From an uncultured virus (IMG/VR IMGVR_UViG_2850639881_000002) (taxonomy: Duplodnaviria; Heunggongvirae; Uroviricota; Caudoviricetes): a DNA stretch of 64,000 nt. The stretch is taken from the IMG/VR virus record IMGVR_UViG_2850639881_000002, one strand, 5' to 3'. The position numbers and the translations under genes are program-made. Below the pieces are notes generated by a model. That model did not search any database, was not told the DNA's origin, and saw only the letters and a list, made by a program, of their open reading frames with translations. Shown here piece by piece: positions 1-64,000 of the stretch. The stretch's first letter is position 1, and each line of letters starts with the position of its first letter.

Positions 1-273
1 ATGAAACTCGCTTCTATCGCCTGCGCAGCCGCACTCCTCCTCACGGCCTGCACCACCACGCCGCCCGAACTGGAGCCGATCCCCGGCAGCATCACCTATG
101 GCGGCCAGCCGCGCACCAAGCTCACCAAGGCGCCGGTCGGCAGCATCGTGCCGCACCAGTTCTTCACGCAGCAAGGCGGGCTGGCCCGCGAAACCTATGT
201 GATCCAGTCCGACCGCTCATTGAAGCTGGTTCGCCGCTACATAGATTACGACTTCATCACGAGGCGCGATTGA
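1..273 (+). CDS. small lipoprotein, paralog of 357..647
   Basis: Signal peptide with lipobox LTAC; core LEPIPGSITYGGQPRTKLTKAPVGSIVPHQF shared with the next ORF. Confidence 0.8.
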   Translation: MKLASIACAAALLLTACTTTPPELEPIPGSITYGGQPRTKLTKAPVGSIVPHQFFTQQGGLARETYVIQSDRSLKLVRRYIDYDFITRRD

Positions 274-356
274 CGAGATTGCGCCATCCTGCCCGCTTCG
301 AGCTTGGGCGGCAGCTTCGACTGAGGCGCTAGGAACTCTACAATTCGGAGATTGCC

Positions 357-647
357 ATGAAACACGTATTTCCCGCCCTCTGCACTGCCTTGTTGCTCAC
401 CAGCTGTGAGGTGACTACGTCTTCGGTGGGCTATTCGCCCTACCTTGAGCCCATTCCCGGCAGCATCACCTATCGCGGCCAGCCGCGTACGAAGCTCACC
501 AAGGCGCCGGTCGGCAGCATCGTGCCACATCAGTTCATCGACCGGTTCGGTCGACGCGTTTACGAGACCTACGTGATCGAGCCGGATCGCTCGTTGCTGC
601 TGGTCAGTCGACGTTACCGGGACTTCCTCCTCTTCGACGACGACTGA
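357..647 (+). CDS. small lipoprotein, paralog of 1..273
   Basis: Lipobox LTSC, GGAG RBS, same conserved core. Confidence 0.8.
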   Translation: MKHVFPALCTALLLTSCEVTTSSVGYSPYLEPIPGSITYRGQPRTKLTKAPVGSIVPHQFIDRFGRRVYETYVIEPDRSLLLVSRRYRDFLLFDDD

Positions 648-648
648 T

Positions 649-754
649 CTACTGCAGGTTTCCTTAAATCGTCGCCGATTCAAGGATAAAAACATGCAGC
701 AATTCAAAGTGCTACAGCGACCCTTGCGCGTCTGATAGACACGCGGCGCTGTAG
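649..754 (+). repeat. rhizobial interspersed palindromic mosaic repeat, copy 1
   Basis: CTGCA..TCCTTAAATCG..CGATTCAAGGA..CATGCAGCAATTCAAAGTGCTACAGCG..GCTGTAG; recurs at 19085, 21754 and 23096. Confidence 0.85.
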
Positions 755-825
755 TAGCGGGCGTTCAGCCGACGCGACGAAGATAGATGTCTGACCGCGC
801 TGCGCCTGCACTGGCAAACGCGACG

Positions 826-1164
826 TCATACTGCCCTGAGCAGCATGACCGCCCGTCTGGCCACATCGGCGAAGGTGACGCCGATTGCCGCGCCGCCGAG
901 GCCGATGACGCCAAGCGCCCCCATCCCTATCAGCTTCCATTTGCGGACGTCCTCGGTCACCGGCTTCATCTCGGCAATTTCGTCTTTGACGAGCGTCAAC
1001 GATCCCTCGAGCGTTCCGACCCGTTCGACGAGTTCGTCGATGCGCCGGTTCATCGACGTCCGCCCGGCATCGGACCGGTCCTCCGACCGGCGGAAATCCT
1101 CGCGCAGATTCTTCACCTCGGCGATCAGGGTCCCGAGCTGTTGGTGAACCGTGGCGTCAACCAT
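826..1164 (-). CDS. DUF1515-like coiled-coil/TM protein, putative holin
   Basis: Coiled coil followed by C-terminal TM (IGMGALGVIGLGGAAIGV); last gene of the lysis cassette. Confidence 0.65.
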   Translation of the reverse strand: MVDATVHQQLGTLIAEVKNLREDFRRSEDRSDAGRTSMNRRIDELVERVGTLEGSLTLVKDEIAEMKPVTEDVRKWKLIGMGALGVIGLGGAAIGVTFADVARRAVMLLRAV

Positions 1165-1408
1165 CCCGCCGCTCCCCGTGCTTCGCGCATTCACCCTTTG
1201 TCCAGACGGACGCGGCACAAAGCCCGACGACCGTCCGGTCTATCCTGCGCTGGTCTGCGGCCGTGGCACCGCGAGCCCCGGCGAGGTCAGTGCGGACCAC
1301 CGCGCGCAGGCCGCTGACATTTGCCGGCGCCGAAGTTCCACAACCCGCCAGAAACAGAACAGGCATCATAGTCAAGGCGCTTCGCATCAGCGCTATCCGC
1401 CGCTTCAT
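1157..1408 (-). CDS. Rz1-like outer-membrane spanin lipoprotein
   Basis: Lipobox LAGC; overlaps the 3' part of the Rz-like gene in another frame. Confidence 0.7.
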   Translation of the reverse strand: MKRRIALMRSALTMMPVLFLAGCGTSAPANVSGLRAVVRTDLAGARGATAADQRRIDRTVVGLCAASVWTKGECAKHGERRDG

Positions 1409-1532
1409 TGTTTTGCCTTTCGATTGAATTGCGGACCGCCTGCGCTCCGTTTTCACGAATTTCCAGCACGGCCCAGGAAAGGGCGGCGCACACAAGCAGG
1501 CCGCCCAGGAACTTGCCCCATGGTATGTTCAT
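1287..1532 (-). CDS. Rz-like inner-membrane spanin
   Basis: N-terminal TM then helical periplasmic domain; ATGA overlap with the endolysin stop. Confidence 0.7.
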   Translation of the reverse strand: MNIPWGKFLGGLLVCAALSWAVLEIRENGAQAVRNSIERQNNEAADSADAKRLDYDACSVSGGLWNFGAGKCQRPARGGPH

Positions 1533-2347
1533 CGCCCGAGCCCCAGGGCGTCCCGAACCGCCGGCATCGACGAGATTGCATAGATCGCGAAGCCGACGAT
1601 CGTCGCCAGAATGGCAAGCTGCACCCGCCAGTCGAGCGCCACGAGGTTCAATTCCTTGAGCGCTGTGATGATGGTTCCACCGGCGGTCAACAGCCACGTC
1701 CAGAACCGCCCGGAACGGGCAACGGGCCTGTGCCGCACTTCGGACCGCACCGTCGGGGGCGACACGGCCGCTGTTGGCTGCGGCGTCGCATCCGAGGAGG
1801 GAGAGGCGGCGAGGACCTGGCGGAGCACCGCCTCGAGCTCATCCGGCTTCACCAACGCCTTGTTGAGCCCGTCCCCGGCATAATAGGACTGCCCGCGCTT
1901 TACCCGCCGCCGGTCGCCGTCGGTCTCGGCAAGCACAGGAAGCGATGCCCACTCCATCGCCAGCCGCCGGCCGAACTCGGTCACGCTGATCGCGCCGGAA
2001 ACGAAGCTTGCGAAACCGCGGCGATCCAGGAGATGAAGCCCCAACCTGTCCTGAAGCGCGGGCTCGAAGACCTGCGCCTCCTTGAGCCACGGAATTTCCC
2101 GCAGCAGCCCAACCAGTGTCGCGCGCATGAATTGATAGGCGCCGGCAGCGCTCGACCCATGCGCCTTCGACCAGGTCTTCTGGGCCGCAATCACCTCGCC
2201 GAGCGTCATCGCGGTCAGCGGCTTCGTCAGGCCGCCTTGCCTGTGGGCATAAATCACATCATAGGAGGCGCGGTCGTTCCGCCCGACTTCCGCTTCGCGG
2301 ATGAAGGCGAGCAGATGCGCCGCGCCGTGAGGCATGGTGTGGGTCAT
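1529..2347 (-). CDS. endolysin, lambda-lysozyme/transglycosylase-like, with C-terminal TM segments
   Basis: Motifs IREAE, SSAAGAYQF and EWASLP; hydrophobic C-terminus. Confidence 0.8.
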   Translation of the reverse strand: MTHTMPHGAAHLLAFIREAEVGRNDRASYDVIYAHRQGGLTKPLTAMTLGEVIAAQKTWSKAHGSSAAGAYQFMRATLVGLLREIPWLKEAQVFEPALQDRLGLHLLDRRGFASFVSGAISVTEFGRRLAMEWASLPVLAETDGDRRRVKRGQSYYAGDGLNKALVKPDELEAVLRQVLAASPSSDATPQPTAAVSPPTVRSEVRHRPVARSGRFWTWLLTAGGTIITALKELNLVALDWRVQLAILATIVGFAIYAISSMPAVRDALGLGR

Positions 2348-2429
2348 GGTGGTACCTTTGGTGTTTGGAAAGGAAAACCCCGCTTATCGCGGGGGTTCAG
2401 GGTTTGGTCATCAGGCGCCGTCGCGACGG

Positions 2430-2777
2430 CTAGTCGATTCGCGGGCAGCCAGGGTCGGCTCCGAAGACGACGCGGTTGCGTTCCCCTCGACGACCGATGC
2501 CCCTTACTTCGATGGCGCTATTCGATGTCCGCCCGATTCTGGGATTTCGAAGATACCGGCGAGCCAGATGGAGGGCTTGACGTGTCGTGCACTGATATTC
2601 TTCCGGGTAGTTCTCTCGATAATATCGCCTCGGCGGATACTCATCGTGGTAACGTGGACCTGTGCGGCCGATATAGATGTCGAAGTCTTGAGAAAAGCCG
2701 CCTGTTGGCGCGGCAATCGAGGTAGCTACTGTTGCGGCCGCCAACAAGAGTTTAAACGATAACGCTGCCATTTGCAT
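2430..2777 (-). CDS. small secreted hypothetical protein
   Basis: Signal peptide, GAGGAG RBS, Cys pair. Confidence 0.65.
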   Translation of the reverse strand: MQMAALSFKLLLAAATVATSIAAPTGGFSQDFDIYIGRTGPRYHDEYPPRRYYRENYPEEYQCTTRQALHLARRYLRNPRIGRTSNSAIEVRGIGRRGERNRVVFGADPGCPRID

Positions 2778-2837
2778 TCTCCTCGCTACGCTAGACGATT
2801 CTAGAAGGCAAATGATGAACGACGACAGAACGTTCCT

Positions 2838-3582
2838 TTACTGCTTCACCAATAGTCCTTGACCGGTCGGTATGGTCAATATTGATTGCCCATGGGCAGC
2901 AGCAAACTCATTCCACATCGCATTCTGCTGCTCGCACCCTCTAAAGGCGTAGTCGTCAAGCACGATAGTCGCCCCGGTGACGACCCTATCCCAGACCCTC
3001 TCTATGCATTCTTGCTCGTATTTCGCGACATTGAGGTCGATTCTTTTCGATCGGTACGCCATCCAGGGTTGCCGGCAGAAGTCCCTTTACCAAAATTGCA
3101 TTCTCGAACTTGGAGAAGTTTCGCTTTGCGATCTCATGAACATCGAAATAGATGCCCGAGTTACGCTGCTTTGCCAGCATTGCCTCGTTAACAGTCATCT
3201 CGCCTTCGGGAATGCCTGCGAAGGTGTCGAAGAGCCAGAATTTCCGGTCGAGCACGCAAAAATTAAGATACTCACAAACGGTCATCGAAAGCAGGCCGGC
3301 GTTCACGCCGAATTCGACGAAATCGCCTTGAAGTTTGAGCGCTCGAAGTGCGGCAAAGCAGCACGTGTGAGCCCGCCAACGAATGTCAGGGACACGCTTG
3401 CGCTTCTGCCACGCCGCTCTGTTACCCGCCTCAGCGAAGCGCCAAGCAGCGGCAAATCGCGGCTCGTTCAGAAAATCCGTGTTCTTGTTTATGACCCTGA
3501 AGCCGTCGGCCTTGTAACCGGGTAGAGAGTCCTCGCCTTCTGCAAGGAACCGAAGGCGCTTCTTGACTTCGCGGATACCCAT
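2838..3582 (-). pseudogene. TylF/MycF-family O-methyltransferase, frameshifted near 3040
   Basis: GDFVEFGV and FDTFAG in one frame; IDLN..IVLDDY..PTGQG continues in another frame. Confidence 0.8.
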
Positions 3583-3971
3583 TTCACACTCCGCCACTAT
3601 ATCCACGCCGGCGCAAGGGCCATAGGTCGCGGACGGCCTAAGATGAGGCGGCCAGCGTTCCAACTCCGAGTGGGGCCGGTTTGCGCCGTTAGTTTAGCCG
3701 CAATCGTGAGCCGTTTGCCAATGAACTCGAAATCCGTCCTCGCTAGGGGTAGGAGGAAGATACCAAGTCAACGTCAATCGGTGGCAAACAGCAATCGCGC
3801 CTCCGCGTCTAACCACTCAGCGAGAACCATTACGAAGCCGAGATATGCTGGGCGACTCGCAACATCGACGTCACTGCCAACGTCGCTGTCCTGTTACCCT
3901 TGGATGTGCCCGGTTGCGGGCCGTGGCAACATTCGATATGAGCAGCAAGAATCCAATTCCGAGACAAATTA

Positions 3972-4814
3972 ATGGCCAAATCGAAGGTCGTGGTCGTCTT
4001 TCCTGTTTACAACGGTGAAAGGACTCTCTTCAGCAGTCTACAGTGCATCGCCGATCAGACGTTTCGAGATTTCGAAGCGATTGTTGTCGACAATAAATCG
4101 ACAGACGACACACTAGCCGTCGCTGAGCAGTTTTGTAGATCGGATCGTCGCTTCTCCATTGTGAGAAACGAACAGCATGTCAGTGCACCGGAGAACTTCG
4201 CTCGCGCTTTCCAACTCGGCGCAACGCGTGGCGAATATTTCTGCCTGCGCGCATGCGATGACCATTCTTCTCCAGATTTTTTGGCGTGCTTGGTCGAGGC
4301 CCTTGACCGGGACCCCACCAAATTACTTGCGGCATGCTCTACAAAGGTGGTCGGGCCGAACGGAAGCAGAATAAAATCTCCCAATAAAGCCACCCTTGAC
4401 TTCACCCAATCGTACGTTTCAGGGCGTGTGCCAAGAAACCTAACGTTCCCGGCAGAATGGATTTACGGCCTGTTTAGGGCCAGCGCCAAAGACATATTGA
4501 TGACACGCTGGTTCGAACTCGGCAATCCCTGGTGTCTCGCATCCTATGTCGTGGCAGAGTTTGTCGTTCGTGACTCGGTCGCGTACGTGCAAGGACCAAC
4601 ATACGACTTTACTGAGGGCTCTGGTTCGGAGCAACGTTATGGAGCAAAGAGTTTCCGTAACAAGCTTGATCAACGGCTAAGGTATACATTTGGATGCTAT
4701 AAGCTAGCAAGAAAACTTCCTCCGGTGAGATTTCTAACAAGGTTAAAGTTCTTCAAAATGTGCTGGAATGATGCACGGAGGAAGACGCGTTACAAGCTTT
4801 TCTGGCTTTTTTGA
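3972..4814 (+). CDS. glycosyltransferase family 2
   Basis: PVYNGE, IVVDNKSTDDT and CDD motifs; visibly lower GC than flanks. Confidence 0.9.
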   Translation: MAKSKVVVVFPVYNGERTLFSSLQCIADQTFRDFEAIVVDNKSTDDTLAVAEQFCRSDRRFSIVRNEQHVSAPENFARAFQLGATRGEYFCLRACDDHSSPDFLACLVEALDRDPTKLLAACSTKVVGPNGSRIKSPNKATLDFTQSYVSGRVPRNLTFPAEWIYGLFRASAKDILMTRWFELGNPWCLASYVVAEFVVRDSVAYVQGPTYDFTEGSGSEQRYGAKSFRNKLDQRLRYTFGCYKLARKLPPVRFLTRLKFFKMCWNDARRKTRYKLFWLF

Positions 4815-4943
4815 ACTATGCATGGACTGATGGCGAGTTCGTCTTCCACGGCTGAGCACTATTGCCCACAGCCAGGGAGCGACAACAAAGACAAGTCGCG
4901 GCTAGACCTACGCAGTATTTGCTAGTAGCGAGCTGCGAAAGCG

Positions 4944-5438
4944 TTAAAGATCGAGCGCGGCGGTCCACACTGCGTCAATTTGCATCTCGGTTAAGCCGAG
5001 CGCCCCTCCGATGACTGCAATCAATGACTGCAACCGGTTGAACGAGGTGGCGTATTCCCATTCGATCTGGACGCGGTCCCTTTCGGGGCCGACCGGCATG
5101 GTATCAATCGCAGCCATTACCTGGACCGGAGAAATCCCCGCATTGACAAGCCCCAGACGCAATTGTCGTGCTGAAAGCGAGGGCATAAAGGAGCGTATCT
5201 GTTCTCCTGTCGGCTGCGTGTACGGCTGGATTAGGAATTTCGGATTGTCGGCGAGCCACTTGCGAATGGTAGGATTAAGGCCGAACGTATCATCGGGTCT
5301 CGATAGATAGTCGCAATCGTAGGTTTGACCGCTTATATCAGTCAGGTTGATCGAGAGCTCGTAAACTTCCGGCTCTCCGGTCGCACTGATCGCACGGACT
5401 TCATTGAGCGCCATTCTGCCTTGGGTGGAGCTAATCAT
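4944..5438 (-). CDS. tail-fibre-associated (assembly/chaperone-like) protein
   Basis: Directly downstream of the tail fibre; LSARQLRLGL..IEWEYA motif typical of such proteins. Confidence 0.6.
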   Translation of the reverse strand: MISSTQGRMALNEVRAISATGEPEVYELSINLTDISGQTYDCDYLSRPDDTFGLNPTIRKWLADNPKFLIQPYTQPTGEQIRSFMPSLSARQLRLGLVNAGISPVQVMAAIDTMPVGPERDRVQIEWEYATSFNRLQSLIAVIGGALGLTEMQIDAVWTAALDL

Positions 5439-5440
5439 AC

Positions 5441-6639
5441 TTATGCGGTCCTTTGGATGATAAGCCAATCTGACGAAGTGACGATCCCTCGCACACGCCA
5501 AGTTCCTGAAAGCGCTGAACCGGCCCCGGAATAGCCGCTCTGAACGTAAGCGTTGGTGCTGTACAAACAGGGGATCACTGCAGCTTGTCGCGCGGGGTTG
5601 GAGCCATTCTGCGCCATCGCCAGGACTGTCCCTATTGGGAAGCTGGTGTTAGTAGATGATGTTCCAGTGTAAACCTCCGCCGCCACGAACCCCAACGCAT
5701 GCGTATGGGTCGTCCCGCTAACTGAATTCGTGGTCGCGTTCGTAATGTCCGAGGGTGTTCCCAATGTCAGGGTGCGGTTTGCGGAAATAGCACCGCCACC
5801 GGCCAGGCCATTCCCGGCTATCACCTGGACCGCATTGCTTGCAGGCGTATAGCCGTAGAGCGTGTTGATGTCGGGAGCTGCGAGGTTGCCCGAGTGCCAG
5901 ATCGTATTGTGCGCTGCCACTGAGTTGTCATAGAATTTCAACGCGTCAACACTGTTCACGTTCGACAGATACAGGTAGTCACCCGTATCGTCGTTCGAGA
6001 CGCGGATGCCATCGCCGTTCGCCGTGCCGTCCCGGTGCTGGATATAGCCCTTGCGGTCGTTGGCTTTCCAGAATCCGACATAAGGATCGCCCGTCGCCGA
6101 GCCGATGAGTTTGACGGCCTCACCATCCGTGGTTACGGCGATCTGAGTGAAATCGACGTAGGCGCCGCCAAGCCGGCCTGAGGGTATCGTGCCGGTCGTA
6201 AGGTTCGCGGCGTTGTTGGCACCAAGCGTCGCACGCGCCGTCGCGGCATCCGCATCGTCGAGCATGGTCTGCGCAAAAGCGGAAACGCCGAGCGTCGTAA
6301 GCGCGGCGCCGGCCGTTGCGTCATCCAGCAGCGTCCGCGCAAACGGCGTCAACGTCGTCGTCGCATAGGCGTCCGCCGCGGTCGTGTAGATCATCCTGTC
6401 CGCACCCGTCGCAAGGCCGGCAATCGAAGTCAGCGCCGCGCCGCTCCCTGGGCGCCGAGTGCTGTACGGGCCGCGCTGGCGCTTGTGGCGCCCGTTCCGC
6501 CCGCAGTGATCGGTCGTGCCGCATTGGCGTCGGCCGTCAGGTCGTCAATGAGCGCGTTATAGGGCACGCTCTGGATCGTCGTGTTCGGCACCCCCTTGGT
6601 GCCCGCCGGTGGGGAATAGACTCCGCCTGTTCTTGGCAA
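5441..6639 (-). pseudogene. tail fibre, split by a one-base frameshift near 6447
   Basis: TTG start with GGAGG RBS (LPRTGGVYSPP..GGTGATSASAARTALG); second frame resumes AALTSIAGL..LTPFARTLLDD; C-terminal GTWR motif. Confidence 0.8.
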
Positions 6640-6765
6640 GACAGCCTCCATGAAAAAAGCCTCCCGATGGGAGGCCGCGAAACAATTGGAATGTAGCTTG
6701 GGGCGGACTGGCGCCTGCCACCTCCACACGTGCATCTTTGGATTGCAGCGAGATGAAATGTTACG

Positions 6766-8124
6766 TCAGGACCGCCCCTTCCCGGCCGCAAAAAGCCGGC
6801 CGTAGTCCACTCGGCGCAAGCCGTCCGGCCCGCGGCTCACCGCGTCGGGGCGGGTCTTCTCCACCTCCTGCGCCATCACGCCGATATGCTTCGGCCCGAG
6901 GCCCTGCTCGCCCCTGTAGTTGAACTCGTAGAGATTGTGCCCCTTGAGCCTGCCGACCTTCTCGATGTTCTTCTTGGCGCGGCGATCGGATAGCGGGATC
7001 TTCTCGAACATCCCAAGGACATTCCCGAGCAGATTGCCGCCTCCCTGCTGCCGGGCGTTATAGGCGGACATTTGGTTTTGATAGTTCTGCTGCACCAGCC
7101 CGGCATAGTCGACCGGCTGGATCGACTGCCCCTGCGTCGGCACGAAGTTGGGGTTCGTCACCTGCGCGCCGGAAAGCAGCGCCGAGATCTCGTTGATCGG
7201 CTGGTTGCGCAACGCATATTGCTCGTTGAGATGGTTCGCGCGCGCGGTATTCTCGGCATTGATCTGCGCCTGTCGTGCGTTGAAGCTCTGGTCTTGCAGC
7301 GCATTGTTGGCGGCCGTCGCCGACTGGCCGTTCTGGTGCATCTGCTGCTTGGCGCTGTTGCCGAAGTCGGCGTTCTGCAGAGCCTGGGCGTAGCCCTGCG
7401 CCTGCGCCGCATTCTCGAAGCTCGCCTTCTGGTTGGCGAGATTGGCGAGACGCGTCTGCTCCTGCCCGGCGTTCAGCACGGCAGCGATGCGGGCGTCGTT
7501 GGACGTCCGGTTCGCCTCGTCGATCGCCCGGTTATAGGCCTCCGATCCCGGCTGCAGGCCCTGGTTGGCAAGCCGCGTTTCCAGCGCCGCCCGGTCGCGC
7601 TCGAACTGCGGGTTGAGCCGCGCCATCAGCGCATTCTCGTATTTCGACGTGTCGAAGTCCGTCTCGTAGCTGCGCGCAATGTTGCCGGCATTGCCGACGG
7701 ACGTTGCGAGCTCGGGTCCGCTGGAAAATTGTTGGTATCGCGGCAGTGTCAGCTTCAAAGGGTCGCCGGCGGCCGGGGCCTTCGAAATGTCCATCGGCTT
7801 GCCGAGCAGATCGTTCAGCCGGCTCGATTGCGTGTTCGCCAGCGTGGCAAGGTTCTTCTCGGCCGCCTCCGTCTGGAGCTTGATGGCCTTCTGCGCATCG
7901 GAAAGCTCCTGTTTCGCCGTCGCGACGGGAAGGTCGTAGACGTTCCCGCTCAAGGGGTCGGTCCATTTCTGCGTCGTATAGCTGTAGGTGAGGCTGCCGT
8001 CCGGCGTCATTTGGTTGACATTGCCCATGTATCCGTTGGCAACCGCCGTGCCAATGTTGGTCGCGGTCTGTGCCGCTGCCGTCGCCTTCGGATCCGGAGG
8101 AGCGGGCGCTTTTGATTTTCCCAT
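6766..8124 (-). CDS. virion/ejection protein with C-terminal peptidase S74 chaperone domain
   Basis: MGKSKAPAPPDP N-terminus, Q/N-rich body, SDRRAKKNI..IGVMAQEV..VDY. Confidence 0.75.
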   Translation of the reverse strand: MGKSKAPAPPDPKATAAAQTATNIGTAVANGYMGNVNQMTPDGSLTYSYTTQKWTDPLSGNVYDLPVATAKQELSDAQKAIKLQTEAAEKNLATLANTQSSRLNDLLGKPMDISKAPAAGDPLKLTLPRYQQFSSGPELATSVGNAGNIARSYETDFDTSKYENALMARLNPQFERDRAALETRLANQGLQPGSEAYNRAIDEANRTSNDARIAAVLNAGQEQTRLANLANQKASFENAAQAQGYAQALQNADFGNSAKQQMHQNGQSATAANNALQDQSFNARQAQINAENTARANHLNEQYALRNQPINEISALLSGAQVTNPNFVPTQGQSIQPVDYAGLVQQNYQNQMSAYNARQQGGGNLLGNVLGMFEKIPLSDRRAKKNIEKVGRLKGHNLYEFNYRGEQGLGPKHIGVMAQEVEKTRPDAVSRGPDGLRRVDYGRLFAAGKGRS

Positions 8125-8129
8125 AGAAC

Positions 8130-8186
8130 ACCTTTTGAGCGGGATGAGGAAAAGTGTGCGCGGTTTTCCGCTCGCATGCCGCGCTA
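8130..8186. repeat. palindromic repeat of the GGAAAAGTG..GGTTTTCC family
   Basis: GAGCGGGATGAGGAAAAGTGTGCGCGGTTTTCCGCTCGCATGCCGCGCTA; related to the repeat at 20517. Confidence 0.55.
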
Positions 8187-8636
8187 CGATTGGAATCGAT
8201 TGACGGGATGCGCCCGCCAGTCGTTGTCTGTCAGAGTGAAGATGATCTCCGCCTCATCCCGCCCGCGAAGGCGGGGGATGCGGTAGCTCGTGAAACCGAA
8301 GCGCCGGGCGATCGAGACCATGCCAGCATTCTCCTCCGAGACGCGCAGCACCGCCATCTGGCAGCCGATCTCGTCGAAGGGATAGCCGAACATGGCCTTC
8401 AGCACCGGCCGCGTCAGCCAGCCTTTGCTGGTGGCGGCGGCCGAAAGCTCGACGACGCCCGCTTCAGGCGAATAATTGTGGTAGACGACGCCGGCGACGA
8501 GCCTTCCCTCCTCCGTCACGCCCAGCGTGGTGAAGTCGGCAAAGCCCCTTTCGCAGCCGTCGATATGGGCGGCGACGAATCCGGCGATCGCATGGTTGGT
8601 CGCGGGGTCGCCCGCCCCGCCCCAGATGATGTTCAA
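8184..8636 (-). CDS. phage GNAT-family acetyltransferase
   Basis: TTG start overlapping the upstream stop; motifs MFGYPFDEIGC and RRFGF. Confidence 0.75.
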   Translation of the reverse strand: MNIIWGGAGDPATNHAIAGFVAAHIDGCERGFADFTTLGVTEEGRLVAGVVYHNYSPEAGVVELSAAATSKGWLTRPVLKAMFGYPFDEIGCQMAVLRVSEENAGMVSIARRFGFTSYRIPRLRGRDEAEIIFTLTDNDWRAHPVNRFQS

Positions 8637-10246
8637 GCACTCGCCTCCCCGGCTGCGACCTGCAGCGTCGCAAGATCGACCTCGATGTCGAGCTTCACCG
8701 CGCCGCCGGAGGTGATCACACAACCGACCGCCAGCATGTCGCCGCTTGCGCGCACGTTCTGGCGAAAGTCGTAGCGCAGCGCTTGCGACACGCCGTCCCA
8801 GCGCGCCACCTCCCAAAGGCCCACGTCCCATTCCGGCGACGCCGTGTCGCCTTCCGTCACCCGGTCGAAGGGTGGCGTGGTCCGGTCGAAATCGGCGCGG
8901 GCGAAGAGCTGCACCTTGGGCCGGGTCTTGGCGCGGAAATACATATGCGCCATCGTCGCCGCCGTGCGCTGGCCGAATTGACCGGCCGGCGTGAACTGCG
9001 AGAGATAGCTGGCGACAAAAGTCAGCCCGTCGTCGGTGCCGTCGGTGTCGCCCTGCCAGCAATAGCCATTGCGGGAGCCGAAGAAGAGCCCGCCCTGCAG
9101 CGTCTCGAAGCAGTTGGCCCGCCAGTTGCTGATTGTCGCCCAACGCCCGCTCAAGACATTCAACACGAAAGTCGTGTCGCTGACGACGCTGTTGTCCGGA
9201 AAGGCGACGAAAACCAGGTTCTGCTCGGCCCAGGGTTTGATTGTCCAGCCGGCGCCGGTGGCGTTCGCCGCCTGCCTCCAGTCGTCCTCGATCGGCCGCG
9301 AGACCGAAACCTGGCTCAGCGCCTGCCGGTCACGCTGAAACACCTGCGACATCGGCGTCAGCCCGTCCGAGGTCGCGATCAGCACGTCGCCGCCGACGCG
9401 GATCCAGGCATTCTTTCCAAGCGGCTTGCCGATCTGGTAGACGCCCTTCAGCGCGAAATCGTTGGCGCTCGAAGGGTCGGAACCGGCATAGACCGCAATT
9501 TCGCCCTCCGTCGAGACGAAGACGCAGAGATCGGAAAGGCCGTCGCCGCTTTCCAGCGACCAGGAAAAGCCGGTGATGAGCGAGCCGCCCTTCTTCATCA
9601 CGCCGCCGAGCGGGAACACGGCAGCCGCGCCGCCGATCGCGTTCACCGGCAGGTAGTAAGCGTCGAGCGTCGCGTTCTTCAGGAAGAACTCGCGGTTCTT
9701 GAACAGCCAGCCGTAGTTGAGCTCCGCCATCGTCGTACTGTCGGAAAAGGTGATCGTCGGCGTCGTTGTCCAGACGGTGCCGTCATAGATGCGGCGCGTG
9801 TCGGCGCCATTGAGACAGACGAGAAAGGAGCCGCCGGCGGTGGTGTGCTGGAAGGCGCACCAGTCGCCGCCGGCAAGCCCGCTCACTGCCGCGGCCGTCG
9901 TCGCCGGCGGGACTGTGGGGGCTGTCATGTTGTAGATCGCGGTAGCCGTCGCCATGAACAGCTTTTCGTTGCTGCCGAACTTGTACCTGAAGGCGCTGCG
10001 GATGGCGCCCCCATCGGCTGCGAGCCCGACCTTGCGTGAGCCGCCGCGTATCTTGCATCCGGCAAGCGTCGGCAGGAAGTTCGTAAGCACGGTGGCGGAG
10101 CCCGGTGCCTGCGAGGCCATGTCGGTGCTGGTCACCAGTCCCCCTTTCGGCGCCGGGAAGGTCACAGATTGCGAGGCCTGCGATCGGCCGATGCTCACCG
10201 ATCCGCGGTTGGTTTGCGGCAGGCGGCCAGGGCGAACTCTCATCAT
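8633..10246 (-). CDS. packaged-DNA stabilisation / tail hub protein (P22 gp10-like)
   Basis: ~537-aa beta-rich protein following the adaptor genes in a podovirus module. Confidence 0.7.
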   Translation of the reverse strand: MMRVRPGRLPQTNRGSVSIGRSQASQSVTFPAPKGGLVTSTDMASQAPGSATVLTNFLPTLAGCKIRGGSRKVGLAADGGAIRSAFRYKFGSNEKLFMATATAIYNMTAPTVPPATTAAAVSGLAGGDWCAFQHTTAGGSFLVCLNGADTRRIYDGTVWTTTPTITFSDSTTMAELNYGWLFKNREFFLKNATLDAYYLPVNAIGGAAAVFPLGGVMKKGGSLITGFSWSLESGDGLSDLCVFVSTEGEIAVYAGSDPSSANDFALKGVYQIGKPLGKNAWIRVGGDVLIATSDGLTPMSQVFQRDRQALSQVSVSRPIEDDWRQAANATGAGWTIKPWAEQNLVFVAFPDNSVVSDTTFVLNVLSGRWATISNWRANCFETLQGGLFFGSRNGYCWQGDTDGTDDGLTFVASYLSQFTPAGQFGQRTAATMAHMYFRAKTRPKVQLFARADFDRTTPPFDRVTEGDTASPEWDVGLWEVARWDGVSQALRYDFRQNVRASGDMLAVGCVITSGGAVKLDIEVDLATLQVAAGEASA

Positions 10247-10845
10247 GAGATCCCCCTGTCCGCATTGATCTCCTGCAGGAGATCCGCCTCGAACTCGGCG
10301 AGGTTGTCCTCGAAGGAAAGGCCCTTCTGGCGCTTCCAGCGCCAGATCAGCCCCTTCTTCAGCAACCGCTCGGGAAAGAGCGTCGTATCGTCGTCGGCGC
10401 GAAACGCGTCGCGTTCCTCGTAAGGATCGCCGAGCACCCAATTTTTCGAGACGTAGTCGATCGTCGCGTCTGCGGAGGAACCAGCCGGCGAGAAGAGCAT
10501 CTCCCTGCCGCTGAGGTGGCAATAGGGCTCCGCCGAGCCGACGCCGACGATCACCGCCCATTGCGCCCCGTTGCTGACCGGCCGGAAGAAGCCGCCGGCG
10601 GCGGCCCGCACCCCCCCGCCGGGTGCCAGCCGCTGGTAGTCGGCGGGCAGGATTTCCGGCGAAGCGGAGACAGCATGCGTCTTCAGCATCCGCTTCCAGT
10701 CGGCGCGTCGGGCGATCTCCGCGCCCGCTTCCTCGGCGAGTGCCACCATTGTTTGCGCATTCGGATCATTCGTCCCGTAGACGCTGTCGAAGCGGTCGAG
10801 CGAGACGATGTCCGAGACTTTGTTGATCACGGTCAGCAGCGTCAT
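10243..10845 (-). CDS. head-tail adaptor protein
   Basis: Translationally coupled; motif LIWRWKRQKG. Confidence 0.65.
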   Translation of the reverse strand: MTLLTVINKVSDIVSLDRFDSVYGTNDPNAQTMVALAEEAGAEIARRADWKRMLKTHAVSASPEILPADYQRLAPGGGVRAAAGGFFRPVSNGAQWAVIVGVGSAEPYCHLSGREMLFSPAGSSADATIDYVSKNWVLGDPYEERDAFRADDDTTLFPERLLKKGLIWRWKRQKGLSFEDNLAEFEADLLQEINADRGIS

Positions 10846-11438
10846 GGCGTGAGCCCTCCGATGACGATTTCGGCGTTGCCCCAGCGCAGGCGCTCGTCGG
10901 CAAGCCCGAGCCCGGCCATCGCCTGGCGCTTCAGTGCCTCGGCAGCGCCGGCCTTGTCGGCATCGCGTTCCCAGATGGCGATCTCCTCGACGAGCGCGTA
11001 GAGATAGACGTCCGGCGCCTTTTCGATCAGCCAGTTGCTTGGCGCCGCGGGTGTCAGCGCCGGAATTTTCGCGTAGTAGGTCAGGCGGATGTCCCCGCCG
11101 CCCTTCGGCCGCACCTGAATGGCGCTGCCGACGATTGCATAACCAATCGGCGGACAGTCGGAGATCACGTGGCTGCTCAGTTCCTGCAGCGGCAGCGCCC
11201 GGAGCGCCCGGCTGTCAGGGGATAGTACCTGCCGCGCCTCGACGAAATCCGCCGGCAGGCTGCCCTCGCCCTCCGCCAGCGGCACCGTCGCCGTCTTCTC
11301 CATGTCGGCAGTCCGCATCACACGATTGAGCTTGAGCTCCGCGAGCGCAAGAAAACGCGGGAAGAGATGGGCGACGTCGTCGCGGCCGGAATAGTCGCCG
11401 GCGTCGACCAGGAGCGACGCATAGTCGGATATGATCAT
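10842..11438 (-). CDS. head-tail adaptor protein
   Basis: Motifs FLALAELKLNR..R and SNWL..APDVYLY. Confidence 0.7.
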   Translation of the reverse strand: MIISDYASLLVDAGDYSGRDDVAHLFPRFLALAELKLNRVMRTADMEKTATVPLAEGEGSLPADFVEARQVLSPDSRALRALPLQELSSHVISDCPPIGYAIVGSAIQVRPKGGGDIRLTYYAKIPALTPAAPSNWLIEKAPDVYLYALVEEIAIWERDADKAGAAEALKRQAMAGLGLADERLRWGNAEIVIGGLTP

Positions 11439-11758
11439 AGATGTCCCTCGAAGCTGCGCCATGCGCGGTTGTCGCCGTCGTTGAGCCACCGCTTCACATA
11501 GCGGTCGTCACCTTCGGAATGCGCCCGAACCAGGTTTTCGGAATGGGCGAGGTTGAGCGGAATCGAGGCGACCTTGGTCCATTCGCCGAAGGCATTGCCG
11601 GCGGTGGTGTTGCGGCTGAATTCGTTCTGGCGGACGAGGTTCTCGACCGGATAGTCCGTCCGCCAATGGGTCCTGTTGCCGTCCTCCATCACCCAGACGG
11701 AGCGGCCGGTCAGAAAATCATGATCGAAGAGCTTCCAGTTGCCGTCGCGCACGATCAT
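11435..11758 (-). CDS. phage hypothetical protein
   Basis: Coupled ORF; KVASIP..WLND motif. Confidence 0.7.
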   Translation of the reverse strand: MIVRDGNWKLFDHDFLTGRSVWVMEDGNRTHWRTDYPVENLVRQNEFSRNTTAGNAFGEWTKVASIPLNLAHSENLVRAHSEGDDRYVKRWLNDGDNRAWRSFEGHL

Positions 11759-11931
11759 CCTTCGTCACCTGGAAGAGGATCGTTGCGTTCGGCCTTGCCC
11801 TGTGCGATCAGGATCTTTGCCGCCTTGACCGGCAAATCGAGTACGGTGCCGGCTGGAATCCGTTCCTCGTCGATCGCCCAGGTATCATAGAGAAGCCTGA
11901 CGGGTACCGTGGTCGTCTTTGTGTCTGCCAT
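11755..11931 (-). CDS. small phage protein (58 aa, MADTKTTTVPVRLLYDTW...)
   Basis: Read by hand; GGAG RBS; stop overlaps the next start. Confidence 0.6.
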   Translation of the reverse strand: MADTKTTTVPVRLLYDTWAIDEERIPAGTVLDLPVKAAKILIAQGKAERNDPLPGDEG

Positions 11932-11997
11932 TCATTTCTCCCGAAGACAGGGACCGACGCGCAGTCGGTGCGCTTGAGCCGAACTTGGAACTCGGGG

Positions 11998-12993
11998 CTA
12001 GCTGGCGGAGCTCAGCCCGAAGAGATCGGCGGCAACGCCAAGGCCCCTCTCGTTGTGTACCTTCAGCGTGCCCTCGCCGATGATGACGCCCTTGTCAGCA
12101 TCGCCGGTCTTGGCGACGTCGCGGTCCTCCTGGATCTGGCGCAGCCACAGGAAGGAGAGCATGTCGGTGTCGATGAAGAAGGCGTTGCGGGCGACTCCGC
12201 CATTCACGGCCTGCACCCGGTTCGGGTGGATCATCACCGTGCCGAAAGGGCCTTCGTAATAGTCCGCCGTCGCGACGATGGTGTTGCGCTCGCCGCCCTG
12301 CGACACCGCATAGCGGAACGGCGCGACGTTGCTGTCGGACATGAAGGTGACGAAGACGGATTTGACATAGGGAGAGACAGAGACGTGACGGAAGTTGGCG
12401 CCGTTCTGGTAGCCCTGCTGCATCACGGAATCGAGGATCGCCTTGGTGAAGGGACGCTGCGTGCCGTCGGTCGGCGCCACGGTCAGACCCGTACCGATGT
12501 TGAAGCCGCCATTGGCGCCGCCGGCGCCCCTGGAAGCGTTGCTGGCGATCCAGGTGCTGAGCGATCCGAATTCACGCGTACTGCCGGCGACCGTTGCGTT
12601 CGTGTCGACGATCGCGAACTCCACGTCCTTCCGAATTTCGACGCCCTTCTTCAGTTTCTGGTACTTGCGCTTCTGCACGTTGCCGGCCTCCGCCGTCACC
12701 TCCTGGGTGGCGGAAATGATCCAGTCCTTACGCATGATCTGGGTATAGTTGCCGAGCCGCTTCGGCGGGGTGATGGCGCCGAAGGCATATTCCTCGCCCT
12801 CCTCGCGGATGTTGGCGCCGGGCGCGGCGAGCTCGTCCGTCTCCCATTCGGGGTGATAGGTGGTGCACTTGCCCTTTTCGATCAGCGAATAGATCGGTGT
12901 GTCTTCCGGCGTGATGCGCGACACCACGTCGGAAAGCTCCTCGCGATTGCCGACGGCCTGCGTCGTCTGGAATGTATTGGTTAGAACTGCCAC
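11998..12993 (-). CDS. major capsid protein (DUF5309/SU10-like)
   Basis: NREELSD..I.PEDTP, EW.TDEL, NYTQI and AKTGD motifs; follows the scaffold. Confidence 0.85.
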   Translation of the reverse strand: MAVLTNTFQTTQAVGNREELSDVVSRITPEDTPIYSLIEKGKCTTYHPEWETDELAAPGANIREEGEEYAFGAITPPKRLGNYTQIMRKDWIISATQEVTAEAGNVQKRKYQKLKKGVEIRKDVEFAIVDTNATVAGSTREFGSLSTWIASNASRGAGGANGGFNIGTGLTVAPTDGTQRPFTKAILDSVMQQGYQNGANFRHVSVSPYVKSVFVTFMSDSNVAPFRYAVSQGGERNTIVATADYYEGPFGTVMIHPNRVQAVNGGVARNAFFIDTDMLSFLWLRQIQEDRDVAKTGDADKGVIIGEGTLKVHNERGLGVAADLFGLSSAS

Positions 12994-13154
12994 TTCCTGA
13001 TCCTTCTATGATGATGAGACGCACCGGCCGCTCGGCCGAGGAGGCGCGGATGCCGATGATTCTGATGGGTTGCCTTTGCCTTGGGTAGCCGTTCTCGCAG
13101 CCGTCTACCCTCCGCCACGCAAGGGGGGCGCTGTCCGCCCAGGTCTTCCGGTCG

Positions 13155-14108
13155 CTATTCGAAATCGACCGCCATCGCGTCGCGGATCGACCCGCTTCTC
13201 ACGAGCCGCCGCATTGCCTCGCGACTTTCACGCTGCTGACGTTGTGCTTGGTTCTTCGCCTTCATCCGCGGCGCCGCAGCCGGTGCCACGGCCACCTTCT
13301 GCAAGGCCTTTGCCCTCGTTCGCTCCGCAAGAAGCCCGAGCCTGGCATAATGGGCAAGCTTGAAGAGCCGGTGGTCGACGACCTCGCGAATCTCCTCGTC
13401 GGAAAAGCCGAGTTCTCTCGCCGCCTCGAAAGCGTCTGCGAAGAAGGCTTGCCGCCCTTCATCCTGCCCGGTCTGCGGAAAGGCCTCGAGGAGCTTGGCG
13501 TTCTCTGCCTCCAGCCTCTTTTCACTCGCCGCGGTCTGAAGCTCGGCCGCAACGGCAGCCGGTCCTTCGCCCAGCGCCATTACCCGCGCAAGCTGCGCTA
13601 GCCCCGCCTGGTGTAGCGCCCACTGTCGCTGATAGGTCTCCGGATCGTGAAGCCTCAGCTCCTCCGACGGATTCGGGGGAATCTGGGCAGAGATCAGTTC
13701 CGCAACGGCATTGGCCGCAACCGCGACCCGGCTGCTCATGCTTTCGAGCATCCGCTCGCGGTTGGCGAGATCCTGTGTCTTATGCCGGTAGTCCCGGTCC
13801 CGCATGTAGCCGAGCTTCAGTTCCTCGAACGAAACCTCTTCCCCGCCCTCCAGCGTGACGATCGTGTTCTCGACTTCATCGTTTGCCTCCTCCTCGTCAG
13901 CAAGGATTGGTTCATCGCCTTCGCCGGCAGGATCATCCGGCTCGTGAACGTCCTCTATGGTCTCGCGGTCCAGGCCGTCCTGCTCCTCATCTGGCAGTTT
14001 GGCCTCGTGCGGCTCCCGGAAGTCGAGCTTGTCGAAGCTTGCAGGCTCATGCGAGCCGACAATGGTTTTGCTCCCGCCGGAAGGCGGGTTGGCACTATCG
14101 TGCGTCAT
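13155..14108 (-). CDS. capsid scaffolding protein
   Basis: Acidic N-terminus, GYMRDRDYRHKTQ, C-terminal SGSIRDA. Confidence 0.75.
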   Translation of the reverse strand: MTHDSANPPSGGSKTIVGSHEPASFDKLDFREPHEAKLPDEEQDGLDRETIEDVHEPDDPAGEGDEPILADEEEANDEVENTIVTLEGGEEVSFEELKLGYMRDRDYRHKTQDLANRERMLESMSSRVAVAANAVAELISAQIPPNPSEELRLHDPETYQRQWALHQAGLAQLARVMALGEGPAAVAAELQTAASEKRLEAENAKLLEAFPQTGQDEGRQAFFADAFEAARELGFSDEEIREVVDHRLFKLAHYARLGLLAERTRAKALQKVAVAPAAAPRMKAKNQAQRQQRESREAMRRLVRSGSIRDAMAVDFE

Positions 14109-14267
14109 GGAAAGACCTCTTGAGAGAATTCAGCGCGGAGGTGCCGCTTTCGCGCTTTCCCGCAGCGAGAAATTCGCGACTTTTCAAAATGCTGCACCGA
14201 TTTATGAATCAATTTGGCATAAGGCGCTTGAGGGCGGCGGGCCTGCCGCGCTCGATCTACGCGCGCT

Positions 14268-14504
14268 TCACACAGGCACGTTCGTGCCTTCGGCCTTGGC
14301 CTGCTCCGCCAGGAACTTCAGCTTTGCGCAGAAGTTGCGGACCGCCCGCGCTTCGGCCGCGAAGGCGGCCCGCGCTTCGTGGTCCGTGAATTTCGCATTG
14401 ATACAGCCGTTGATGGCCGCCGCCTCCAACTCCTGCATCAATCGCTCGAACAGCGGATTGTCGAGAAGCGCCCGCGCCGCCGCCTGTTTTTCCTCTGGCT
14501 TCAT
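14268..14504 (-). CDS. small phage head-associated protein
   Basis: ARALLDNPLF motif typical of the gene after the portal. Confidence 0.65.
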   Translation of the reverse strand: MKPEEKQAAARALLDNPLFERLMQELEAAAINGCINAKFTDHEARAAFAAEARAVRNFCAKLKFLAEQAKAEGTNVPV

Positions 14505-14714
14505 CTCAGCGCTCTTTCTTGCGAGCAGCCCGACCGACCAACCGAGCGGGGCACACGGCAGGATTGTTTATTGCCTTGAGTTTTTGCCGGCTGTCGGGAG
14601 GGGGGTCGTGCAGCCACCCCCGCTGCGCGGGGATGCGAGCCGGATAGAAGCGTCGTCGATTGCCGAAGATGAGTGGGTACGCACCGAAGATGACCAGCCG
14701 CCTCCGGGCCGCTT

Positions 14715-15005
14715 CTAGTCCCGCTCGAGGGAAAGCTTCGTTCCTATCTTCGTGATGCCTACATCCGGCGTGCCGTCGGTTGCCCAACAGGAGCATGGCT
14801 CGCCGGCGGGACCGGTGCCATAGGAGCAGACCTGGGCCGGTGTCGAGCATTGTCGTGGGCCTGGCTTGGCGGCCGTCTTGGTTGCCGGTGCTTGGACCTT
14901 GACCGATGCGCGTGCGGGCACCGCTGGCGCGGCCGATTCGCTGCAAGACGAAAGGACGAGCGGAAGCATAGCAAGGAACAAGCAGAGGTAGCGAACGGTT
15001 TTCAT
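14715..15005 (-). CDS. Cys-rich lipoprotein inserted after the portal
   Basis: Lipobox LSSC; four Cys in the C-terminal half. Confidence 0.65.
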   Translation of the reverse strand: MKTVRYLCLFLAMLPLVLSSCSESAAPAVPARASVKVQAPATKTAAKPGPRQCSTPAQVCSYGTGPAGEPCSCWATDGTPDVGITKIGTKLSLERD

Positions 15006-15052
15006 GCGCTAGCCATATTCTGAGGCGTGGCAGGTTTCAACCCCCCAAGTTC

Positions 15053-17107
15053 TCATCCTGATAGCCCTCCTATATGGACCGCCGTTACCGACTCGCCGCT
15101 TACCGCCTCCGCCATGCTCTGTTGTCGTTTCAGATCCAATTCGGCGTCGATCTGGTAGCGCCTCAACGCGCCCTTCTGCTGTATCTCTGCAAGCTTCAGC
15201 TCGCGCTCGATCTCCAGCCTGCGCCGGTCGTTTTCCGCGACAAGCCGCGCCTTCTCGGCGTCGGCCTGCGCCCGCATCTCAAGCTTCTGCATCTCGGCGT
15301 TCGGTTGGCTGGCACTCGCCTGCATGCGGCGCTGGATCTCCTCCGGCGTCGGCTTGGTGAAGTAGAGGTCGGGCGATTTCAGCCCCGCCGCCTCGACCGA
15401 TTTGGCGATGCCGTTATAGAGGTTGTCGGGCGAGACATAGGGATTATCCGGCCCCAGCGTCATCAGCAGCTTTTCCTGCAGCTGCTGAATCATCTGCATC
15501 ATCATCATGTCGCGCTCGCGGGTGCCGGCGCCGAGGCCGGTATTCACCGTCGCGTCCATCTCGGCGTTCCAATGGCGCGGATCGAAGGTTACCCATAGGC
15601 CACGCAGCCGCACGGCGCGCGGCCGGTCCTGGTGCTTGATGACGAGGCGCAACAGCCCCTTGAACACGCGCCTTAAGCCTTGCGCAAAGGTGCGCACCAT
15701 CAGTTCCGTCTGGCCGATCCCCGCCTGCTCGATCAGCGCCGTCGCCCGTGCCGTCATGTTGGTCAGCGCATCCGGCGCCAGTCCGCTCGAAGCGTCGGAA
15801 ATGCCGGTGCGGTCGGTCGCCTCCTGGTCGAGATAAGAGAGCATCGCGAAGGATTCTTTCGCCACGAAGGGCACCATCGTGTAGCCGAGCGCCGCCCGCG
15901 CATCGATGCCCTGGCTGACGCGGATCGGCTGGCCGAATTTCGGGTTGAGGACGGCTTCCGGGTTGGCGATCGCCCCTTCCTGGACGATCGGCTGCTGGTT
16001 GTTCTGCCAGTAGAGATTGTCGAGCGTCTGGCGCATCAGCACGGTCTTGACCCGCTGGATCTCCGCCATGTCGTCGGTAACCGAGCCGCCCTCGCGCTGG
16101 TGCGGCCGCCGCTCGATGATCAGGTCGGCAAACGGCACCTCGTCCCATTCCTCGTTGGAAAGCAGGTGCTCCTCGCCCGTGCCGCCGGCGAGGACGAGCC
16201 GCCGCAACTCGGCGATACCGTCATCATCGGCGTCCACCTTTACATAGAGCTCATAGTAATCCACCTCCTCCAGCGCCTTCGGCACGGCGTCCTTCGCCTC
16301 GAAGGCGTCGCGTCTCCGGGCAAATTCCTCGTCGTCGCGCCTGCTGTCGCCGGTCGAGGCCGGCAAGCCTTCGATCAGATCACGGTCGTAGCCCATGGCA
16401 ACGAGGTCCGAGCGGCGCATCCGCGTGGCAATGCCGGTAATCGGGCTGTCCGCGATGGAGATAGCTTCCGGGTGGATCAGAAATTCCTCGAGCGGCACGG
16501 CCGCCAGCCGCGGCGTGCCCCGCTCCAGACGGCGGCGGATCTTCACGCTGTAGCTCGGCTGTTCCACCACCCCTTGCGGCGTCTCGATCCTTTCAGTCGT
16601 TCGGGATTGCTCCAGCACCTCCACCGCGTCGTCGCCAACGAGTTGAATGAGCGCCGCTTCGTCGAGGCCGGTGTGGGTCGAGACCGCGACCGAAGTCTGC
16701 TTCTCGTACCACCAGCGGATCACGCCGTTGCGGAGCTTCAGCGCATCATGCGCCGCATCCTGCACGGCGTCGTAGCCGTCGCTTTCGGGAAAGACGACAT
16801 AGTTGATGTAGTCGCTCGCCTGTTCGGCCGCTGCCTCGTCGCCCTCGTTGACCGGCGCGTATTCCACCACCTTGTCGTTGCCGAGGATGGTGCGGATCAA
16901 CGATGGCAGCACCTTCTTGATCGCCGCGCGCACGTCGCGGGAGACGACCTTGGAACGGTTGGCATCCGCCGGCACGTCCTTCATCGTGCCGTCGTAATAT
17001 TCCATCGCCTTGATGCGATCGATGGCGAGTTCGTCACGATAGTTTTCGCAGTCCTTGACCAGTTGGCTGACAAGGGCGCAGAGGCGTTCATCGGTCATTG
17101 CGGCCAT
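15053..17107 (-). CDS. portal protein
   Basis: ~684 aa after TerL; RSKVVSRDV and TGISDASSG; coiled-coil C-terminal barrel. Confidence 0.85.
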   Translation of the reverse strand: MAAMTDERLCALVSQLVKDCENYRDELAIDRIKAMEYYDGTMKDVPADANRSKVVSRDVRAAIKKVLPSLIRTILGNDKVVEYAPVNEGDEAAAEQASDYINYVVFPESDGYDAVQDAAHDALKLRNGVIRWWYEKQTSVAVSTHTGLDEAALIQLVGDDAVEVLEQSRTTERIETPQGVVEQPSYSVKIRRRLERGTPRLAAVPLEEFLIHPEAISIADSPITGIATRMRRSDLVAMGYDRDLIEGLPASTGDSRRDDEEFARRRDAFEAKDAVPKALEEVDYYELYVKVDADDDGIAELRRLVLAGGTGEEHLLSNEEWDEVPFADLIIERRPHQREGGSVTDDMAEIQRVKTVLMRQTLDNLYWQNNQQPIVQEGAIANPEAVLNPKFGQPIRVSQGIDARAALGYTMVPFVAKESFAMLSYLDQEATDRTGISDASSGLAPDALTNMTARATALIEQAGIGQTELMVRTFAQGLRRVFKGLLRLVIKHQDRPRAVRLRGLWVTFDPRHWNAEMDATVNTGLGAGTRERDMMMMQMIQQLQEKLLMTLGPDNPYVSPDNLYNGIAKSVEAAGLKSPDLYFTKPTPEEIQRRMQASASQPNAEMQKLEMRAQADAEKARLVAENDRRRLEIERELKLAEIQQKGALRRYQIDAELDLKRQQSMAEAVSGESVTAVHIGGLSG

Positions 17108-18537
17108 CAGAGAACCTTTCGGGCGGTGAAATTCCAGTTTGCATTGCCGTTGTTGGCTCTCGCGTATCGCTTCATCATCAGCGCGTAGCGCGAGGCGGAG
17201 ATCAGGTCGTCGCGCTCCTTGACGATCCTGCCGTCCTTGCGGTGATAGAGGCGGAATTCCTCGAACCATTCCGCGCAGGTGGAAAACACCTTCCAGCGCC
17301 CGGTCTGCATTCGCTGCAGCATGTCGGAAAGCCCCGCCTCGACGCCATTGGTGCCGTCGTCGAAGGTCGCCCGCTCCGCAAGAAGTGGCAGCCCCTGGGC
17401 GCGGTACTGGGCGGCAAGCTGCTCTCCGCTTCCCTTGTCGTGCTGCAGGCCGTCATGCGGCCAGGCAAAGGGAAGCCAGGCGCCCCAGGGTTTCAGCGCC
17501 GCCGCATGGATGATCGGCGTCGCTTCGCGCTCGCGATAGATCCTGGTCACGTAGAAGACGTCGGCGTCACGATCCCAGGCGCAGCCGGCGGCGGCGAAAG
17601 GATGGTCCCAGCCGAAGTCGAGTCCGCCGATCTGCACCCAGTGCTTCGGTATGTCGAACGGATCGACGCGGATTGTCTCCTCCGTCACCGGAAATATCCG
17701 GCCGGAGCCAAGCCTGGGCACGCCCTTGGTGCGAGCCTCACGCTCATGCGCGGGGTAGCTGTCGATGATCCTCCGGCGCTCCTCCGGCGAATAGTGCTCC
17801 GCATCCTCGATCGTCATGGTGATGACCTCGCGATCCGGCGATTTCTCCATGAGATACCTCGCCACCACCGAGCTCAGGCCTTTGAGCGGCGTGAAGGTCA
17901 GTGCAATCGAGCCGCGTGTCGCATTGGTGCGGGTGATCCCCTCGAAATAGACGTCTTCCGGCGGCTCCTCGTCGAACCAGACATAGTCGACCGTGTTCGC
18001 CTGCCATTTGCCGCGACCTTGCTCATAGGCCTTGAAAAGCAGCGTCGACGTTCCGCCGGAGGCATGCCGCACCGTCACGCTGTCGAGCGCGCCGGAGGCG
18101 CCGGAGCGCCGTGTCGTGGCCTGGATCGCCGCCCTCGGAATGAAGCCGGTGCCCCAATCCTCCTCGTTGAGCGGCGGCCCGACGAGCAATCGCTGCACGC
18201 CGTCGCGCGTCAGCTCGTAGGACTCCGAGCCGGCGAGCATGACGATCGGCTTGTCGAAGCGTCTCCCCTGCCACCAGTCCGGGTAACGTCCTGTCAGGTG
18301 CATCGCCGCTTCGGCCGCTCCGGCCAGGGTCTTGCCGAGTTGATTGCCGGCCATGAACAGCCGCTCTCGATAGCTGGTTCCGGCCGCATGAAATTCCCGT
18401 TGCTTGGCATAGGGTCGGTAGCGCGTCAGAATGTCTGTCCGCCGCCGCCGGTCGAGCTCGGCCATCAGCACGACCTGCTCTTTCAGCATCGCCGATATCT
18501 CGGGCGCAGTCGCACCGGATGTGCTCGGTGGTGTCAT
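17107..18537 (-). CDS. terminase large subunit (P22 gp2-like)
   Basis: Walker A AGNQLGKT, Walker B WFDEEP, TFTP, nuclease DFGWDHP and DDLISASRY. Confidence 0.92.
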   Translation of the reverse strand: MTPPSTSGATAPEISAMLKEQVVLMAELDRRRRTDILTRYRPYAKQREFHAAGTSYRERLFMAGNQLGKTLAGAAEAAMHLTGRYPDWWQGRRFDKPIVMLAGSESYELTRDGVQRLLVGPPLNEEDWGTGFIPRAAIQATTRRSGASGALDSVTVRHASGGTSTLLFKAYEQGRGKWQANTVDYVWFDEEPPEDVYFEGITRTNATRGSIALTFTPLKGLSSVVARYLMEKSPDREVITMTIEDAEHYSPEERRRIIDSYPAHEREARTKGVPRLGSGRIFPVTEETIRVDPFDIPKHWVQIGGLDFGWDHPFAAAGCAWDRDADVFYVTRIYREREATPIIHAAALKPWGAWLPFAWPHDGLQHDKGSGEQLAAQYRAQGLPLLAERATFDDGTNGVEAGLSDMLQRMQTGRWKVFSTCAEWFEEFRLYHRKDGRIVKERDDLISASRYALMMKRYARANNGNANWNFTARKVL

Positions 18538-18705
18538 CCGTGGCGATTTCCCGTTTTCTGGTTAGAGTCCGCGCTTGGAGCATTTCTGATGCACGATCAG
18601 AAGAAGGGTCGGCGGGAGTGTCGCCGCTGGACTGCGATCGAATAAGTTCAATAATGGTTTCCGGCGCGCTTACGGCGCGGATCGCTCGGACGCAGACCAG
18701 GAGAC

Positions 18706-19053
18706 GTGCTCATGATCGAAGGCCATTGCCATTGCAGGGCGGTCCGCATCGCGGTACCGGTCCGTCCCGAAACCTTGGGCGATTGCAATTGCTCGCTCTG
18801 TAGCCGGCTCGGCGCGCTCTGGGGCTACTACGCCCCGAGCGACGTCACGGTAAGTGACGAAAACAAGCACCTCGTCGGCTACGTGCAGGGCGACAAGACG
18901 CTTACGGCTTTCCATTGCGGCATCTGCGGCTGCACCACGCACTGGTCGCCGATCGGCCGCGGTTCGGCGAAGATGGGCGTGAACCTGCGGATGTTCGACC
19001 GCTCAGTCTGGGAGGATATCCCGCACCGCCTCATCGATGGCGCAGCTTGGTGA
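18706..19053 (+). CDS. GFA family Zn-binding protein
   Basis: GHCHC, CNCSLC and FHCGICG. Confidence 0.9.
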   Translation: MLMIEGHCHCRAVRIAVPVRPETLGDCNCSLCSRLGALWGYYAPSDVTVSDENKHLVGYVQGDKTLTAFHCGICGCTTHWSPIGRGSAKMGVNLRMFDRSVWEDIPHRLIDGAAW

Positions 19054-19084
19054 AAGCCGGCGGGCGCCTCGATGGTACCCGCTA

Positions 19085-19194
19085 ACTGCATGTCTTTGTC
19101 CTTAAATCGACTTCGATTTTAGGACAACGACATGCAGCAATTCAAAGTGCTTCAGCGACCTTTTGCGCGCCTGATAAGGCGCGCGGCGCTGTAG
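19085..19194 (+). repeat. palindromic mosaic repeat, copy 2 (degenerate partial copy at ~19398-19460)
   Basis: Near-identical to 649..754. Confidence 0.85.
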
Positions 19195-19197
19195 GCG

Positions 19198-19353
19198 TCA
19201 TATCCTGCCCATCAGCAAGAGGATCAAGAGTATGACGACCACCACTCCGAGAAGCCCGGAAGGGCCATAGCCCCAGCTGGCCGAATAGGGCCAGGCCGGA
19301 ACCGCTCCGATCAGGAGCAGGATCAGAATAACGAGAAGAACAGTTCCAAGCAT
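19198..19353 (-). CDS. DUF3309-family small membrane protein
   Basis: MLGTVLLVILILLLIGAVPAWPYSASWGYGPSG..., read by hand; GGAGG RBS. Confidence 0.85.
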   Translation of the reverse strand: MLGTVLLVILILLLIGAVPAWPYSASWGYGPSGLLGVVVVILLILLLMGRI

Positions 19354-19675
19354 ATCGCGATCCTCCGCTGCACGATTCGCTGCTACGGCGACAAGATCAT
19401 GCAGCTATTCAAGTTACCGCAGCGATTTTCTCGCGTCTTGAAGGACGAAGAACGCTGCAAACTGCGTTCACATCCTATCGAATGCTGAAAGGTCTCTGTT
19501 GGTTCCGATCTTAAAGCAGGCCGGAACGCGCGCAGGGCGGGCTCGGTCCTCAGGCGGCATTGATCTGCGTGTACCGAGGGGAACAGCTTGCAAGTTCCAA
19601 AGGCATTTCTATGGGTTCGTTCTCGGCACCTGGAGAACATGCTAAACTTTCACTGGCAAAAGGGGGGAAGTCAAA

Positions 19676-20080
19676 ATGCCATGTATTGCGAACCTCTATT
19701 TCAAGACAGCCATTATCTTTTTGATCTTGGGCATCTCGATCGGCCTGCACATGTCGATCTCGGGCAATCACGCCGCCACCGGCGCGCATGCGCATGCCAA
19801 CCTGCTCGGCTGGGTAACGATGGCAATCTTCGGCGGCTACCATGCGCTCAATCCGCAAAAGGCGGCTAGGCGCCTGGCAACGATCCAATACGCCGTCTAC
19901 ACCTTCGGTGTGGCCGTCTTGATCCCGTCGCTCTACCTGTTGCTCTCCGGCAACGCCGCCATGGAGCCGATTGTCGCCGTTTCGTCGCTCATCGCCTTTG
20001 CCGGTGTTCTGCTGTTCGCCGTTATCATCTTCTCGAACAGCGAAGCGGCTGTGACGACCGCAACATCGCCGGCGCGCTGA
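19676..20080 (+). CDS. 4-TM membrane protein with HAHxNLLGW motif (heme-copper oxidase subunit I fragment-like family)
   Basis: Hydrophobic helices and conserved His motif. Confidence 0.7.
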   Translation: MPCIANLYFKTAIIFLILGISIGLHMSISGNHAATGAHAHANLLGWVTMAIFGGYHALNPQKAARRLATIQYAVYTFGVAVLIPSLYLLLSGNAAMEPIVAVSSLIAFAGVLLFAVIIFSNSEAAVTTATSPAR

Positions 20081-20503
20081 TCAGGGCGCCTTTTCCAAGC
20101 GCAAGGCACCGTCGCGCGCCGGTCGCCTCGGCCGGCGCGCCCGGGTTTTTCCCGCATCGAGCAGCGGCCGGATCGCCGCGTCCAGCGCGCGGATCCGCTC
20201 GATCAACTGCTCGTCCGAAAGCTCGTCCATGCCGCCCGCAGCCGCGTTCAAATCCTTGGGCAGAAGCGAGGCGACGAGCTTCAGGTAGGTCTCGGGCTTT
20301 TCCGCCCGAATGCGGGCGATCACGCCAACGCCGTGCGCCGCGAAATCCGCCCGCACCGCGTCGAGGAACGCGCTCCCCAACTGGCCACGCCACCTGGCTG
20401 CTCCCATCGGCGTGACGGATCCAGCCGCTGCATCGTCCGGCAACTCCGTCTGCGGTGCGGCGTTTTCGTCATCAAGCATCGCGCTCTCCGCTTGGTTGTC
20501 CAT
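20081..20503 (-). CDS. putative terminase small subunit-like protein
   Basis: FLDAVRADF..HG..I..R.EKP..YLKLVASLLPKD and DELSDEQL; same strand as, and upstream of, TerL; GAGG RBS. Confidence 0.55.
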   Translation of the reverse strand: MDNQAESAMLDDENAAPQTELPDDAAAGSVTPMGAARWRGQLGSAFLDAVRADFAAHGVGVIARIRAEKPETYLKLVASLLPKDLNAAAGGMDELSDEQLIERIRALDAAIRPLLDAGKTRARRPRRPARDGALRLEKAP

Positions 20504-20516
20504 CGCTCCGCCTCAT

Positions 20517-20621
20517 TAGAGCAATTCCAGGAAAAGTGTGTCACGGCTTTCCGTCCGGAATTGCGTAGTTTCAAGACGTTAGATCCTTTCATTGTGTCAG
20601 CGAAACGATGAAAGGATCTGA
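20517..20621. repeat. alphaproteobacterial palindromic repeat (TAGAGCAATTCCAGGAAAAGTG type) plus a second hairpin
   Basis: GCAATTCC..GGAATTGC and AGATCCTTTCAT..ATGAAAGGATCT inverted repeats. Confidence 0.65.
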
Positions 20622-20757
20622 GTATGCGGAGTTTTCGACGCGTGCATCCGATGCACGCGTCGCCACCCATAATTGCGCCAGAATCGCGACTCAGATTGAA
20701 TACCGAAGACCAGCATTGCCTGTCTTCGTCGAACCATTTCGCCATCAGCAGGGAAAC

Positions 20758-21165
20758 ATGCGCCGCATACTTGCCGTCCTCTTGATTGCCGCCACGACCG
20801 CTTCCGCCGCCGCCGCAGGTCAATCCGGCAAGCCGCGATATTTCGTCAAGGCCTGGCTTCAAAAGGCCGACAAAACCTTCGAGCACACGACCAGTTGGTG
20901 CGGTCCCGACCAGCATTGCTTGGTTCCAATCGGGGAGGACATGATCGAACTACGCGAGTTGTCCGGCTCCAGTTACTATCTGAGGTTCATTTCCGCTTCG
21001 TCGGAGGACACTCCCTGTTGCGTCTTCCGCAACGGCTCCCGCGAGGCGCGTCTTGAGAGCGAGTACCCTCGTGTTGCAACACTTTATTACAGACCGGAGA
21101 TATGGGGTGGCCGAGGAGTCACGAAGTTCGGTAGGCTCATCATCGTCGTCGAGGACCTGTACTAG
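20758..21165 (+). CDS. secreted hypothetical protein, paralog A
   Basis: Signal peptide; PRYFVKAWLQKADK core shared with the next ORF. Confidence 0.75.
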   Translation: MRRILAVLLIAATTASAAAAGQSGKPRYFVKAWLQKADKTFEHTTSWCGPDQHCLVPIGEDMIELRELSGSSYYLRFISASSEDTPCCVFRNGSREARLESEYPRVATLYYRPEIWGGRGVTKFGRLIIVVEDLY

Positions 21166-21291
21166 GGTCGAAACGGCCGTGCAGTTGATCAACCGGCAGC
21201 ACTTCGATAGCGACCATGTCGATGCTCCCTCAAATTCAATCGAGAAGCAGCGGTCTGCGATGCTTCCACCCGACATAGGTAGATCGAAAAC

Positions 21292-21732
21292 ATGCGTCCG
21301 CTCTTGGCTGCCTTCCTTATGGCCGCTTCACTCGCGCCCGCCTTCGCGGCGAACCAGAGCGGCGAACCGCGCTACTTCGTCAAGGCCTGGCTCCAAAAGG
21401 CCGACAAGAGTTTCGAGCACGCAACCGGTTGGTGCGATGGCAACGACCTCTGTTTGCTTCCGATTGCGGAGCATATGATAGAACTGCGTGAGGTGTCGGG
21501 CGACAGCTATCTGCTTTCCTTCAAATCCGCTCCCCCCGAGCCTAAACCCTGCTGCATATTCCGCGACGGCTCCTTCCAGATATGGCTCAGAAGCGGTAGC
21601 CCTCGTGTCGCCGTGCTCTTCTACCCACCCTATAAGCGGGGCGAAGTTCGCGTCACCCAGTTCGGCAGGCTTATCATTGCGGTCGAGGTCCTGAACAAGC
21701 CGAATCCGGTAACGCCGGCTTTACGCCTGTAA
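21292..21732 (+). CDS. secreted hypothetical protein, paralog B
   Basis: Signal peptide; same four Cys and FGRLII end. Confidence 0.75.
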   Translation: MRPLLAAFLMAASLAPAFAANQSGEPRYFVKAWLQKADKSFEHATGWCDGNDLCLLPIAEHMIELREVSGDSYLLSFKSAPPEPKPCCIFRDGSFQIWLRSGSPRVAVLFYPPYKRGEVRVTQFGRLIIAVEVLNKPNPVTPALRL

Positions 21733-21753
21733 GCACGAGCGCCGAGAGGTTTC

Positions 21754-21859
21754 CTACTGCATGTCTCCTTAAATCGACTTCGATTTAAGGACAAAGACAT
21801 GCAGCAATTCAAAGTGCTACAGCACGTTTGCGCGCCTGATAAGGCGCGCGGCGCTGCAG
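21754..21859 (+). repeat. palindromic mosaic repeat, copy 3
   Basis: Near-identical to 649..754. Confidence 0.85.
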
Positions 21860-22876
21860 TGCCCTCCGGCAAGTAAGAGTTCGGTCCGAACAGCACTCTC
21901 AAGCAAGCTTTCAGCGTAAGCCCTTGCTTCCGCCGGGCTCATATAGCCAGGTCCCGGGGCAAGCAGAGTATGCCTCTCAATCCTGGCTACCCCTACTCAA
22001 CAACCATTGCTTTGCTTCTCCGCCCGCAATCCGCACTCTGGCAATCGTCGCGGCCGGCGATGCTGCCGTTAGCTCACCTGCCCTCTTGGAAGGCATGCAT
22101 GAACCTCGCGTCGTAACGCTTCCGAACCGCCCTGCGGATTCGGGTCGACGCGAAAGGCGCATCGCCGGCCGCATACGACGCCGCTACGTCTCAAGACGCG
22201 CAGGTCGCCGTAAGCTTGATCTGATAACACTTGAGAGGAAGTCTGGTGCGCCCCTCGCTAGAGGCGGGGTGCCTGCATCAATCACTGGGAAGGCACCAGC
22301 GAGATGAGGACAAAATTCCTATCCTTGATTTATGGAATACTCCAGCAGACCTTCTCATGCAAGCCCCGCTCAGCGGCGGGACGCTCAATTTGGGATTTAG
22401 CCACAGAATTCTGTGCTCCGGTGTAAACCCCGCAATCGCGAATGCCGCCCCAATGGGATCCACGTTCCTCACCGGGCCGAAACGGCAAAATCGTCCAAGC
22501 ATCTTATTATACAAACGTATATTATAAACTACTTGCATAATACTTTAGGCTCTGTTTCAATCGCCAAACGGCTGATGCACAAGGGCTGGGCCTAGGTCTT
22601 TTGAAGAATGCTTCAAACCGCATGACGCTATCTAATACCCCCGGCATCGCACGATTTGCGGACGCTGGCCTGATGCTCGCTCCGGCGAGCCGTACTATCA
22701 TTTGAATGCTGTTGGCAGCCAACGCTTGAAAGCTGACAGTCATATTTGAACTGACTGCCAAGACGCGGTGCGAACCGCAATTATTTTAGAACCAAAACAT
22801 ATTACCCGCGTCCCGGCCGCGCCGGGAACAGAAAGGCCCTCAACGCATTGCCTTCGCGGGAGAAGGAGTTGTTCAC

Positions 22877-23071
22877 ATGCGCAACCATTGGATCTATGTC
22901 GCCATCGGATTTGTCGCTGGCGCTGCACTGTTTCTCTCCACCGCCTGGCAGCGGACGCCGCCGGTCCAGGAAGTCACCCTAAAGCTCGAAAAGACCAGTC
23001 GTCTGCAAGCCCCCACCATCCAGACGTCTTTCGTGATGGAGCGCTTCGGTCCTGCCAGGGCGGTAGAGTAG
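22877..23071 (+). CDS. small membrane-anchored hypothetical protein
   Basis: AAGGAG RBS; N-terminal TM. Confidence 0.7.
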   Translation: MRNHWIYVAIGFVAGAALFLSTAWQRTPPVQEVTLKLEKTSRLQAPTIQTSFVMERFGPARAVE

Positions 23072-23095
23072 CAACTCAACGGCTGCCTCGCCCTC

Positions 23096-23197
23096 CTGCA
23101 TGTTTCCTTAAATCGTCGCCGATTCAAGGATAAGAAGATGCAGCAATTCAAAGTGCTGCAGCGACCTCTACGTCTGAAAAGACGCGCGGCGCTGCAG
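23096..23197 (+). repeat. palindromic mosaic repeat, copy 4
   Basis: Near-identical to 649..754. Confidence 0.85.
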
Positions 23198-23277
23198 TGC
23201 CCTTGCGTTTCGTCGGCGGATGGGCAAGGTACTGGCGCCGACCCATCCGGCCGGCGCGAGAAGCGAGGGAGCCTGCC

Positions 23278-23457
23278 TTGAATTCTGACGAGAAGCCCGC
23301 TGCGACGATCAGGGTCGAAAAGCGCATGAACGGCCGCTGGGCCTTCGCGCTCACCTATCGCGGCGTGACCTACCCTGCCCAAGGCCAATTTGGCAGCCAG
23401 CTGCAGGCGCAAGCTGCGGCCCAGGCCGCGATGAAATTGCTTGAGAGGCGGGGCTGA
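23278..23457 (+). CDS. small hypothetical protein
   Basis: TTG start with GGGAG RBS; plausible beta-beta-alpha product. Confidence 0.5.
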   Translation: MNSDEKPAATIRVEKRMNGRWAFALTYRGVTYPAQGQFGSQLQAQAAAQAAMKLLERRG

Positions 23458-23485
23458 AACGGCCCCCACCGGTTCGCCATGCGTG

Positions 23486-23887
23486 TCAGTCGTAAGGCGA
23501 ATTGCACTGACGGCGGCGGCCGTTGAACGGCTGGTAGGAGTTGTCGTCCGGACGGTACGAGCCGTAGCGCTCGAGGCACCAGCGCAGATGGGCATTCAAA
23601 TCGAGGCGAATCTCGCGGCGGGGGCGAATGCGCGGCCCGACTGTTCCCGGCAAGGGCCCGCCAACCGTCGCTCCTGGCCCTACGCCGATGTCGGGCCTTT
23701 GCCCCTGATAGCGCGACGCGCCATAGCTTGGATAGCGCGGCAGGATAAAGTCCCTGTATTGTCGCTCGACGAAGAGCTCATGCTTGGAGGGCCCGCCGCA
23801 AATGCCGATGCACGTTTGAGCCCCTCCCGGGGCGGCACCGGCCACCGCACTCCCAAGCGCCAAGGCAATGATAAATGCTCTTCTCAC
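23486..23887 (-). CDS. BA14K family protein
   Basis: Signal peptide; HLRWCLERYGSYRPDDNSYQPFNGRRRQC. Confidence 0.88.
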   Translation of the reverse strand: MRRAFIIALALGSAVAGAAPGGAQTCIGICGGPSKHELFVERQYRDFILPRYPSYGASRYQGQRPDIGVGPGATVGGPLPGTVGPRIRPRREIRLDLNAHLRWCLERYGSYRPDDNSYQPFNGRRRQCNSPYD

Positions 23888-24107
23888 TGGCTTCTGTCTC
23901 GCGCAACAGTCCCGCTACGCGCGCCTCTTCAGGGATCGCGCCGGAGGGCGCCTTGGTCGATAGTAGCAGAATGTCGACCGTCCCGCCCCTCAATTTGTTA
24001 AGCTGGCCCATGGCGGCGACACCGAAACGCAAATCGACACGGACGACGCTGACCGCCTCGTTCCCGAGGCGGGCAGTCACTATAACGAAGACTCGCCTAT
24101 AGCTTGC

Positions 24108-24608
24108 TTATAGGTAAGGCGAAACGCACAGTCGACGCGGCCCATAATAGGGCTGATAAGTGTTGTCGTAGGCCCGATAGGACCGATAGCGCCCATAGCA
24201 CCAGCGGACATGGGGGTTACTTCCGGCATAATATCGCGGTGCCGAATTGTACCTTGGCTGCGCCAGCAGCCCGCCGATGATCGCGCCGGCCGCAAGACCG
24301 CCGAACAGTGCGCCTATATCATCGTCGTCGTCATCGTAGTGTCGGTAGTGATGGCGGCGGTATCCGTTTCGATAGTACCGGTTGCTATAATGCCCACGCC
24401 GATAGTCGCGCCCGCGAAAACAGGGATATCGGCACCCGCTCCCTTTGAATTGTTCACCCCGTTCATAAGAGAACTGAACCCGCTGAACATCGGCGGTTTC
24501 CGATTTTACCGTCGGCATGGTGGGAAACGCCCCTGCGGGCGGCGGAACGCTGCTCATCGCCGTCGCCAGCGACAGGGCAATGATTGCTAGCCTCTTCATT
24601 GCCATCAC
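24108..24608 (-). CDS. BA14K family protein
   Basis: [10 protein letters not shown] and [29 protein letters not shown]. Confidence 0.9.
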
Positions 24609-24770
24609 CTTTCTTAGGATCTTTCATCCCTTCGATAGAGAGAATGGCTGAATTCCGCATTTGTGCCAGCGCTTGGAGAGCGATCACGAAGTGTTGATCT
24701 CCCTCATTACCGTTGGCTCGACCGGACTGGTTCGGTTCAGCCTTCAGTCCGGCACACGCACCAGCATTGA

Positions 24771-24790
24771 AATAGGATAATAATCCTATT
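24771..24790. promoter_or_regulatory. inverted repeat AATAGGAT-N4-ATCCTATT, putative operator or late-promoter element
   Basis: Perfect 8-bp arms at the 3' end of the putative antiterminator gene. Confidence 0.5.
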
Positions 24791-25406
24791 CTTGCGCAAG
24801 CAAATGATCCCTCTCCCCGTAATCGCACAGGCCCTTTTCGAAGACGAGGGCGTTCAAACCCCGCTTGAGCCACAGCAATTGTGCCTCCGGCATCATTCGC
24901 AGGCCTTCGTAGTCCATCACGCAGACGTTGAAGACCGTGGTTTTGACCTGCCGCCCCTCGTCGCACCCGAGCAACACGCCATCGAGCCGCATCATTCTTT
25001 CTGTCGCCCGCTTTATCTGACGATGGTGCTCCTCGGTCGTCTCGGCGGGATGCCCCTGTACCCGGTCGATCGCTTGAGCGCGTATGCTCGGGAAAGGGAT
25101 GCCGGTCAGGTGATAGTATCTTGCCATCACTCTCCCATAGTCATCGCCCGCTGCCCGCTGCGCTTCCGTGATCCGCCCATCGAGGAAGAGGCGTCCCAGC
25201 GTGTAGCCGGCAAAGCAGCTGCTCGTTTCGAGCCCATGCATGCGCTTCCTCGCCGCCAGCGCGACCGCCATGGCCTCCTTCTCGCTTTCGCGCTTTGACC
25301 AGTCCGGCTTGATCTTGCCGCAGGCGAAGCGCTCGGCATTCGATTTGCGCGGACGTCCGAGCTGCGCCTTGCGCTTCGCACGGAGTTTCTGAGCCTTGCT
25401 CATCAT
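24786..25406 (-). CDS. putative late regulator / antiterminator (DUF6456/GafZ-like)
   Basis: LGRLFLDGRITEAQRAAGDDY and LKRGLNAL resemble the DUF6456 pattern; occupies the Q-like position. Confidence 0.5.
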   Translation of the reverse strand: MMSKAQKLRAKRKAQLGRPRKSNAERFACGKIKPDWSKRESEKEAMAVALAARKRMHGLETSSCFAGYTLGRLFLDGRITEAQRAAGDDYGRVMARYYHLTGIPFPSIRAQAIDRVQGHPAETTEEHHRQIKRATERMMRLDGVLLGCDEGRQVKTTVFNVCVMDYEGLRMMPEAQLLWLKRGLNALVFEKGLCDYGERDHLLAQE

Positions 25407-25542
25407 TGATTTGTCCTTTCGATATTATCGGGGCGAGGAAGAAAGCGCGACCGGGTCCCCGGCGCGCTCTAAATCGGGAGCCGGCGGGCATCAGGATGCG
25501 CTGCAGGTGATGAATTGCTTTAAAGCGGCGATGGGCGGCCGA

Positions 25543-26040
25543 TCACGGCACAGGGCGATTCACGGCTGCGAGCACCGTCGTGTGGTCGCGATGAAAGATG
25601 CGGCCGATCCTCGGTAGCGACAGATCTCTCCGCTTCTCGTAGACCGCACGCATGCAGGCATGCCGGGGTTTCACCAACCGACGATCGCGCCGGACGCTGA
25701 CAATGTCCGCCCACGTCACGCCAGGAAAGTCCGCGAGCACCGCCGCAACGATCTCCTCGATCGAGGATCTGTCGCCATCCGCTTCGTCGTCGTCATCCGC
25801 CCGACGACCTGACAGCAGCACTTGAGCTTGCGCGAGCAGCCGCGCCTGAGCATCGGCCAAATCGTCTTCCAACGCAGCTATTCGACGCGCTTTTGCGGCG
25901 TTCTCCGTGGCGAGTTCAGCCAGCTGTGCCTCCAGTTCGGCGATTGCGGACCATCGTCCTGAGTTGCCCGCGGAGAGGACCAGTCGCTCACGGACCGCCA
26001 GATAATGGCGATGCTGCCTTGTGAGTTGCGAATTGGTCAT
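25543..26040 (-). CDS. coiled-coil plus DnaA C-terminal-like HTH protein
   Basis: RRLVKPRH..DLSLPRIGRIFHRDHTTVLAAV; AAGGA RBS. Confidence 0.8.
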   Translation of the reverse strand: MTNSQLTRQHRHYLAVRERLVLSAGNSGRWSAIAELEAQLAELATENAAKARRIAALEDDLADAQARLLAQAQVLLSGRRADDDDEADGDRSSIEEIVAAVLADFPGVTWADIVSVRRDRRLVKPRHACMRAVYEKRRDLSLPRIGRIFHRDHTTVLAAVNRPVP

Positions 26041-26348
26041 GCGCTTTTCCTTCCTGCTGTCCCGAGCCCATGACCCTCTGCCGAATCCCGGATCTCCCCG
26101 GAAGCAGCACGGGGCCACATCAATGGTAGACGCGGGCAGCAAACGCAGCCGTCCATAGCTTGCCCGCTCACTGTACCGTCCTCTCGGTGCTCGATGGCAC
26201 GCTGGGCGACTGCATCCTCTCCTTCGGAGATCGGATATGGGTAGTTCATAGGCGATTGTCTCCCCTTGACCGTTCCACCCATGAATGACACCATGCATGT
26301 TGTAATGTCAACATGATTTATGTTACACGTGTTGCTATGCTTCATGTC

Positions 26349-27038
26349 ATGAACGAAAAAGCTGAACGATTGCGCCAGGCACGCATTACTGCGGGGTACC
26401 GCTTTGCCTCCGATGCGGCGAACGCCCTTGGCATCGTCGCCTCGACTTATCGCGCCCACGAGAACGGCCAGAACGAATTTGAGTTTGCCGAGGCCAAGAT
26501 CTACGCGCGCAAGTTTAACGTCGATCCCGTTTGGCTCATGGGTGACGCAGCGGGCGCAGAGATCGGCATCCCGATCCCGACCCCTAAACCGCGAGCGGTC
26601 GATCCACCGAACGCCACCGTTATCGAAAAGGTGGTCGGACAGGCCAGGAAAATCCCTGTCTTCGGCCAGGCCGTAGGCGGTGTAGATGGTGAATTTCTGA
26701 TGAATGGCAATGTGTTGTACGATGTCCTTGCGCCACCGATCCTTTCGGACATCTCCGGAGCCTATGCGGTCTCGATATCCGGCGATTCGATGTCTCCCCG
26801 TTACGAAGACGGCGAAGTTTGTTTCGTCGACCCCAGTCGTCGCGTGAAGAGGGGCGACTATGTGATCGCCCAGATTCGCCTGGAAGAAGGCGGCGCCCCG
26901 CTCGCTTACGTCAAGAAGTTCATTCGACACAACAGTTCCGAACTGGTGCTTGAGCAGTTCAATCCTCAGAAAGAACTGCGTTTCGAAGCCCACACGGTGC
27001 ACTCCGTCCACTACATCGCGCTCGCCGGCAACGCCTGA
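26349..27038 (+). CDS. XRE-HTH/S24 peptidase (CI/LexA-like) repressor
   Basis: N-terminal HTH, AVGG cleavage region, catalytic GDSM and YVKK. Confidence 0.9.
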   Translation: MNEKAERLRQARITAGYRFASDAANALGIVASTYRAHENGQNEFEFAEAKIYARKFNVDPVWLMGDAAGAEIGIPIPTPKPRAVDPPNATVIEKVVGQARKIPVFGQAVGGVDGEFLMNGNVLYDVLAPPILSDISGAYAVSISGDSMSPRYEDGEVCFVDPSRRVKRGDYVIAQIRLEEGGAPLAYVKKFIRHNSSELVLEQFNPQKELRFEAHTVHSVHYIALAGNA

Positions 27039-27209
27039 AGATCATTGCGTCTCTCGCGCCATGCAACTTTCACGCTTTGCAATCCTCACTCATGGTGATA
27101 CAACACAAAACGTTGACATTATTCGTGTTGTAATCGATGTTGCCTCTTGATGAACAAACATCACAGCCGCGGAGCGGACGCTGCCGGCTGAGACAAGGAG
27201 GAACGGCAG

Positions 27210-27536
27210 ATGTCCATCCCACGCATAAAATCCAATCTCCACGATCACGTGGAGGAACTCTTCTCGGCCGATTTGCTGCGATCGAGCGACGCCGAAAACC
27301 AGTCGGCGCTAAGGACGTTTCTCTCCTCCACCTATTCGAGCCTCGCCTCCCTGGCATGGCATTTGGGCGCCGACGGTGACGTTTTTCAGCGCGAAGCCGT
27401 ACCCGCGTCGGAAATCACCGACGACGCTTTCTTTGAAATAGTCCGCGAGCGCGAGTTTGCAGGCGCGCGGGCCGACAAAGCCGAAAGCTCACATGGAACA
27501 CATAATCATCGTCAGCAGTTCGGGAGGTCCTTCTGA
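27210..27536 (+). CDS. hypothetical protein
   Basis: AAGGAGG RBS; TTGACA promoter and inverted repeat upstream. Confidence 0.7.
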   Translation: MSIPRIKSNLHDHVEELFSADLLRSSDAENQSALRTFLSSTYSSLASLAWHLGADGDVFQREAVPASEITDDAFFEIVREREFAGARADKAESSHGTHNHRQQFGRSF

Positions 27537-27811
27537 TGCGCGCCGAGACCTATGCCGTCGTCAATCTCGCCGCCTTGAACCTCATCGAGGCGATTAGCGC
27601 CGCCTATTATGTCACCGAGGAGGAAGCTGCCGCCCGCCACGAGTTTCGCGCGCGCCAGATGCTGAAGAAGGTCGCCGCCGCATTGGGATACGAAGTGGCC
27701 ACGGCCGTATGCACCGATAAAGCCGTAGACGACCCTAAGGAAGGTTGCTTTTCTGCCCATCCCGGCCTGAGGCTCGTGCCCATGCCTCATGAAAGGAAGA
27801 TTGAGATATAG
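27536..27811 (+). CDS. hypothetical protein
   Basis: TGATG coupling to the previous ORF. Confidence 0.6.
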   Translation: MRAETYAVVNLAALNLIEAISAAYYVTEEEAAARHEFRARQMLKKVAAALGYEVATAVCTDKAVDDPKEGCFSAHPGLRLVPMPHERKIEI

Positions 27812-27845
27812 TTGCGCCATGTCCAAGGTCGCGGCTGGAGCGGAC

Positions 27846-28340
27846 ATGATCGGCGACGTCTCGGAAAGATCCTACGAACCATTGGCATTAGCGGATCTGA
27901 GGATGATTGCCTCGGCCGCCATGCAAAGTCTCAATGCTGTGTTTGATCGCGCGAGAGTGGCCGGCCTCTATCGCAATCGTCTGCTCCTGCTGGCCCTCGC
28001 GCAGGGAAGCGCGCTCCACTACCTCAACGGCACGAACGGCATAAAAGATTTCGACGTTTGGGCCTACTTCGAGGCCGGTCCCGCAAAACCGTTTCCGCAC
28101 AGGAAACGATGGTGCAGCGATCTCGGCCCAACGCGCTTCGGCAGACATCCCGACGATCTCGGCTATTCCGGCCGCCGCCTTGATGTCATGGGCCGATCGA
28201 TCGAAGTGGTCAGCGGCGAAAGCGCCGAGGACGCCGTGCGTCGATGGCTGGCCTCCAGCGCGAAATCAGCCGTCGCCCTACGGCAGAAGCCGGTGTTCTG
28301 CCTGTTCCCCGAGAGTTCCTTTAGCAAGCGCATCAACTAG
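27846..28340 (+). CDS. putative nucleotidyltransferase-fold protein
   Basis: QGSA..GIKDFDVW resembles the GS..DxD signature. Confidence 0.5.
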   Translation: MIGDVSERSYEPLALADLRMIASAAMQSLNAVFDRARVAGLYRNRLLLLALAQGSALHYLNGTNGIKDFDVWAYFEAGPAKPFPHRKRWCSDLGPTRFGRHPDDLGYSGRRLDVMGRSIEVVSGESAEDAVRRWLASSAKSAVALRQKPVFCLFPESSFSKRIN

Positions 28341-28357
28341 CCTAAAGTTCCGGTCGG

Positions 28358-29056
28358 TCAGTCATCGTCCGGAGGGCACGGCCACTTGTCAGGCGCAGTA
28401 AGGCCAGCGGGAAGCTTCGTTGCAGCATCGCCACAAGCGAGATCGACTTGATCCTGCGTAAGACCCTTTGCAGCCGAAAGGTCTAGCCCCTCAATCCTCG
28501 TCAGAAACAGAAAGGCGCGGTCGAAATCGATCGGGCCCTCGAAAACTGCGCCGCTCAAATCGGCACGCGACAAATTGGCCACGGAGAAGCGCGTTCCGGT
28601 CACAACGGCCTTGCCGAAATTGGCGCGGCCGAGTTCGGCCTTCTCGAAATCGGCTCCCGTCAGCCGCGCCCCGGTAAAATCGGCGCGCTGCAACTCGGAG
28701 CTGACGAACAACGCACCCTCGGCGGAAATGCCGGAGAAGTCGCCACGATAGCCCTCGACTCTGGAAAAGTTCGCTTTATCGGCCTTGGCGCCGGCAAGCG
28801 AAGCCCGCACCAATGTGGCCTTCTCCAGATTTGCCGCGGTGAGGTCAGCGCCGTTCAGGTCCGTGGAGGCAAAATCCGTATCGACCAGATTGCCGCCTTT
28901 CAGATCGCTGCCGCCGAGCATCAGTTGCCGTTTGTTGCAATCCTGCCAATCCGCCCCAGGTCCCGGTAGGCTCTTGCAATCCGCTGCCTCCGCGCTGCGG
29001 GCAAGGCCCGATGCGGCGAGCGCGACCAGGCATAAAATGATGCCGCGCCGTTTCAC
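28358..29056 (-). CDS. secreted pentapeptide-repeat protein
   Basis: A(D/N)LxG/ANFS repeats; signal peptide. Confidence 0.9.
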   Translation of the reverse strand: MKRRGIILCLVALAASGLARSAEAADCKSLPGPGADWQDCNKRQLMLGGSDLKGGNLVDTDFASTDLNGADLTAANLEKATLVRASLAGAKADKANFSRVEGYRGDFSGISAEGALFVSSELQRADFTGARLTGADFEKAELGRANFGKAVVTGTRFSVANLSRADLSGAVFEGPIDFDRAFLFLTRIEGLDLSAAKGLTQDQVDLACGDAATKLPAGLTAPDKWPCPPDDD

Positions 29057-29253
29057 GGCCCCGCTTGCCCCCCCTGCATGCTTGGTCGATGCCGCTGCCC
29101 ACAAGACCATGTCAATCCGCCCCCAAGGGATGTCATTTTATTATCCAACGCGCTGCGACGAAAGCCGGTTGCCTTCCTGTGCCGAGAAAAGGATGACCAA
29201 GGCGTCCAGCATCCGCCGGATTGGGAGTACCCATCGCGGCTCTTGCCGCTTCC

Positions 29254-30246
29254 CTATGCCTCGACCGCCTGGATCGCGGAAACCTGCCAGTCGCCGCGCA
29301 GCTTGCGCACGAAAGTCCACAACTCCACTGCTTCGGTCGGATGCTCGGCATCTCCGCTGACGACCCGGCCGGTTGCCCGATCCCGCATCACGTCGATGCT
29401 CTCATAGCGCATGGCGACAGTTGCATAGTCGGCGCCGCTCTCGTTCCAGGCCTCGGCGACATCGCCCTGAACCAGATGAACGTCGCGGACATCATTCTTA
29501 AGCCCATTGGTCGCGTTTTCGCCGAGCTCTTCAGCAAGGTAGGACATGGCCTCCGGGGTCGTCAGCCGGCGCAATGCGGCATAGTCTTCCGCCGCGTAGG
29601 CCGCCTGCAACTCCTTCAGCATCGTTTCGAACCGGTCGAGATCGCGCTGCTCGATGCCGATCTCGTCCGTCTGCGCTCCCACGGCGGACGTGGACGCTGT
29701 CGCAGAGGTCGCGGCGGCGCTCGCATCGAGGCCACCCGACCCCTCGCCGATTCCTGGAATGCGGAAGGACGACGGCGCTGTTGCGGCTGCTGAAGACTGT
29801 ACCGAAGACCTCGCATAGGCCGGGCTCCGCCCGCGGCCAAACAGCCGCATCGCGAAGGTAACGACGAGGAAGATCAGGCCAAGCTGCAGCAGCAGGCCCA
29901 GGAAGCCGATGCCGCCGCCAAACCCGTGACCGAGCAGCATGCCGAACAGCCCGCCCATCAGCAGTCCGCCCAGCATCGAGCCGCCGAAACTGTTGAAGAA
30001 GCCGGGACGGTTTGCCGTCCGGTTCTGCGTGGTCGGGCTGGCGGCGCTCGGCGCGTTCTGCCGCGGCGTCATGGTCCGCTCGATCGGCGCAGCCGAAGTG
30101 GGCGCCGTGCGCGTTACCGGTGCGGTGGAAAAGGTCCGGCTGCCACGGGAGCCGAATCCACCCCCGGCGCGCCGGGCTTCGGCGACGTCAACCACCGCCA
30201 ACATGACCACGAGGGCAACCGCCATTAACGACAGAATACGCTGCAT
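29254..30246 (-). CDS. Tim44 domain-containing protein
   Basis: GGGFGSRGSRT, Gly-rich TM, ELWTFVR..WQVSAIQ. Confidence 0.9.
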   Translation of the reverse strand: MQRILSLMAVALVVMLAVVDVAEARRAGGGFGSRGSRTFSTAPVTRTAPTSAAPIERTMTPRQNAPSAASPTTQNRTANRPGFFNSFGGSMLGGLLMGGLFGMLLGHGFGGGIGFLGLLLQLGLIFLVVTFAMRLFGRGRSPAYARSSVQSSAAATAPSSFRIPGIGEGSGGLDASAAATSATASTSAVGAQTDEIGIEQRDLDRFETMLKELQAAYAAEDYAALRRLTTPEAMSYLAEELGENATNGLKNDVRDVHLVQGDVAEAWNESGADYATVAMRYESIDVMRDRATGRVVSGDAEHPTEAVELWTFVRKLRGDWQVSAIQAVEA

Positions 30247-30374
30247 CTTTGTGCTTCCCATTTCAACTCCCGACCGCGATGCGGCCATGCAAGGCGCATA
30301 TAGCGCTTGCGGGGCGAGAGTTTAAGGGTTTTGGTACGAATTATAAAAGGACGCGGAGCGCAACAATCGCGACG

Positions 30375-31538
30375 TCACACCTGCTTGCTTGCTTCCCGCG
30401 GCGCGGTCGGCTCCGATGCGAAGGGAATAGGCGCGATGAAACCGAGCTCAAGCAATTGCCTTGACCCGGAGAACCGAACGGAATGCTCATCGGCAAAATC
30501 GAATTCGCCGGTTTTCTGCAGGTCATTCAACATCTTGCGGTAAATGGCGGCCCCGTCGAAATATTGTCCGTCGCTTACCGCCTGCTCTATCTTCTCGCGA
30601 TAGTCAGAAAAGAACTTGAAGTGTAGCAGCACGCCGGAAATGTCCAGGAAGTTTCTCTCGCACGGCAGCGGCTGATGAATGCTGACACTAAGACTGCAAT
30701 CCCTGTCCCAAAAGATCAGCGGATATTTGATGAGTTCCAGCACATGCGCGAACTTGCGCTTCCGCGGGCCGCCCGTGATACTTATGGCTCGTTTGGTGTA
30801 ACTGATTTCATACCCGACGCCGTCGAAATGGTCGGCGATTTCCCACGGCATGCGATGATCGTCGGTGTCGAGCGTGGCCGAACCGAGCGGCCCGGTCGGA
30901 TACATGTCGAGCATGGGAGCAGCGAGACGCTTGTCGCCCCGCCGTTCGAGTACCTGGATCAGCTTGTCGAGGCGCTGATGCTCGGAGTCCTGATAGATCA
31001 GAAATTCATCTGAATCGACATTGAGATACCACCTATCCCCCCCGTAGCGGTCGAATAGGGCTTCGCGCCACTCACGGCCGCGGCGAGCCTCGCGGTAACG
31101 CAGAGGCGACCTCCACACGTCGACGTCCGCTTGAGAAAGCAGGTATTCGCGTGTGCCATCGGATGAGACGTCGTCGACACAGATGAAACGGGAAACGCCG
31201 AGCTTCCGGTAATGCGCCAGGAAGGGCGGCATCAGCTTTAGGTCGTTGTGGGTATTGAAAACGAGCGGAATGTCATCCTTGGCGAGGGGTCGTTGACCAC
31301 CTTCCCGCAGGCAGACCATCGCGATCTCGCGTTTCCTTTTACGCACTCGAGCGGCGAGTTTGTAAGTCTCATACCGGGTCATCAACCGATCTAGAAGACT
31401 CCTGTGGTTTCGCCGGGTGTCAGAAAGACGAAAAGGATAGTGAAGATCGCCCAATATGCGCTCCAGTCGGCCGCCACGATACGAGCGTGTATCGATATCG
31501 CCTCGATAATTCAACTCCACACGCTGCCCGCCAGCCAA
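30375..31538 (-). CDS. glycosyltransferase family 2-like protein (start uncertain)
   Basis: FLAHYRKLG, VDDVSSDGT, VDSDEF and LLHFKF. Confidence 0.85.
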   Translation of the reverse strand: MAGGQRVELNYRGDIDTRSYRGGRLERILGDLHYPFRLSDTRRNHRSLLDRLMTRYETYKLAARVRKRKREIAMVCLREGGQRPLAKDDIPLVFNTHNDLKLMPPFLAHYRKLGVSRFICVDDVSSDGTREYLLSQADVDVWRSPLRYREARRGREWREALFDRYGGDRWYLNVDSDEFLIYQDSEHQRLDKLIQVLERRGDKRLAAPMLDMYPTGPLGSATLDTDDHRMPWEIADHFDGVGYEISYTKRAISITGGPRKRKFAHVLELIKYPLIFWDRDCSLSVSIHQPLPCERNFLDISGVLLHFKFFSDYREKIEQAVSDGQYFDGAAIYRKMLNDLQKTGEFDFADEHSVRFSGSRQLLELGFIAPIPFASEPTAPREASKQV

Positions 31539-31556
31539 ACGATCCGAACCCGTCCG

Positions 31557-32327
31557 TCAGAACGCGAACGGATATCGCGGCTCAAGGCTCCGCGTCGCCA
31601 GTTTGAAGAAGTTCTTGATCTTCCCGGGTATGTGTTCCCGGCGATCGTAGGCGTCCAGCAAGTGTGCGGATCTGCGATCCTCGTCGAAGCGGGCAACCCA
31701 TTCATCGGTCACCCCGTCGCGCTGAACCGCCATCGTCGTTTGGAGCGCGCCCGGCGCGGGCACCCCCAGGTGTTCCGCAACGCAAGAGACGAAAGGTGAA
31801 GGGTCCGGGACCAGGTTCTCGTAAACAAACTCGGTAGACTTCGCGCCCGTAAGTGCCAGATAGCTCCTCCAGAAACTATAGCTGTCGCGAATATAGAAAA
31901 AGCATTTCGCGATCTCTTCGAAATCGTATTGTGGATCAGAATTTCCCCCAATATGGGCAGCGAAACTGCGGGTTTGTCTTGCCCTGGCATAGGAAATGGC
32001 TTGTCGTAGGGTGTCGTCGCGTCGCAGGAAGACAAGCGCCACATCGTGTACGGAAAGGCAATATTGAATGAAGTCCATCCCGTAGACTTCACGGGTGATG
32101 AAAAGATGGTTGGGGAATATCTTCAGCCCGAAATTACCATTTTCGGTAGAACTCTTTCTGATGATTTCCTCGAAGAATTCCTCCCACGACAAGGAACTGG
32201 TGTCGAGACGATGGATTTTTGGCGACAGCCATTCGCTCGACCGCCCCATGTTTCCCGAATTATTGATGAGGGAGCCAAGCCAATTCGAGCCGCTTCTCGC
32301 CTCGGTCAAAAGTAGATACCCGCGCAT
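31557..32327 (-). CDS. lpsS: LPS sulfotransferase (Stf0 family)
   Basis: PAPS-binding ARSGSNWL and RQAISY; resembles S. meliloti LpsS as I recall it. Confidence 0.85.
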   Translation of the reverse strand: MRGYLLLTEARSGSNWLGSLINNSGNMGRSSEWLSPKIHRLDTSSLSWEEFFEEIIRKSSTENGNFGLKIFPNHLFITREVYGMDFIQYCLSVHDVALVFLRRDDTLRQAISYARARQTRSFAAHIGGNSDPQYDFEEIAKCFFYIRDSYSFWRSYLALTGAKSTEFVYENLVPDPSPFVSCVAEHLGVPAPGALQTTMAVQRDGVTDEWVARFDEDRRSAHLLDAYDRREHIPGKIKNFFKLATRSLEPRYPFAF

Positions 32328-32597
32328 AATTCTCCGTCAGATCCGTCTTGCAACGCTCCAGCCGACCGGGTGCTAGAGAGAAATGTCGGCGTTTTTTGGG
32401 GCGCATCGTGTTCGCCAAAGGTATTGAACTGCCGATCTGGAGCGTTGGGGCCAGTCACGAAAATCGGAGCGCGCGCTCGCCCGCCGGTTCGCCCAATGAG
32501 GACGATAATTTTTCCCAAGAATTTTGCAGAGGGTGCTGGACAAGCCAGGCGAAGGCCATTATACGCCCCACCAGACCGCTGCGACGCGGTCTTGGAC

Positions 32598-32673
<76 letters not shown>

Positions 32674-32911
32674 AAAACTCCTTTATTTTCAGGCGTTTCA
32701 GCGGCTTTCGCGCTGCAGCCATCCGACTTTTCCGACACTTCCGACTTTTGCGAAAATGTCGGATGCTCGCTCGCCCTCGCATCCCGATCTCGCCTGCAGG
32801 TGTCGCAGTTCTTGATCCTGGCTTCGAAGGCTCGCTGTTGTTCCCACGACATCTGCCTGTAACCGGCCAAGCTCGCGTTGTTGGCGCCGCAGGCGCAGGA
32901 TAGCTTGATGC

Positions 32912-33151
32912 TCATGCGCCTACCTTCCTGATGGCGGCGATCGGCGTCACGCGGCTGAGAAGGTAATAGCCGGAAATCCCCTCGAGCCAGATGACGGCAG
33001 AGTGGCCGGAGAGTACCTCCGCTCGGCTCCTCGTCTTCGTTTCGATCATCGATCCGTCATCCTTCTTCAAAAGAACGTCGGTCCCGATCGGATACCGTCT
33101 GTTGAAGCCGTCGACGGCCGCCTGCAGCGCTTTGGGTGTTGGCTGGTGCAT
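32912..33151 (-). CDS. phage hypothetical protein
   Basis: AGGAG upstream; FNRRYPIGT..TRSRAEVLSGHSAVIWLEG. Confidence 0.7.
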   Translation of the reverse strand: MHQPTPKALQAAVDGFNRRYPIGTDVLLKKDDGSMIETKTRSRAEVLSGHSAVIWLEGISGYYLLSRVTPIAAIRKVGA

Positions 33152-33155
33152 TTCC

Positions 33156-34340
33156 CTATTCTCCTTGTGAAGCTCGTATAGCGGTCTCGCCATTGCCGTC
33201 GTACCAGGCGACCATCTTGTCGATCGCGGTGGTCGCCATTTCCGGGTGCATGGCGAGGTAGTGTTTCAGGATCTGGTGGGCGCCCTGCAGGGAGTGCCCG
33301 GTGACCGAGCAGATCTCCGGAAGCGTGGCGCCGGCGAGCGCCATCCAGGTGACGGCGGTCGCGCGGAAATCCTTCTCCTTGATCGTCGCCACGCTCGGCA
33401 GCTTCTCGGCAGCCTTGGCGCGGATCTCGGCGAACAAGTTCCGATAGGTGAAGGCGTTCCACGGCTCCCAGGTGTGCTCGTTAAGGTGCGCAAAATCGCT
33501 CGACTTGCCGGCAGCGAGGCGCCGGCGCTTGGCGGCCGCAAGGCGCTTTCGATATTCCGGCGCAACCGGCGGGTTGACGATCGCCTTCGTCTTCCCCTGC
33601 TGCAGGTCGAAACGGCCGTTCCTGAAAGCGTCGAGGCGCAGGCTCAAGCGATCGCCCTGGCGCTGGCCGGTCCACAAGGCGCAGATGAACATGTCGGCCA
33701 TGTCGACGCGCCCAAATTCCTTGCTCTCAGCCGTCGTCACCAACGCGTCGACCTCTGCCCGCGTCAGGAAGCGTGCCCGGGGCTTCAACTGCTCCATGCC
33801 GAGATCCCGTGCGGGGTTGTATGATAGCCCGCGCACGCGGCCGGTCTTCATCGCCCATTTGATCGCGATCGACAGGATCCGGAGCGTTCCTCGAGCGGTC
33901 GCCAGGCCGCGCTTTTCCCAAAGCTGCTCATAGAGCCCGTAGCAGATCTGCTGATCTAGCGCGGCGACTTCTGACGCCCATAGATCGGGATCGTGGCTCT
34001 CGATCACCCGCGACTTCTGGCGATAGTCCCGGCGCGTCGCCTCCGCCTTGCCGAGGATCCGCGGCGAGGCGAGCCACTCCTCGAACATGCGGGAGATTGG
34101 ATAGACTGCCCGGGGCTGCTCGACGACCTTTGGCGCCGGCTTCGCCTTCGTTGCGGCCGCCTTCTCCCGCTTGAGCCGGCGGCTGAATAGGTTTGACCAG
34201 TCGAGCGCCTCGCCTGCGGTGTACCAGCGGCCGTCATCGTGGCGGAGATCCTTGCCCTTGTGGCCCTTCTCGCGAAGTGACTTCGACGGCTCGAAGCGGG
34301 GGCGGCCATCGCGCCAGGCTATGTGCTTGATCTTGGTCAT
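33156..34340 (-). CDS. int: tyrosine integrase
   Basis: TGQRQGD, QGKT, DFRAT, TGH and HYL catalytic boxes; GAGGAAGGA RBS. Confidence 0.9.
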   Translation of the reverse strand: MTKIKHIAWRDGRPRFEPSKSLREKGHKGKDLRHDDGRWYTAGEALDWSNLFSRRLKREKAAATKAKPAPKVVEQPRAVYPISRMFEEWLASPRILGKAEATRRDYRQKSRVIESHDPDLWASEVAALDQQICYGLYEQLWEKRGLATARGTLRILSIAIKWAMKTGRVRGLSYNPARDLGMEQLKPRARFLTRAEVDALVTTAESKEFGRVDMADMFICALWTGQRQGDRLSLRLDAFRNGRFDLQQGKTKAIVNPPVAPEYRKRLAAAKRRRLAAGKSSDFAHLNEHTWEPWNAFTYRNLFAEIRAKAAEKLPSVATIKEKDFRATAVTWMALAGATLPEICSVTGHSLQGAHQILKHYLAMHPEMATTAIDKMVAWYDGNGETAIRASQGE

Positions 34341-34388
34341 AAGGGTTCCTTCCTCAACTGGATACGAATGAGGGTTGCCAAAACAAAA

Positions 34389-34427
34389 GAGACCGGCGGC
34401 TACGCAACACACAGGCCGCCGGTCTCG
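34389..34427 (-). terminator. intrinsic terminator upstream of int
   Basis: GAGACCGGCGGC..GCCGCCGGTCTC stem followed by a T-rich run on the minus strand. Confidence 0.65.
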
Positions 34428-34454
34428 AGGTCCGCTAGTGCTTGGGAGGAGGAT

Positions 34455-34589
34455 CTAGACGGACGGATACTTCCAGCCGCGGCGGTGGCTGTTGTGATGC
34501 CGGACGAAGGCTGGAGCGTCGACAAAGAGCGTCCAGACGGCGCCGGCGAACATCAGGCAGAGGGCGAGAATGGCGATCGCGATCGTCAT
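34455..34589 (-). CDS. small membrane protein (44 aa)
   Basis: MTIAIAILALCLMFAGAVWTLFV..., coupled to the upstream stop. Confidence 0.5.
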   Translation of the reverse strand: MTIAIAILALCLMFAGAVWTLFVDAPAFVRHHNSHRRGWKYPSV

Positions 34590-34846
34590 TGATGCCACGC
34601 CGGCACTGGTGTGCACGGAAAGAGGATGCCGTGCAGTTCGGGATTTTTCTCCTTAAGAGCGCCCATCGCCTCGACGATGAAGCTGGCGCTCGCCATGCGG
34701 CTCAATGAGCGGTAGCGATCGAGGTCGCAGATCTCCTCGACCAGGTCGCTATGCTCCCTCATCTCGGCGATTACGCGCGCCATCAGCTCGTCGCCGGCGT
34801 GGCGGTTTGCCTCGAGATCGAGGATCAGTTTCTTGGTGTCAGTCAT
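34586..34846 (-). CDS. phage hypothetical protein
   Basis: Coupled ORF; GAGGAG RBS. Confidence 0.6.
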   Translation of the reverse strand: MTDTKKLILDLEANRHAGDELMARVIAEMREHSDLVEEICDLDRYRSLSRMASASFIVEAMGALKEKNPELHGILFPCTPVPAWHQ

Positions 34847-35073
34847 CCGTTCAGGGCTCCTCGGCCGGCTTCGGTGATGTGGAAACGACAGCGGTTGCCG
34901 TCGTCGGGGTGCGGTCGCAGGGTCAGTAGTTTCTGACGAGCGAGAATTTTGATGGTCCGCAGGGGAAAGCCGCGAGCGCCGGTCGCGGACCAGCCGCAGC
35001 GCATCAGCTCGAGCGGCGCGACGGCCGCATCAGAGAGCGCCCGCAGTTGGGCGTCCGAGAGCTTCTTCTTCAT
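34843..35073 (-). CDS. small winged-helix-like protein
   Basis: KLSDAQLRAL..ITEAGRGAL. Confidence 0.6.
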   Translation of the reverse strand: MKKKLSDAQLRALSDAAVAPLELMRCGWSATGARGFPLRTIKILARQKLLTLRPHPDDGNRCRFHITEAGRGALNG

Positions 35074-35363
35074 CGCTCCCCCCGTCGGTATTCCTCGAGG
35101 CGGGAAACGGCAATCCGGCCCGCATAGGTGAGCGCCAGGCGCTCTCGGCCGAAGATGATGCGGTCCTCGACCAGGCGCTTGGCGTTGAGCTTGTCGACGG
35201 TGCCCTTGGCGAACTTCGTGCCGCGCACAATCCAGCCGTTGGTTACGCGCGCTGTCTTCATCGGATCGATGTCGAGCAGCAGCTGCTGCTGCTTGGGCGT
35301 CAGGTGAGCCCACGGCGCCAGAACGGCGGCATTTTCAGTGAGAGAAAGCGGCGCGCGGTTCAT
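35070..35363 (-). CDS. small winged-helix-like protein
   Basis: LTPKQQQLL..LTYAGRIA. Confidence 0.6.
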   Translation of the reverse strand: MNRAPLSLTENAAVLAPWAHLTPKQQQLLLDIDPMKTARVTNGWIVRGTKFAKGTVDKLNAKRLVEDRIIFGRERLALTYAGRIAVSRLEEYRRGER

Positions 35364-35632
35364 GCGCGCCCTCCGGAGGCGTAGCGCTGGGCAAGCTTCT
35401 TGTTCTGGTTTGCGACCAGGCCGGAAAGGCTTGTCACCTCGGCGGCCTCGGCACCTTCAAGCCATGCCTCCATCGCGCCCCGCGGCCAGATCCAGCCGGT
35501 CGGGTTTTTGCGCGGCATGCCGTGCCGCTGGTGCATTTTCAGCCAATTGCGTCGGATATAGTCCGGCGAGCGCCGCAGGGCCGCGGCCAACTCGTCGATA
35601 TCGACGGTTTTCTCGGAAAGAGACATGGGCAT
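35360..35632 (-). CDS. excisionase/AlpA-like HTH protein
   Basis: IDELAAALRRS..GMP..WPRGAMEAWL; first gene of the operon leading to int. Confidence 0.65.
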   Translation of the reverse strand: MPMSLSEKTVDIDELAAALRRSPDYIRRNWLKMHQRHGMPRKNPTGWIWPRGAMEAWLEGAEAAEVTSLSGLVANQNKKLAQRYASGGRA

Positions 35633-35823
35633 CTCCCGTTTCGCAAATCAGTTGCAAATCGGAAGATGTCCAATTTTCATGTGCAAATCAAATGAAAATA
35701 TGAAAATTGGCTGCGACGAGTGAAAGTTAACGATTATTTAGCGCAAAAATGCAGTTGATAAGCCGCAGTTTCGCAGTGCTCGCAGGCATGCGAGCGGAGA
35801 AAATCAGATGAAATCGTGGGTGA

Positions 35824-36435
35824 TTAGTGGCGGAGGCGGCAGCCGCCCATGACGACGCCTTTGATGACGATGTTTTCATCATCGACGATTTCAGGAGCGC
35901 CAGGCTCTCCGGACATCAAGGCTGTCAGCAAGTAGGGCGTCCTGTAGACGCGGAAGATTGTTTCCGCAATGCCGCGGCGCCAATCGTACTTGTGGGCGCA
36001 AACGGCGTCACCTGGGCGGGGAACTGCAGTCTTGTCGACAAGGATAACGTCGCCCTGGTCGTAGCCGATCGCGCTGAGAACCGATGATTTCAGTTGCCAG
36101 AGATCCACGTTCTGTGATCGGGCGACGACTGATTTAAGGCAGTCCAGGAGAATGCCCTGGCTTTCGTCTTCGATTGTGTAGGGAACGGCGTCTTCTTCGG
36201 CGAAAAATGCCAGTTTAGGCCTAACCCTCTGCTCGTAAGCCGGGACACCTGTCGCTTCTTCGATCTTCTGCACGGTTCGCGACGTGAGCGTGTGGCCGCT
36301 CTCGTTCTTCGAATAGAAGCGGGTCAGCGTCGAGGGGTTCAGTCGAGCGCGCCTGGCAATGTCGGTCAAAGTGAGCCCGCTGGAGGAAATTATGTTCTCC
36401 AACCAGGCGAGCTGCTGATCGCGCAAATCCGTCAT
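35824..36435 (-). CDS. CI-like repressor (XRE HTH plus degenerate S24 domain)
   Basis: LTLTDIARRARLNPSTLTRF; GDVILVD..PRPGD..IKGVV; divergent from cro. Confidence 0.8.
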   Translation of the reverse strand: MTDLRDQQLAWLENIISSSGLTLTDIARRARLNPSTLTRFYSKNESGHTLTSRTVQKIEEATGVPAYEQRVRPKLAFFAEEDAVPYTIEDESQGILLDCLKSVVARSQNVDLWQLKSSVLSAIGYDQGDVILVDKTAVPRPGDAVCAHKYDWRRGIAETIFRVYRTPYLLTALMSGEPGAPEIVDDENIVIKGVVMGGCRLRH

Positions 36436-36558
36436 GGGCGCGAATATCGCAGCCACGCTCATCATGTTCAAAACGCAATACTCCACTTGACACGGTGGAG
36501 CAAATCACATGTGCATATGAAAATTCAAGGGGCATGTGAAAAACTGCGAGCCTTAGCC

Positions 36559-36789
36559 ATGGAAAAGACTTTGGAAGAGATCGACGCGCTGCGCACCAGG
36601 CTGGGGGTTTCCCAGGCTGATCTGTGTCGAGCCGCCGACGTATCGGAAAGCACCCTGTCGCGCGCTCGCAGCATCCAACGCGAGCCGACAGCGCGTATCC
36701 GGCGCAAGCTCGAGGCGGCTCTCGAGGCGATCGCCGCAGAGCGCGGGATCGTGCCGGTTGAGAAGCTGGATCCGGAGGACGGCCAATGA
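36559..36789 (+). CDS. Cro-like HTH protein
   Basis: GVSQADLCRAADVSESTLSR. Confidence 0.8.
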   Translation: MEKTLEEIDALRTRLGVSQADLCRAADVSESTLSRARSIQREPTARIRRKLEAALEAIAAERGIVPVEKLDPEDGQ

Positions 36790-37196
36790 GCAACGTCAAA
36801 TCGAAGCTCAAGCGCGTCGTCGACTTTCTGATGGGCGGGCCAGTGCCGGAGCCAAAGCCGCGGGAAATCGTGCTGCCGCCGTTCCACCCGATCATTTTTG
36901 CAAACGGCCGCGACGACGACACGGAAGGGCTGAAGGCCTTCTGGGAAAACCGAGCGGTGATTTATGCCGGCGAGGAGATCAAGCCCGGCCAGAGCCGCGA
37001 GCTCGTCGGGCTTGAGCTACGGCTGCACTGCACGGCAATCCTTGCGGTCCATGGCGATCGCGTCGTCGACGGTCTCGGCTGGCGGATCCCGCCCCAGGGC
37101 GTGACGCCCCGGGAGATCAGGGTTTCGACCGATCACGGCGTCAAACGCGTGCTCAAGGGCTGCGGCCTGACCTTCAATTGTCCGGTGATGCCATGA
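36786..37196 (+). CDS. phage hypothetical protein
   Basis: ATGA-coupled; GGAGG RBS. Confidence 0.65.
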   Translation: MSNVKSKLKRVVDFLMGGPVPEPKPREIVLPPFHPIIFANGRDDDTEGLKAFWENRAVIYAGEEIKPGQSRELVGLELRLHCTAILAVHGDRVVDGLGWRIPPQGVTPREIRVSTDHGVKRVLKGCGLTFNCPVMP

Positions 37197-37483
37197 GCTC
37201 GATCGTTCGCATGGCGGTGGGCGACAAGGTCCCGGACGATCCGGCCGCGAACGCAGCGATGCATCAGGGGCTGCTCGACATTCTAAATGGCGAGGCCGGC
37301 CGCGTCGGATGGCGCGGCATTTCCTTCGATCTCTACACGAGCGCCAAGGGCTGGGCTGCGATCACCGTCGTCGCGGGCGAGGCTCCGGCCACGCTCGAGG
37401 ATCTCCGTTCTTTCCGTGAATGGCAGAAGGGCCGTCTTGAGGCGGAGAGCGACAACCACACTGACCAGGGGAGATTGATCTGA
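37193..37483 (+). CDS. phage hypothetical protein
   Basis: ATGA-coupled. Confidence 0.6.
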   Translation: MSSIVRMAVGDKVPDDPAANAAMHQGLLDILNGEAGRVGWRGISFDLYTSAKGWAAITVVAGEAPATLEDLRSFREWQKGRLEAESDNHTDQGRLI

Positions 37484-37782
37484 TGAATATGCAGGAACTG
37501 CGCCGCCTGATCGACCTGATCGACGCGAGGCTGTCGGCGGTACCGGATGCGGATTGGAGGGATAATGGAGCCTGGCGCGCCGCCCGGCAGGCAGAGGCGC
37601 AGATCCTGATCGACCTCCGAGATAGCGAGGGAGCAACGTTCAAGGACAGCGGCCTCGGCGTGACACTCAAGCTCGCCGGGATCCGGACGACCTGCACGGC
37701 AGGCGCCGCCGGGGTGCTGCGCAATTGGCAGGCGGCGGCGTGGCGGAACATCGAGCAAGCGAGGGTCAGCGATGGCGTTTGA
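37483..37782 (+). CDS. phage hypothetical protein
   Basis: TGATG-coupled. Confidence 0.65.
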   Translation: MNMQELRRLIDLIDARLSAVPDADWRDNGAWRAARQAEAQILIDLRDSEGATFKDSGLGVTLKLAGIRTTCTAGAAGVLRNWQAAAWRNIEQARVSDGV

Positions 37783-38620
37783 AGAAATCGAAATCATAGA
37801 GACCAGCACCGCGTCGTCTCACACAGGCGTCAGTGCGGGCCTCACCAAAGTGCGCAATGGCAAGGCGCTTTTGAAGATCAACCTTCGGCCGCATGTGTTT
37901 CAGGAAATGGGCTTCTCCGAGCACGATCACTTCGTGCCGATGCTCGGTACCGGCGAAGACTTCGGAATGGTGCGGCTGCAGAAGAACAAGAACGGCAAGC
38001 TTAGGGCGAAACATCGATCGGCAGCTCACGGCGCCCAGTACTTCTGCATCAGCCTTCGCCATCGGCCGGAGTTCGTCGATCGGGCGGAAAAGGCGGTGCC
38101 CTGCCAGTGGGAGAAGATCGACCTCACCACGATCGAGATCGTCTTGCCGGCATGGACCGACGAGACGAACCCCACAAAGCGCAAGCGCATAGCGGCCGAA
38201 CCGCCGGCGATCGCCGCCGGCCGCCGCGAAGCAGAGCGCATGCGCCAGGAGGCCGAAGAGGCCAGGCGCCGGCGCGATGAGCTCGAGCAGCGCGGCCTCG
38301 AAAGAGAAATGCGCAAGGTGGTCGCCGAGGCGCTCAAGGATGTGCCGGAGTTCAAATCAGAGCTCGGATTGAGCAAGACCGAAGCGGAGATCCTCGCCGT
38401 GCTCGCTAACCGGCACGGAAAGCTGGTCTCGAAAGAGTCTCTGATGACGCTTGTCTACGCCGCCGACGCTGAGGCCGTGCCCGACGACAAGGTGATCGAC
38501 GTCTGGATCTGCAAGATCCGGCCGAAGCTTCCGATTTCCTGCATGATCGAAACAGTGCGCGGCCAGGGCTGGAGGCTCAAGGGCGACGTCAAGCAGCTCT
38601 ATGCGGTGGTGGCGGCATGA
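37772..38620 (+). CDS. protein with C-terminal OmpR/CtrA-type winged helix
   Basis: LSKTEAEILAVL..VSKESL..KVIDVWICKIRPKL..IETVRGQGW. Confidence 0.8.
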   Translation: MAFEEIEIIETSTASSHTGVSAGLTKVRNGKALLKINLRPHVFQEMGFSEHDHFVPMLGTGEDFGMVRLQKNKNGKLRAKHRSAAHGAQYFCISLRHRPEFVDRAEKAVPCQWEKIDLTTIEIVLPAWTDETNPTKRKRIAAEPPAIAAGRREAERMRQEAEEARRRRDELEQRGLEREMRKVVAEALKDVPEFKSELGLSKTEAEILAVLANRHGKLVSKESLMTLVYAADAEAVPDDKVIDVWICKIRPKLPISCMIETVRGQGWRLKGDVKQLYAVVAA

Positions 38621-38928
38621 CCATGCTCCTCCCGATCATCGAGCAGCTCGACGACGCGCGGGACGACCAGGCCAGGGCGGACTGGCTTCTGCGCTGCCCT
38701 CTGCAGATCCTTGGCAAGTACGAGATGACGATCCGGAACCGGCTGCAGCTCGCCGGCTTCCACGCGGGCATTCAATATGTCGAGGTCGAGCTCATCTGCC
38801 TTCGTGCCGTGCGGGGCGCGGCAGGCGAGCTCGTCGAGGGGCCGGCCTCGGCGCGGCAGGCGGCCCGCGAAGCCATGCAGGTGCTCGCCTCGGCGCCGGC
38901 GCCCGATCACAGCATCACCGAAGTCTGA
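38617..38928 (+). CDS. phage hypothetical protein
   Basis: ATGA-coupled; RADWLLRCP. Confidence 0.65.
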   Translation: MTMLLPIIEQLDDARDDQARADWLLRCPLQILGKYEMTIRNRLQLAGFHAGIQYVEVELICLRAVRGAAGELVEGPASARQAAREAMQVLASAPAPDHSITEV

Positions 38929-38969
38929 TTTCCCGCCGGATGGGCCGGCGGCAACACGAGGAGCATGGA

Positions 38970-39455
38970 ATGAGGGAATATTACGGCACAAAGCGCATCG
39001 CGGCTTTGCCGATGACACGGCTTGCCTACAACGACTATCGCGGGTGGAACCTGCCCTCTGATGAGAACGCTGCGGATGAGGGTTACCTGGTCGAGTATCA
39101 GGACGGAGGCGCAGGCAATCATCCCAATCACAAGGGCTATATCTCTTGGTCACCAAAGGCGCAGTTCGAAGCTGCCTATCAGCCGATCAGTGCCATGTCC
39201 TTCGGCCACGCGATCGCGGCGCTGAAGGCTGGCGAGCGCGTCGCTCGAGCTGGATGGAACGGCAAGGGCATGTGGCTAGTCCTCATCCCGCAATCCCATT
39301 GGGAAACCACCAGAGGGCTAGAAAATCTCGACGGGCTGCCTTGGATCGGCATGAAAACCGTGGGCGACAAGTTCGTTCCGTGGCTCGCCAGCCAGACCGA
39401 CATGCTCGCCGACGACTGGACGATCGTGCAGGCGGACCAGGCCGCGGCGGCCTGA
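38970..39455 (+). CDS. two-domain protein with C-terminal DUF2829/Tad2-like domain
   Basis: MSFGHAIAALKAGERVARAGWNGKGMW..PWLASQTDMLADDW. Confidence 0.8.
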   Translation: MREYYGTKRIAALPMTRLAYNDYRGWNLPSDENAADEGYLVEYQDGGAGNHPNHKGYISWSPKAQFEAAYQPISAMSFGHAIAALKAGERVARAGWNGKGMWLVLIPQSHWETTRGLENLDGLPWIGMKTVGDKFVPWLASQTDMLADDWTIVQADQAAAA

Positions 39456-39535
39456 CAATACGCATACGGGCGTCGCCGGTCTTTTGTCCGTTGTGGCCGG
39501 CGGCTCTCAGGGAATGGGGCATCACGAGGAATAGA

Positions 39536-39787
39536 ATGAAACGGCGGACGCCTTACCGGCCCGATCAGGGCCTTGCGCTGTCGCGCATCGAGCGCAGGCG
39601 ACAGCAGCTCGGCATCACACACGTCGAGCTCTACACCGTCGCGGAGATCCCGCGAAACACCTATGCCCGGATCTGCAAGACCGGTCTCGCCTTCAAGCGG
39701 CATGTCATCCAGCTGCGTTTCGCGCTGCGCACGATCGAGCAGCGCCGGCGACTGGCTGCGAAGATGCTGGGAGCGGACGATGTCTAA
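39536..39787 (+). CDS. XRE-like HTH protein
   Basis: IERRRQQLGITHVELYTVAEIPRNTY; GAGG RBS. Confidence 0.6.
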   Translation: MKRRTPYRPDQGLALSRIERRRQQLGITHVELYTVAEIPRNTYARICKTGLAFKRHVIQLRFALRTIEQRRRLAAKMLGADDV

Positions 39788-40058
39788 GCGCTCCTCCGGC
39801 CTTCACTCTGCACTATTCGCGCTTCGGGCAATCCGCCTGGCGCTGCACGTCTCGGCCGTGCGGGCCGACGATCGGCGCGCCGTCGAGGTCTATCTCCTGG
39901 TGACCTGTTGCGGCGTTCACCAGGCGCTGGCGGCCGAGGCCTGCAGCTGCACGAAGCAGAATGTTTCCAAGCTGGTGCGCGCCGTCGAGGAGCGGCGCGA
40001 CGATCCGGCTTTCGACGAGATCCTCTCCGCCTTCGAAGCGGCCATGACGGGAGAGTGA
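39780..40058 (+). CDS. small HTH protein (DnaA-C-like, VEERRDDPAFD)
   Basis: QALAAEACSCTKQNVSK HTH; overlaps the previous stop. Confidence 0.6.
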   Translation: MSKRSSGLHSALFALRAIRLALHVSAVRADDRRAVEVYLLVTCCGVHQALAAEACSCTKQNVSKLVRAVEERRDDPAFDEILSAFEAAMTGE

Positions 40059-40060
40059 TC

Positions 40061-41137
40061 GTGTCTCGCTTCTCCGTCGCCAAGGCCAAAATCCTCGACG
40101 AGCTCGAAACCCTCCTCGAGCTGCTCTACCGCGCCGAGCGCAAGCATGCGCGCACCGGCCTGTGGAACATCGTCAATCCTTACCGACCGGGCGCCAAGCC
40201 AGAGCAGATGGCCGTCTGGCTGAAGGGCGCCAGGCGCGGAGCGTTCAAGGATTTCGCCGGCGACGTGAAGGGCGATGCGATCGACCTGGTCGCGTTCGGG
40301 CTGCAGGGCTCGATCGACGATGCGAGCCGCATGGCGGCCGTCGAATGGATCGAGGACCGCTACGGTCTTAAGTCCATGTCGCCCGCCAGGCGCGAGCAGA
40401 TCGACAAGGAAAGCCAGGCGCGTCGCCAGGCGGCCGAGGCGCGCGACAAGCGCCGGCGCGAGACGTCGATCGGCAAGGCAAGGCGCTTTTTCTTCTCCTG
40501 CAGCGAGCGCCTGATCGGAACGCCGGCCGACACTTACCTGACCAGCCGCAATGTCGAGATCTCGAAGATCCCGAACCTCGGACGGTCACTGCGTTTCCGC
40601 GCCGACTGCGAATATTGGTTGCTCGAGGGGCGGCCGCAGCTGCCGGCGATGGTTTCCGCCCTGGTCGACGCCGGCGGCCGCATCGGTGCTTGCCACTACA
40701 CCTTCCTGAAGGCGGACGGATCCGGCAAGGCGGACGTGCCGAAAGCCAAGCTGATGTTTCCGGAAACCAGTGGCCTGGTCATCAGGTTGACGAACGGCGC
40801 CAGCGGCCTGCCTGCAGAGGAAGCGGCGGCGCAGGGGATCGCCGGACCGTGCGGGCTCCTCGAGGGGATCGAAGACGGGCTCTCCGGCGCGCAGGCCGTT
40901 CCCGAGATCCGCTTCTGGGCGGCCGGCAGCCTCTCCGGCCTGCTCTCCGTTCCGGACCATCCGGCCGTCTCCGCCTGGATCGTCTTCAAGGACAACGACT
41001 GGGGCAAGCGCCAGGCGCAGCAACTGTTCAACCGCGCGATCGCGCGGCTCAAGGGCTTCGGAAAGCCGGTGGAGGTGGTCTCCATGCCGGCGGACTGGGG
41101 GAAAGACGTCAACGACGCAATAAGGAGCGGATGGTGA
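40061..41137 (+). CDS. DNA primase (Toprim)
   Basis: GDAIDLV, EGIEDGLS, FKDND and KDVND. Confidence 0.8.
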   Translation: MSRFSVAKAKILDELETLLELLYRAERKHARTGLWNIVNPYRPGAKPEQMAVWLKGARRGAFKDFAGDVKGDAIDLVAFGLQGSIDDASRMAAVEWIEDRYGLKSMSPARREQIDKESQARRQAAEARDKRRRETSIGKARRFFFSCSERLIGTPADTYLTSRNVEISKIPNLGRSLRFRADCEYWLLEGRPQLPAMVSALVDAGGRIGACHYTFLKADGSGKADVPKAKLMFPETSGLVIRLTNGASGLPAEEAAAQGIAGPCGLLEGIEDGLSGAQAVPEIRFWAAGSLSGLLSVPDHPAVSAWIVFKDNDWGKRQAQQLFNRAIARLKGFGKPVEVVSMPADWGKDVNDAIRSGW

Positions 41138-42075
41138 TGAACATCATGCAAATCAACGCAATTGAGTACGGAGGGGCGATCGCGCATGTCGCGGCGGCGC
41201 AGCTCTATTCCTTCCTGGCAGCGACCGCCGAGGAGGGTGCAGTCGGTAGATGGCTGCCAAGTGGTGACGGGTCGGATTGGTTCGGGGGCGGCGAGGACAA
41301 CGACGACCCGGCGCAGGACGTGCTGCTCCTGGCGGAATATGCCGCCACCCACGGCGCCAGTGGCGAGCGGCTCTGGATCTGGGGCTGCATCACGGGCCTC
41401 ATCATGAAGGACGTTCCGACCGGCCAGCGTTTTGCCGACGCTCCTTTGGCGCGCCGCTTCGCCTTCGACATGTTCGCATCAATCTGCGTGCAAGCCTACC
41501 AGCAGCTGACCGGGATCCAGCAGGCGGAGATCAGCCTGGCCGCGCTCGAGCAGCGGGAGAACCCGCCGATCGCGCTCGAGGACAGCATCTTCGAGCCGAC
41601 CACCTCGCTCGGCGAGCTCGAGAAGCATTCCGAACAATTCCTGAAGGATCTTGCCGTGGCCGACCAGGCACGCGTCGACGGCGACGAGCTCGAGGAAGAG
41701 ACGCCGGCAGAAATAGAGACCGGCGCCAAGGCGGCCGCTCCCATCGCTCCCGCAACCATGTCGATCGGCGCCGCGGCGCCACAAGGAGAAGCCGATGAAG
41801 AAAAAACTGCAGATCAGGGACAGGAAGCGGGCGACCAGGCTGGCGCGGATCCGGACGGATCGAAGGAAGTTCGCGACGGAAATGCTGATGATGGAGCGGG
41901 CGGGCAAGCTTCCCGGAACGATGGATCCGCATCAGAGGCGGGAGAAGACATTGAAGCTGGCAAGCAGGTGGAGAAGCCAGCCGATGCACTCTCTGGCCAG
42001 TCTGATGGCAGCGGCGATGCCTCGAGCACCACTGACGCAGTGAAAAAGCCGGCCCGACCCAAAAAGCAAAAATGA
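41137..42075 (+). CDS. phage hypothetical protein with acidic low-complexity C-terminus
   Basis: TGATG-coupled to the primase. Confidence 0.65.
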   Translation: MNIMQINAIEYGGAIAHVAAAQLYSFLAATAEEGAVGRWLPSGDGSDWFGGGEDNDDPAQDVLLLAEYAATHGASGERLWIWGCITGLIMKDVPTGQRFADAPLARRFAFDMFASICVQAYQQLTGIQQAEISLAALEQRENPPIALEDSIFEPTTSLGELEKHSEQFLKDLAVADQARVDGDELEEETPAEIETGAKAAAPIAPATMSIGAAAPQGEADEEKTADQGQEAGDQAGADPDGSKEVRDGNADDGAGGQASRNDGSASEAGEDIEAGKQVEKPADALSGQSDGSGDASSTTDAVKKPARPKKQK

Positions 42076-42145
42076 AAATGGGGCCCCAAATGTCAACCGA
42101 AAGGCGGTTTCCGAACCGCTTTTCCCCTCCGGTTGAAAAAAAATT

Positions 42146-44008
42146 ATGAGCATCGAAAAGCAAGACGACGGCACGAAAAAAGCAGGCGGTTTGATCCGCG
42201 GCGCGATGGGCAAGGTGCAGCTCGAGCTCAAGCGCCGGCGCGCGCCCTATCCCTCTCCCGGCAAGCCCCTCGACGGCATGCAACCCGGCGAGTGGATGAA
42301 CCACAACTATGTCGACGAGACCGGCTTTCTTCCTCAGAACTGCCCGGTGCGGCCTCTCGGCTACGACGGCGAGAATTATTACTACGTCGACACAATGGGG
42401 CAGGTGTTCAACACCGGCGACGGCGCGCTCGGTGTCGAGCGGCTGCAGAAGCTGTTCGCGGGCCATGAGGACTTTCTCTATTGGGCCTGGCCGGCAAAAG
42501 AGCCGAAGAAGATGTTCGCGGATCCGGGCTTCAAAAGCGAGCGCGTGCGCCGCGATCTCTTTGCCGCCTGCCGTGAGCGCGGCGCCTGGTCGGCGACCGA
42601 CATGGTGCGCGGCCGCGGCGCCTGGCGCGACAGCCAGGGCAATCTTCTCCTTCATTGCGGCGATCACATGTGGATCGATGGTCGCATGGAAGACACCGGC
42701 GAGATCGAGGATCACTTCTATGCTCGCCGGCCGGCGTCGTTGTCGCCTTGGGCCGACCCGGTCGAGCCGAAGGACAATCCCGCCGTCCAGGTGATGGAGA
42801 TCCTCCGCACCTGGAATTTCGACCGCGGCGACATCGATGCGATGCTGCTGCTCGGCTGGATCGGCATTGCCATGCTCGGCGGTGCGCTCGACTGGCGGCC
42901 CTCGATCTTCATCGTCGGCGATGCCGGCACGGGTAAATCGGAGCTCACCGGCAAGACCGGGCTGCTCAAGACCATCCTCGGCCGGCTGATGGTCTCGACG
43001 ACGAACGCGACCGAGGCCGGCCTCTATCAGCTCGTCGGCCATGACAGCGTCCCGATCTCGATCGACGAACTCGAGGGCGACGAGGGACAGGAGCAGGCGC
43101 AGCGTGTCATCAAGATGGCCCGCGACGCGGCGAGCGGCTCGGTCAGGATCCGCGGCGGCCAGAACCACAAGGGCGTCGAGTTCCAGGCGCAGTCGACCTT
43201 CATCTTTTCAGGCATCAACCCGCCGCCATTGCCGCCGGCGAGCTTGACCAGGCTGGCGATCATCCAACTGCACCCGTTGAAGACGGCAAGCCCCAAGGCT
43301 CCGACACTGTCAGCAGCCGAGACTGTCGGGCCGCGCCTCATGCGGATCCTCGCGGACGGGTGGAAGGATCTGCAGTGGCGGCTCGACGACTATTACGCAA
43401 TCCTGCGCGAGCACGGGCACGACAGCCGCGGGCAAAAGACCTTCGGCACCTTTCTGGCGGTGGCTCACACTATGCTCGGCGATGAAGGCCTGCGGCGGCT
43501 CGGCCTTCCGCATGGCGATCTCTCCAAGTGGGGCGAGTGGCTTGCGGCCGACGCGCTGCCGGAGCTCGAGGGGCGCTCTCCGACGTGGGAGCAATGTCTC
43601 GGTTACATCCTGACCTCCGTGATCGACAACTACACCGGCGGCCAGCGGCGAACCGTCGCCCAGGAGCTCGAGCGGCTCAAGATCGGCGAAGGCGTCGGCG
43701 TCCACGAGGTGCGGGATAAGCTCGAGGCGATCGACCTCGGGCTGCTGGGGACGGTGAAGGACGGCCTCACGCTATGCGTGCCGAACCAATCGCGGCAGCT
43801 GGCGAAGGCGCTGGCGGGCACGCCCTTCAGCAACGGCGTGCAGGGCAGCTGGAGCTTCGCCTTCAAGCGCGGCGATCCGACCATCATCAAGCAGAAAATC
43901 GACTGTGGGGGCGGCAGGATGGACAACCGCATCACCGTGGCCGGGCGGCAGTGCCGGTGCACCTTCATCGATCTTAAAGCGTACACGAGGCGGCAGCAGC
44001 AGACATGA
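42146..44008 (+). CDS. P-loop replicative helicase (SF3/AAA+-like)
   Basis: Walker A GDAGTGKS, Walker B ISIDE, sensor SGIN. Confidence 0.75.
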   Translation: MSIEKQDDGTKKAGGLIRGAMGKVQLELKRRRAPYPSPGKPLDGMQPGEWMNHNYVDETGFLPQNCPVRPLGYDGENYYYVDTMGQVFNTGDGALGVERLQKLFAGHEDFLYWAWPAKEPKKMFADPGFKSERVRRDLFAACRERGAWSATDMVRGRGAWRDSQGNLLLHCGDHMWIDGRMEDTGEIEDHFYARRPASLSPWADPVEPKDNPAVQVMEILRTWNFDRGDIDAMLLLGWIGIAMLGGALDWRPSIFIVGDAGTGKSELTGKTGLLKTILGRLMVSTTNATEAGLYQLVGHDSVPISIDELEGDEGQEQAQRVIKMARDAASGSVRIRGGQNHKGVEFQAQSTFIFSGINPPPLPPASLTRLAIIQLHPLKTASPKAPTLSAAETVGPRLMRILADGWKDLQWRLDDYYAILREHGHDSRGQKTFGTFLAVAHTMLGDEGLRRLGLPHGDLSKWGEWLAADALPELEGRSPTWEQCLGYILTSVIDNYTGGQRRTVAQELERLKIGEGVGVHEVRDKLEAIDLGLLGTVKDGLTLCVPNQSRQLAKALAGTPFSNGVQGSWSFAFKRGDPTIIKQKIDCGGGRMDNRITVAGRQCRCTFIDLKAYTRRQQQT

Positions 44009-44162
44009 CACCTGCAACCTGCGGCGGCAGAGGACCGCCAATTTTTGTGTTTTTGAGAGGGGAAACCCAGACCCTGACCCTTCGGCGAGCGAGAAATCGC
44101 GCGGTTGACGGTTTTTGCCCTGGTGTAGCGTAACGCATGGCGTGTGGCGGCCGCTGGTTATC

Positions 44163-44405
44163 TGTCTAGACTGTCTAACGAGTGTCTAACGCCAAAGGCA
44201 CTTTGAAGCATCTGAATTCATTACGAAATTCCGAGCCGTTAGACAGTTAGACAATCTAGACAGCAATTCCTCTCCTAATGCACATGCACAGGCATATGCA
44301 TACGGAAATATAGGTGTCTAACTGTCTAGTCGTCTAAATATGAATGTATGTAGTTGTTTTCATTCATATAATAGGACTAGACAGGATTAAGACACTCGCA
44401 AGACA
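44163..44405. repeat. iteron array, putative replication origin
   Basis: 12 TGTCTA-like units in four alternating triplets in AT-rich DNA after the helicase. Confidence 0.75.
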
Positions 44406-44407
44406 GA

Positions 44408-45003
44408 TGGCGGCGCGAGTGATGAATAAAATAATCGAGAACGACGACGATCAGGGGCTGGATTGGCGCGCCGACGCGGACGCCAGCCTCGACCGCACGG
44501 ATCCGGAGCGGGCGGCCGCCCGGCCGCGCGGCCGGCCGAAGGGCGCGGTCAACCGGAAGACGGCCGACTTCAGCGACTGGTACCAGGCGCAGGGCTTCAA
44601 GGATCCGCTCGTCGCCCAGGCGCAGTTCCTTTCCGCCGATCCGGTCGCGCTGCAGGCGTTCTTCATCGAACACGAGAAGACCTCGAAGGCGATCGGCAAG
44701 GCGATCGGCAAGGCGGTCCCGGCGCTGATCGACATCGTGAAGGAACAGATGGCCTGCGCTCGCGACCTGGCGCCCTATCTGCACGGCAAGATGCCGACGA
44801 AGGTCGAGATCACGGACGAGCGGCTGCCGATGCTGGTGCTCAATCTCGGCACCAACCAGCTCGACCAGGCGAAGGCGATCGTTCACGGCCGCCTGTCGAT
44901 CGGCGCACCTATCGCGGATGCCACATCGAATGATATCAACGGCTTAGCATTGGATGCTGAACCGTCCGACATTTCGGAAAAAGTCGGAAAGGCAAATTCA
45001 TGA
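44408..45003 (+). CDS. terminase small subunit-like protein
   Basis: RGRPKGAVNRKT..LAPYLHGK; upstream of TerL. Confidence 0.7.
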
Positions 45004-45349
45004 GCAAAATCAATGCATCGCTACTGATCAGAAATCAGCTACTTTCGAAGGGGACCGGCCGGTTTGGAGCGATCGGCCTCGGCCTGGTCGACGGCCGGCG
45101 GGCGGTCATGCGGGGCGGGAATGAACCCGCGCGGCCGGCCGCGGCGCGCCGCTTCCCCCGAGGCCGGGCCCACCCCCCCGTACAGGGGCACGCTCGTGCG
45201 CACCGCTCTGCATTTTCGCAGAAGGGGGTAAGGCGACCAAAAACGGGCCTATTTGGGGCCGAGCGCCGGGACTTGCTCTGCCGCCTGGGGGTTGGGGTGT
45301 GGGTTTGCGAAGGCGCCGCGGTCGTTCTCGCTCTTCTGAGGGTCGGGGC

Positions 45350-46999
45350 ATGAGCGGCCATATCAGCAACATCGTCACCCGTGAGGATATCCGGGTCTAT
45401 GGTGAGGACCAGGTCCGCGCCCTCGTCGCCAAGCTCGAGGTGCCGCAGCACTTCGACCCGTACAACTACACGCCTCCGGGGCCGGTCGCGCAGGCCTTCA
45501 TCGTCTCGACGGTGCTCACCCGCTTCATCATGGGGCCGCTCGGCGGCGGCAAGACCACGGCCTGCGCCTTCGCCCGCATCTACGCCGCGCTCCTGGCTCC
45601 GGTCGCGCGCCACCCTGACGACGGCATTCCGACGCGCATGTGCCGCTGGATCGTCCTTCGCGACAGCTTCCGCTCGGCCGAGAAAACCGTTCTCGAGAGT
45701 TGGAAGCAGTGGTTTCCGAAGGGCTATCCCGGTTCGGGCTGGGCAGGCGGCAACGATCGGCCGGTGACGCACCGGCTCCGTTTCATTGGGCCGGACGGGA
45801 TCCGGATCGAGGCAATCACCGAATTCGCCGGTCTCGGGGAGAACTCGATCGAGACCCTGATGAAGGGGCGAGAGTATTCCGGCGCCTGGCTCAACGAAGC
45901 CGACACCCACGCACCAGGTGCGCTCGAGGATCTCGAGCAGCGCGTCGGCCGCTATCCGAGGGCAGGCCTGCTGATCGATCCGAACGCGAAGCGCATGCGC
46001 TTCGTGATCGGCGACCTCAACGCGCCGTCGATCGACAGCTGGGTCTATCAGACCTTCATCAAGAACCCGACGCCGGATCGCGAGTTCTTCCAGCAGCCCT
46101 CCGGCCGATCGGCGGAAGCGGAGAACCGCTTCAACCTCGAGGATGATTACTACGACCGCATCGTGCGCAACCAGGACGACCACTTCGTGCGCCGCATGGT
46201 CGACAACGAATTCGGCTATTCCCGCTCCGGCAAGCCGGTCTATGACAGCTTCTCACGAGCTCGGCATGTGTCGCGCGCTCCGATCGAGTTCATTCCGAAG
46301 CTCACGCTCAACGTCGGGATCGATATTTCGATGAACTCGCTGAACCCGGCCGCGGTCTTTGGCCAGGCGCGAGCGCCAGGCCGAATTGCCGTCTTCGACG
46401 AACTTTATCTTGGGCACGGCGTAGGCGCCGCGCGGTTCGCTGAAGCTTTGCATCAGCGAATTCTTGAGCGGTATGGCGCTGCTCGCGCCATAAGACTTTG
46501 GCTTGACCCGGCCGCCGCCTATGGCGCCGACCGGGAGGGCGGTCAGCTGACCGCCATGGAGCAGATCGCGACCACCTGCGGGCTCCCAGTCCTCCTTCCC
46601 GCCAACGGATCAAATGAGCTCGGCATGCGGTTGGACGCCGTGAAAACAGAGCTCCGCGGATATCTCGAGCCTGAGACGCACCTGCTCATTTGCTCCGTCG
46701 GCTGCCCTTTGCTCCTGGAGGGGATGGAGGGAAAGTATCGCTACAAAAAGCGGCCGGAGAGCGCCTCGACGGAATACGAGGAGCAGCCGGAAAAAACGCA
46801 TCCCTGGTCGGACCTTCAGGACGGGTTGCAGTACCTAGTGCTCGGGATCCGCGGCCGGACTGCCGGCATTCGTGCCGCAGCCGATCGCGACGACGACGGC
46901 CGGCACACGCCGCGGGGCGATCGGCCGCCGAGGGGTTGGGGGTCCGGCAGTCGCGCCGGGGGCCGAGGCGGTTTCGATCCGCACAAGGTCGGCCGATGA
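45350..46999 (+). CDS. terminase large subunit
   Basis: GPLGGGKT, WLNEAD, DLNAP and SDLQDGLQY. Confidence 0.88.
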   Translation: MSGHISNIVTREDIRVYGEDQVRALVAKLEVPQHFDPYNYTPPGPVAQAFIVSTVLTRFIMGPLGGGKTTACAFARIYAALLAPVARHPDDGIPTRMCRWIVLRDSFRSAEKTVLESWKQWFPKGYPGSGWAGGNDRPVTHRLRFIGPDGIRIEAITEFAGLGENSIETLMKGREYSGAWLNEADTHAPGALEDLEQRVGRYPRAGLLIDPNAKRMRFVIGDLNAPSIDSWVYQTFIKNPTPDREFFQQPSGRSAEAENRFNLEDDYYDRIVRNQDDHFVRRMVDNEFGYSRSGKPVYDSFSRARHVSRAPIEFIPKLTLNVGIDISMNSLNPAAVFGQARAPGRIAVFDELYLGHGVGAARFAEALHQRILERYGAARAIRLWLDPAAAYGADREGGQLTAMEQIATTCGLPVLLPANGSNELGMRLDAVKTELRGYLEPETHLLICSVGCPLLLEGMEGKYRYKKRPESASTEYEEQPEKTHPWSDLQDGLQYLVLGIRGRTAGIRAAADRDDDGRHTPRGDRPPRGWGSGSRAGGRGGFDPHKVGR

Positions 47000-47517
47000 T
47001 CTCGGTTACGACCCCCGCCACGATCTTCGACATGGCCGAGCTCAGTGAGGCCCGGTCGCGTATCCATTGGGCGGTGGCTCGCGAAATGTGGGCCGCCGGC
47101 GAGACGTTCGCAATTCGGCGAGGAGAGGATCTGCTCGCGATTTGCGGGCTGTACCCGATATCCGGCGGCGCCGAAGCTTGGTTCAATGCCCGTCCCGAGG
47201 CCGGAAGATGGATGCTCCCCATCATTCGAGAGATGCGGTTGACCTTAACAGCCCGTGCTTACCCTGAAATCGTGGTGCTCTGTACCACCCGCGCAGGCAG
47301 CCGGATCGCGGCCGCCTGCGGTTTCAGCTTTGTGGAACATAGCGACAGCGGAGAACTTTGGCATGCCAGGTGTGTTGAAGAGCAACAGTGGCAAGGATCT
47401 TGCGAAGCAGCAGGCGGAGCAGCAGCAACGCCGCACGCTTGCGGATCTGGCGAGACAGCAGGCGGAGGTCGACCAGGCGGCCGCCTCGAGCAAACCGGGA
47501 CGGTCGAAAACGGGTAG
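46996..47517 (+). CDS. GNAT-like phage protein
   Basis: ATGA-coupled; LLAICGL..EAWF..AAACGF. Confidence 0.55.
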   Translation: MISVTTPATIFDMAELSEARSRIHWAVAREMWAAGETFAIRRGEDLLAICGLYPISGGAEAWFNARPEAGRWMLPIIREMRLTLTARAYPEIVVLCTTRAGSRIAAACGFSFVEHSDSGELWHARCVEEQQWQGSCEAAGGAAATPHACGSGETAGGGRPGGRLEQTGTVENG

Positions 47518-47572
47518 CCGCCTGTTGACCTTCCTTTCCGGCGAAGGCCTCGACAAGTTCGGGCAGGCCTAA
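47363..47572 (+). CDS. small Q-rich virion protein
   Basis: GGAG RBS; TAATG-coupled to the portal; promoter at 47239. Confidence 0.6.
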   Translation: MPGVLKSNSGKDLAKQQAEQQQRRTLADLARQQAEVDQAAASSKPGRSKTGSRLLTFLSGEGLDKFGQA

Positions 47573-49110
47573 TGTTCGAAACCGGGAAGCTGAAAGAGCG
47601 GCGGAACGCCGCCAGGCGGGAGCGCGACAGCTTCCAGCCTCTCATGGACGAGGCCTACCAGTACGCAATCCCCTTCCGGAAGTCGACGCGACACACCGGA
47701 ACCGGCGAAAAGCGTGTCGACCAGGTCTTCGATCACACCGCGATCGACAGCGCTTTCCGCTTCGCCGGCAAGGTCCAGCAGGATTTCTGGCCGGCCGGCC
47801 AGGAGAATTTCGAGCTCGCTCCTGGGCCGATCGTGCTCGACCCGAAAGAACGCGAGGAGCTCTCTAAGCAGCTCGATCCCATCACAAAAATCGCTCAATC
47901 GTTCTTCGATGATGGCGAATGGGACATGGCGTTCCACGAGATGGCACTCGATCTTTCGGCCGGTACCGGCGCCATCTTGATGAATTCTTCCGACGAGCCG
48001 GAAGCGCTCTGGGAGCCAATCTCCGTTTCGATCGACGAGCTCCTGATCGAGCAAGGGCCGAACAATAAGATTTGCGGCATCTTCTGGGACCGGAAGCAGA
48101 GCGTTCGCCTGCTGATGGAGACCTGGCCGGAGGGCAAGTTCGGCAAGGATCTGCAGGAGCTCGGGCGCGCCAAGCCGGAGACTGAGCTCGAGGTGCGCGT
48201 CGACACCGTCTATGACCGCAAGTCGAAGCGTTGGCACATGCTCGTTTGGTGCGACAAGCAGGACACAATCATCTATTCCGGCCAGTCGCGCACCTGCCCC
48301 TGGTTGCTTCCCCGCTATTTCCGTGTGCCTGGCGAAACCTACGGCCGCGGGCCGGTCATGCTTGCCATGCCGACGATCAAGACGGTCAATACCGTCGCAC
48401 GCCTGCAGCTGCAGGCGGCCGCAATCGCCATGCTCGGGATCTACACGGCTGTCGACGATGGCGTGTTCAACCCGGATCTGGCGCCGCTCGAGCCCGGCGT
48501 CTTCTGGAAGGTTGCCCGCAACGGCGGCACGCTCGGCCCCTCAATCAATCGCTTCCCGGATCCTCGGCTCGATCTGTCGAACATGGTGCTGCAGGACATG
48601 CGCATGGGCGTGAAAGCCACCATGATGGATCAATCCCTGCCGCCGGATGGGGCGGCCGTCCGATCGGCGACCGAGATCCTCGAGCGCGTCAAGCGGCTGG
48701 CTTCCGACCATCTCGGCGCCTACGGCCGCCTGATCAAGGAAGTGACGATCCCGGCGGTCAAGCGCGTGATCGAGCTCGCCTATAACAAGGGGCTGATCAG
48801 AAGCGAAATCCCGATCGACCAGCTGCTGATCCGGATCAAAATCAAATCGCCGCTGGCGATCGCGCGCGAGGCCGCCCGCATCGAAAAAATCATTCAGTGG
48901 CTGCAAATGGTCCTGATGATCATGCCGCAGGGCGCGGCCCGCGTCGCACACCTTGAGATCGCCTTGACCGATATCGGCCGCCAGCTTGGCGTGCCTGGCG
49001 AATACATCGTCACTGCCGACGAGCGGGCAGCGATGGATCAGCAAATGGCCGAGCAGCAGGCCGCAGCGATCGCTGCGCAGGCCGCGCTCGGCGCAACAGG
49101 AGCAGCGTAG
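47572..49110 (+). CDS. portal (head-to-tail connector, T7 gp8/BPP-1-like)
   Basis: FDHTA, GETYGRGP, SATEI and SPLA motifs. Confidence 0.9.
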   Translation: MFETGKLKERRNAARRERDSFQPLMDEAYQYAIPFRKSTRHTGTGEKRVDQVFDHTAIDSAFRFAGKVQQDFWPAGQENFELAPGPIVLDPKEREELSKQLDPITKIAQSFFDDGEWDMAFHEMALDLSAGTGAILMNSSDEPEALWEPISVSIDELLIEQGPNNKICGIFWDRKQSVRLLMETWPEGKFGKDLQELGRAKPETELEVRVDTVYDRKSKRWHMLVWCDKQDTIIYSGQSRTCPWLLPRYFRVPGETYGRGPVMLAMPTIKTVNTVARLQLQAAAIAMLGIYTAVDDGVFNPDLAPLEPGVFWKVARNGGTLGPSINRFPDPRLDLSNMVLQDMRMGVKATMMDQSLPPDGAAVRSATEILERVKRLASDHLGAYGRLIKEVTIPAVKRVIELAYNKGLIRSEIPIDQLLIRIKIKSPLAIAREAARIEKIIQWLQMVLMIMPQGAARVAHLEIALTDIGRQLGVPGEYIVTADERAAMDQQMAEQQAAAIAAQAALGATGAA

Positions 49111-49475
49111 TGCAAGCAAATCCTTTTGAGGCGATCATTTCCAACGCCGGCAAGGCCGGCTGGGACTGGTTTCAGCAGGCGCCGGAGGCTGTTCGCCGCC
49201 AACTCGAGATCGACCAGTCGCGCGCCGGGGAAGACGGCAAGGCGATCGCGCGGGCCTGGGCCCGTTTCGCGCGCAGTCCGGACGGCCGCAAGGCGCTCGA
49301 GGCGCTGTTCGACAAGACGCTTCGCAGAACGGTCTTCTTCACACAGCTCGGGCTGGATCCCGCCTCGATGGCGAACTGGGGCGCGTTCCGTGAAGGCCAA
49401 AATGCGCTTGCGCACGAAATTGCCCGGCAGATCGGCCTGGGCAACCAAGAGAAGGTGAAGGCGAGAGACGTCTAA
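49110..49475 (+). CDS. Bbp19-like protein
   Basis: FARSPDGRKALE..AFREGQN after the portal. Confidence 0.7.
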   Translation: MQANPFEAIISNAGKAGWDWFQQAPEAVRRQLEIDQSRAGEDGKAIARAWARFARSPDGRKALEALFDKTLRRTVFFTQLGLDPASMANWGAFREGQNALAHEIARQIGLGNQEKVKARDV

Positions 49476-49496
49476 AGCAGGAAAGGAAGGCGTGAC

Positions 49497-50366
49497 ATGC
49501 GATACCCATTCAATCGATTTTTGCCGGTTTTCAATGCGGCCGACGCCGGCGGCGGTACCGGTGATGGCGGGGCCGGCAATGGTGGAACCGGCGACGGCGG
49601 CGGCAATGGCGGATGGGCTCCTCCCCAGGGGCTACCGGCGGAGTTCGCCGGTTCCAGCGCCGACGAGGCACTCAGCAAGCTCATCGGCGGTTACTCGGAT
49701 CTGAACACTCGCTTCGGCGGTCTCCGCGAGAAACTGTCGAAGATGCCGGCGGCCCCGGAAAAGCCGGACATGTACACCTTCGAGCCAGGCGACAATCTCA
49801 AGCCGTTCTTCGGCGATTTCGCGCAGAACCCGGCATTCTCGAGCGCCCGCGAAGCGGCCCACAAGCACGGCCTCTCGCAAGAGCAATTTGCCGGCTTCAT
49901 CTCCGACGTCTATAGCCCGCTCGTCGAGCAAGGGGTCCTAGAGGCGCCATTTGATCCGGTTAAAGAGATTAAGGGTTTCCAGACGGCGACCGGTCTGGAT
50001 ACGAAAGGTGCCCAGGAGGCACTGATCGCGGCTGAGACCTTTGCGAAGGGCTTGACCGGACAGCTGAAGGATGTGCCGGAAGCCCTCAAGGCTGACGTCG
50101 AGGCACATCTCATGTCCTTGACCGACACGGCCGCCGGCAACGTGCTGTTGCGCGCACTTGCCGGCCGCTTGGGTGAAAATGGCATTCGGATCAGCGGCGA
50201 TCCGGGCGGCCAGGGCCAGCTGACTGCGGCCGACCTTGCCAAGCTCGACGCGGATCCGCGCATCGATCCTCGCAACCGCGATCACAAGGATCCGGGCCAG
50301 CGTTTCGATCCCGATTTGCGCAAGCGCTACGACGACGCATATGCGCGTCTTCATTCCGGGCGCTAA
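49497..50366 (+). CDS. scaffolding protein
   Basis: PEKPDMY, AHKHGLSQEQF; lies before the capsid gene. Confidence 0.75.
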   Translation: MRYPFNRFLPVFNAADAGGGTGDGGAGNGGTGDGGGNGGWAPPQGLPAEFAGSSADEALSKLIGGYSDLNTRFGGLREKLSKMPAAPEKPDMYTFEPGDNLKPFFGDFAQNPAFSSAREAAHKHGLSQEQFAGFISDVYSPLVEQGVLEAPFDPVKEIKGFQTATGLDTKGAQEALIAAETFAKGLTGQLKDVPEALKADVEAHLMSLTDTAAGNVLLRALAGRLGENGIRISGDPGGQGQLTAADLAKLDADPRIDPRNRDHKDPGQRFDPDLRKRYDDAYARLHSGR

Positions 50367-50385
50367 CCTCCCAGGCGCCACACCT

Positions 50386-50412
50386 GGCCGGGCACAGTGC
50401 CCGGCCTTTTTT
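50386..50412 (+). terminator. intrinsic terminator
   Basis: GGCCGGGCAC-A-GTGCCCGGCC followed by TTTTTT. Confidence 0.75.
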
Positions 50413-50568
50413 ATGAGAAGTTGACCTCACACCCGCCCGCTTATCGTCGATATCAGCAGCGGGTGGACCTGCGCGGCTCATGGCCTCTCCGGCTTGGCCC
50501 GGACCTATGAGCGCAAGCGGCCTCTCCTCCCCGGTGTTTTCCCCTTTTAACATCGGAGCGATCCTTCC

Positions 50569-51450
50569 ATGACGATCAATGCAAATAACTGGAATACGAC
50601 CCAGTTCGCCAACCGGGCGATGCACATCTACCAGCAGAAAGGCAACCGCCTGCGTCCGACCGTGACCCAGGCGATCCGGATCGAGAACAACGAAAAGGCC
50701 GTTTTCTGGCTTGCCGGCAAGACCAAGGCGAAGAAGAAGACCCGCCGCGAACGCAATATTCCGGGCAACGGCGAGCGCAAGAAATTCGAAGCCGCGCTCG
50801 AGACCTGGGTCGCCTTCGACACCGTCGAGGAATACGACGTCGACCGCATGAGCGTGGACGAGAAGGAAATCGTCTACGAGAGCGGCGCCAATGCCCTCGG
50901 CCGCGCCACCGACATCGAGCTTTACGCAAAGATGAACGCCGCGATCGCATCGGGCGCCGTCCCCGCCGAGCTCGATTTCTCCGCCGGCGCTTTCTCCGCC
51001 GCGAACGCCTTGATGCTCTGCAAGCACCTGCAGGACGACAAGGTGGCGTGGGACGGCAATGTCTATTGCGGCCTGCCTGCGTTGCAGTGGAACCAGCTGC
51101 TCGCCAACAAGATCGTCAATTCCGCCGACCATGTCGGTTCGGATCTGCCCTTCGTGAAGGCGACCGACACCCGTTTCTGGAACGGCGTCAATTGGTTCCT
51201 CTTCGTCGAAGAGGATGCCCAGGATCTCTATCCCGTGCCCTCTGCGAACAAGCAGGACTTGTTCATCTGGCACAAGACCGCACTCGGCTGGGGCAACAAC
51301 ACGGATCTCCGCGTCATCACTCAGTGGGACAACTACGAGGACTGCTGGACGGTCAACATGCAGGCGAAGGGCTGCGCCACCACCCTGCAGGAAGGCAAGG
51401 GCATCAAGCGCTTCCGCACCTCGTCGAACAGCGCGATCGCCGTCGTCTGA
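50569..51450 (+). CDS. major capsid protein (BPP-1/T7-like)
   Basis: YQQKGNRLR, ALGRATD and NSADHV; follows the scaffold. Confidence 0.85.
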   Translation: MTINANNWNTTQFANRAMHIYQQKGNRLRPTVTQAIRIENNEKAVFWLAGKTKAKKKTRRERNIPGNGERKKFEAALETWVAFDTVEEYDVDRMSVDEKEIVYESGANALGRATDIELYAKMNAAIASGAVPAELDFSAGAFSAANALMLCKHLQDDKVAWDGNVYCGLPALQWNQLLANKIVNSADHVGSDLPFVKATDTRFWNGVNWFLFVEEDAQDLYPVPSANKQDLFIWHKTALGWGNNTDLRVITQWDNYEDCWTVNMQAKGCATTLQEGKGIKRFRTSSNSAIAVV

Positions 51451-51514
51451 TCTTGAAGCCTGGTCGGGCGGTTCGCCGCCCTTCCACCTTTCCGCAAACC
51501 AGGAGATTTCTACC

Positions 51515-51793
51515 ATGGCCTTCGACATCAAGGGCTTTCGCACCGCCGACTACATGAGCAATCCGTCCGGCGCCGCCGGCGCCAATCTCGGCGTCCACAG
51601 GTACGTCACCAATGACGACCGGGCTGCGGTCGAAACCGCCGGCTACTTCAACGCGCTCACCTCGCGCGTGAAAGTCGGCGATCACATCGACATGACGCTC
51701 GACCTCGACGGCACTCCGATGCGCCGCAACTACATCGTCTCGAGCAACACCGGCGGCGTCGTCGCGATCGCTGCGCAGAACGTCGCCGCCTGA
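51515..51793 (+). CDS. capsid decoration/cement-like protein
   Basis: AGGAG RBS; YVTNDD..VETAGYFN..KVGDHI. Confidence 0.65.
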   Translation: MAFDIKGFRTADYMSNPSGAAGANLGVHRYVTNDDRAAVETAGYFNALTSRVKVGDHIDMTLDLDGTPMRRNYIVSSNTGGVVAIAAQNVAA

Positions 51794-51809
51794 CGTTTCG
51801 CGCTTGCGT

Positions 51810-51850
51810 GCCCCTGCCGGATCACGCCCCGGCAGGGGCTTTCCCTTTTC
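51810..51850 (+). terminator. hairpin terminator after the head genes
   Basis: GCCCCTGCCGG..CCGGCAGGGGC followed by a T-rich run. Confidence 0.6.
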
Positions 51851-51863
51851 AGGAGCGATTTTC

Positions 51864-52493
51864 ATGGCCTTGCTGACCGCGATCGACATCGTGAACGCCG
51901 CGTTCAACCGCATCGGCGAGACGCCGATCGAGAGTTTCGACGACGACGGCGAAAGCGAGCAGGACGCATCCCTGATCTATGAGGACGTCGTCGACTTCAA
52001 TCTCGGCCTTCAGCCTTCCGGCTTTTCCTTCGCGCGCGAGGTGCGGCAGCTGTCGAAGCTCTCCGGCGCCACTCCGCTGACAGGCTACACGAACGTCTTC
52101 GACATTCCCGGCCCCTATACCGGGCTGCCGATTTTTCTCAGCGACGACATCACCGATCCCGATCGGCGGTTCACGGCTTTCATCTTGACGGGCGGCCAGG
52201 TGCATTCCGACGCCGATCCGCTTTTCGCCATGGTCAAATTTCGGCCGGATCCTCACCGCTGGACCGCCACCTTCCGCTCCGCCACGATCGCGGCGATCGC
52301 CTCGCGCCTGGCGTTCTCGGTTGCATCGGACCGCGTGACCTCTGAAGCGCTCCGCACGGAGGCTTACGGCACTCCCTCCGAAAACTTCCGCGGCGGCATG
52401 ATGCGCACTGCGCTGGCCGAGGATGGCTTTTCCAATCCGCCGCGCAAGCCCGACGTCGACAGTAACCCACTCACCCGAGCCTGGAGAAGCTGA
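51864..52493 (+). CDS. tail tubular protein A / adaptor
   Basis: IDIVNAAFNRIGETPIESFDD. Confidence 0.8.
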   Translation: MALLTAIDIVNAAFNRIGETPIESFDDDGESEQDASLIYEDVVDFNLGLQPSGFSFAREVRQLSKLSGATPLTGYTNVFDIPGPYTGLPIFLSDDITDPDRRFTAFILTGGQVHSDADPLFAMVKFRPDPHRWTATFRSATIAAIASRLAFSVASDRVTSEALRTEAYGTPSENFRGGMMRTALAEDGFSNPPRKPDVDSNPLTRAWRS

Positions 52494-54523
52494 TGGTCGC
52501 GCGTCCTGGTCGGCCACAAGCCGCTTTCACCGCCGGCGAGCTCGATCCGCTGCTGCACGATCGCACGACGCTAAAGTATTTCTCGACCGGCCTGCGCCGC
52601 GCCGAGAACGTCGTCATGCTCGCCCAGGGCGGCTTTCGCCTTCGAGACTACACCCGCCACGTCGGTGCCCTCCTATCGAACGCGCAGCGCATATTTCCCT
52701 TCGCCGCCTCGAACGGTTCCGCCTTCGACCTGGTCATGGCTGGCGACAATTGCCAGGTGTGGGGAGCGACGGCAAATCTTGCCTCGTTCACGATCAGCGG
52801 CGTCGGATCGCTGCTTGGCGAAGTCACCGACGCACAGCAGTTCGATACCATGCTGCTGTTTCATGAGGATCTCCGATCGAAGCGGATCCGCCTCACGAAC
52901 ACGGGGTGGGTGGTCGATGATCTGCCCTATGAAGAAATCCCCAACTATGACTATGGCGGCGTCTACACCAACGGCGTGCCAGCAAAATGGCGCCTTGAGT
53001 TCGTCGGCCTGGCCGCCACGACTACGACCTTCGTGCTCACTGTTTCCGGCCAGGAAACGCAGTCAATCGCCTACGACAGCACAATGGCGACACTGGCCGC
53101 TACGATCAAAACAGCGGTTGAAGATCTGCCGAATGTCAGCGCCGGCATAACCGTGGCGGCAGGATCCGGATCGACAATCACGATCGAATTCACGGGCGCC
53201 GGCAACGAGGGCGACGGCTGGGCGGTTTCCGGCCGCGTCATCAACAAGGCCGATGCAGCCGTGCTGGCAGTCAAGCAGGTCGCAGGCGTCATTCCCGGCG
53301 AACCGGTGATCTCGACGACGAAGGGTTGGCCCCAGTGCGGCGCCTTCTACGGCCAGGCGCTTTTTGTCGGTGGGCTCAAGTCGCTCCCGAATGCCTGGAT
53401 GCGATCGAAGGTCGGCGACTATTTCAACTTCGACCAGCGCTTCACCGAGGCGAACGGGCCCTTCCTCGTGCCTATGGACATCGCCGGCGGCGAGAAGATC
53501 GAGCGGATTGTTCCTTCGCTCAATCTGCTGATCTTCACCACTCAGGCGGAATACTGGATCGCCGAGCGAGCGATCTCCAAAACTCAAGCGCCGAACCATG
53601 TCCAGGCGTCTCGCCACGGCTGCAAACGCGGCGTTCCGATCGTCGAGAACGAGGGCGCCGCGATCTGGTGCCACGCCAACGGCGCGACGATCGGCGAGCT
53701 CAGATATACCGACGTCGAGGGCAATTTCGTCGGCACGGATATTTCGCTGCTCGCCTCTCATCTCCTCACGGACGTCCGCGACATGGCGGTACGGCGCGCG
53801 ACCGAGACAATGGACGGCAACGTGCACGCGATCGTCCTCGGTGATGGCAATGCGCGCCTGGTGACGATGTTGCGAGAACAGGAAGTCACCGCCTACACCC
53901 GGCTGACGACGGACGGTCTCGCGAAGGCCGTCGCTCGCAATGCCAGAAACGATCTTTCATGGATCATGGAACGGGGTGGGCAGCGCTTCCTCGAGCGCAT
54001 GGAGGCGGGCCTCCTGCTCGACGAGGCGCAGGATTTCAGCTTCGGCCCTGCATCCGATACAATTACCGGGCTTTCTCGGTTCAATGGTCGCCAAGTTTGG
54101 GTCATCGGCGACAGCGACGTCTTCGGGCCTTATACCGTCGCCGACGCCTCCCTCAAGCTTCCGATCGCCGTCTCGGCCGCCACCGTGGGGACTTGGAAAC
54201 CGCCGATCATCGAGACGCTTCCGCCGCCGCGCGACGTCGGCCCGAACGTCGTCTTGAAGCGCAAGGCCAGGATCCACACCGTTCACATTTCGCTCGTCGA
54301 TACGACCAGCGTCGCGATCTCGACGAACGGCAAGGCCGTGCGCAATGTCGAGTTGGCCCGGTATGGTGCCTTTGCCGACGTGCCCGAGCTCGAGCAGGGC
54401 TTCACCGGCACGATCAAAATTTCCGGATTGAGAGGCTATGCCGACGATCCCTTCGTGACGATCAGCCAGGTGCGCCCGGGTAGACTGAACGTCAGGGCGA
54501 TTACCGTCGAGACTGCACTATAG
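52493..54523 (+). CDS. tail tubular protein B / nozzle
   Basis: FTAGELDP..R, QGG..R, SKVGDYFNF. Confidence 0.85.
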   Translation: MVARPGRPQAAFTAGELDPLLHDRTTLKYFSTGLRRAENVVMLAQGGFRLRDYTRHVGALLSNAQRIFPFAASNGSAFDLVMAGDNCQVWGATANLASFTISGVGSLLGEVTDAQQFDTMLLFHEDLRSKRIRLTNTGWVVDDLPYEEIPNYDYGGVYTNGVPAKWRLEFVGLAATTTTFVLTVSGQETQSIAYDSTMATLAATIKTAVEDLPNVSAGITVAAGSGSTITIEFTGAGNEGDGWAVSGRVINKADAAVLAVKQVAGVIPGEPVISTTKGWPQCGAFYGQALFVGGLKSLPNAWMRSKVGDYFNFDQRFTEANGPFLVPMDIAGGEKIERIVPSLNLLIFTTQAEYWIAERAISKTQAPNHVQASRHGCKRGVPIVENEGAAIWCHANGATIGELRYTDVEGNFVGTDISLLASHLLTDVRDMAVRRATETMDGNVHAIVLGDGNARLVTMLREQEVTAYTRLTTDGLAKAVARNARNDLSWIMERGGQRFLERMEAGLLLDEAQDFSFGPASDTITGLSRFNGRQVWVIGDSDVFGPYTVADASLKLPIAVSAATVGTWKPPIIETLPPPRDVGPNVVLKRKARIHTVHISLVDTTSVAISTNGKAVRNVELARYGAFADVPELEQGFTGTIKISGLRGYADDPFVTISQVRPGRLNVRAITVETAL

Positions 54524-54532
54524 GAGGCATGC

Positions 54533-55102
54533 ATGGAGCTTGCGGTCGCGGCTTTGGGGAAGGTTTTCACGGGGCTCGGGCTCGCCGGCGCCAGCGCTGG
54601 CGGAACGGCTGCTGCGACTGGCGCGACAGCGGCCGCCGGCGGTGCTGCTGCAGGATCCGGAGCGCTTAGCGCGCTGCAGGGCATTGCGACAACGCTCAAG
54701 GTGCTCGGCGGCATCGGTGCCGGCGTTGCAGCCCGCAACGAGGCCGAGGACGCGGCGGTCCAGACGGAGCTGCAATCCGGCCAGGAGCAGTTGCAATCCA
54801 CCCAGCGGCAGACGTCGATGAAGCGTGAGCTCGCCCGTGTGCTCGGCCAGAACGACGTGATCTATGCCGCAGCCGGCATCGACCTATCCGGCGGCATCGC
54901 GCAGCAAACGGCGGCCGAACAGAAGGCGCGCGCCACAGACGAGATCTCGATCGAGCAGCAGGACAGCGAGTTCCGTCGCGCTCTCTATCGTCTTCGTGCC
55001 AGGGGCCAGCGCTCCGCCGGCCGATCGGCAATGCGGGGCGCCCTGATCGGCGCGATCGGCGACGTTGCGCAGTATGGCATGGATGTGGGGAACCGCGGCT
55101 GA
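54533..55102 (+). CDS. small internal virion (ejection) protein
   Basis: A/G-rich; YAAAGIDLSG. Confidence 0.7.
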   Translation: MELAVAALGKVFTGLGLAGASAGGTAAATGATAAAGGAAAGSGALSALQGIATTLKVLGGIGAGVAARNEAEDAAVQTELQSGQEQLQSTQRQTSMKRELARVLGQNDVIYAAAGIDLSGGIAQQTAAEQKARATDEISIEQQDSEFRRALYRLRARGQRSAGRSAMRGALIGAIGDVAQYGMDVGNRG

Positions 55103-57693
55103 TGGCAAACAAGCAAGTTCGCAATCCGGGTCAGATCGCCCGCTTTGAGGAGACAGGCCGGATTTCCGCCGACGTTCCAGCTTTTGCGGTGGATACCGGA
55201 TCCGCCGCTCGAGCGCTGGCGAGCGTCGCCGGCGGCCTCTCGGAAAATCTCGCCAGGCTCGCCGATCGGGCGGCCGCCCGTGAGGGTGAGCTCGCCGGCC
55301 TCTCCGCCGGCGCACAATCCGGCGCCGCCTATCTGCAGGCCCGCGCGACCGACGAAGCGGCCGCAGCTTCGAACAGGGGCCCTGGCGTCATGGTTCGGGC
55401 GCCGGGCGAATTGCGCAAGATCGTGTCCGACGCCGCTACCCGCCACGGCGTTGATCCGGGCGCGCTGCTCAAGATCGCGATGATCGAGAGTTCCTTCAAT
55501 CCGAAGGCGAAGAACCCGAGCTCGAGCGCCGGCGGGCTGTTTCAGTTCGTCGATGAAACGGCGCGACAGTATGGCCTGGCCGATCGCTTTGATCCGGCCC
55601 AGGCCGCCGACGCGGCCGCCCGCCTGGCGAAGGACAACGCGGCGCATCTGAAAAAGGTGCTCGGCCGCGCGCCGACTGCCGGCGAACTCTACCTTGCCCA
55701 CCAGCAGGGCGCCGGCGGCGCCGCAAAGCTATTGAAGAACCCGAACGCCCGCGCCGTCGACCTCGTCGGCGCCAAGGCCGTTCGTCTGAATGGTGGTTCG
55801 GCCGACATGACCGCCGGCGCCTTTGCCAATCTCTGGATGAGCAAGGCAGGCGGCGGCGCGGCTGTCACCGATCCAACGACGACCGCCTCCGTCGCCAGCA
55901 CGCCCCTGTCGCGCGAGCCGCTTGCACTTCGCCGCGATGGCACTATCCGCGGCGAGGCCTTCGACGATGCGGCCGCCTCCGCTTATGCCTGGCGCATGCA
56001 GGAAGGCCTTTCACGCGACCTTTTCGCGGCCCAGGCTGAATTCGAGGATGACCCGGCCGGCTTCGTCGCGGCCGCCGACAAGATCCGCAGCAATTACCTG
56101 CAGGACGAGGCTCTCGCGGATCCGCGCATGCGGGAGGGTTTCGATAAGTATTTCGCCCAGCGGTCGGAAGCGTACAGGGAAAACATCGTTGCCCGGCACG
56201 AGCGCCGCTTGCGCGACGAGCAGGAAGCGTCTTTCGCCAGCGGCTACTCTGCGCAGCTCGTCGACCTCGAGCGCCAGGCGCAGGTGCTCGGCGCCAACCC
56301 GAAGGGCGACCAGCTGATCGGCGACCAGGTCAGAACTTTCCAGGCGTCGATCGACGGCGCCGTTGCTTCCGGCACACTGTCGCCGGCGCAGGCGGAAAAG
56401 TACAAACTCGAGGTCGCGGAGACGGCCGCTCGAGGCCGGATCCAAGGCGTCTATGATGCTCTGCCGACGCCGGAGCGGAAGCGCGAGTTTGCGCTTTCCG
56501 TGCTCGACGACTGGCGCGAAGGCGAAGGGCCGCTCGCTGCCCTGCCTTACGACACCGTTCGCGGCATCACCGACAGCCTGCGGCGCGATGCTCAAAGTCA
56601 AGTCGAGGCGGCCCGGGCGGCCAACAAGGTCGAGGCGGCCCGCCTTACCAGCATGATCGACGACGACGTCGAGAGCATCACCTCGAGCGGCAAGGGGCTG
56701 CCAGGCGGCGCCGACGGTCTCGACCCTGCCAAGGTCGGCCAGGTGCTCGGCGCGGAGAAGCTCGCCGATTGGCAACTGAAGCGTGAACGCGCCGGCCGGA
56801 TCTATGACGCGACCTCCGGCATGGAAACGCAAACAGCCGAGGATATCGCCGAGCGCCTGGCGCTCCTGACGCCGAAAGCCGGCAGCATAGGTTTTTCCGA
56901 GCAAGCCGACGCGTTCGAGGCGGCACAGAAGAAGGCTTCCGCGGTCCTGAAGGCGCGCGCTGACGATCCGGCGGCCGCCGTTGAGAAGGCCTTTCCCGAT
57001 GTCAAGCAGCTGGCGGCCGACGCAAACCCGCAGGATCCGGCTTCCATGCGAGCCCTCGTTTCCGCTCGCCTCCAGGCGCAGGACGCGATCGGCGTTGCCG
57101 AGCTCGCGCGCGAGCCGTTGACCCAGGCGGAGGCCAAAAATCTGGCGCGATCGGTCAGCCTGCAGCAGGATCCGAAGCTGCAGTCCGACGCGATCTTGCA
57201 GCTGGTCGACCAGGTGAGCACGGCTTATGGACCTCATGCCGAGCGCGTTCTGACGCAGGTTCTCAGTGTGCAGGGCATCGACAAGGAAATGGCCCGCAAT
57301 GCGGCCGCCCAGTTCCGGCGGCTGTCAAAGGGTGGCGCCGTGACGACGAGCGATCGCCGCCAGGCGAAGGTGCTCGACGAGACGGCCGTCGCCGAGAGTT
57401 CGGCGCGGCCTTCGATGATCGGTGCGATCGAGGCCGGCGCGACGGCCGCACGCGCCGCGTCTGCAGGCAACAACCGAGTGGGCCCGGTCACCGGGCCGAC
57501 CGGGCGCGCGGACAATCCGATGGAAGTGGTGCCCAGCCCGGCGCGCCAGTCGACCGATATGAGCTTCCCGGCGCGGCCGACGCTCGCGAGCATCCAGCAT
57601 CTCAAGGAAAATCCGCAGCTCGCGCCCCAGTTCGACGCGCTCTTCGGCGAAGGTGCGGCCCGTCTCTACCTGCCGCCGGCAACAGGCCAGTAA
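55102..57693 (+). CDS. internal virion protein with SLT lytic transglycosylase domain
   Basis: IESSFNPKAKN..SAGGLFQF..YLAHQQG. Confidence 0.85.
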   Translation: MANKQVRNPGQIARFEETGRISADVPAFAVDTGSAARALASVAGGLSENLARLADRAAAREGELAGLSAGAQSGAAYLQARATDEAAAASNRGPGVMVRAPGELRKIVSDAATRHGVDPGALLKIAMIESSFNPKAKNPSSSAGGLFQFVDETARQYGLADRFDPAQAADAAARLAKDNAAHLKKVLGRAPTAGELYLAHQQGAGGAAKLLKNPNARAVDLVGAKAVRLNGGSADMTAGAFANLWMSKAGGGAAVTDPTTTASVASTPLSREPLALRRDGTIRGEAFDDAAASAYAWRMQEGLSRDLFAAQAEFEDDPAGFVAAADKIRSNYLQDEALADPRMREGFDKYFAQRSEAYRENIVARHERRLRDEQEASFASGYSAQLVDLERQAQVLGANPKGDQLIGDQVRTFQASIDGAVASGTLSPAQAEKYKLEVAETAARGRIQGVYDALPTPERKREFALSVLDDWREGEGPLAALPYDTVRGITDSLRRDAQSQVEAARAANKVEAARLTSMIDDDVESITSSGKGLPGGADGLDPAKVGQVLGAEKLADWQLKRERAGRIYDATSGMETQTAEDIAERLALLTPKAGSIGFSEQADAFEAAQKKASAVLKARADDPAAAVEKAFPDVKQLAADANPQDPASMRALVSARLQAQDAIGVAELAREPLTQAEAKNLARSVSLQQDPKLQSDAILQLVDQVSTAYGPHAERVLTQVLSVQGIDKEMARNAAAQFRRLSKGGAVTTSDRRQAKVLDETAVAESSARPSMIGAIEAGATAARAASAGNNRVGPVTGPTGRADNPMEVVPSPARQSTDMSFPARPTLASIQHLKENPQLAPQFDALFGEGAARLYLPPATGQ

Positions 57694-57750
57694 CGGTTGA
57701 CCTGATTTCCGGAGCCATATCCTGCGAGCCTCCACCACTGCGAGGCTCAA

Positions 57751-60700
57751 ATGGCAGACGAGGAAATCGGCGGCATCAATCCCTTCACCGCGTTTCAGCA
57801 GCAGCAGGACGCCACGGTCGAGAACCTCGATCCGGGGCTCCTCGATCGCTTCTGGACAAACTTCGAAGCTGGCCAACGACACAACACCGTCCTCGGCGCC
57901 ACCTACGACGCATCGACGCCCAGCCGCCAGGAAGAACGCAAGCGCTTCGACCGCTCCTATGAGACCTATCCGGAGTGGGACGGCCTCCTCGAGGGCGGCG
58001 CCGCGCTCTCCGGCCAGATCGCCGGCACGGCGGCAAGTCCGGAAAACTTCATTCCGATCGGCGTGGGTGAAAAGATCGTTGTCGGAGCAAAGTCGGCCGT
58101 CACTGGCATTTGGGCCCGGATTTTCTCCGGCGCCGTCGACGCCGCGGCCGCCAATGCCGTTTCTGACGCGGCCATTCAGGGGATCGAAATCCAGTCGGAT
58201 TTCCGCGAGCAGTTTGACCCGGTCCAGTATGGCGCGGGCATCCTCCTCGGCGCGGGCATCGGCGGCGCCGCCGGCGGCGCTGGCAAGGTGATCGGTGATC
58301 GCACCGGTCGCGCTGCGACCATCGACGAGGCAGCTCCGAGCCAGGCGGCTGAGGCTCCGGCCGACAATCCCTTCTTGCCTCTTCAGCAGGCGCAACCCGC
58401 CAGCGGTTCTCCTGAACCCATAGCGCGGCCGGCCGCCGCCGAACCTGCGCCGGCGCCGGTCTCGCGTCCTGCCGCAATCGAGCCAGCGCAGTCCGCCGCG
58501 CCCGCCGATACGATCGGCGAGACGCTTTCGGCCAAAGCGTCAGAGGCTCGAGGACTTGCAGTGCCTGCCGACCAGGTCGATCGCGTTGCAAAGAGTGCCG
58601 TGGACGTCGGCAAGGCGCCGAGGCGGCCGCAGTCCCTGACTGACTTCCTCGCTGCAGAGGGCGGATTGCGGGACGACGGCGGCGAGCTCGCCGCGATGGG
58701 CGTTTCGCGGAAGTTCGTTCCCGGGCGCGGTGCACTCGTGCGCGCCGGCGGCCAAGAGCTCGACAAGGCGAGAGAGGCTGCGGCGCAGGCCGGCTACTTC
58801 AACCACCTTTACGGATCCGCGGACGAGGCGACGGCGAAAAGCACGGTGCGCGACCTGCTCGACCTGGTCGACCAGGAGAACCGCGGCAAGCCGGCATTCA
58901 GCATGGCGGAGGCCGATCGCGTGGCCGCCGTGCAGGACTATGAAAACGCACTGACGGCGCGTGACGACTATCGATCCTTTGTCGACCGGATCGCCACGAC
59001 CCTCAATGAGATGGACGCCGGCGTAACCCTTGATGATGCTGTCCTTGCCCGTGCAACCGACATCATGATAAACGAGAAGTTAGACCCGCTCGACGCATTC
59101 GATCGGGCAATTCTCGAAGAAGAGGCACGCCTCGAGGCGGCAATAGCGGAACGTGGTGGCAGCGATGGCAGCAGCAAATCAGACGCAATCCCCTTCTTCG
59201 ACGACGAGCCAGCCGGCGGATCTGCTCAAGCGGGCGGCCGCTTGGGAGGAGCGCAGCAAGGCGGCGGATCCGGAAGACGCCGCGCACATGCAGCGGACGG
59301 CGAACAATCTCCGGCTGCTGGCGGCTCTGCGCGAGCAGAAGACGGCGTAGTTTCCGGCGAGCGGGCGCTGATCGAGACCGCCCGGCAAGAAAAGCAAGCA
59401 GGCGATTTCCTGATGGCGCAGCCGCTCACCGGCTTGCGCGCACAACGCACGCGATCGGGCGCGATCGCCAAAGGCGCCGTTGAGCGCATTGCCAGGGTGA
59501 GCGAGACTGCCGAGGCTCTTGCCAAGGCGCTCGACGTCGCGGCCACTCGACAGGGCCGGATCTCCGGCGGCAAGCGGGTGCGCGGTACCTTTGACACGCG
59601 CGACAGTGTGGTGCGCGTGCGATCGCTCGACGATTTCGACGTGCTGACCCATGAATACGGCCATCACCTGGACGCGAAGATCCCGGCGGTGAAGGCCTTC
59701 ATTAGCAAGCATTCTGCCGAGCTCTCGAAACTCGACTATGATCCTGTCGCCGGCCGCGACTATGAAGGCTTTGCCGAGTTCTTCCGGCTCTACCTCACCA
59801 ATCGCGCCTATGTCGACGCGAACTACGCGCCGATCGCCGCCGAGTTTCGCCAGGTGCTCGACCAGGTGCCGGAGATGCGCGACGCGATCGACGCGGCCAC
59901 TCAAGCGTGGGACGCCTTCCTTTCGGCCCCTTCGTCCGTGGCGGTGCGATCGACCATCGTTTCCGCGAAAAAGGAAGGATGGGTAGCCTCCGCCGCAAAG
60001 GAGCTCAAGAAATCGGGGCTCGGCGGCACGATCGCCGACGTCCTGCAGCGGATCTACACTTTCGCCTTCGATGACCTCAATCCGATCAACCGGGCCGTCT
60101 CCTATCTGCAGGATCTCCATCTCGAGAACAAAGGAAAGCCGCTCGATCTGAAGGTCACGGCGGATCCGTACAAGCTTGCCCGCATGTCCCGGGGTGCCTA
60201 TGCGGCCGGGCACATGGATGTGATGTACGGCGTCGCGCCCTACCGCGGCATTCATCCGGCAAGCCCGTCGCTGCGCGATGCGATCATCGAGGCGACCGGC
60301 AAGCCCAACGCAATGTCCGGCTGGGATGAGGAGAAGGTCGCGGAGTTCGGCTCCTATCTCTGGTCCAGGCGCGCGATCGGCGAGTGGGAGCGATATCGCA
60401 AGGGCGAAATTCCGAACCCTCCAGACAAGCTCACCGAGGCGGATCACGTCCAGAACGTTGCCGACCTCGAGGCGGCAAACCCTGCTTTCGTCTCGGCCGC
60501 GGCGAAGGTGCACGAGTTCTCTCGAGCGCTTTGGCGGAAGAAGCTCGAGGCAGGCCTGATCGACCAGACGACCCACGACGAGGGCCTGTTGATGCGCGAC
60601 TATGTGCCGGGCCTGCGCGATTTCTCGTCAGATACCGACACGAAGGTGCCGGCGGGACGGTCGAAGGGGAAGACGGCAAAGGGCGGTTTCGCTCGCCGTT

Positions 60701-63057
60701 TCAAGGGCTCGAAGCGCGATGTCATCAATCCGCTCGAGAGCTTGGCGGCCGACGCCTATGAGACCGCCATGGCGATCGCGCGCAATGACGTTGTCAAAGC
60801 GCTGCACCGCCTGGCAGTCAATGCCGGAGAAGGCGCCGGCAGGATCGCCGAGATCATTCCGGCGAAAGAGCTGCGCGCCTCGATGATCGACCCGCTCGAA
60901 GCGATCGAGAACGCGGCCAAGGCCGCCGGCCTCTCCAAGCCCGATATCGTCGTATTGCGCGACGCGGTCGAAAGTGCTGTCGGTTCGGAAAAGGCCGCCG
61001 TCTTCCGTCCGGCGATCATCAACGAAAAGGGCGAGCCGATCGCCTTTTTCCGCGACGGCGGTCAGCTGAAGGCGCTGCGCCTGGCGGACGGTCAATTCGG
61101 TCTCGACATGTATCGGACCCTCGTTGCGATGAGCCAGCACGAGAAAAACTTCTGGCTCGAACTCGTCGCAATCCCCGCGCGGGTCCTGCGTGCCGGCATT
61201 ACGACGTCGCTTGAATTCATTGGTGCGAACTTCGTCCGCGACCAGGCAATGGCCTCCGTCTACTACGGTAAGCCGCTGCAGCGGATCGCCAGCACTTTCC
61301 GCGGCGGCTTCGACGAGGTGACCGGAAAGGAAATCGCGCGCTCCTATTCGCGCGTCTACGGGATCTCCGGCGGCAGCGAGACGGCCTCGCTGTCGAAGGC
61401 GATGGCGAAGCGGGACATTTCCGCGCTCAAACGCAAGGGCTGGATCGCGCAACGCTTCACCTCCTTCCGCGGCGTGCTCGAGGCAGTCGAGATCTCCGAG
61501 ACCGCGACCCGCCTCGGCCTGTTCCGGACGTTCCAGCAGGAAGCCAAGGCGCGCGGTCTCAGCGAGCATGAGGCGCTGTTCGAGGCGGCCTACCGCGCGC
61601 GCGACTATCTCGATTTCGATCGACGCGGATCCGGCATGGCGGCGCTGGCGCGCGTCATCCCCTTCCTCAATGTCGCGCTGCAGGGCCTCGACAAGGCTGG
61701 CCGGCACATGATTATGCCCGTCGCGCGCAAGGTGCTCGGCCAAGCCACCTCCACCGAAGACGCCAGGGCGGCCGCGCTCGCGGCCAAGACGTGGGCGCGC
61801 CTGGCTGTGCTCGTGACCGGCTCCGTTTCCCTTTACGCTCTGATGAGCCGGCACGAGGACCATGACGAGATCTCGGAAACGACCAGGTCGACGCATTGGA
61901 TGGTGAAGACTGGCGATCGGTGGACGGCCATTCCTAAGCCGTTCGAATTCGCCGTCGCCATCAATCTCGGCGAAGCAATGTTCGACACCATGGTGCGCAA
62001 GGATCCGTCGGCGGCCGGGCGCTGGTGGGACAGCCTGTCGACGACGCTCACGCCGCCGTCTCTCCTTGAGGGCAACCCAGCGATCAAGAGCTATTTCGAG
62101 CTCAAGTCGAACAAGAACTTTTTCACCGACGCGCCGATCGTGCCGGAGCATCTGCGCGGGATGGAGCCGTTCCTGCAGTACACCGAACGGACTTCCGCCT
62201 TCTCCAAGCAGCTCGGCGATATCTTCAACGTCTCGCCAGCCGTCAGCGATCACCTGATCACTTCCTTCGGCGGCAGCTGGGGCCGCAATCTTCTGTCGCT
62301 CTACGACCTGGCGCAGCCCGACGCGCCGGCGGCCGGCTGGGACGATGTGCCCTTTGCCCGCCGCTTCATCAAGGATGCCGCGAAAGGCGCGCAGTCGACG
62401 ACGATGTTTTGGGAGCTCGCCGGCGCCCAGGAAGGAAAGCTCGAGGGCAAGGCCTTGAGCTGGCGCGAGCTCGCCGAGGCTGGCGACGCCGCAGGTGCTG
62501 CCGACTTCTTCGCGGGTCTCCACCAGGTCGAGAAGGCCTATGTCGCAGTTTCCACTCACGAGGCGAAGGTGAAGCGTCTTCATCCGATCATCCGCGCCCG
62601 CGGCGCCATCCAGGCGATCGGCGCCATGCGCCGCGAGCTCGCGGCCAATGACGTCCGCGACGCAGACGGTGAAGCGGTCTCGGTGAGCTCGGCCGAGCGC
62701 GGCGCCGCCGACGATATCCTTTCTGACCTTTCTATGGTTGTCGCTCGCAACGCGCTGCGAGAGGCCGGTGTTTCCGGATGGGCCCAGCGATCGGAGATCG
62801 ACGAGACAGGGTACTACCGCGAGCTCGAGGCACTGAACCCCGCCCTTATCGATCGACTTGGCAGCGGCTATGCCGGCAAGAAGGTATGGAACTGGGAAGC
62901 GGTCAAATCCGCCTGGCCGGATCTGCGCGATCGTCTCCTCGAGGAGGGAAGCAACGCGACCGTCGACGACCTGGTCGCAGACGTCGAGAGCCAGGGGTTC
63001 GCGGTCGACGGCGTGAAGGCAAAGCGGCGGGAAAAGCCGGAGCTCATCCCCGGTTGA
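57751..63057 (+). CDS. large polyvalent/ejection protein (zincin HExxH plus LPD38-like C-terminus)
   Basis: THEYGHHLD..EGFAEF; DFDRRG..IPFLN..QG; IPKPFE. Confidence 0.75.
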   Translation: MADEEIGGINPFTAFQQQQDATVENLDPGLLDRFWTNFEAGQRHNTVLGATYDASTPSRQEERKRFDRSYETYPEWDGLLEGGAALSGQIAGTAASPENFIPIGVGEKIVVGAKSAVTGIWARIFSGAVDAAAANAVSDAAIQGIEIQSDFREQFDPVQYGAGILLGAGIGGAAGGAGKVIGDRTGRAATIDEAAPSQAAEAPADNPFLPLQQAQPASGSPEPIARPAAAEPAPAPVSRPAAIEPAQSAAPADTIGETLSAKASEARGLAVPADQVDRVAKSAVDVGKAPRRPQSLTDFLAAEGGLRDDGGELAAMGVSRKFVPGRGALVRAGGQELDKAREAAAQAGYFNHLYGSADEATAKSTVRDLLDLVDQENRGKPAFSMAEADRVAAVQDYENALTARDDYRSFVDRIATTLNEMDAGVTLDDAVLARATDIMINEKLDPLDAFDRAILEEEARLEAAIAERGGSDGSSKSDAIPFFDDEPAGGSAQAGGRLGGAQQGGGSGRRRAHAADGEQSPAAGGSARAEDGVVSGERALIETARQEKQAGDFLMAQPLTGLRAQRTRSGAIAKGAVERIARVSETAEALAKALDVAATRQGRISGGKRVRGTFDTRDSVVRVRSLDDFDVLTHEYGHHLDAKIPAVKAFISKHSAELSKLDYDPVAGRDYEGFAEFFRLYLTNRAYVDANYAPIAAEFRQVLDQVPEMRDAIDAATQAWDAFLSAPSSVAVRSTIVSAKKEGWVASAAKELKKSGLGGTIADVLQRIYTFAFDDLNPINRAVSYLQDLHLENKGKPLDLKVTADPYKLARMSRGAYAAGHMDVMYGVAPYRGIHPASPSLRDAIIEATGKPNAMSGWDEEKVAEFGSYLWSRRAIGEWERYRKGEIPNPPDKLTEADHVQNVADLEAANPAFVSAAAKVHEFSRALWRKKLEAGLIDQTTHDEGLLMRDYVPGLRDFSSDTDTKVPAGRSKGKTAKGGFARRFKGSKRDVINPLESLAADAYETAMAIARNDVVKALHRLAVNAGEGAGRIAEIIPAKELRASMIDPLEAIENAAKAAGLSKPDIVVLRDAVESAVGSEKAAVFRPAIINEKGEPIAFFRDGGQLKALRLADGQFGLDMYRTLVAMSQHEKNFWLELVAIPARVLRAGITTSLEFIGANFVRDQAMASVYYGKPLQRIASTFRGGFDEVTGKEIARSYSRVYGISGGSETASLSKAMAKRDISALKRKGWIAQRFTSFRGVLEAVEISETATRLGLFRTFQQEAKARGLSEHEALFEAAYRARDYLDFDRRGSGMAALARVIPFLNVALQGLDKAGRHMIMPVARKVLGQATSTEDARAAALAAKTWARLAVLVTGSVSLYALMSRHEDHDEISETTRSTHWMVKTGDRWTAIPKPFEFAVAINLGEAMFDTMVRKDPSAAGRWWDSLSTTLTPPSLLEGNPAIKSYFELKSNKNFFTDAPIVPEHLRGMEPFLQYTERTSAFSKQLGDIFNVSPAVSDHLITSFGGSWGRNLLSLYDLAQPDAPAAGWDDVPFARRFIKDAAKGAQSTTMFWELAGAQEGKLEGKALSWRELAEAGDAAGAADFFAGLHQVEKAYVAVSTHEAKVKRLHPIIRARGAIQAIGAMRRELAANDVRDADGEAVSVSSAERGAADDILSDLSMVVARNALREAGVSGWAQRSEIDETGYYRELEALNPALIDRLGSGYAGKKVWNWEAVKSAWPDLRDRLLEEGSNATVDDLVADVESQGFAVDGVKAKRREKPELIPG

Positions 63058-63104
63058 CCTTACTCCCCTCATGAAAAACTGCCCTCGTCACAAGAGGGAC
63101 TTTC

Positions 63105-64000
63105 ATGAGCGTCGTTCTACCCATCAACGAAGATGACCGTTTCCGCATTCTCACTGCATCAGCCGGGCAGACCCTTCTGGCGATCACGTTCCCCTGGCAG
63201 GATGACAATGACATTGTGCTGTTCAAGAAGGTCATCGGTGAGTGGGTGGAGCTCTCTCGCCCTGAAGACTACACCCTTTCTGGGGCTGGAGCGTCGGGTG
63301 GCGGAAGCGCAACGCTGACGACGCCGGCGATCGCCGGCGAGGAGTATCTGGCCCTCGGGTCCGCGGTGCTCGATCGCCTCTCGTCGATTGTCCGCGACGG
63401 CCGCTTCAATTCGAAGACCGTCGACGACGAGCTCGATCGCAACCGCATCATCCAGCAAGAGCAGGCCCGCGATCTCAAGCGGGCCTATCTCGCTCCTGTC
63501 GGTTCCACTGGTGGCGAGGTCCTGGCTTCCGAGCCTGGGCAGTTCCTGATCCGTGATCAGGACGGCAACATCGTTGGCAGCGATCCGCCCGATGGCGCCG
63601 GAAACATGAATACCGGCATCTATGATCCGCAAAGCGTGGGTGGCGATGTCTTCGATCAGATGAACTGGGGGCACTTCCCGAACATTGCCACCTTTATGGC
63701 GTTCGCACCGGCCGGCTTTGTCTCGTTTGCAACCGTCTACGGCTACTATCTTCCTGGCGACTGCCCCCTGATGACATTCCGTCGCGTCGCCTCGCAGCCG
63801 AACCACAACGGCAAGATACAGACTGCCAACGGCGCTTGGTGGGAACTGAAGGTTTCCAAGGCCGATATCCGCATGTTCGGCGCGAAGGGTGACTATGTCA
63901 CTGACGATCTAGCCGCAAGCGTGTCTTGGCTCGCCTTCTATGAAATGACGGGCACGCCACTCACCATGTCGCGCGGTATCTACAAGTGCACGAACAATCT
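63105..64000 (+). CDS. tail fibre/tailspike, partial (open at the window end)
   Basis: Read by hand: MSVVLPINEDDRFR..DYTLSG..DDELDR anchor, then GYYLPGD, ANGAWWEL and DIRMFGAKGD..DD (start of a beta-helix). Confidence 0.8.
   Translation, partial: MSVVLPINEDDRFRILTASAGQTLLAITFPWQDDNDIVLFKKVIGEWVELSRPEDYTLSGAGASGGGSATLTTPAIAGEEYLALGSAVLDRLSSIVRDGRFNSKTVDDELDRNRIIQQEQARDLKRAYLAPVGSTGGEVLASEPGQFLIRDQDGNIVGSDPPDGAGNMNTGIYDPQSVGGDVFDQMNWGHFPNIATFMAFAPAGFVSFATVYGYYLPGDCPLMTFRRVASQPNHNGKIQTANGAWWELKVSKADIRMFGAKGDYVTDDLAASVSWLAFYEMTGTPLTMSRGIYKCTNN

Follow-up and report, generated by a model that had tools for sequence, protein, structure and literature searches.

What keeps a set of phage particle genes intact at one chromosomal site after the genes that would move it have gone? 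The locus raising this question lies in a window of 64,000 nucleotides (the whole stretch analysed; positions are counted from its first letter), and the first-pass annotation had read it as one minus-strand run of particle genes without integrase, primase, helicase or recombinase, possibly a podovirus-derived gene transfer agent (GTA) or another domesticated particle. Pfam and PHROG scans bore out the run: a single minus-strand module at 826-28340 comprises a terS-like gene, terL, an SU10-type portal, scaffold, capsid, two tubular tail A (tubeA) adaptors, a tubular tail B (tubeB) hub, an acetyltransferase, an S74-domain virion protein, a fibre and lysis genes, with a CI/LexA-type repressor adjoining. 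The element extends to about 28340 rather than ending at 27038 as first drawn. Among the 66 ORFs of 1-34412, no integrase, primase, helicase or recombinase family was matched, save for an integrase (33156-34412) that is part of a separate prophage. The GC and GC3 of the cluster resemble those of the host, and a tRNA-Lys lies close to the expected attL position.

The cluster belongs to the phiGT1/RHEph18-like lineage "Sino f," described by Hardies et al. (2023; Viruses 15:1475, PMC10386132) from three genomes, S. americanum and two S. fredii chromosomes. Sections 3.1 and 4.4 and Table S2 give it as lacking integrase and att and as under selection (R/S 0.11, three genomes), and the lineage is called "elusive" there. 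Features shared with the window are the phiGT1-like structural module, host group, structural-side flank synteny, lack of integrase and att repeat, tRNA-Lys near the expected attL and R/S of about 0.11. The missing integrase and att and the selection signal for three genomes are thus already in these sections; "gene transfer agent" and "domesticat" each occur zero times in the paper. The present analysis adds genus-wide orthology, losses, absence of the ejection proteins IVPC/IVPD, cargo hot spots, expression state, integrity counts, a five-clade match of element and host trees, and mosaic synonymous distances.

The gene order from terS to fibre is that of phages RHEph18, RHph_N2 and RHph_Y25 (Rhizobium), phiGT1 and pCB2047-A/C (Sulfitobacter). 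These phages, 40-44 kb in length, possess an integrase and recombination genes, a far larger early region and, following the S74 protein, IVPC/IVPD, all of which the window element lacks. All on the minus strand, the packaging genes encode a terS-like protein (20081..20503; phrog_8771; 47% identity over 116 aa to a RHEph18 ORF overlapping the terL start), the terminase large subunit (terL, 17107..18537; PF03237 and PF17289; 80% identical to RHEph18 terL) and an SU10 portal (15053..17107; PF23899, E 5e-216; 65-68% identity to RHEph18). In RHEph18, the counterpart of the terS-like gene sits directly upstream of terL. The minus-strand portal/head spacer (14506..15052) is a cargo hot spot in relatives, which carry insertions of 2.5-7 kb there; stop codons interrupt its ORF 14506-14946 in L005 and L006, and the spacer gives a local minus-strand RNA signal (depth 72 vs 2-7 nearby, run X24).

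The minus-strand head module continues with a 78-aa head protein (14268-14504; phrog_12935), the scaffold (13155-14108; phrog_3927, E 4e-65), the SU10-type major capsid protein (MCP, 11998..12993; PF17236, E 1e-81; 85.5% identical to the RHEph18 capsid protein) and two small proteins of 107 and 58 aa with homologues in RHEph18 (11435..11931; phrog_3982, phrog_8441). On the same strand are the tubeA adaptor paralogues (10243-10845 and 10842-11438; PF24175 SU10_adaptor, E 1e-4 and 2e-31; phrog_6013, phrog_2941), a duality given as the hallmark of the phiGT1 family in PMC10386132, and the tubeB hub or nozzle (8633..10246; phrog_5107, E 2e-176), syntenic with RHEph18 6565-8163. An N-acetyltransferase-like head protein (8184..8642, minus; phrog_4470, E 2e-39; 42% identical to the RHEph18 N-acyltransferase) corresponds to IVPA, the P22 gp14 counterpart, by the annotation note of phiGT1 gp16, and the S74-domain virion protein (6766..8124, minus; PF13884, E 3e-10; phrog_6121, E 4e-144) to phiGT1 gp17, in the IVPB position, by gp17 annotation and virion proteome. 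The tail fibre (5441..6651, minus; phrog_2097, phrog_24210, phrog_21249) has a conserved N-terminal anchor and a variable C-terminus, with a phrog_6034 protein downstream (4944..5501, minus; E 3e-48). The frameshift that had been reported in the fibre is real in the window (start 6651, premature stop 6430, frameshift near 6442), but the ORF is continuous in the 99.7%-identical assembly L003 and in two sister species (L005, L006), from which the window differs by one base. A hairpin and then a T run lie just upstream of the fibre start.

At the lysis end, the minus strand encodes a DUF1515 protein (826..1218; PF07439, E 9e-61; phrog_5211; coiled coil and C-terminal membrane helix, segment 96-114), whose gene adjoins the endolysin in relatives too; a small membrane-anchored ORF (1287..1532, from an internal Met of ORF 1287-1697; N-terminal hydrophobic segment) that matched no family in the Pfam/PHROG scans and that we infer to be spanin-like; and an endolysin-like protein (1529..2347; phrog_90, E 2e-35; C-terminal membrane segment) with 61-72% identity in nine relatives and dN/dS 0.2-0.4. 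Two tandem small lipoprotein paralogues (1-273 and 357-647, plus strand; lipobox-like N-termini), also unmatched in these scans, may delimit the element on its outer side; relatives have one to five copies between DUF1515 and an SLC13 permease. On the repressor side, three small plus-strand ORFs (27210..28340) gave no Pfam/PHROG family match and lie beside the repressor in L002, L004, L006, L007 and L030 also; they are a leftover of the repressor-side early operon, bordering host genes.

Cargo is interspersed with the particle genes. A broken TylF-like methyltransferase (2838-3062 and 2986-3663, minus; PF05711 split across two ORFs), an unknown ORF (3643-3972, plus) and a GT2 glycosyltransferase (3972-4814, plus; PF00535, E 7e-18) form one group. 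Between terL and terS lie GFA (18706-19053, plus; Pfam), DUF3309 (19198-19353, minus; Pfam) and a protein with three predicted membrane helices (19676-20080, plus), whose gene is expressed by RNA-seq. GFA and the membrane protein occupy this place in 17/17 Sinorhizobium loci and DUF3309 in 15/17 (L007 and L009 lack it), with dN/dS of 0.03-0.2 for the three. Host-type repeats and genes had been seen here; the repeats of about 107 bp (649-755, 19085-19191, 21756-21856) are genuine and recur on Sinorhizobium replicons, but DUF3309 is no sign of host origin, since RHEph18 also carries it, adjoining its terminase genes.

A degenerate early and cargo region (20608..24608, both strands) holds a paralogous plus-strand pair (20608-21165 and 21292-21732; 61-62% alike), unknown ORFs and BA14K (24108-24608, minus; PF07886); it is expressed by RNA-seq and contains many stop-bearing fragments in relatives. 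Next to it, a conserved 206-aa protein (24786..25406, minus; phrog_15385; dN/dS 0.05-0.14) is 50% identical to a 215-aa RHEph18 ORF upstream of the packaging genes of that phage, and we infer it to be a candidate late regulator. The picture of a cluster free of replication genes needs one correction: a DnaA_C-type HTH ORF (25543..26298, minus; PF08299, E 3e-13) is present, the vestige of an early or replication gene in decay, which has stops or is partial in relatives and has lost 25599-26224 in L003. In all, the early region spans about 8 kb of mostly degenerate ORFs vs about 21 kb in RHEph18.

The element has lost its integrase, its att sites, the two large ejection proteins and almost every gene for replication and recombination. 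Its genes for packaging, head, tail hub, fibre and lysis remain a full set, and the CI/LexA-type repressor that it retains is expressed. As had been noted for large ejection proteins, neither IVPC nor IVPD follows the S74 protein in the window cluster. An IVPC homologue does follow it in 7/7 non-syntenic prophage-type relatives (L015, L027, L028, L033, L035-L037), and USDA 6670 has only an IVPC remnant with a stop. In P22, such ejection proteins are required for DNA ejection.

Across Sinorhizobium, the cluster is orthologous and sits at one shared locus. The SLC13-permease flank was found in 8/13 loci searched, two of the five misses ending short of the flank, and the pentapeptide/Tim44 flank is adjacent in six other genomes. 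The element and host trees show the same five clades; the first-pass annotation had proposed such a comparison for TerL. Twelve core genes in 12 genomes yield 144 copies, of which 136 are stop-free at ≥90% coverage (at least 90%). The portal is full-length and stop-free in 20/31 Sinorhizobium species genomes and split, fragmentary or missing in 11/31. Other losses include large deletions in S. meliloti Ak57 and S. terangae, a terL stop in S. medicae, a terL frameshift in S. psoraleae and the missing endolysin of BR816. In relatives, kilobases of host-like genes interrupt the cluster. Ensifer-clade relatives carry cassettes of a 222-aa ORF plus DUF6258 directly behind portal 3' fragments, and S. 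medicae has a Tlde1-domain ORF within the cluster.

The structural genes have been under purifying selection since immobilisation. Within Sinorhizobium, dN/dS is 0.08-0.12 for portal, 0.09-0.13 for terL, 0.04-0.13 for MCP and about 0.10 for the hub (dS 0.4-0.7), compared with 0.14-0.25 for host Tim44, the host baseline for selection and exchange being two flank genes only. Neutrality at 0.25 substitutions per site would lead one to expect about 73 stop codons in eight genes of one lineage; the window has 0. The genomes do not show the pattern named beforehand as speaking against a GTA or other domesticated particle, in which distribution would be patchy and capsid, portal and terL would decay neutrally. 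This supports the part of the original proposal that sees a domesticated or selected, replication-less particle cluster. Synonymous distances at fourfold sites are mosaic: S. americanum and BR816 differ by 0.12 in S74 and 0.15 in GFA vs 0.39-0.41 in flank genes, and the window and S. americanum by 0.12 in scaffold and 0.14 in MCP vs 0.24-0.32 in five other structural genes, which points to exchange of segments between species.

The cluster is in a repressed state. In four RNA-seq runs, depth is 1-9 over structural genes and 170-820 over host Tim44, and the repressor (26313..27038, plus; HTH and S24 peptidase domain; PF00717, E 3e-12; phrog_4, E 4e-28; dN/dS 0.11-0.18) reaches 100-155 in 4/4.

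Is the cluster then a GTA? RcGTA-type agents (Rhodobacter, Caulobacter) resemble it as phage-derived head, tail and lysis clusters that have no genes for replication or integration, persist in their hosts under purifying selection and are silent in the majority of cells. They are run by host regulators. By contrast, the visible control of the window cluster is a phage-type repressor rather than a host regulator, which counts against a GTA; a search for CtrA boxes gave none, and LexA-type boxes are no more frequent than expected by chance. The cluster also differs from RcGTA-type agents in keeping a phage repressor and lacking ejection proteins, and in being podovirus-type with a probably full-size head, whereas they are siphovirus-like with small heads, which hold a few kb of DNA (5-15 kb according to PMC9632790). 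A reduced GTA-type head is unlikely because the capsid protein is so close to that of the 44-kb phage RHEph18. GTA_TIM, an RcGTA-type marker, was found in 0/31 Sinorhizobium genus genomes, with the positive control found in Caulobacter. Further counts against a working GTA are the deleted IVPC/IVPD, the frameshifted window fibre, the near-silent late genes, the portals broken or absent in 11/31 species and, in operon structure, the splitting of terS and terL by opposite-strand cargo and the hairpin with T run before the fibre gene.

A second comparison is lateral transduction in Staphylococcus aureus, in which complete prophages excise late and pac-site packaging in place moves adjacent chromosome. 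If the unexcised Sino f element were packaged where it lies, starting at an internal pac site, adjacent chromosome would likewise be moved, although this element, unlike those prophages, cannot excise at all. In the mechanism we propose, loss of the repressor, probably via RecA-stimulated self-cleavage, would switch on the remaining early genes, including the 24786-25406 protein, and these in turn the late genes. Capsids of roughly phage size would assemble, and terminase would package chromosomal DNA in place, because the element's own DNA can neither excise nor replicate; the packaged DNA might be random, as in a GTA, or start at a pac site within the cluster and run outward, as in lateral transduction. 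Cell lysis would follow.

An unlikely alternative, though one with several observations behind it, is a cryptic prophage without particle function, the locus being kept for immunity and cargo (repressor, membrane proteins, BA14K, glycosyltransferase) and its ORFs staying intact as recombination with related elements or phages overwrites damaged segments. Expressed cargo genes and repressor beside almost silent late genes, the recombination evident in the mosaic distances, the parts lost in many lineages and the missing ejection genes all fit. The 136/144 intact core copies with dN/dS of about 0.1 do not; moreover, overwriting by complete phages should sometimes restore IVPC/IVPD or an integrase, and none was seen in the Sinorhizobium loci examined, so that donors look like other f elements, themselves needing selection to stay intact.

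It is distinctly improbable that the cluster is a helper-dependent, satellite-like element that builds heads and tail hub itself while a related phage, resident in the same cell or infecting it, supplies the ejection proteins and perhaps also replication; candidate helpers are integrase-bearing m-type or RHEph18-type phages. Only ejection and early functions are missing, and integrase-type prophages do co-occur with the f element, e.g., as second copies in G012 and G013 (71-74% portal identity); the strain data in PMC10386132 include three strains with both m and f types. Known satellites, however, have excision or replication modules of their own, which this element lacks, and its locus is fixed and has co-diverged with the host. 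Among five close genomes, an IVPC-like match occurred in one and an IVPD-like match in 0, a zero that says little as the IVPD query had no positive control.

Slightly less probable still are particles with a purpose other than DNA transfer, which might kill competitors or mark them, transport proteins, or serve as decoys spoiling the assembly of related infecting phages. Selection on heads, hub and fibres yet not on DNA-ejection proteins would suit this, as would the Ensifer-clade cassettes and the Tlde1-domain ORF; but terS and terL are as strongly conserved as the capsid genes, pointing to DNA packaging, and the window has no such cassette, whose ORFs matched no family or function. Lastly, an active temperate phage integrating and replicating by unrecognised means, e.g., a host recombinase, could account for the mosaic distances, but is very improbable given the same flanks across species, clades matching the host tree, the short degenerate early region, the absent ejection genes and the host-like kilobases interrupting the cluster in relatives.

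We therefore return to the particle cluster as domesticated or self-maintaining. That it descends from a temperate podovirus of the phiGT1/RHEph18 type with two tubeA adaptors, is now chromosomally fixed as Sino f and acts by the mechanism proposed above is a reading to which we give about even odds; a candidate GTA-like or lateral-transduction-like function is plausible. That many Sinorhizobium species have kept this immobile cluster whole in the same chromosomal position suggests that it still has a use for the bacteria or for the element, perhaps in moving DNA from cell to cell.

Pfam and PHROG scans of the window's ORFs, which were listed with GC3 filtering, confirmed the particle module of the first-pass annotation, a minus-strand run from a terS-like gene to the lysis genes. 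This single late module starts at about 20.5 kb and runs leftward on the minus strand to 0.8 kb. It opens with the terS-like gene (20081-20503), followed by terL (17107-18537), a SU10-type portal (15053-17107), a 78-aa head protein, a scaffold, a SU10-type capsid protein (11998-12993), two small head proteins, two divergent tubeA paralogues matching SU10_adaptor (10243-10845 and 10842-11489) and the hub, tubeB (8633-10561; phrog_5107). An acetyltransferase-like internal virion protein (IVPA) and a 452-aa, gp17-like virion protein with a Peptidase_S74 domain come next, and immediately beyond the latter lie the fibre and a phrog_6034 protein. The lysis end, also on the minus strand, consists of an endolysin-like protein and then DUF1515, separated from the phrog_6034 protein by cargo (a glycosyltransferase and a broken TylF-like methyltransferase).

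Upstream of the late module are about 8 kb of mostly unrecognisable ORFs, including BA14K, a conserved 206-aa protein (24786-25406) and a decaying ORF with a DnaA_C-type HTH. A CI/LexA-type repressor (26313-27038) is transcribed divergently from the late module, and three small ORFs on its side end at 28340; further on are host genes (pentapeptide, Tim44, glycosyltransferase, Stf0) and a tRNA-Lys (32598-32673). The annotation had also seen no integrase, primase, helicase or recombinase, and the Pfam scan agrees, with zero matches to any of these in 1-32327. The only replication-type leftover in the cluster is the decaying DnaA_C ORF, and an NCBIfam scan of 18 unexplained ORFs returned nothing beyond that match.

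The integrase at 33156-34412 lies outside the cluster, in a second, separate prophage at the tRNA-Lys. This T7-like prophage (32598-63057) extends rightward to or beyond the window end. Besides the integrase it has two primase-like genes and a repressor-like one, genes for terL, a capsid protein, a T7-type portal and tubular tail proteins A and B, one for an internal virion protein of 863 aa that contains a transglycosylase domain, and one for a protein of 1768 aa. At the opposite end of the window, 1-647 holds tandem small lipoprotein paralogues; relatives have between one and five of them in the interval from DUF1515 to the SLC13 permease. A repeat of about 107 bp occurs at 649-755, 19085-19191 and 21756-21856 in copies 87-91% alike; many further copies are found on Sinorhizobium replicons, and RNA reads bridge copies.

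A portal search placed the Rhizobium phages RHEph18, RHph_N2 and RHph_Y25 closest (65%), followed by Sulfitobacter pCB2047-A/C and phiGT1 (56-58%). RHEph18 (44.2 kb) has a packaging-to-fibre gene order identical to that of the window, with identities of 85.5% for the capsid protein, 80% for terL and 47% for the terS-like protein, and a DUF3309 gene adjoins its packaging genes too. The integrase and recombination genes that RHEph18 carries are absent from the window, as are most of that phage's early, fibre and lysis genes and the 744-aa and 675-aa proteins encoded after its S74 protein. The phiGT1 family has been described as "dual tubeA" podoviruses, diagnosed by two divergent tubeA paralogues followed by tubeB, with two such prophage lineages, "m" and "f", in Sinorhizobium (Hardies et al., 2023; PMC10386132). 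The window carries this signature, as its two SU10_adaptor genes precede a phrog_5107 hub, and it matches the phiGT1-like module in order: LUZ24/SU10-type portal, scaffold, capsid protein, acetyltransferase (IVPA) and S74 gp17-like protein. The f lineage is characterized by the lack of an integrase and of an att repeat, a tRNA-Lys near the expected attL and a syntenic flank, and its character is called "still elusive" (Hardies et al., 2023; PMC10386132). The same traits appear in the window, with no integrase in 1-32327, the tRNA-Lys at 32598-32673 and shared flanks; the att-repeat trait was judged only from the window's listed repeats. The m and f lineages are estimated to have parted about 77 Mya, and the hosts 67 Mya (PMC10386132).

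Over 20.6 kb the window shares 99.7% identity with a contig labelled S. fredii USDA 205, and a scan of one genome per species returned 40 loci with a portal relative. Between terS and terL, 17 Sinorhizobium loci carry GFA and a membrane-protein gene, and 15 of these also have DUF3309 there. Of 13 loci searched, 8 have the SLC13 permease next to the lysis end (for two of the other five, the sequence stops short of the flank), and the pentapeptide and Tim44 genes adjoin the repressor end in S. meliloti Ak57, USDA 6670, S. americanum, BR816, S. kostiense and LCM 4579. Its genes and flanks show that this is a podovirus cluster of the phiGT1/RHEph18 type that has been immobilised and has orthologues across Sinorhizobium. 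A further species group has Tim44 150-200 kb off and no repressor side, and in an Ensifer-type clade Tim44 is 0.8-1.3 Mb from the cluster; the claim of orthology is therefore confined to the loci with shared flanks. An apparent lack of adaptors, hub and fibre in most species proved to be an artefact, as insertions had pushed these genes beyond the 10-kb flanks and longer DNA showed them. In two complete chromosomes (L025 and L038, loci with a portal relative) the cluster lies mid-record, at 1.90-1.92 of 3.95 Mb and 1.95-1.97 of 4.02 Mb, and in several more genomes it is near 1.9-2.1 Mb; it may be close to the replication terminus.

The portal was surveyed in 31 genomes of the GTDB genus of S. 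americanum. It was full-length and stop-free in 20, at 88-94% identity, split in one, fragmentary in four and not found in six, so that 11 of 31 species, a third, have a broken or missing portal. The portal-to-S74 genes have been lost in S. terangae and S. meliloti Ak57. Where the cluster persists, it is largely intact: among 12 core genes in 12 genomes, with DNA extended past the first flanks, 136 of 144 gene copies were stop-free at ≥90% coverage. The exceptions were a terL stop and a missing acetyltransferase in S. medicae, a terL frameshift in S. psoraleae, a truncated portal in S. saheli, an S74 gene matched in two pieces in USDA 6670, divergent ends in the scaffold of USDA 6670 and the 58-aa head protein of S. 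chiapasense, and one gene cut by the edge of the sequence stretch examined.

Within Sinorhizobium, Nei-Gojobori dN/dS with the window as reference was 0.08-0.12 for the portal, 0.09-0.13 for terL, 0.04-0.13 for the capsid protein, about 0.10 for the hub, 0.1-0.4 for the adaptors, about 0.2 for the S74 protein and 0.17-0.39 for the scaffold, compared with 0.14-0.25 for the host Tim44 and 0.05-0.17 for the host pentapeptide gene. Structural-gene dS was 0.4-0.7. This divergence arose after immobilisation, because all copies share the lack of an integrase, the terS/terL cargo and the fixed flank. About 73 stops would be expected for eight genes in one lineage at 0.25 neutral substitutions per site; the window has none. 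Neutral decay of capsid, portal and terL, named beforehand as evidence against a transfer agent, is thus not seen, and the cluster is kept by purifying selection.

The first-pass annotation had further proposed a comparison of element and host trees. This was done with terL, portal and capsid protein (19 rows) against Tim44 and pentapeptide (22 rows), and the two quick trees recover the same five clades, an agreement that holds for these clades, the deeper order excepted. Along the cluster, distances at 4-fold degenerate sites are mosaic. Between the window and S. americanum they are 0.12 for the scaffold and 0.14 for the capsid protein, against 0.24-0.32 for five other structural genes and 0.38 for both flank genes; between S. 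americanum and BR816 they are 0.12 for the S74 protein and 0.15 for GFA, against 0.39-0.41 for the flank genes and 0.40 for terL. The portal distance from the window is 0.28-0.32 for 10 of 11 other Sinorhizobium species (S. saheli, 0.38), whereas the flank genes, two genes that form the whole host baseline, rise from 0.33-0.40 in close species to 0.45-0.62. Saturation was considered as the cause of a flat NG86 portal dS and rejected, given 4-fold distances of 0.28-0.32 against 0.45-0.6 for host genes; portal 4-fold distances also exceed host distances for close pairs, which favours exchange. The cluster is therefore exchanged between Sinorhizobium species, and some of its segments crossed from one species to another at a later date than the divergence of the flank genes. 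Since none of the copies examined has regained IVPC, IVPD or an integrase, other f elements must have been the donors.

In relatives from the Ensifer clade (L024 13800-21800 and genomes G015, G019, G021, G022, G023 and G026), intact portal and capsid genes are each trailed by several partial 3' copies of themselves, with cassettes between the partial copies, e.g., a 222-aa ORF with DUF6258. This arrangement is similar to orphan-cassette arrays in polymorphic toxin loci, or to what would result if cassettes were exchanged repeatedly with phage genes as recombination arms. Host- or effector-like inserts also occur among the structural genes of other loci (L007 12766-14553; L010 13614-14768; L013 14611-16987; L008 8366-9118 and 13702-14361) and include an ABC transporter, an M20 peptidase, a methyltransferase, DUF6973 and a Tlde1/YkuD-domain ORF. 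Insertion hot spots are terL/portal, portal/head genes, capsid/adaptors, S74/fibre and fibre/lysis.

Four raw-read RNA runs were mapped on 10301-30300, with library strand checked by the orientation of Tim44 and the repressor. Depth was 100-155 on the repressor, 1-9 on the structural genes and 170-820 on Tim44; the cargo at 19676-20080 and 20608-21732 and BA14K were also expressed. This pattern shows a repressed prophage with its switch in place, as it would under all hypotheses, and the cluster is repressed by its own CI-like protein. Three of the four runs gave no reads on 10301-14969, and their strain therefore differs from the window there. RNA-run contigs holding 99% of the stretch's words were discarded as evidence of expression, since whole genomes assemble from such runs. 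Control of production by host regulators is one mark of a gene transfer agent. The CtrA box, TTAA-N7-TTAA, is absent from the window (0.08 expected), and the LexA-type box, GTTC-N7-GTTC, occurs twice (1.8 expected), neither time at a promoter of interest; the visible control is the expressed phage-type CI/LexA-like repressor. In L003, an assembly 99.7% identical to the window, 626 bp of the DnaA_C ORF (window 25599-26224) are missing, and the repressor ORF has a one-base deletion near the start (window 26368) that may disable the repressor or be an assembly error. The plus-strand cargo includes a paralogous pair (20608-21165 and 21292-21732), about 61% alike and with no family match, expressed in all four runs. 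In run X24, a minus-strand peak at 14303-14969, in the portal/head-gene spacer, reaches a depth of 72 against 2-7 on either side; the 146-aa ORF beneath it is not conserved as an ORF, and the peak may stem from a small RNA or from a promoter belonging to the 78-aa gene.

A capsid-forming satellite was rejected as the identity of the cluster: cf-PICI-type satellites have their own integrase and replication module and make heads without tail genes, and this cluster has no integrase or replication genes, yet has tail hub and fibre genes. Nor is the cluster a complete ejectosomal podovirus, as it lacks the large ejection proteins after the gp17-like gene and an integrase or replication module. Proteins of the phiGT1 virion include gp17 (IVPB, which bears the S74 domain), gp18 (IVPC, which bears a muramidase domain) and gp19 (IVPD) (Hardies et al., 2023; PMC10386132). 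The window has its fibre directly after the S74 protein, leaving the IVPC/IVPD position empty, and seven of seven other, non-syntenic prophage-type relatives (L015, L027, L028, L033 and L035-L037) carry an IVPC homologue there. Traces of IVPC are a remnant with a stop in USDA 6670 and a 78-residue piece in S. medicae; five close genomes gave one IVPC-like match, beside another prophage fragment. The absence of IVPD was judged from position and ORF size, as the 675-aa IVPD of RHEph18 matched none of five genomes but also fails on phiGT1 and nine other relatives and is thus uninformative. The endolysin-like ORF at 1529-2347 was rejected as an IVPC remnant, having no similarity to the 744-aa RHEph18 protein. 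Both objections raised in the annotation, a frameshifted fibre and no large ejection proteins, therefore hold for the window; the frameshift, near 6442, is absent from the near-identical assembly and two sister species, where the fibre is one continuous ORF. By gene content, the missing IVPC and IVPD argue against the usual podovirus route of DNA delivery.

The proposal of a podovirus-derived gene transfer agent (GTA) survives in part: an immobile, replication-less cluster under purifying selection at a fixed locus stands, and the ejectosome is gone. The cluster fits the description of a phage-derived structural cluster that does not replicate or transfer itself as a unit, having no integrase, primase, helicase or recombinase and a fixed locus. 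It likewise fits inheritance with the host under purifying selection, to which exchange between species and 11 of 31 portals broken or missing must be added. GTA particles carry host DNA, in an amount below what would encode the agent; here a head smaller than the cluster of about 27.5 kb needs is unlikely, because the capsid protein shares 86% identity with its counterpart in the 44.2-kb RHEph18. The RcGTA marker GTA_TIM (PF13547) was found in none of the 31 genus genomes, with a control match in Caulobacter, and the window cluster is SU10-type; if it is a transfer agent, the cluster would be of a new, podovirus-derived type. "Gene transfer agent" and "domesticat" are absent from the main text of PMC10386132, and full-text literature searches, with subscription journals outside their scope, found no published GTA proposal for this cluster.

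On the likeliest reading, induction would yield DNA-filled particles, the chromosome would be packaged in place, because the cluster cannot excise or replicate, and the cell would then lyse. A more doubtful reading is that the cluster is the first podovirus-type GTA, and a selfish one: immobile, it would, when induced, package in place its own locus and neighbouring chromosome into full-size heads, and would persist and spread among Sinorhizobium species by homologous allele replacement. Such a selfish GTA would account together for the loss of the integrase, the purifying selection, synonymous distances that are mosaic and lower than in the flank genes, and cargo cassettes with fragments of portal and capsid genes at their edges. 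With the ejectosome lost, it would need another entry route, e.g., the recipient's DNA-uptake genes, through which RcGTA enters.

To our knowledge, all well-studied GTAs derive from long-tailed phages. If the selfish-GTA reading is true, this would be the first GTA from a short-tailed phage lineage, residing in nitrogen-fixing crop symbionts that are genetically tractable. How a phage remnant with no integrase can come through speciation intact could be tested concretely on this cluster; host benefit, self-transduction with homologous replacement and helper dependence are candidate explanations. If the particles move chromosome segments near the locus, gene flow among rhizobia would be shaped by them; if not, purifying selection and intact ORFs alone would be insufficient to make a GTA.
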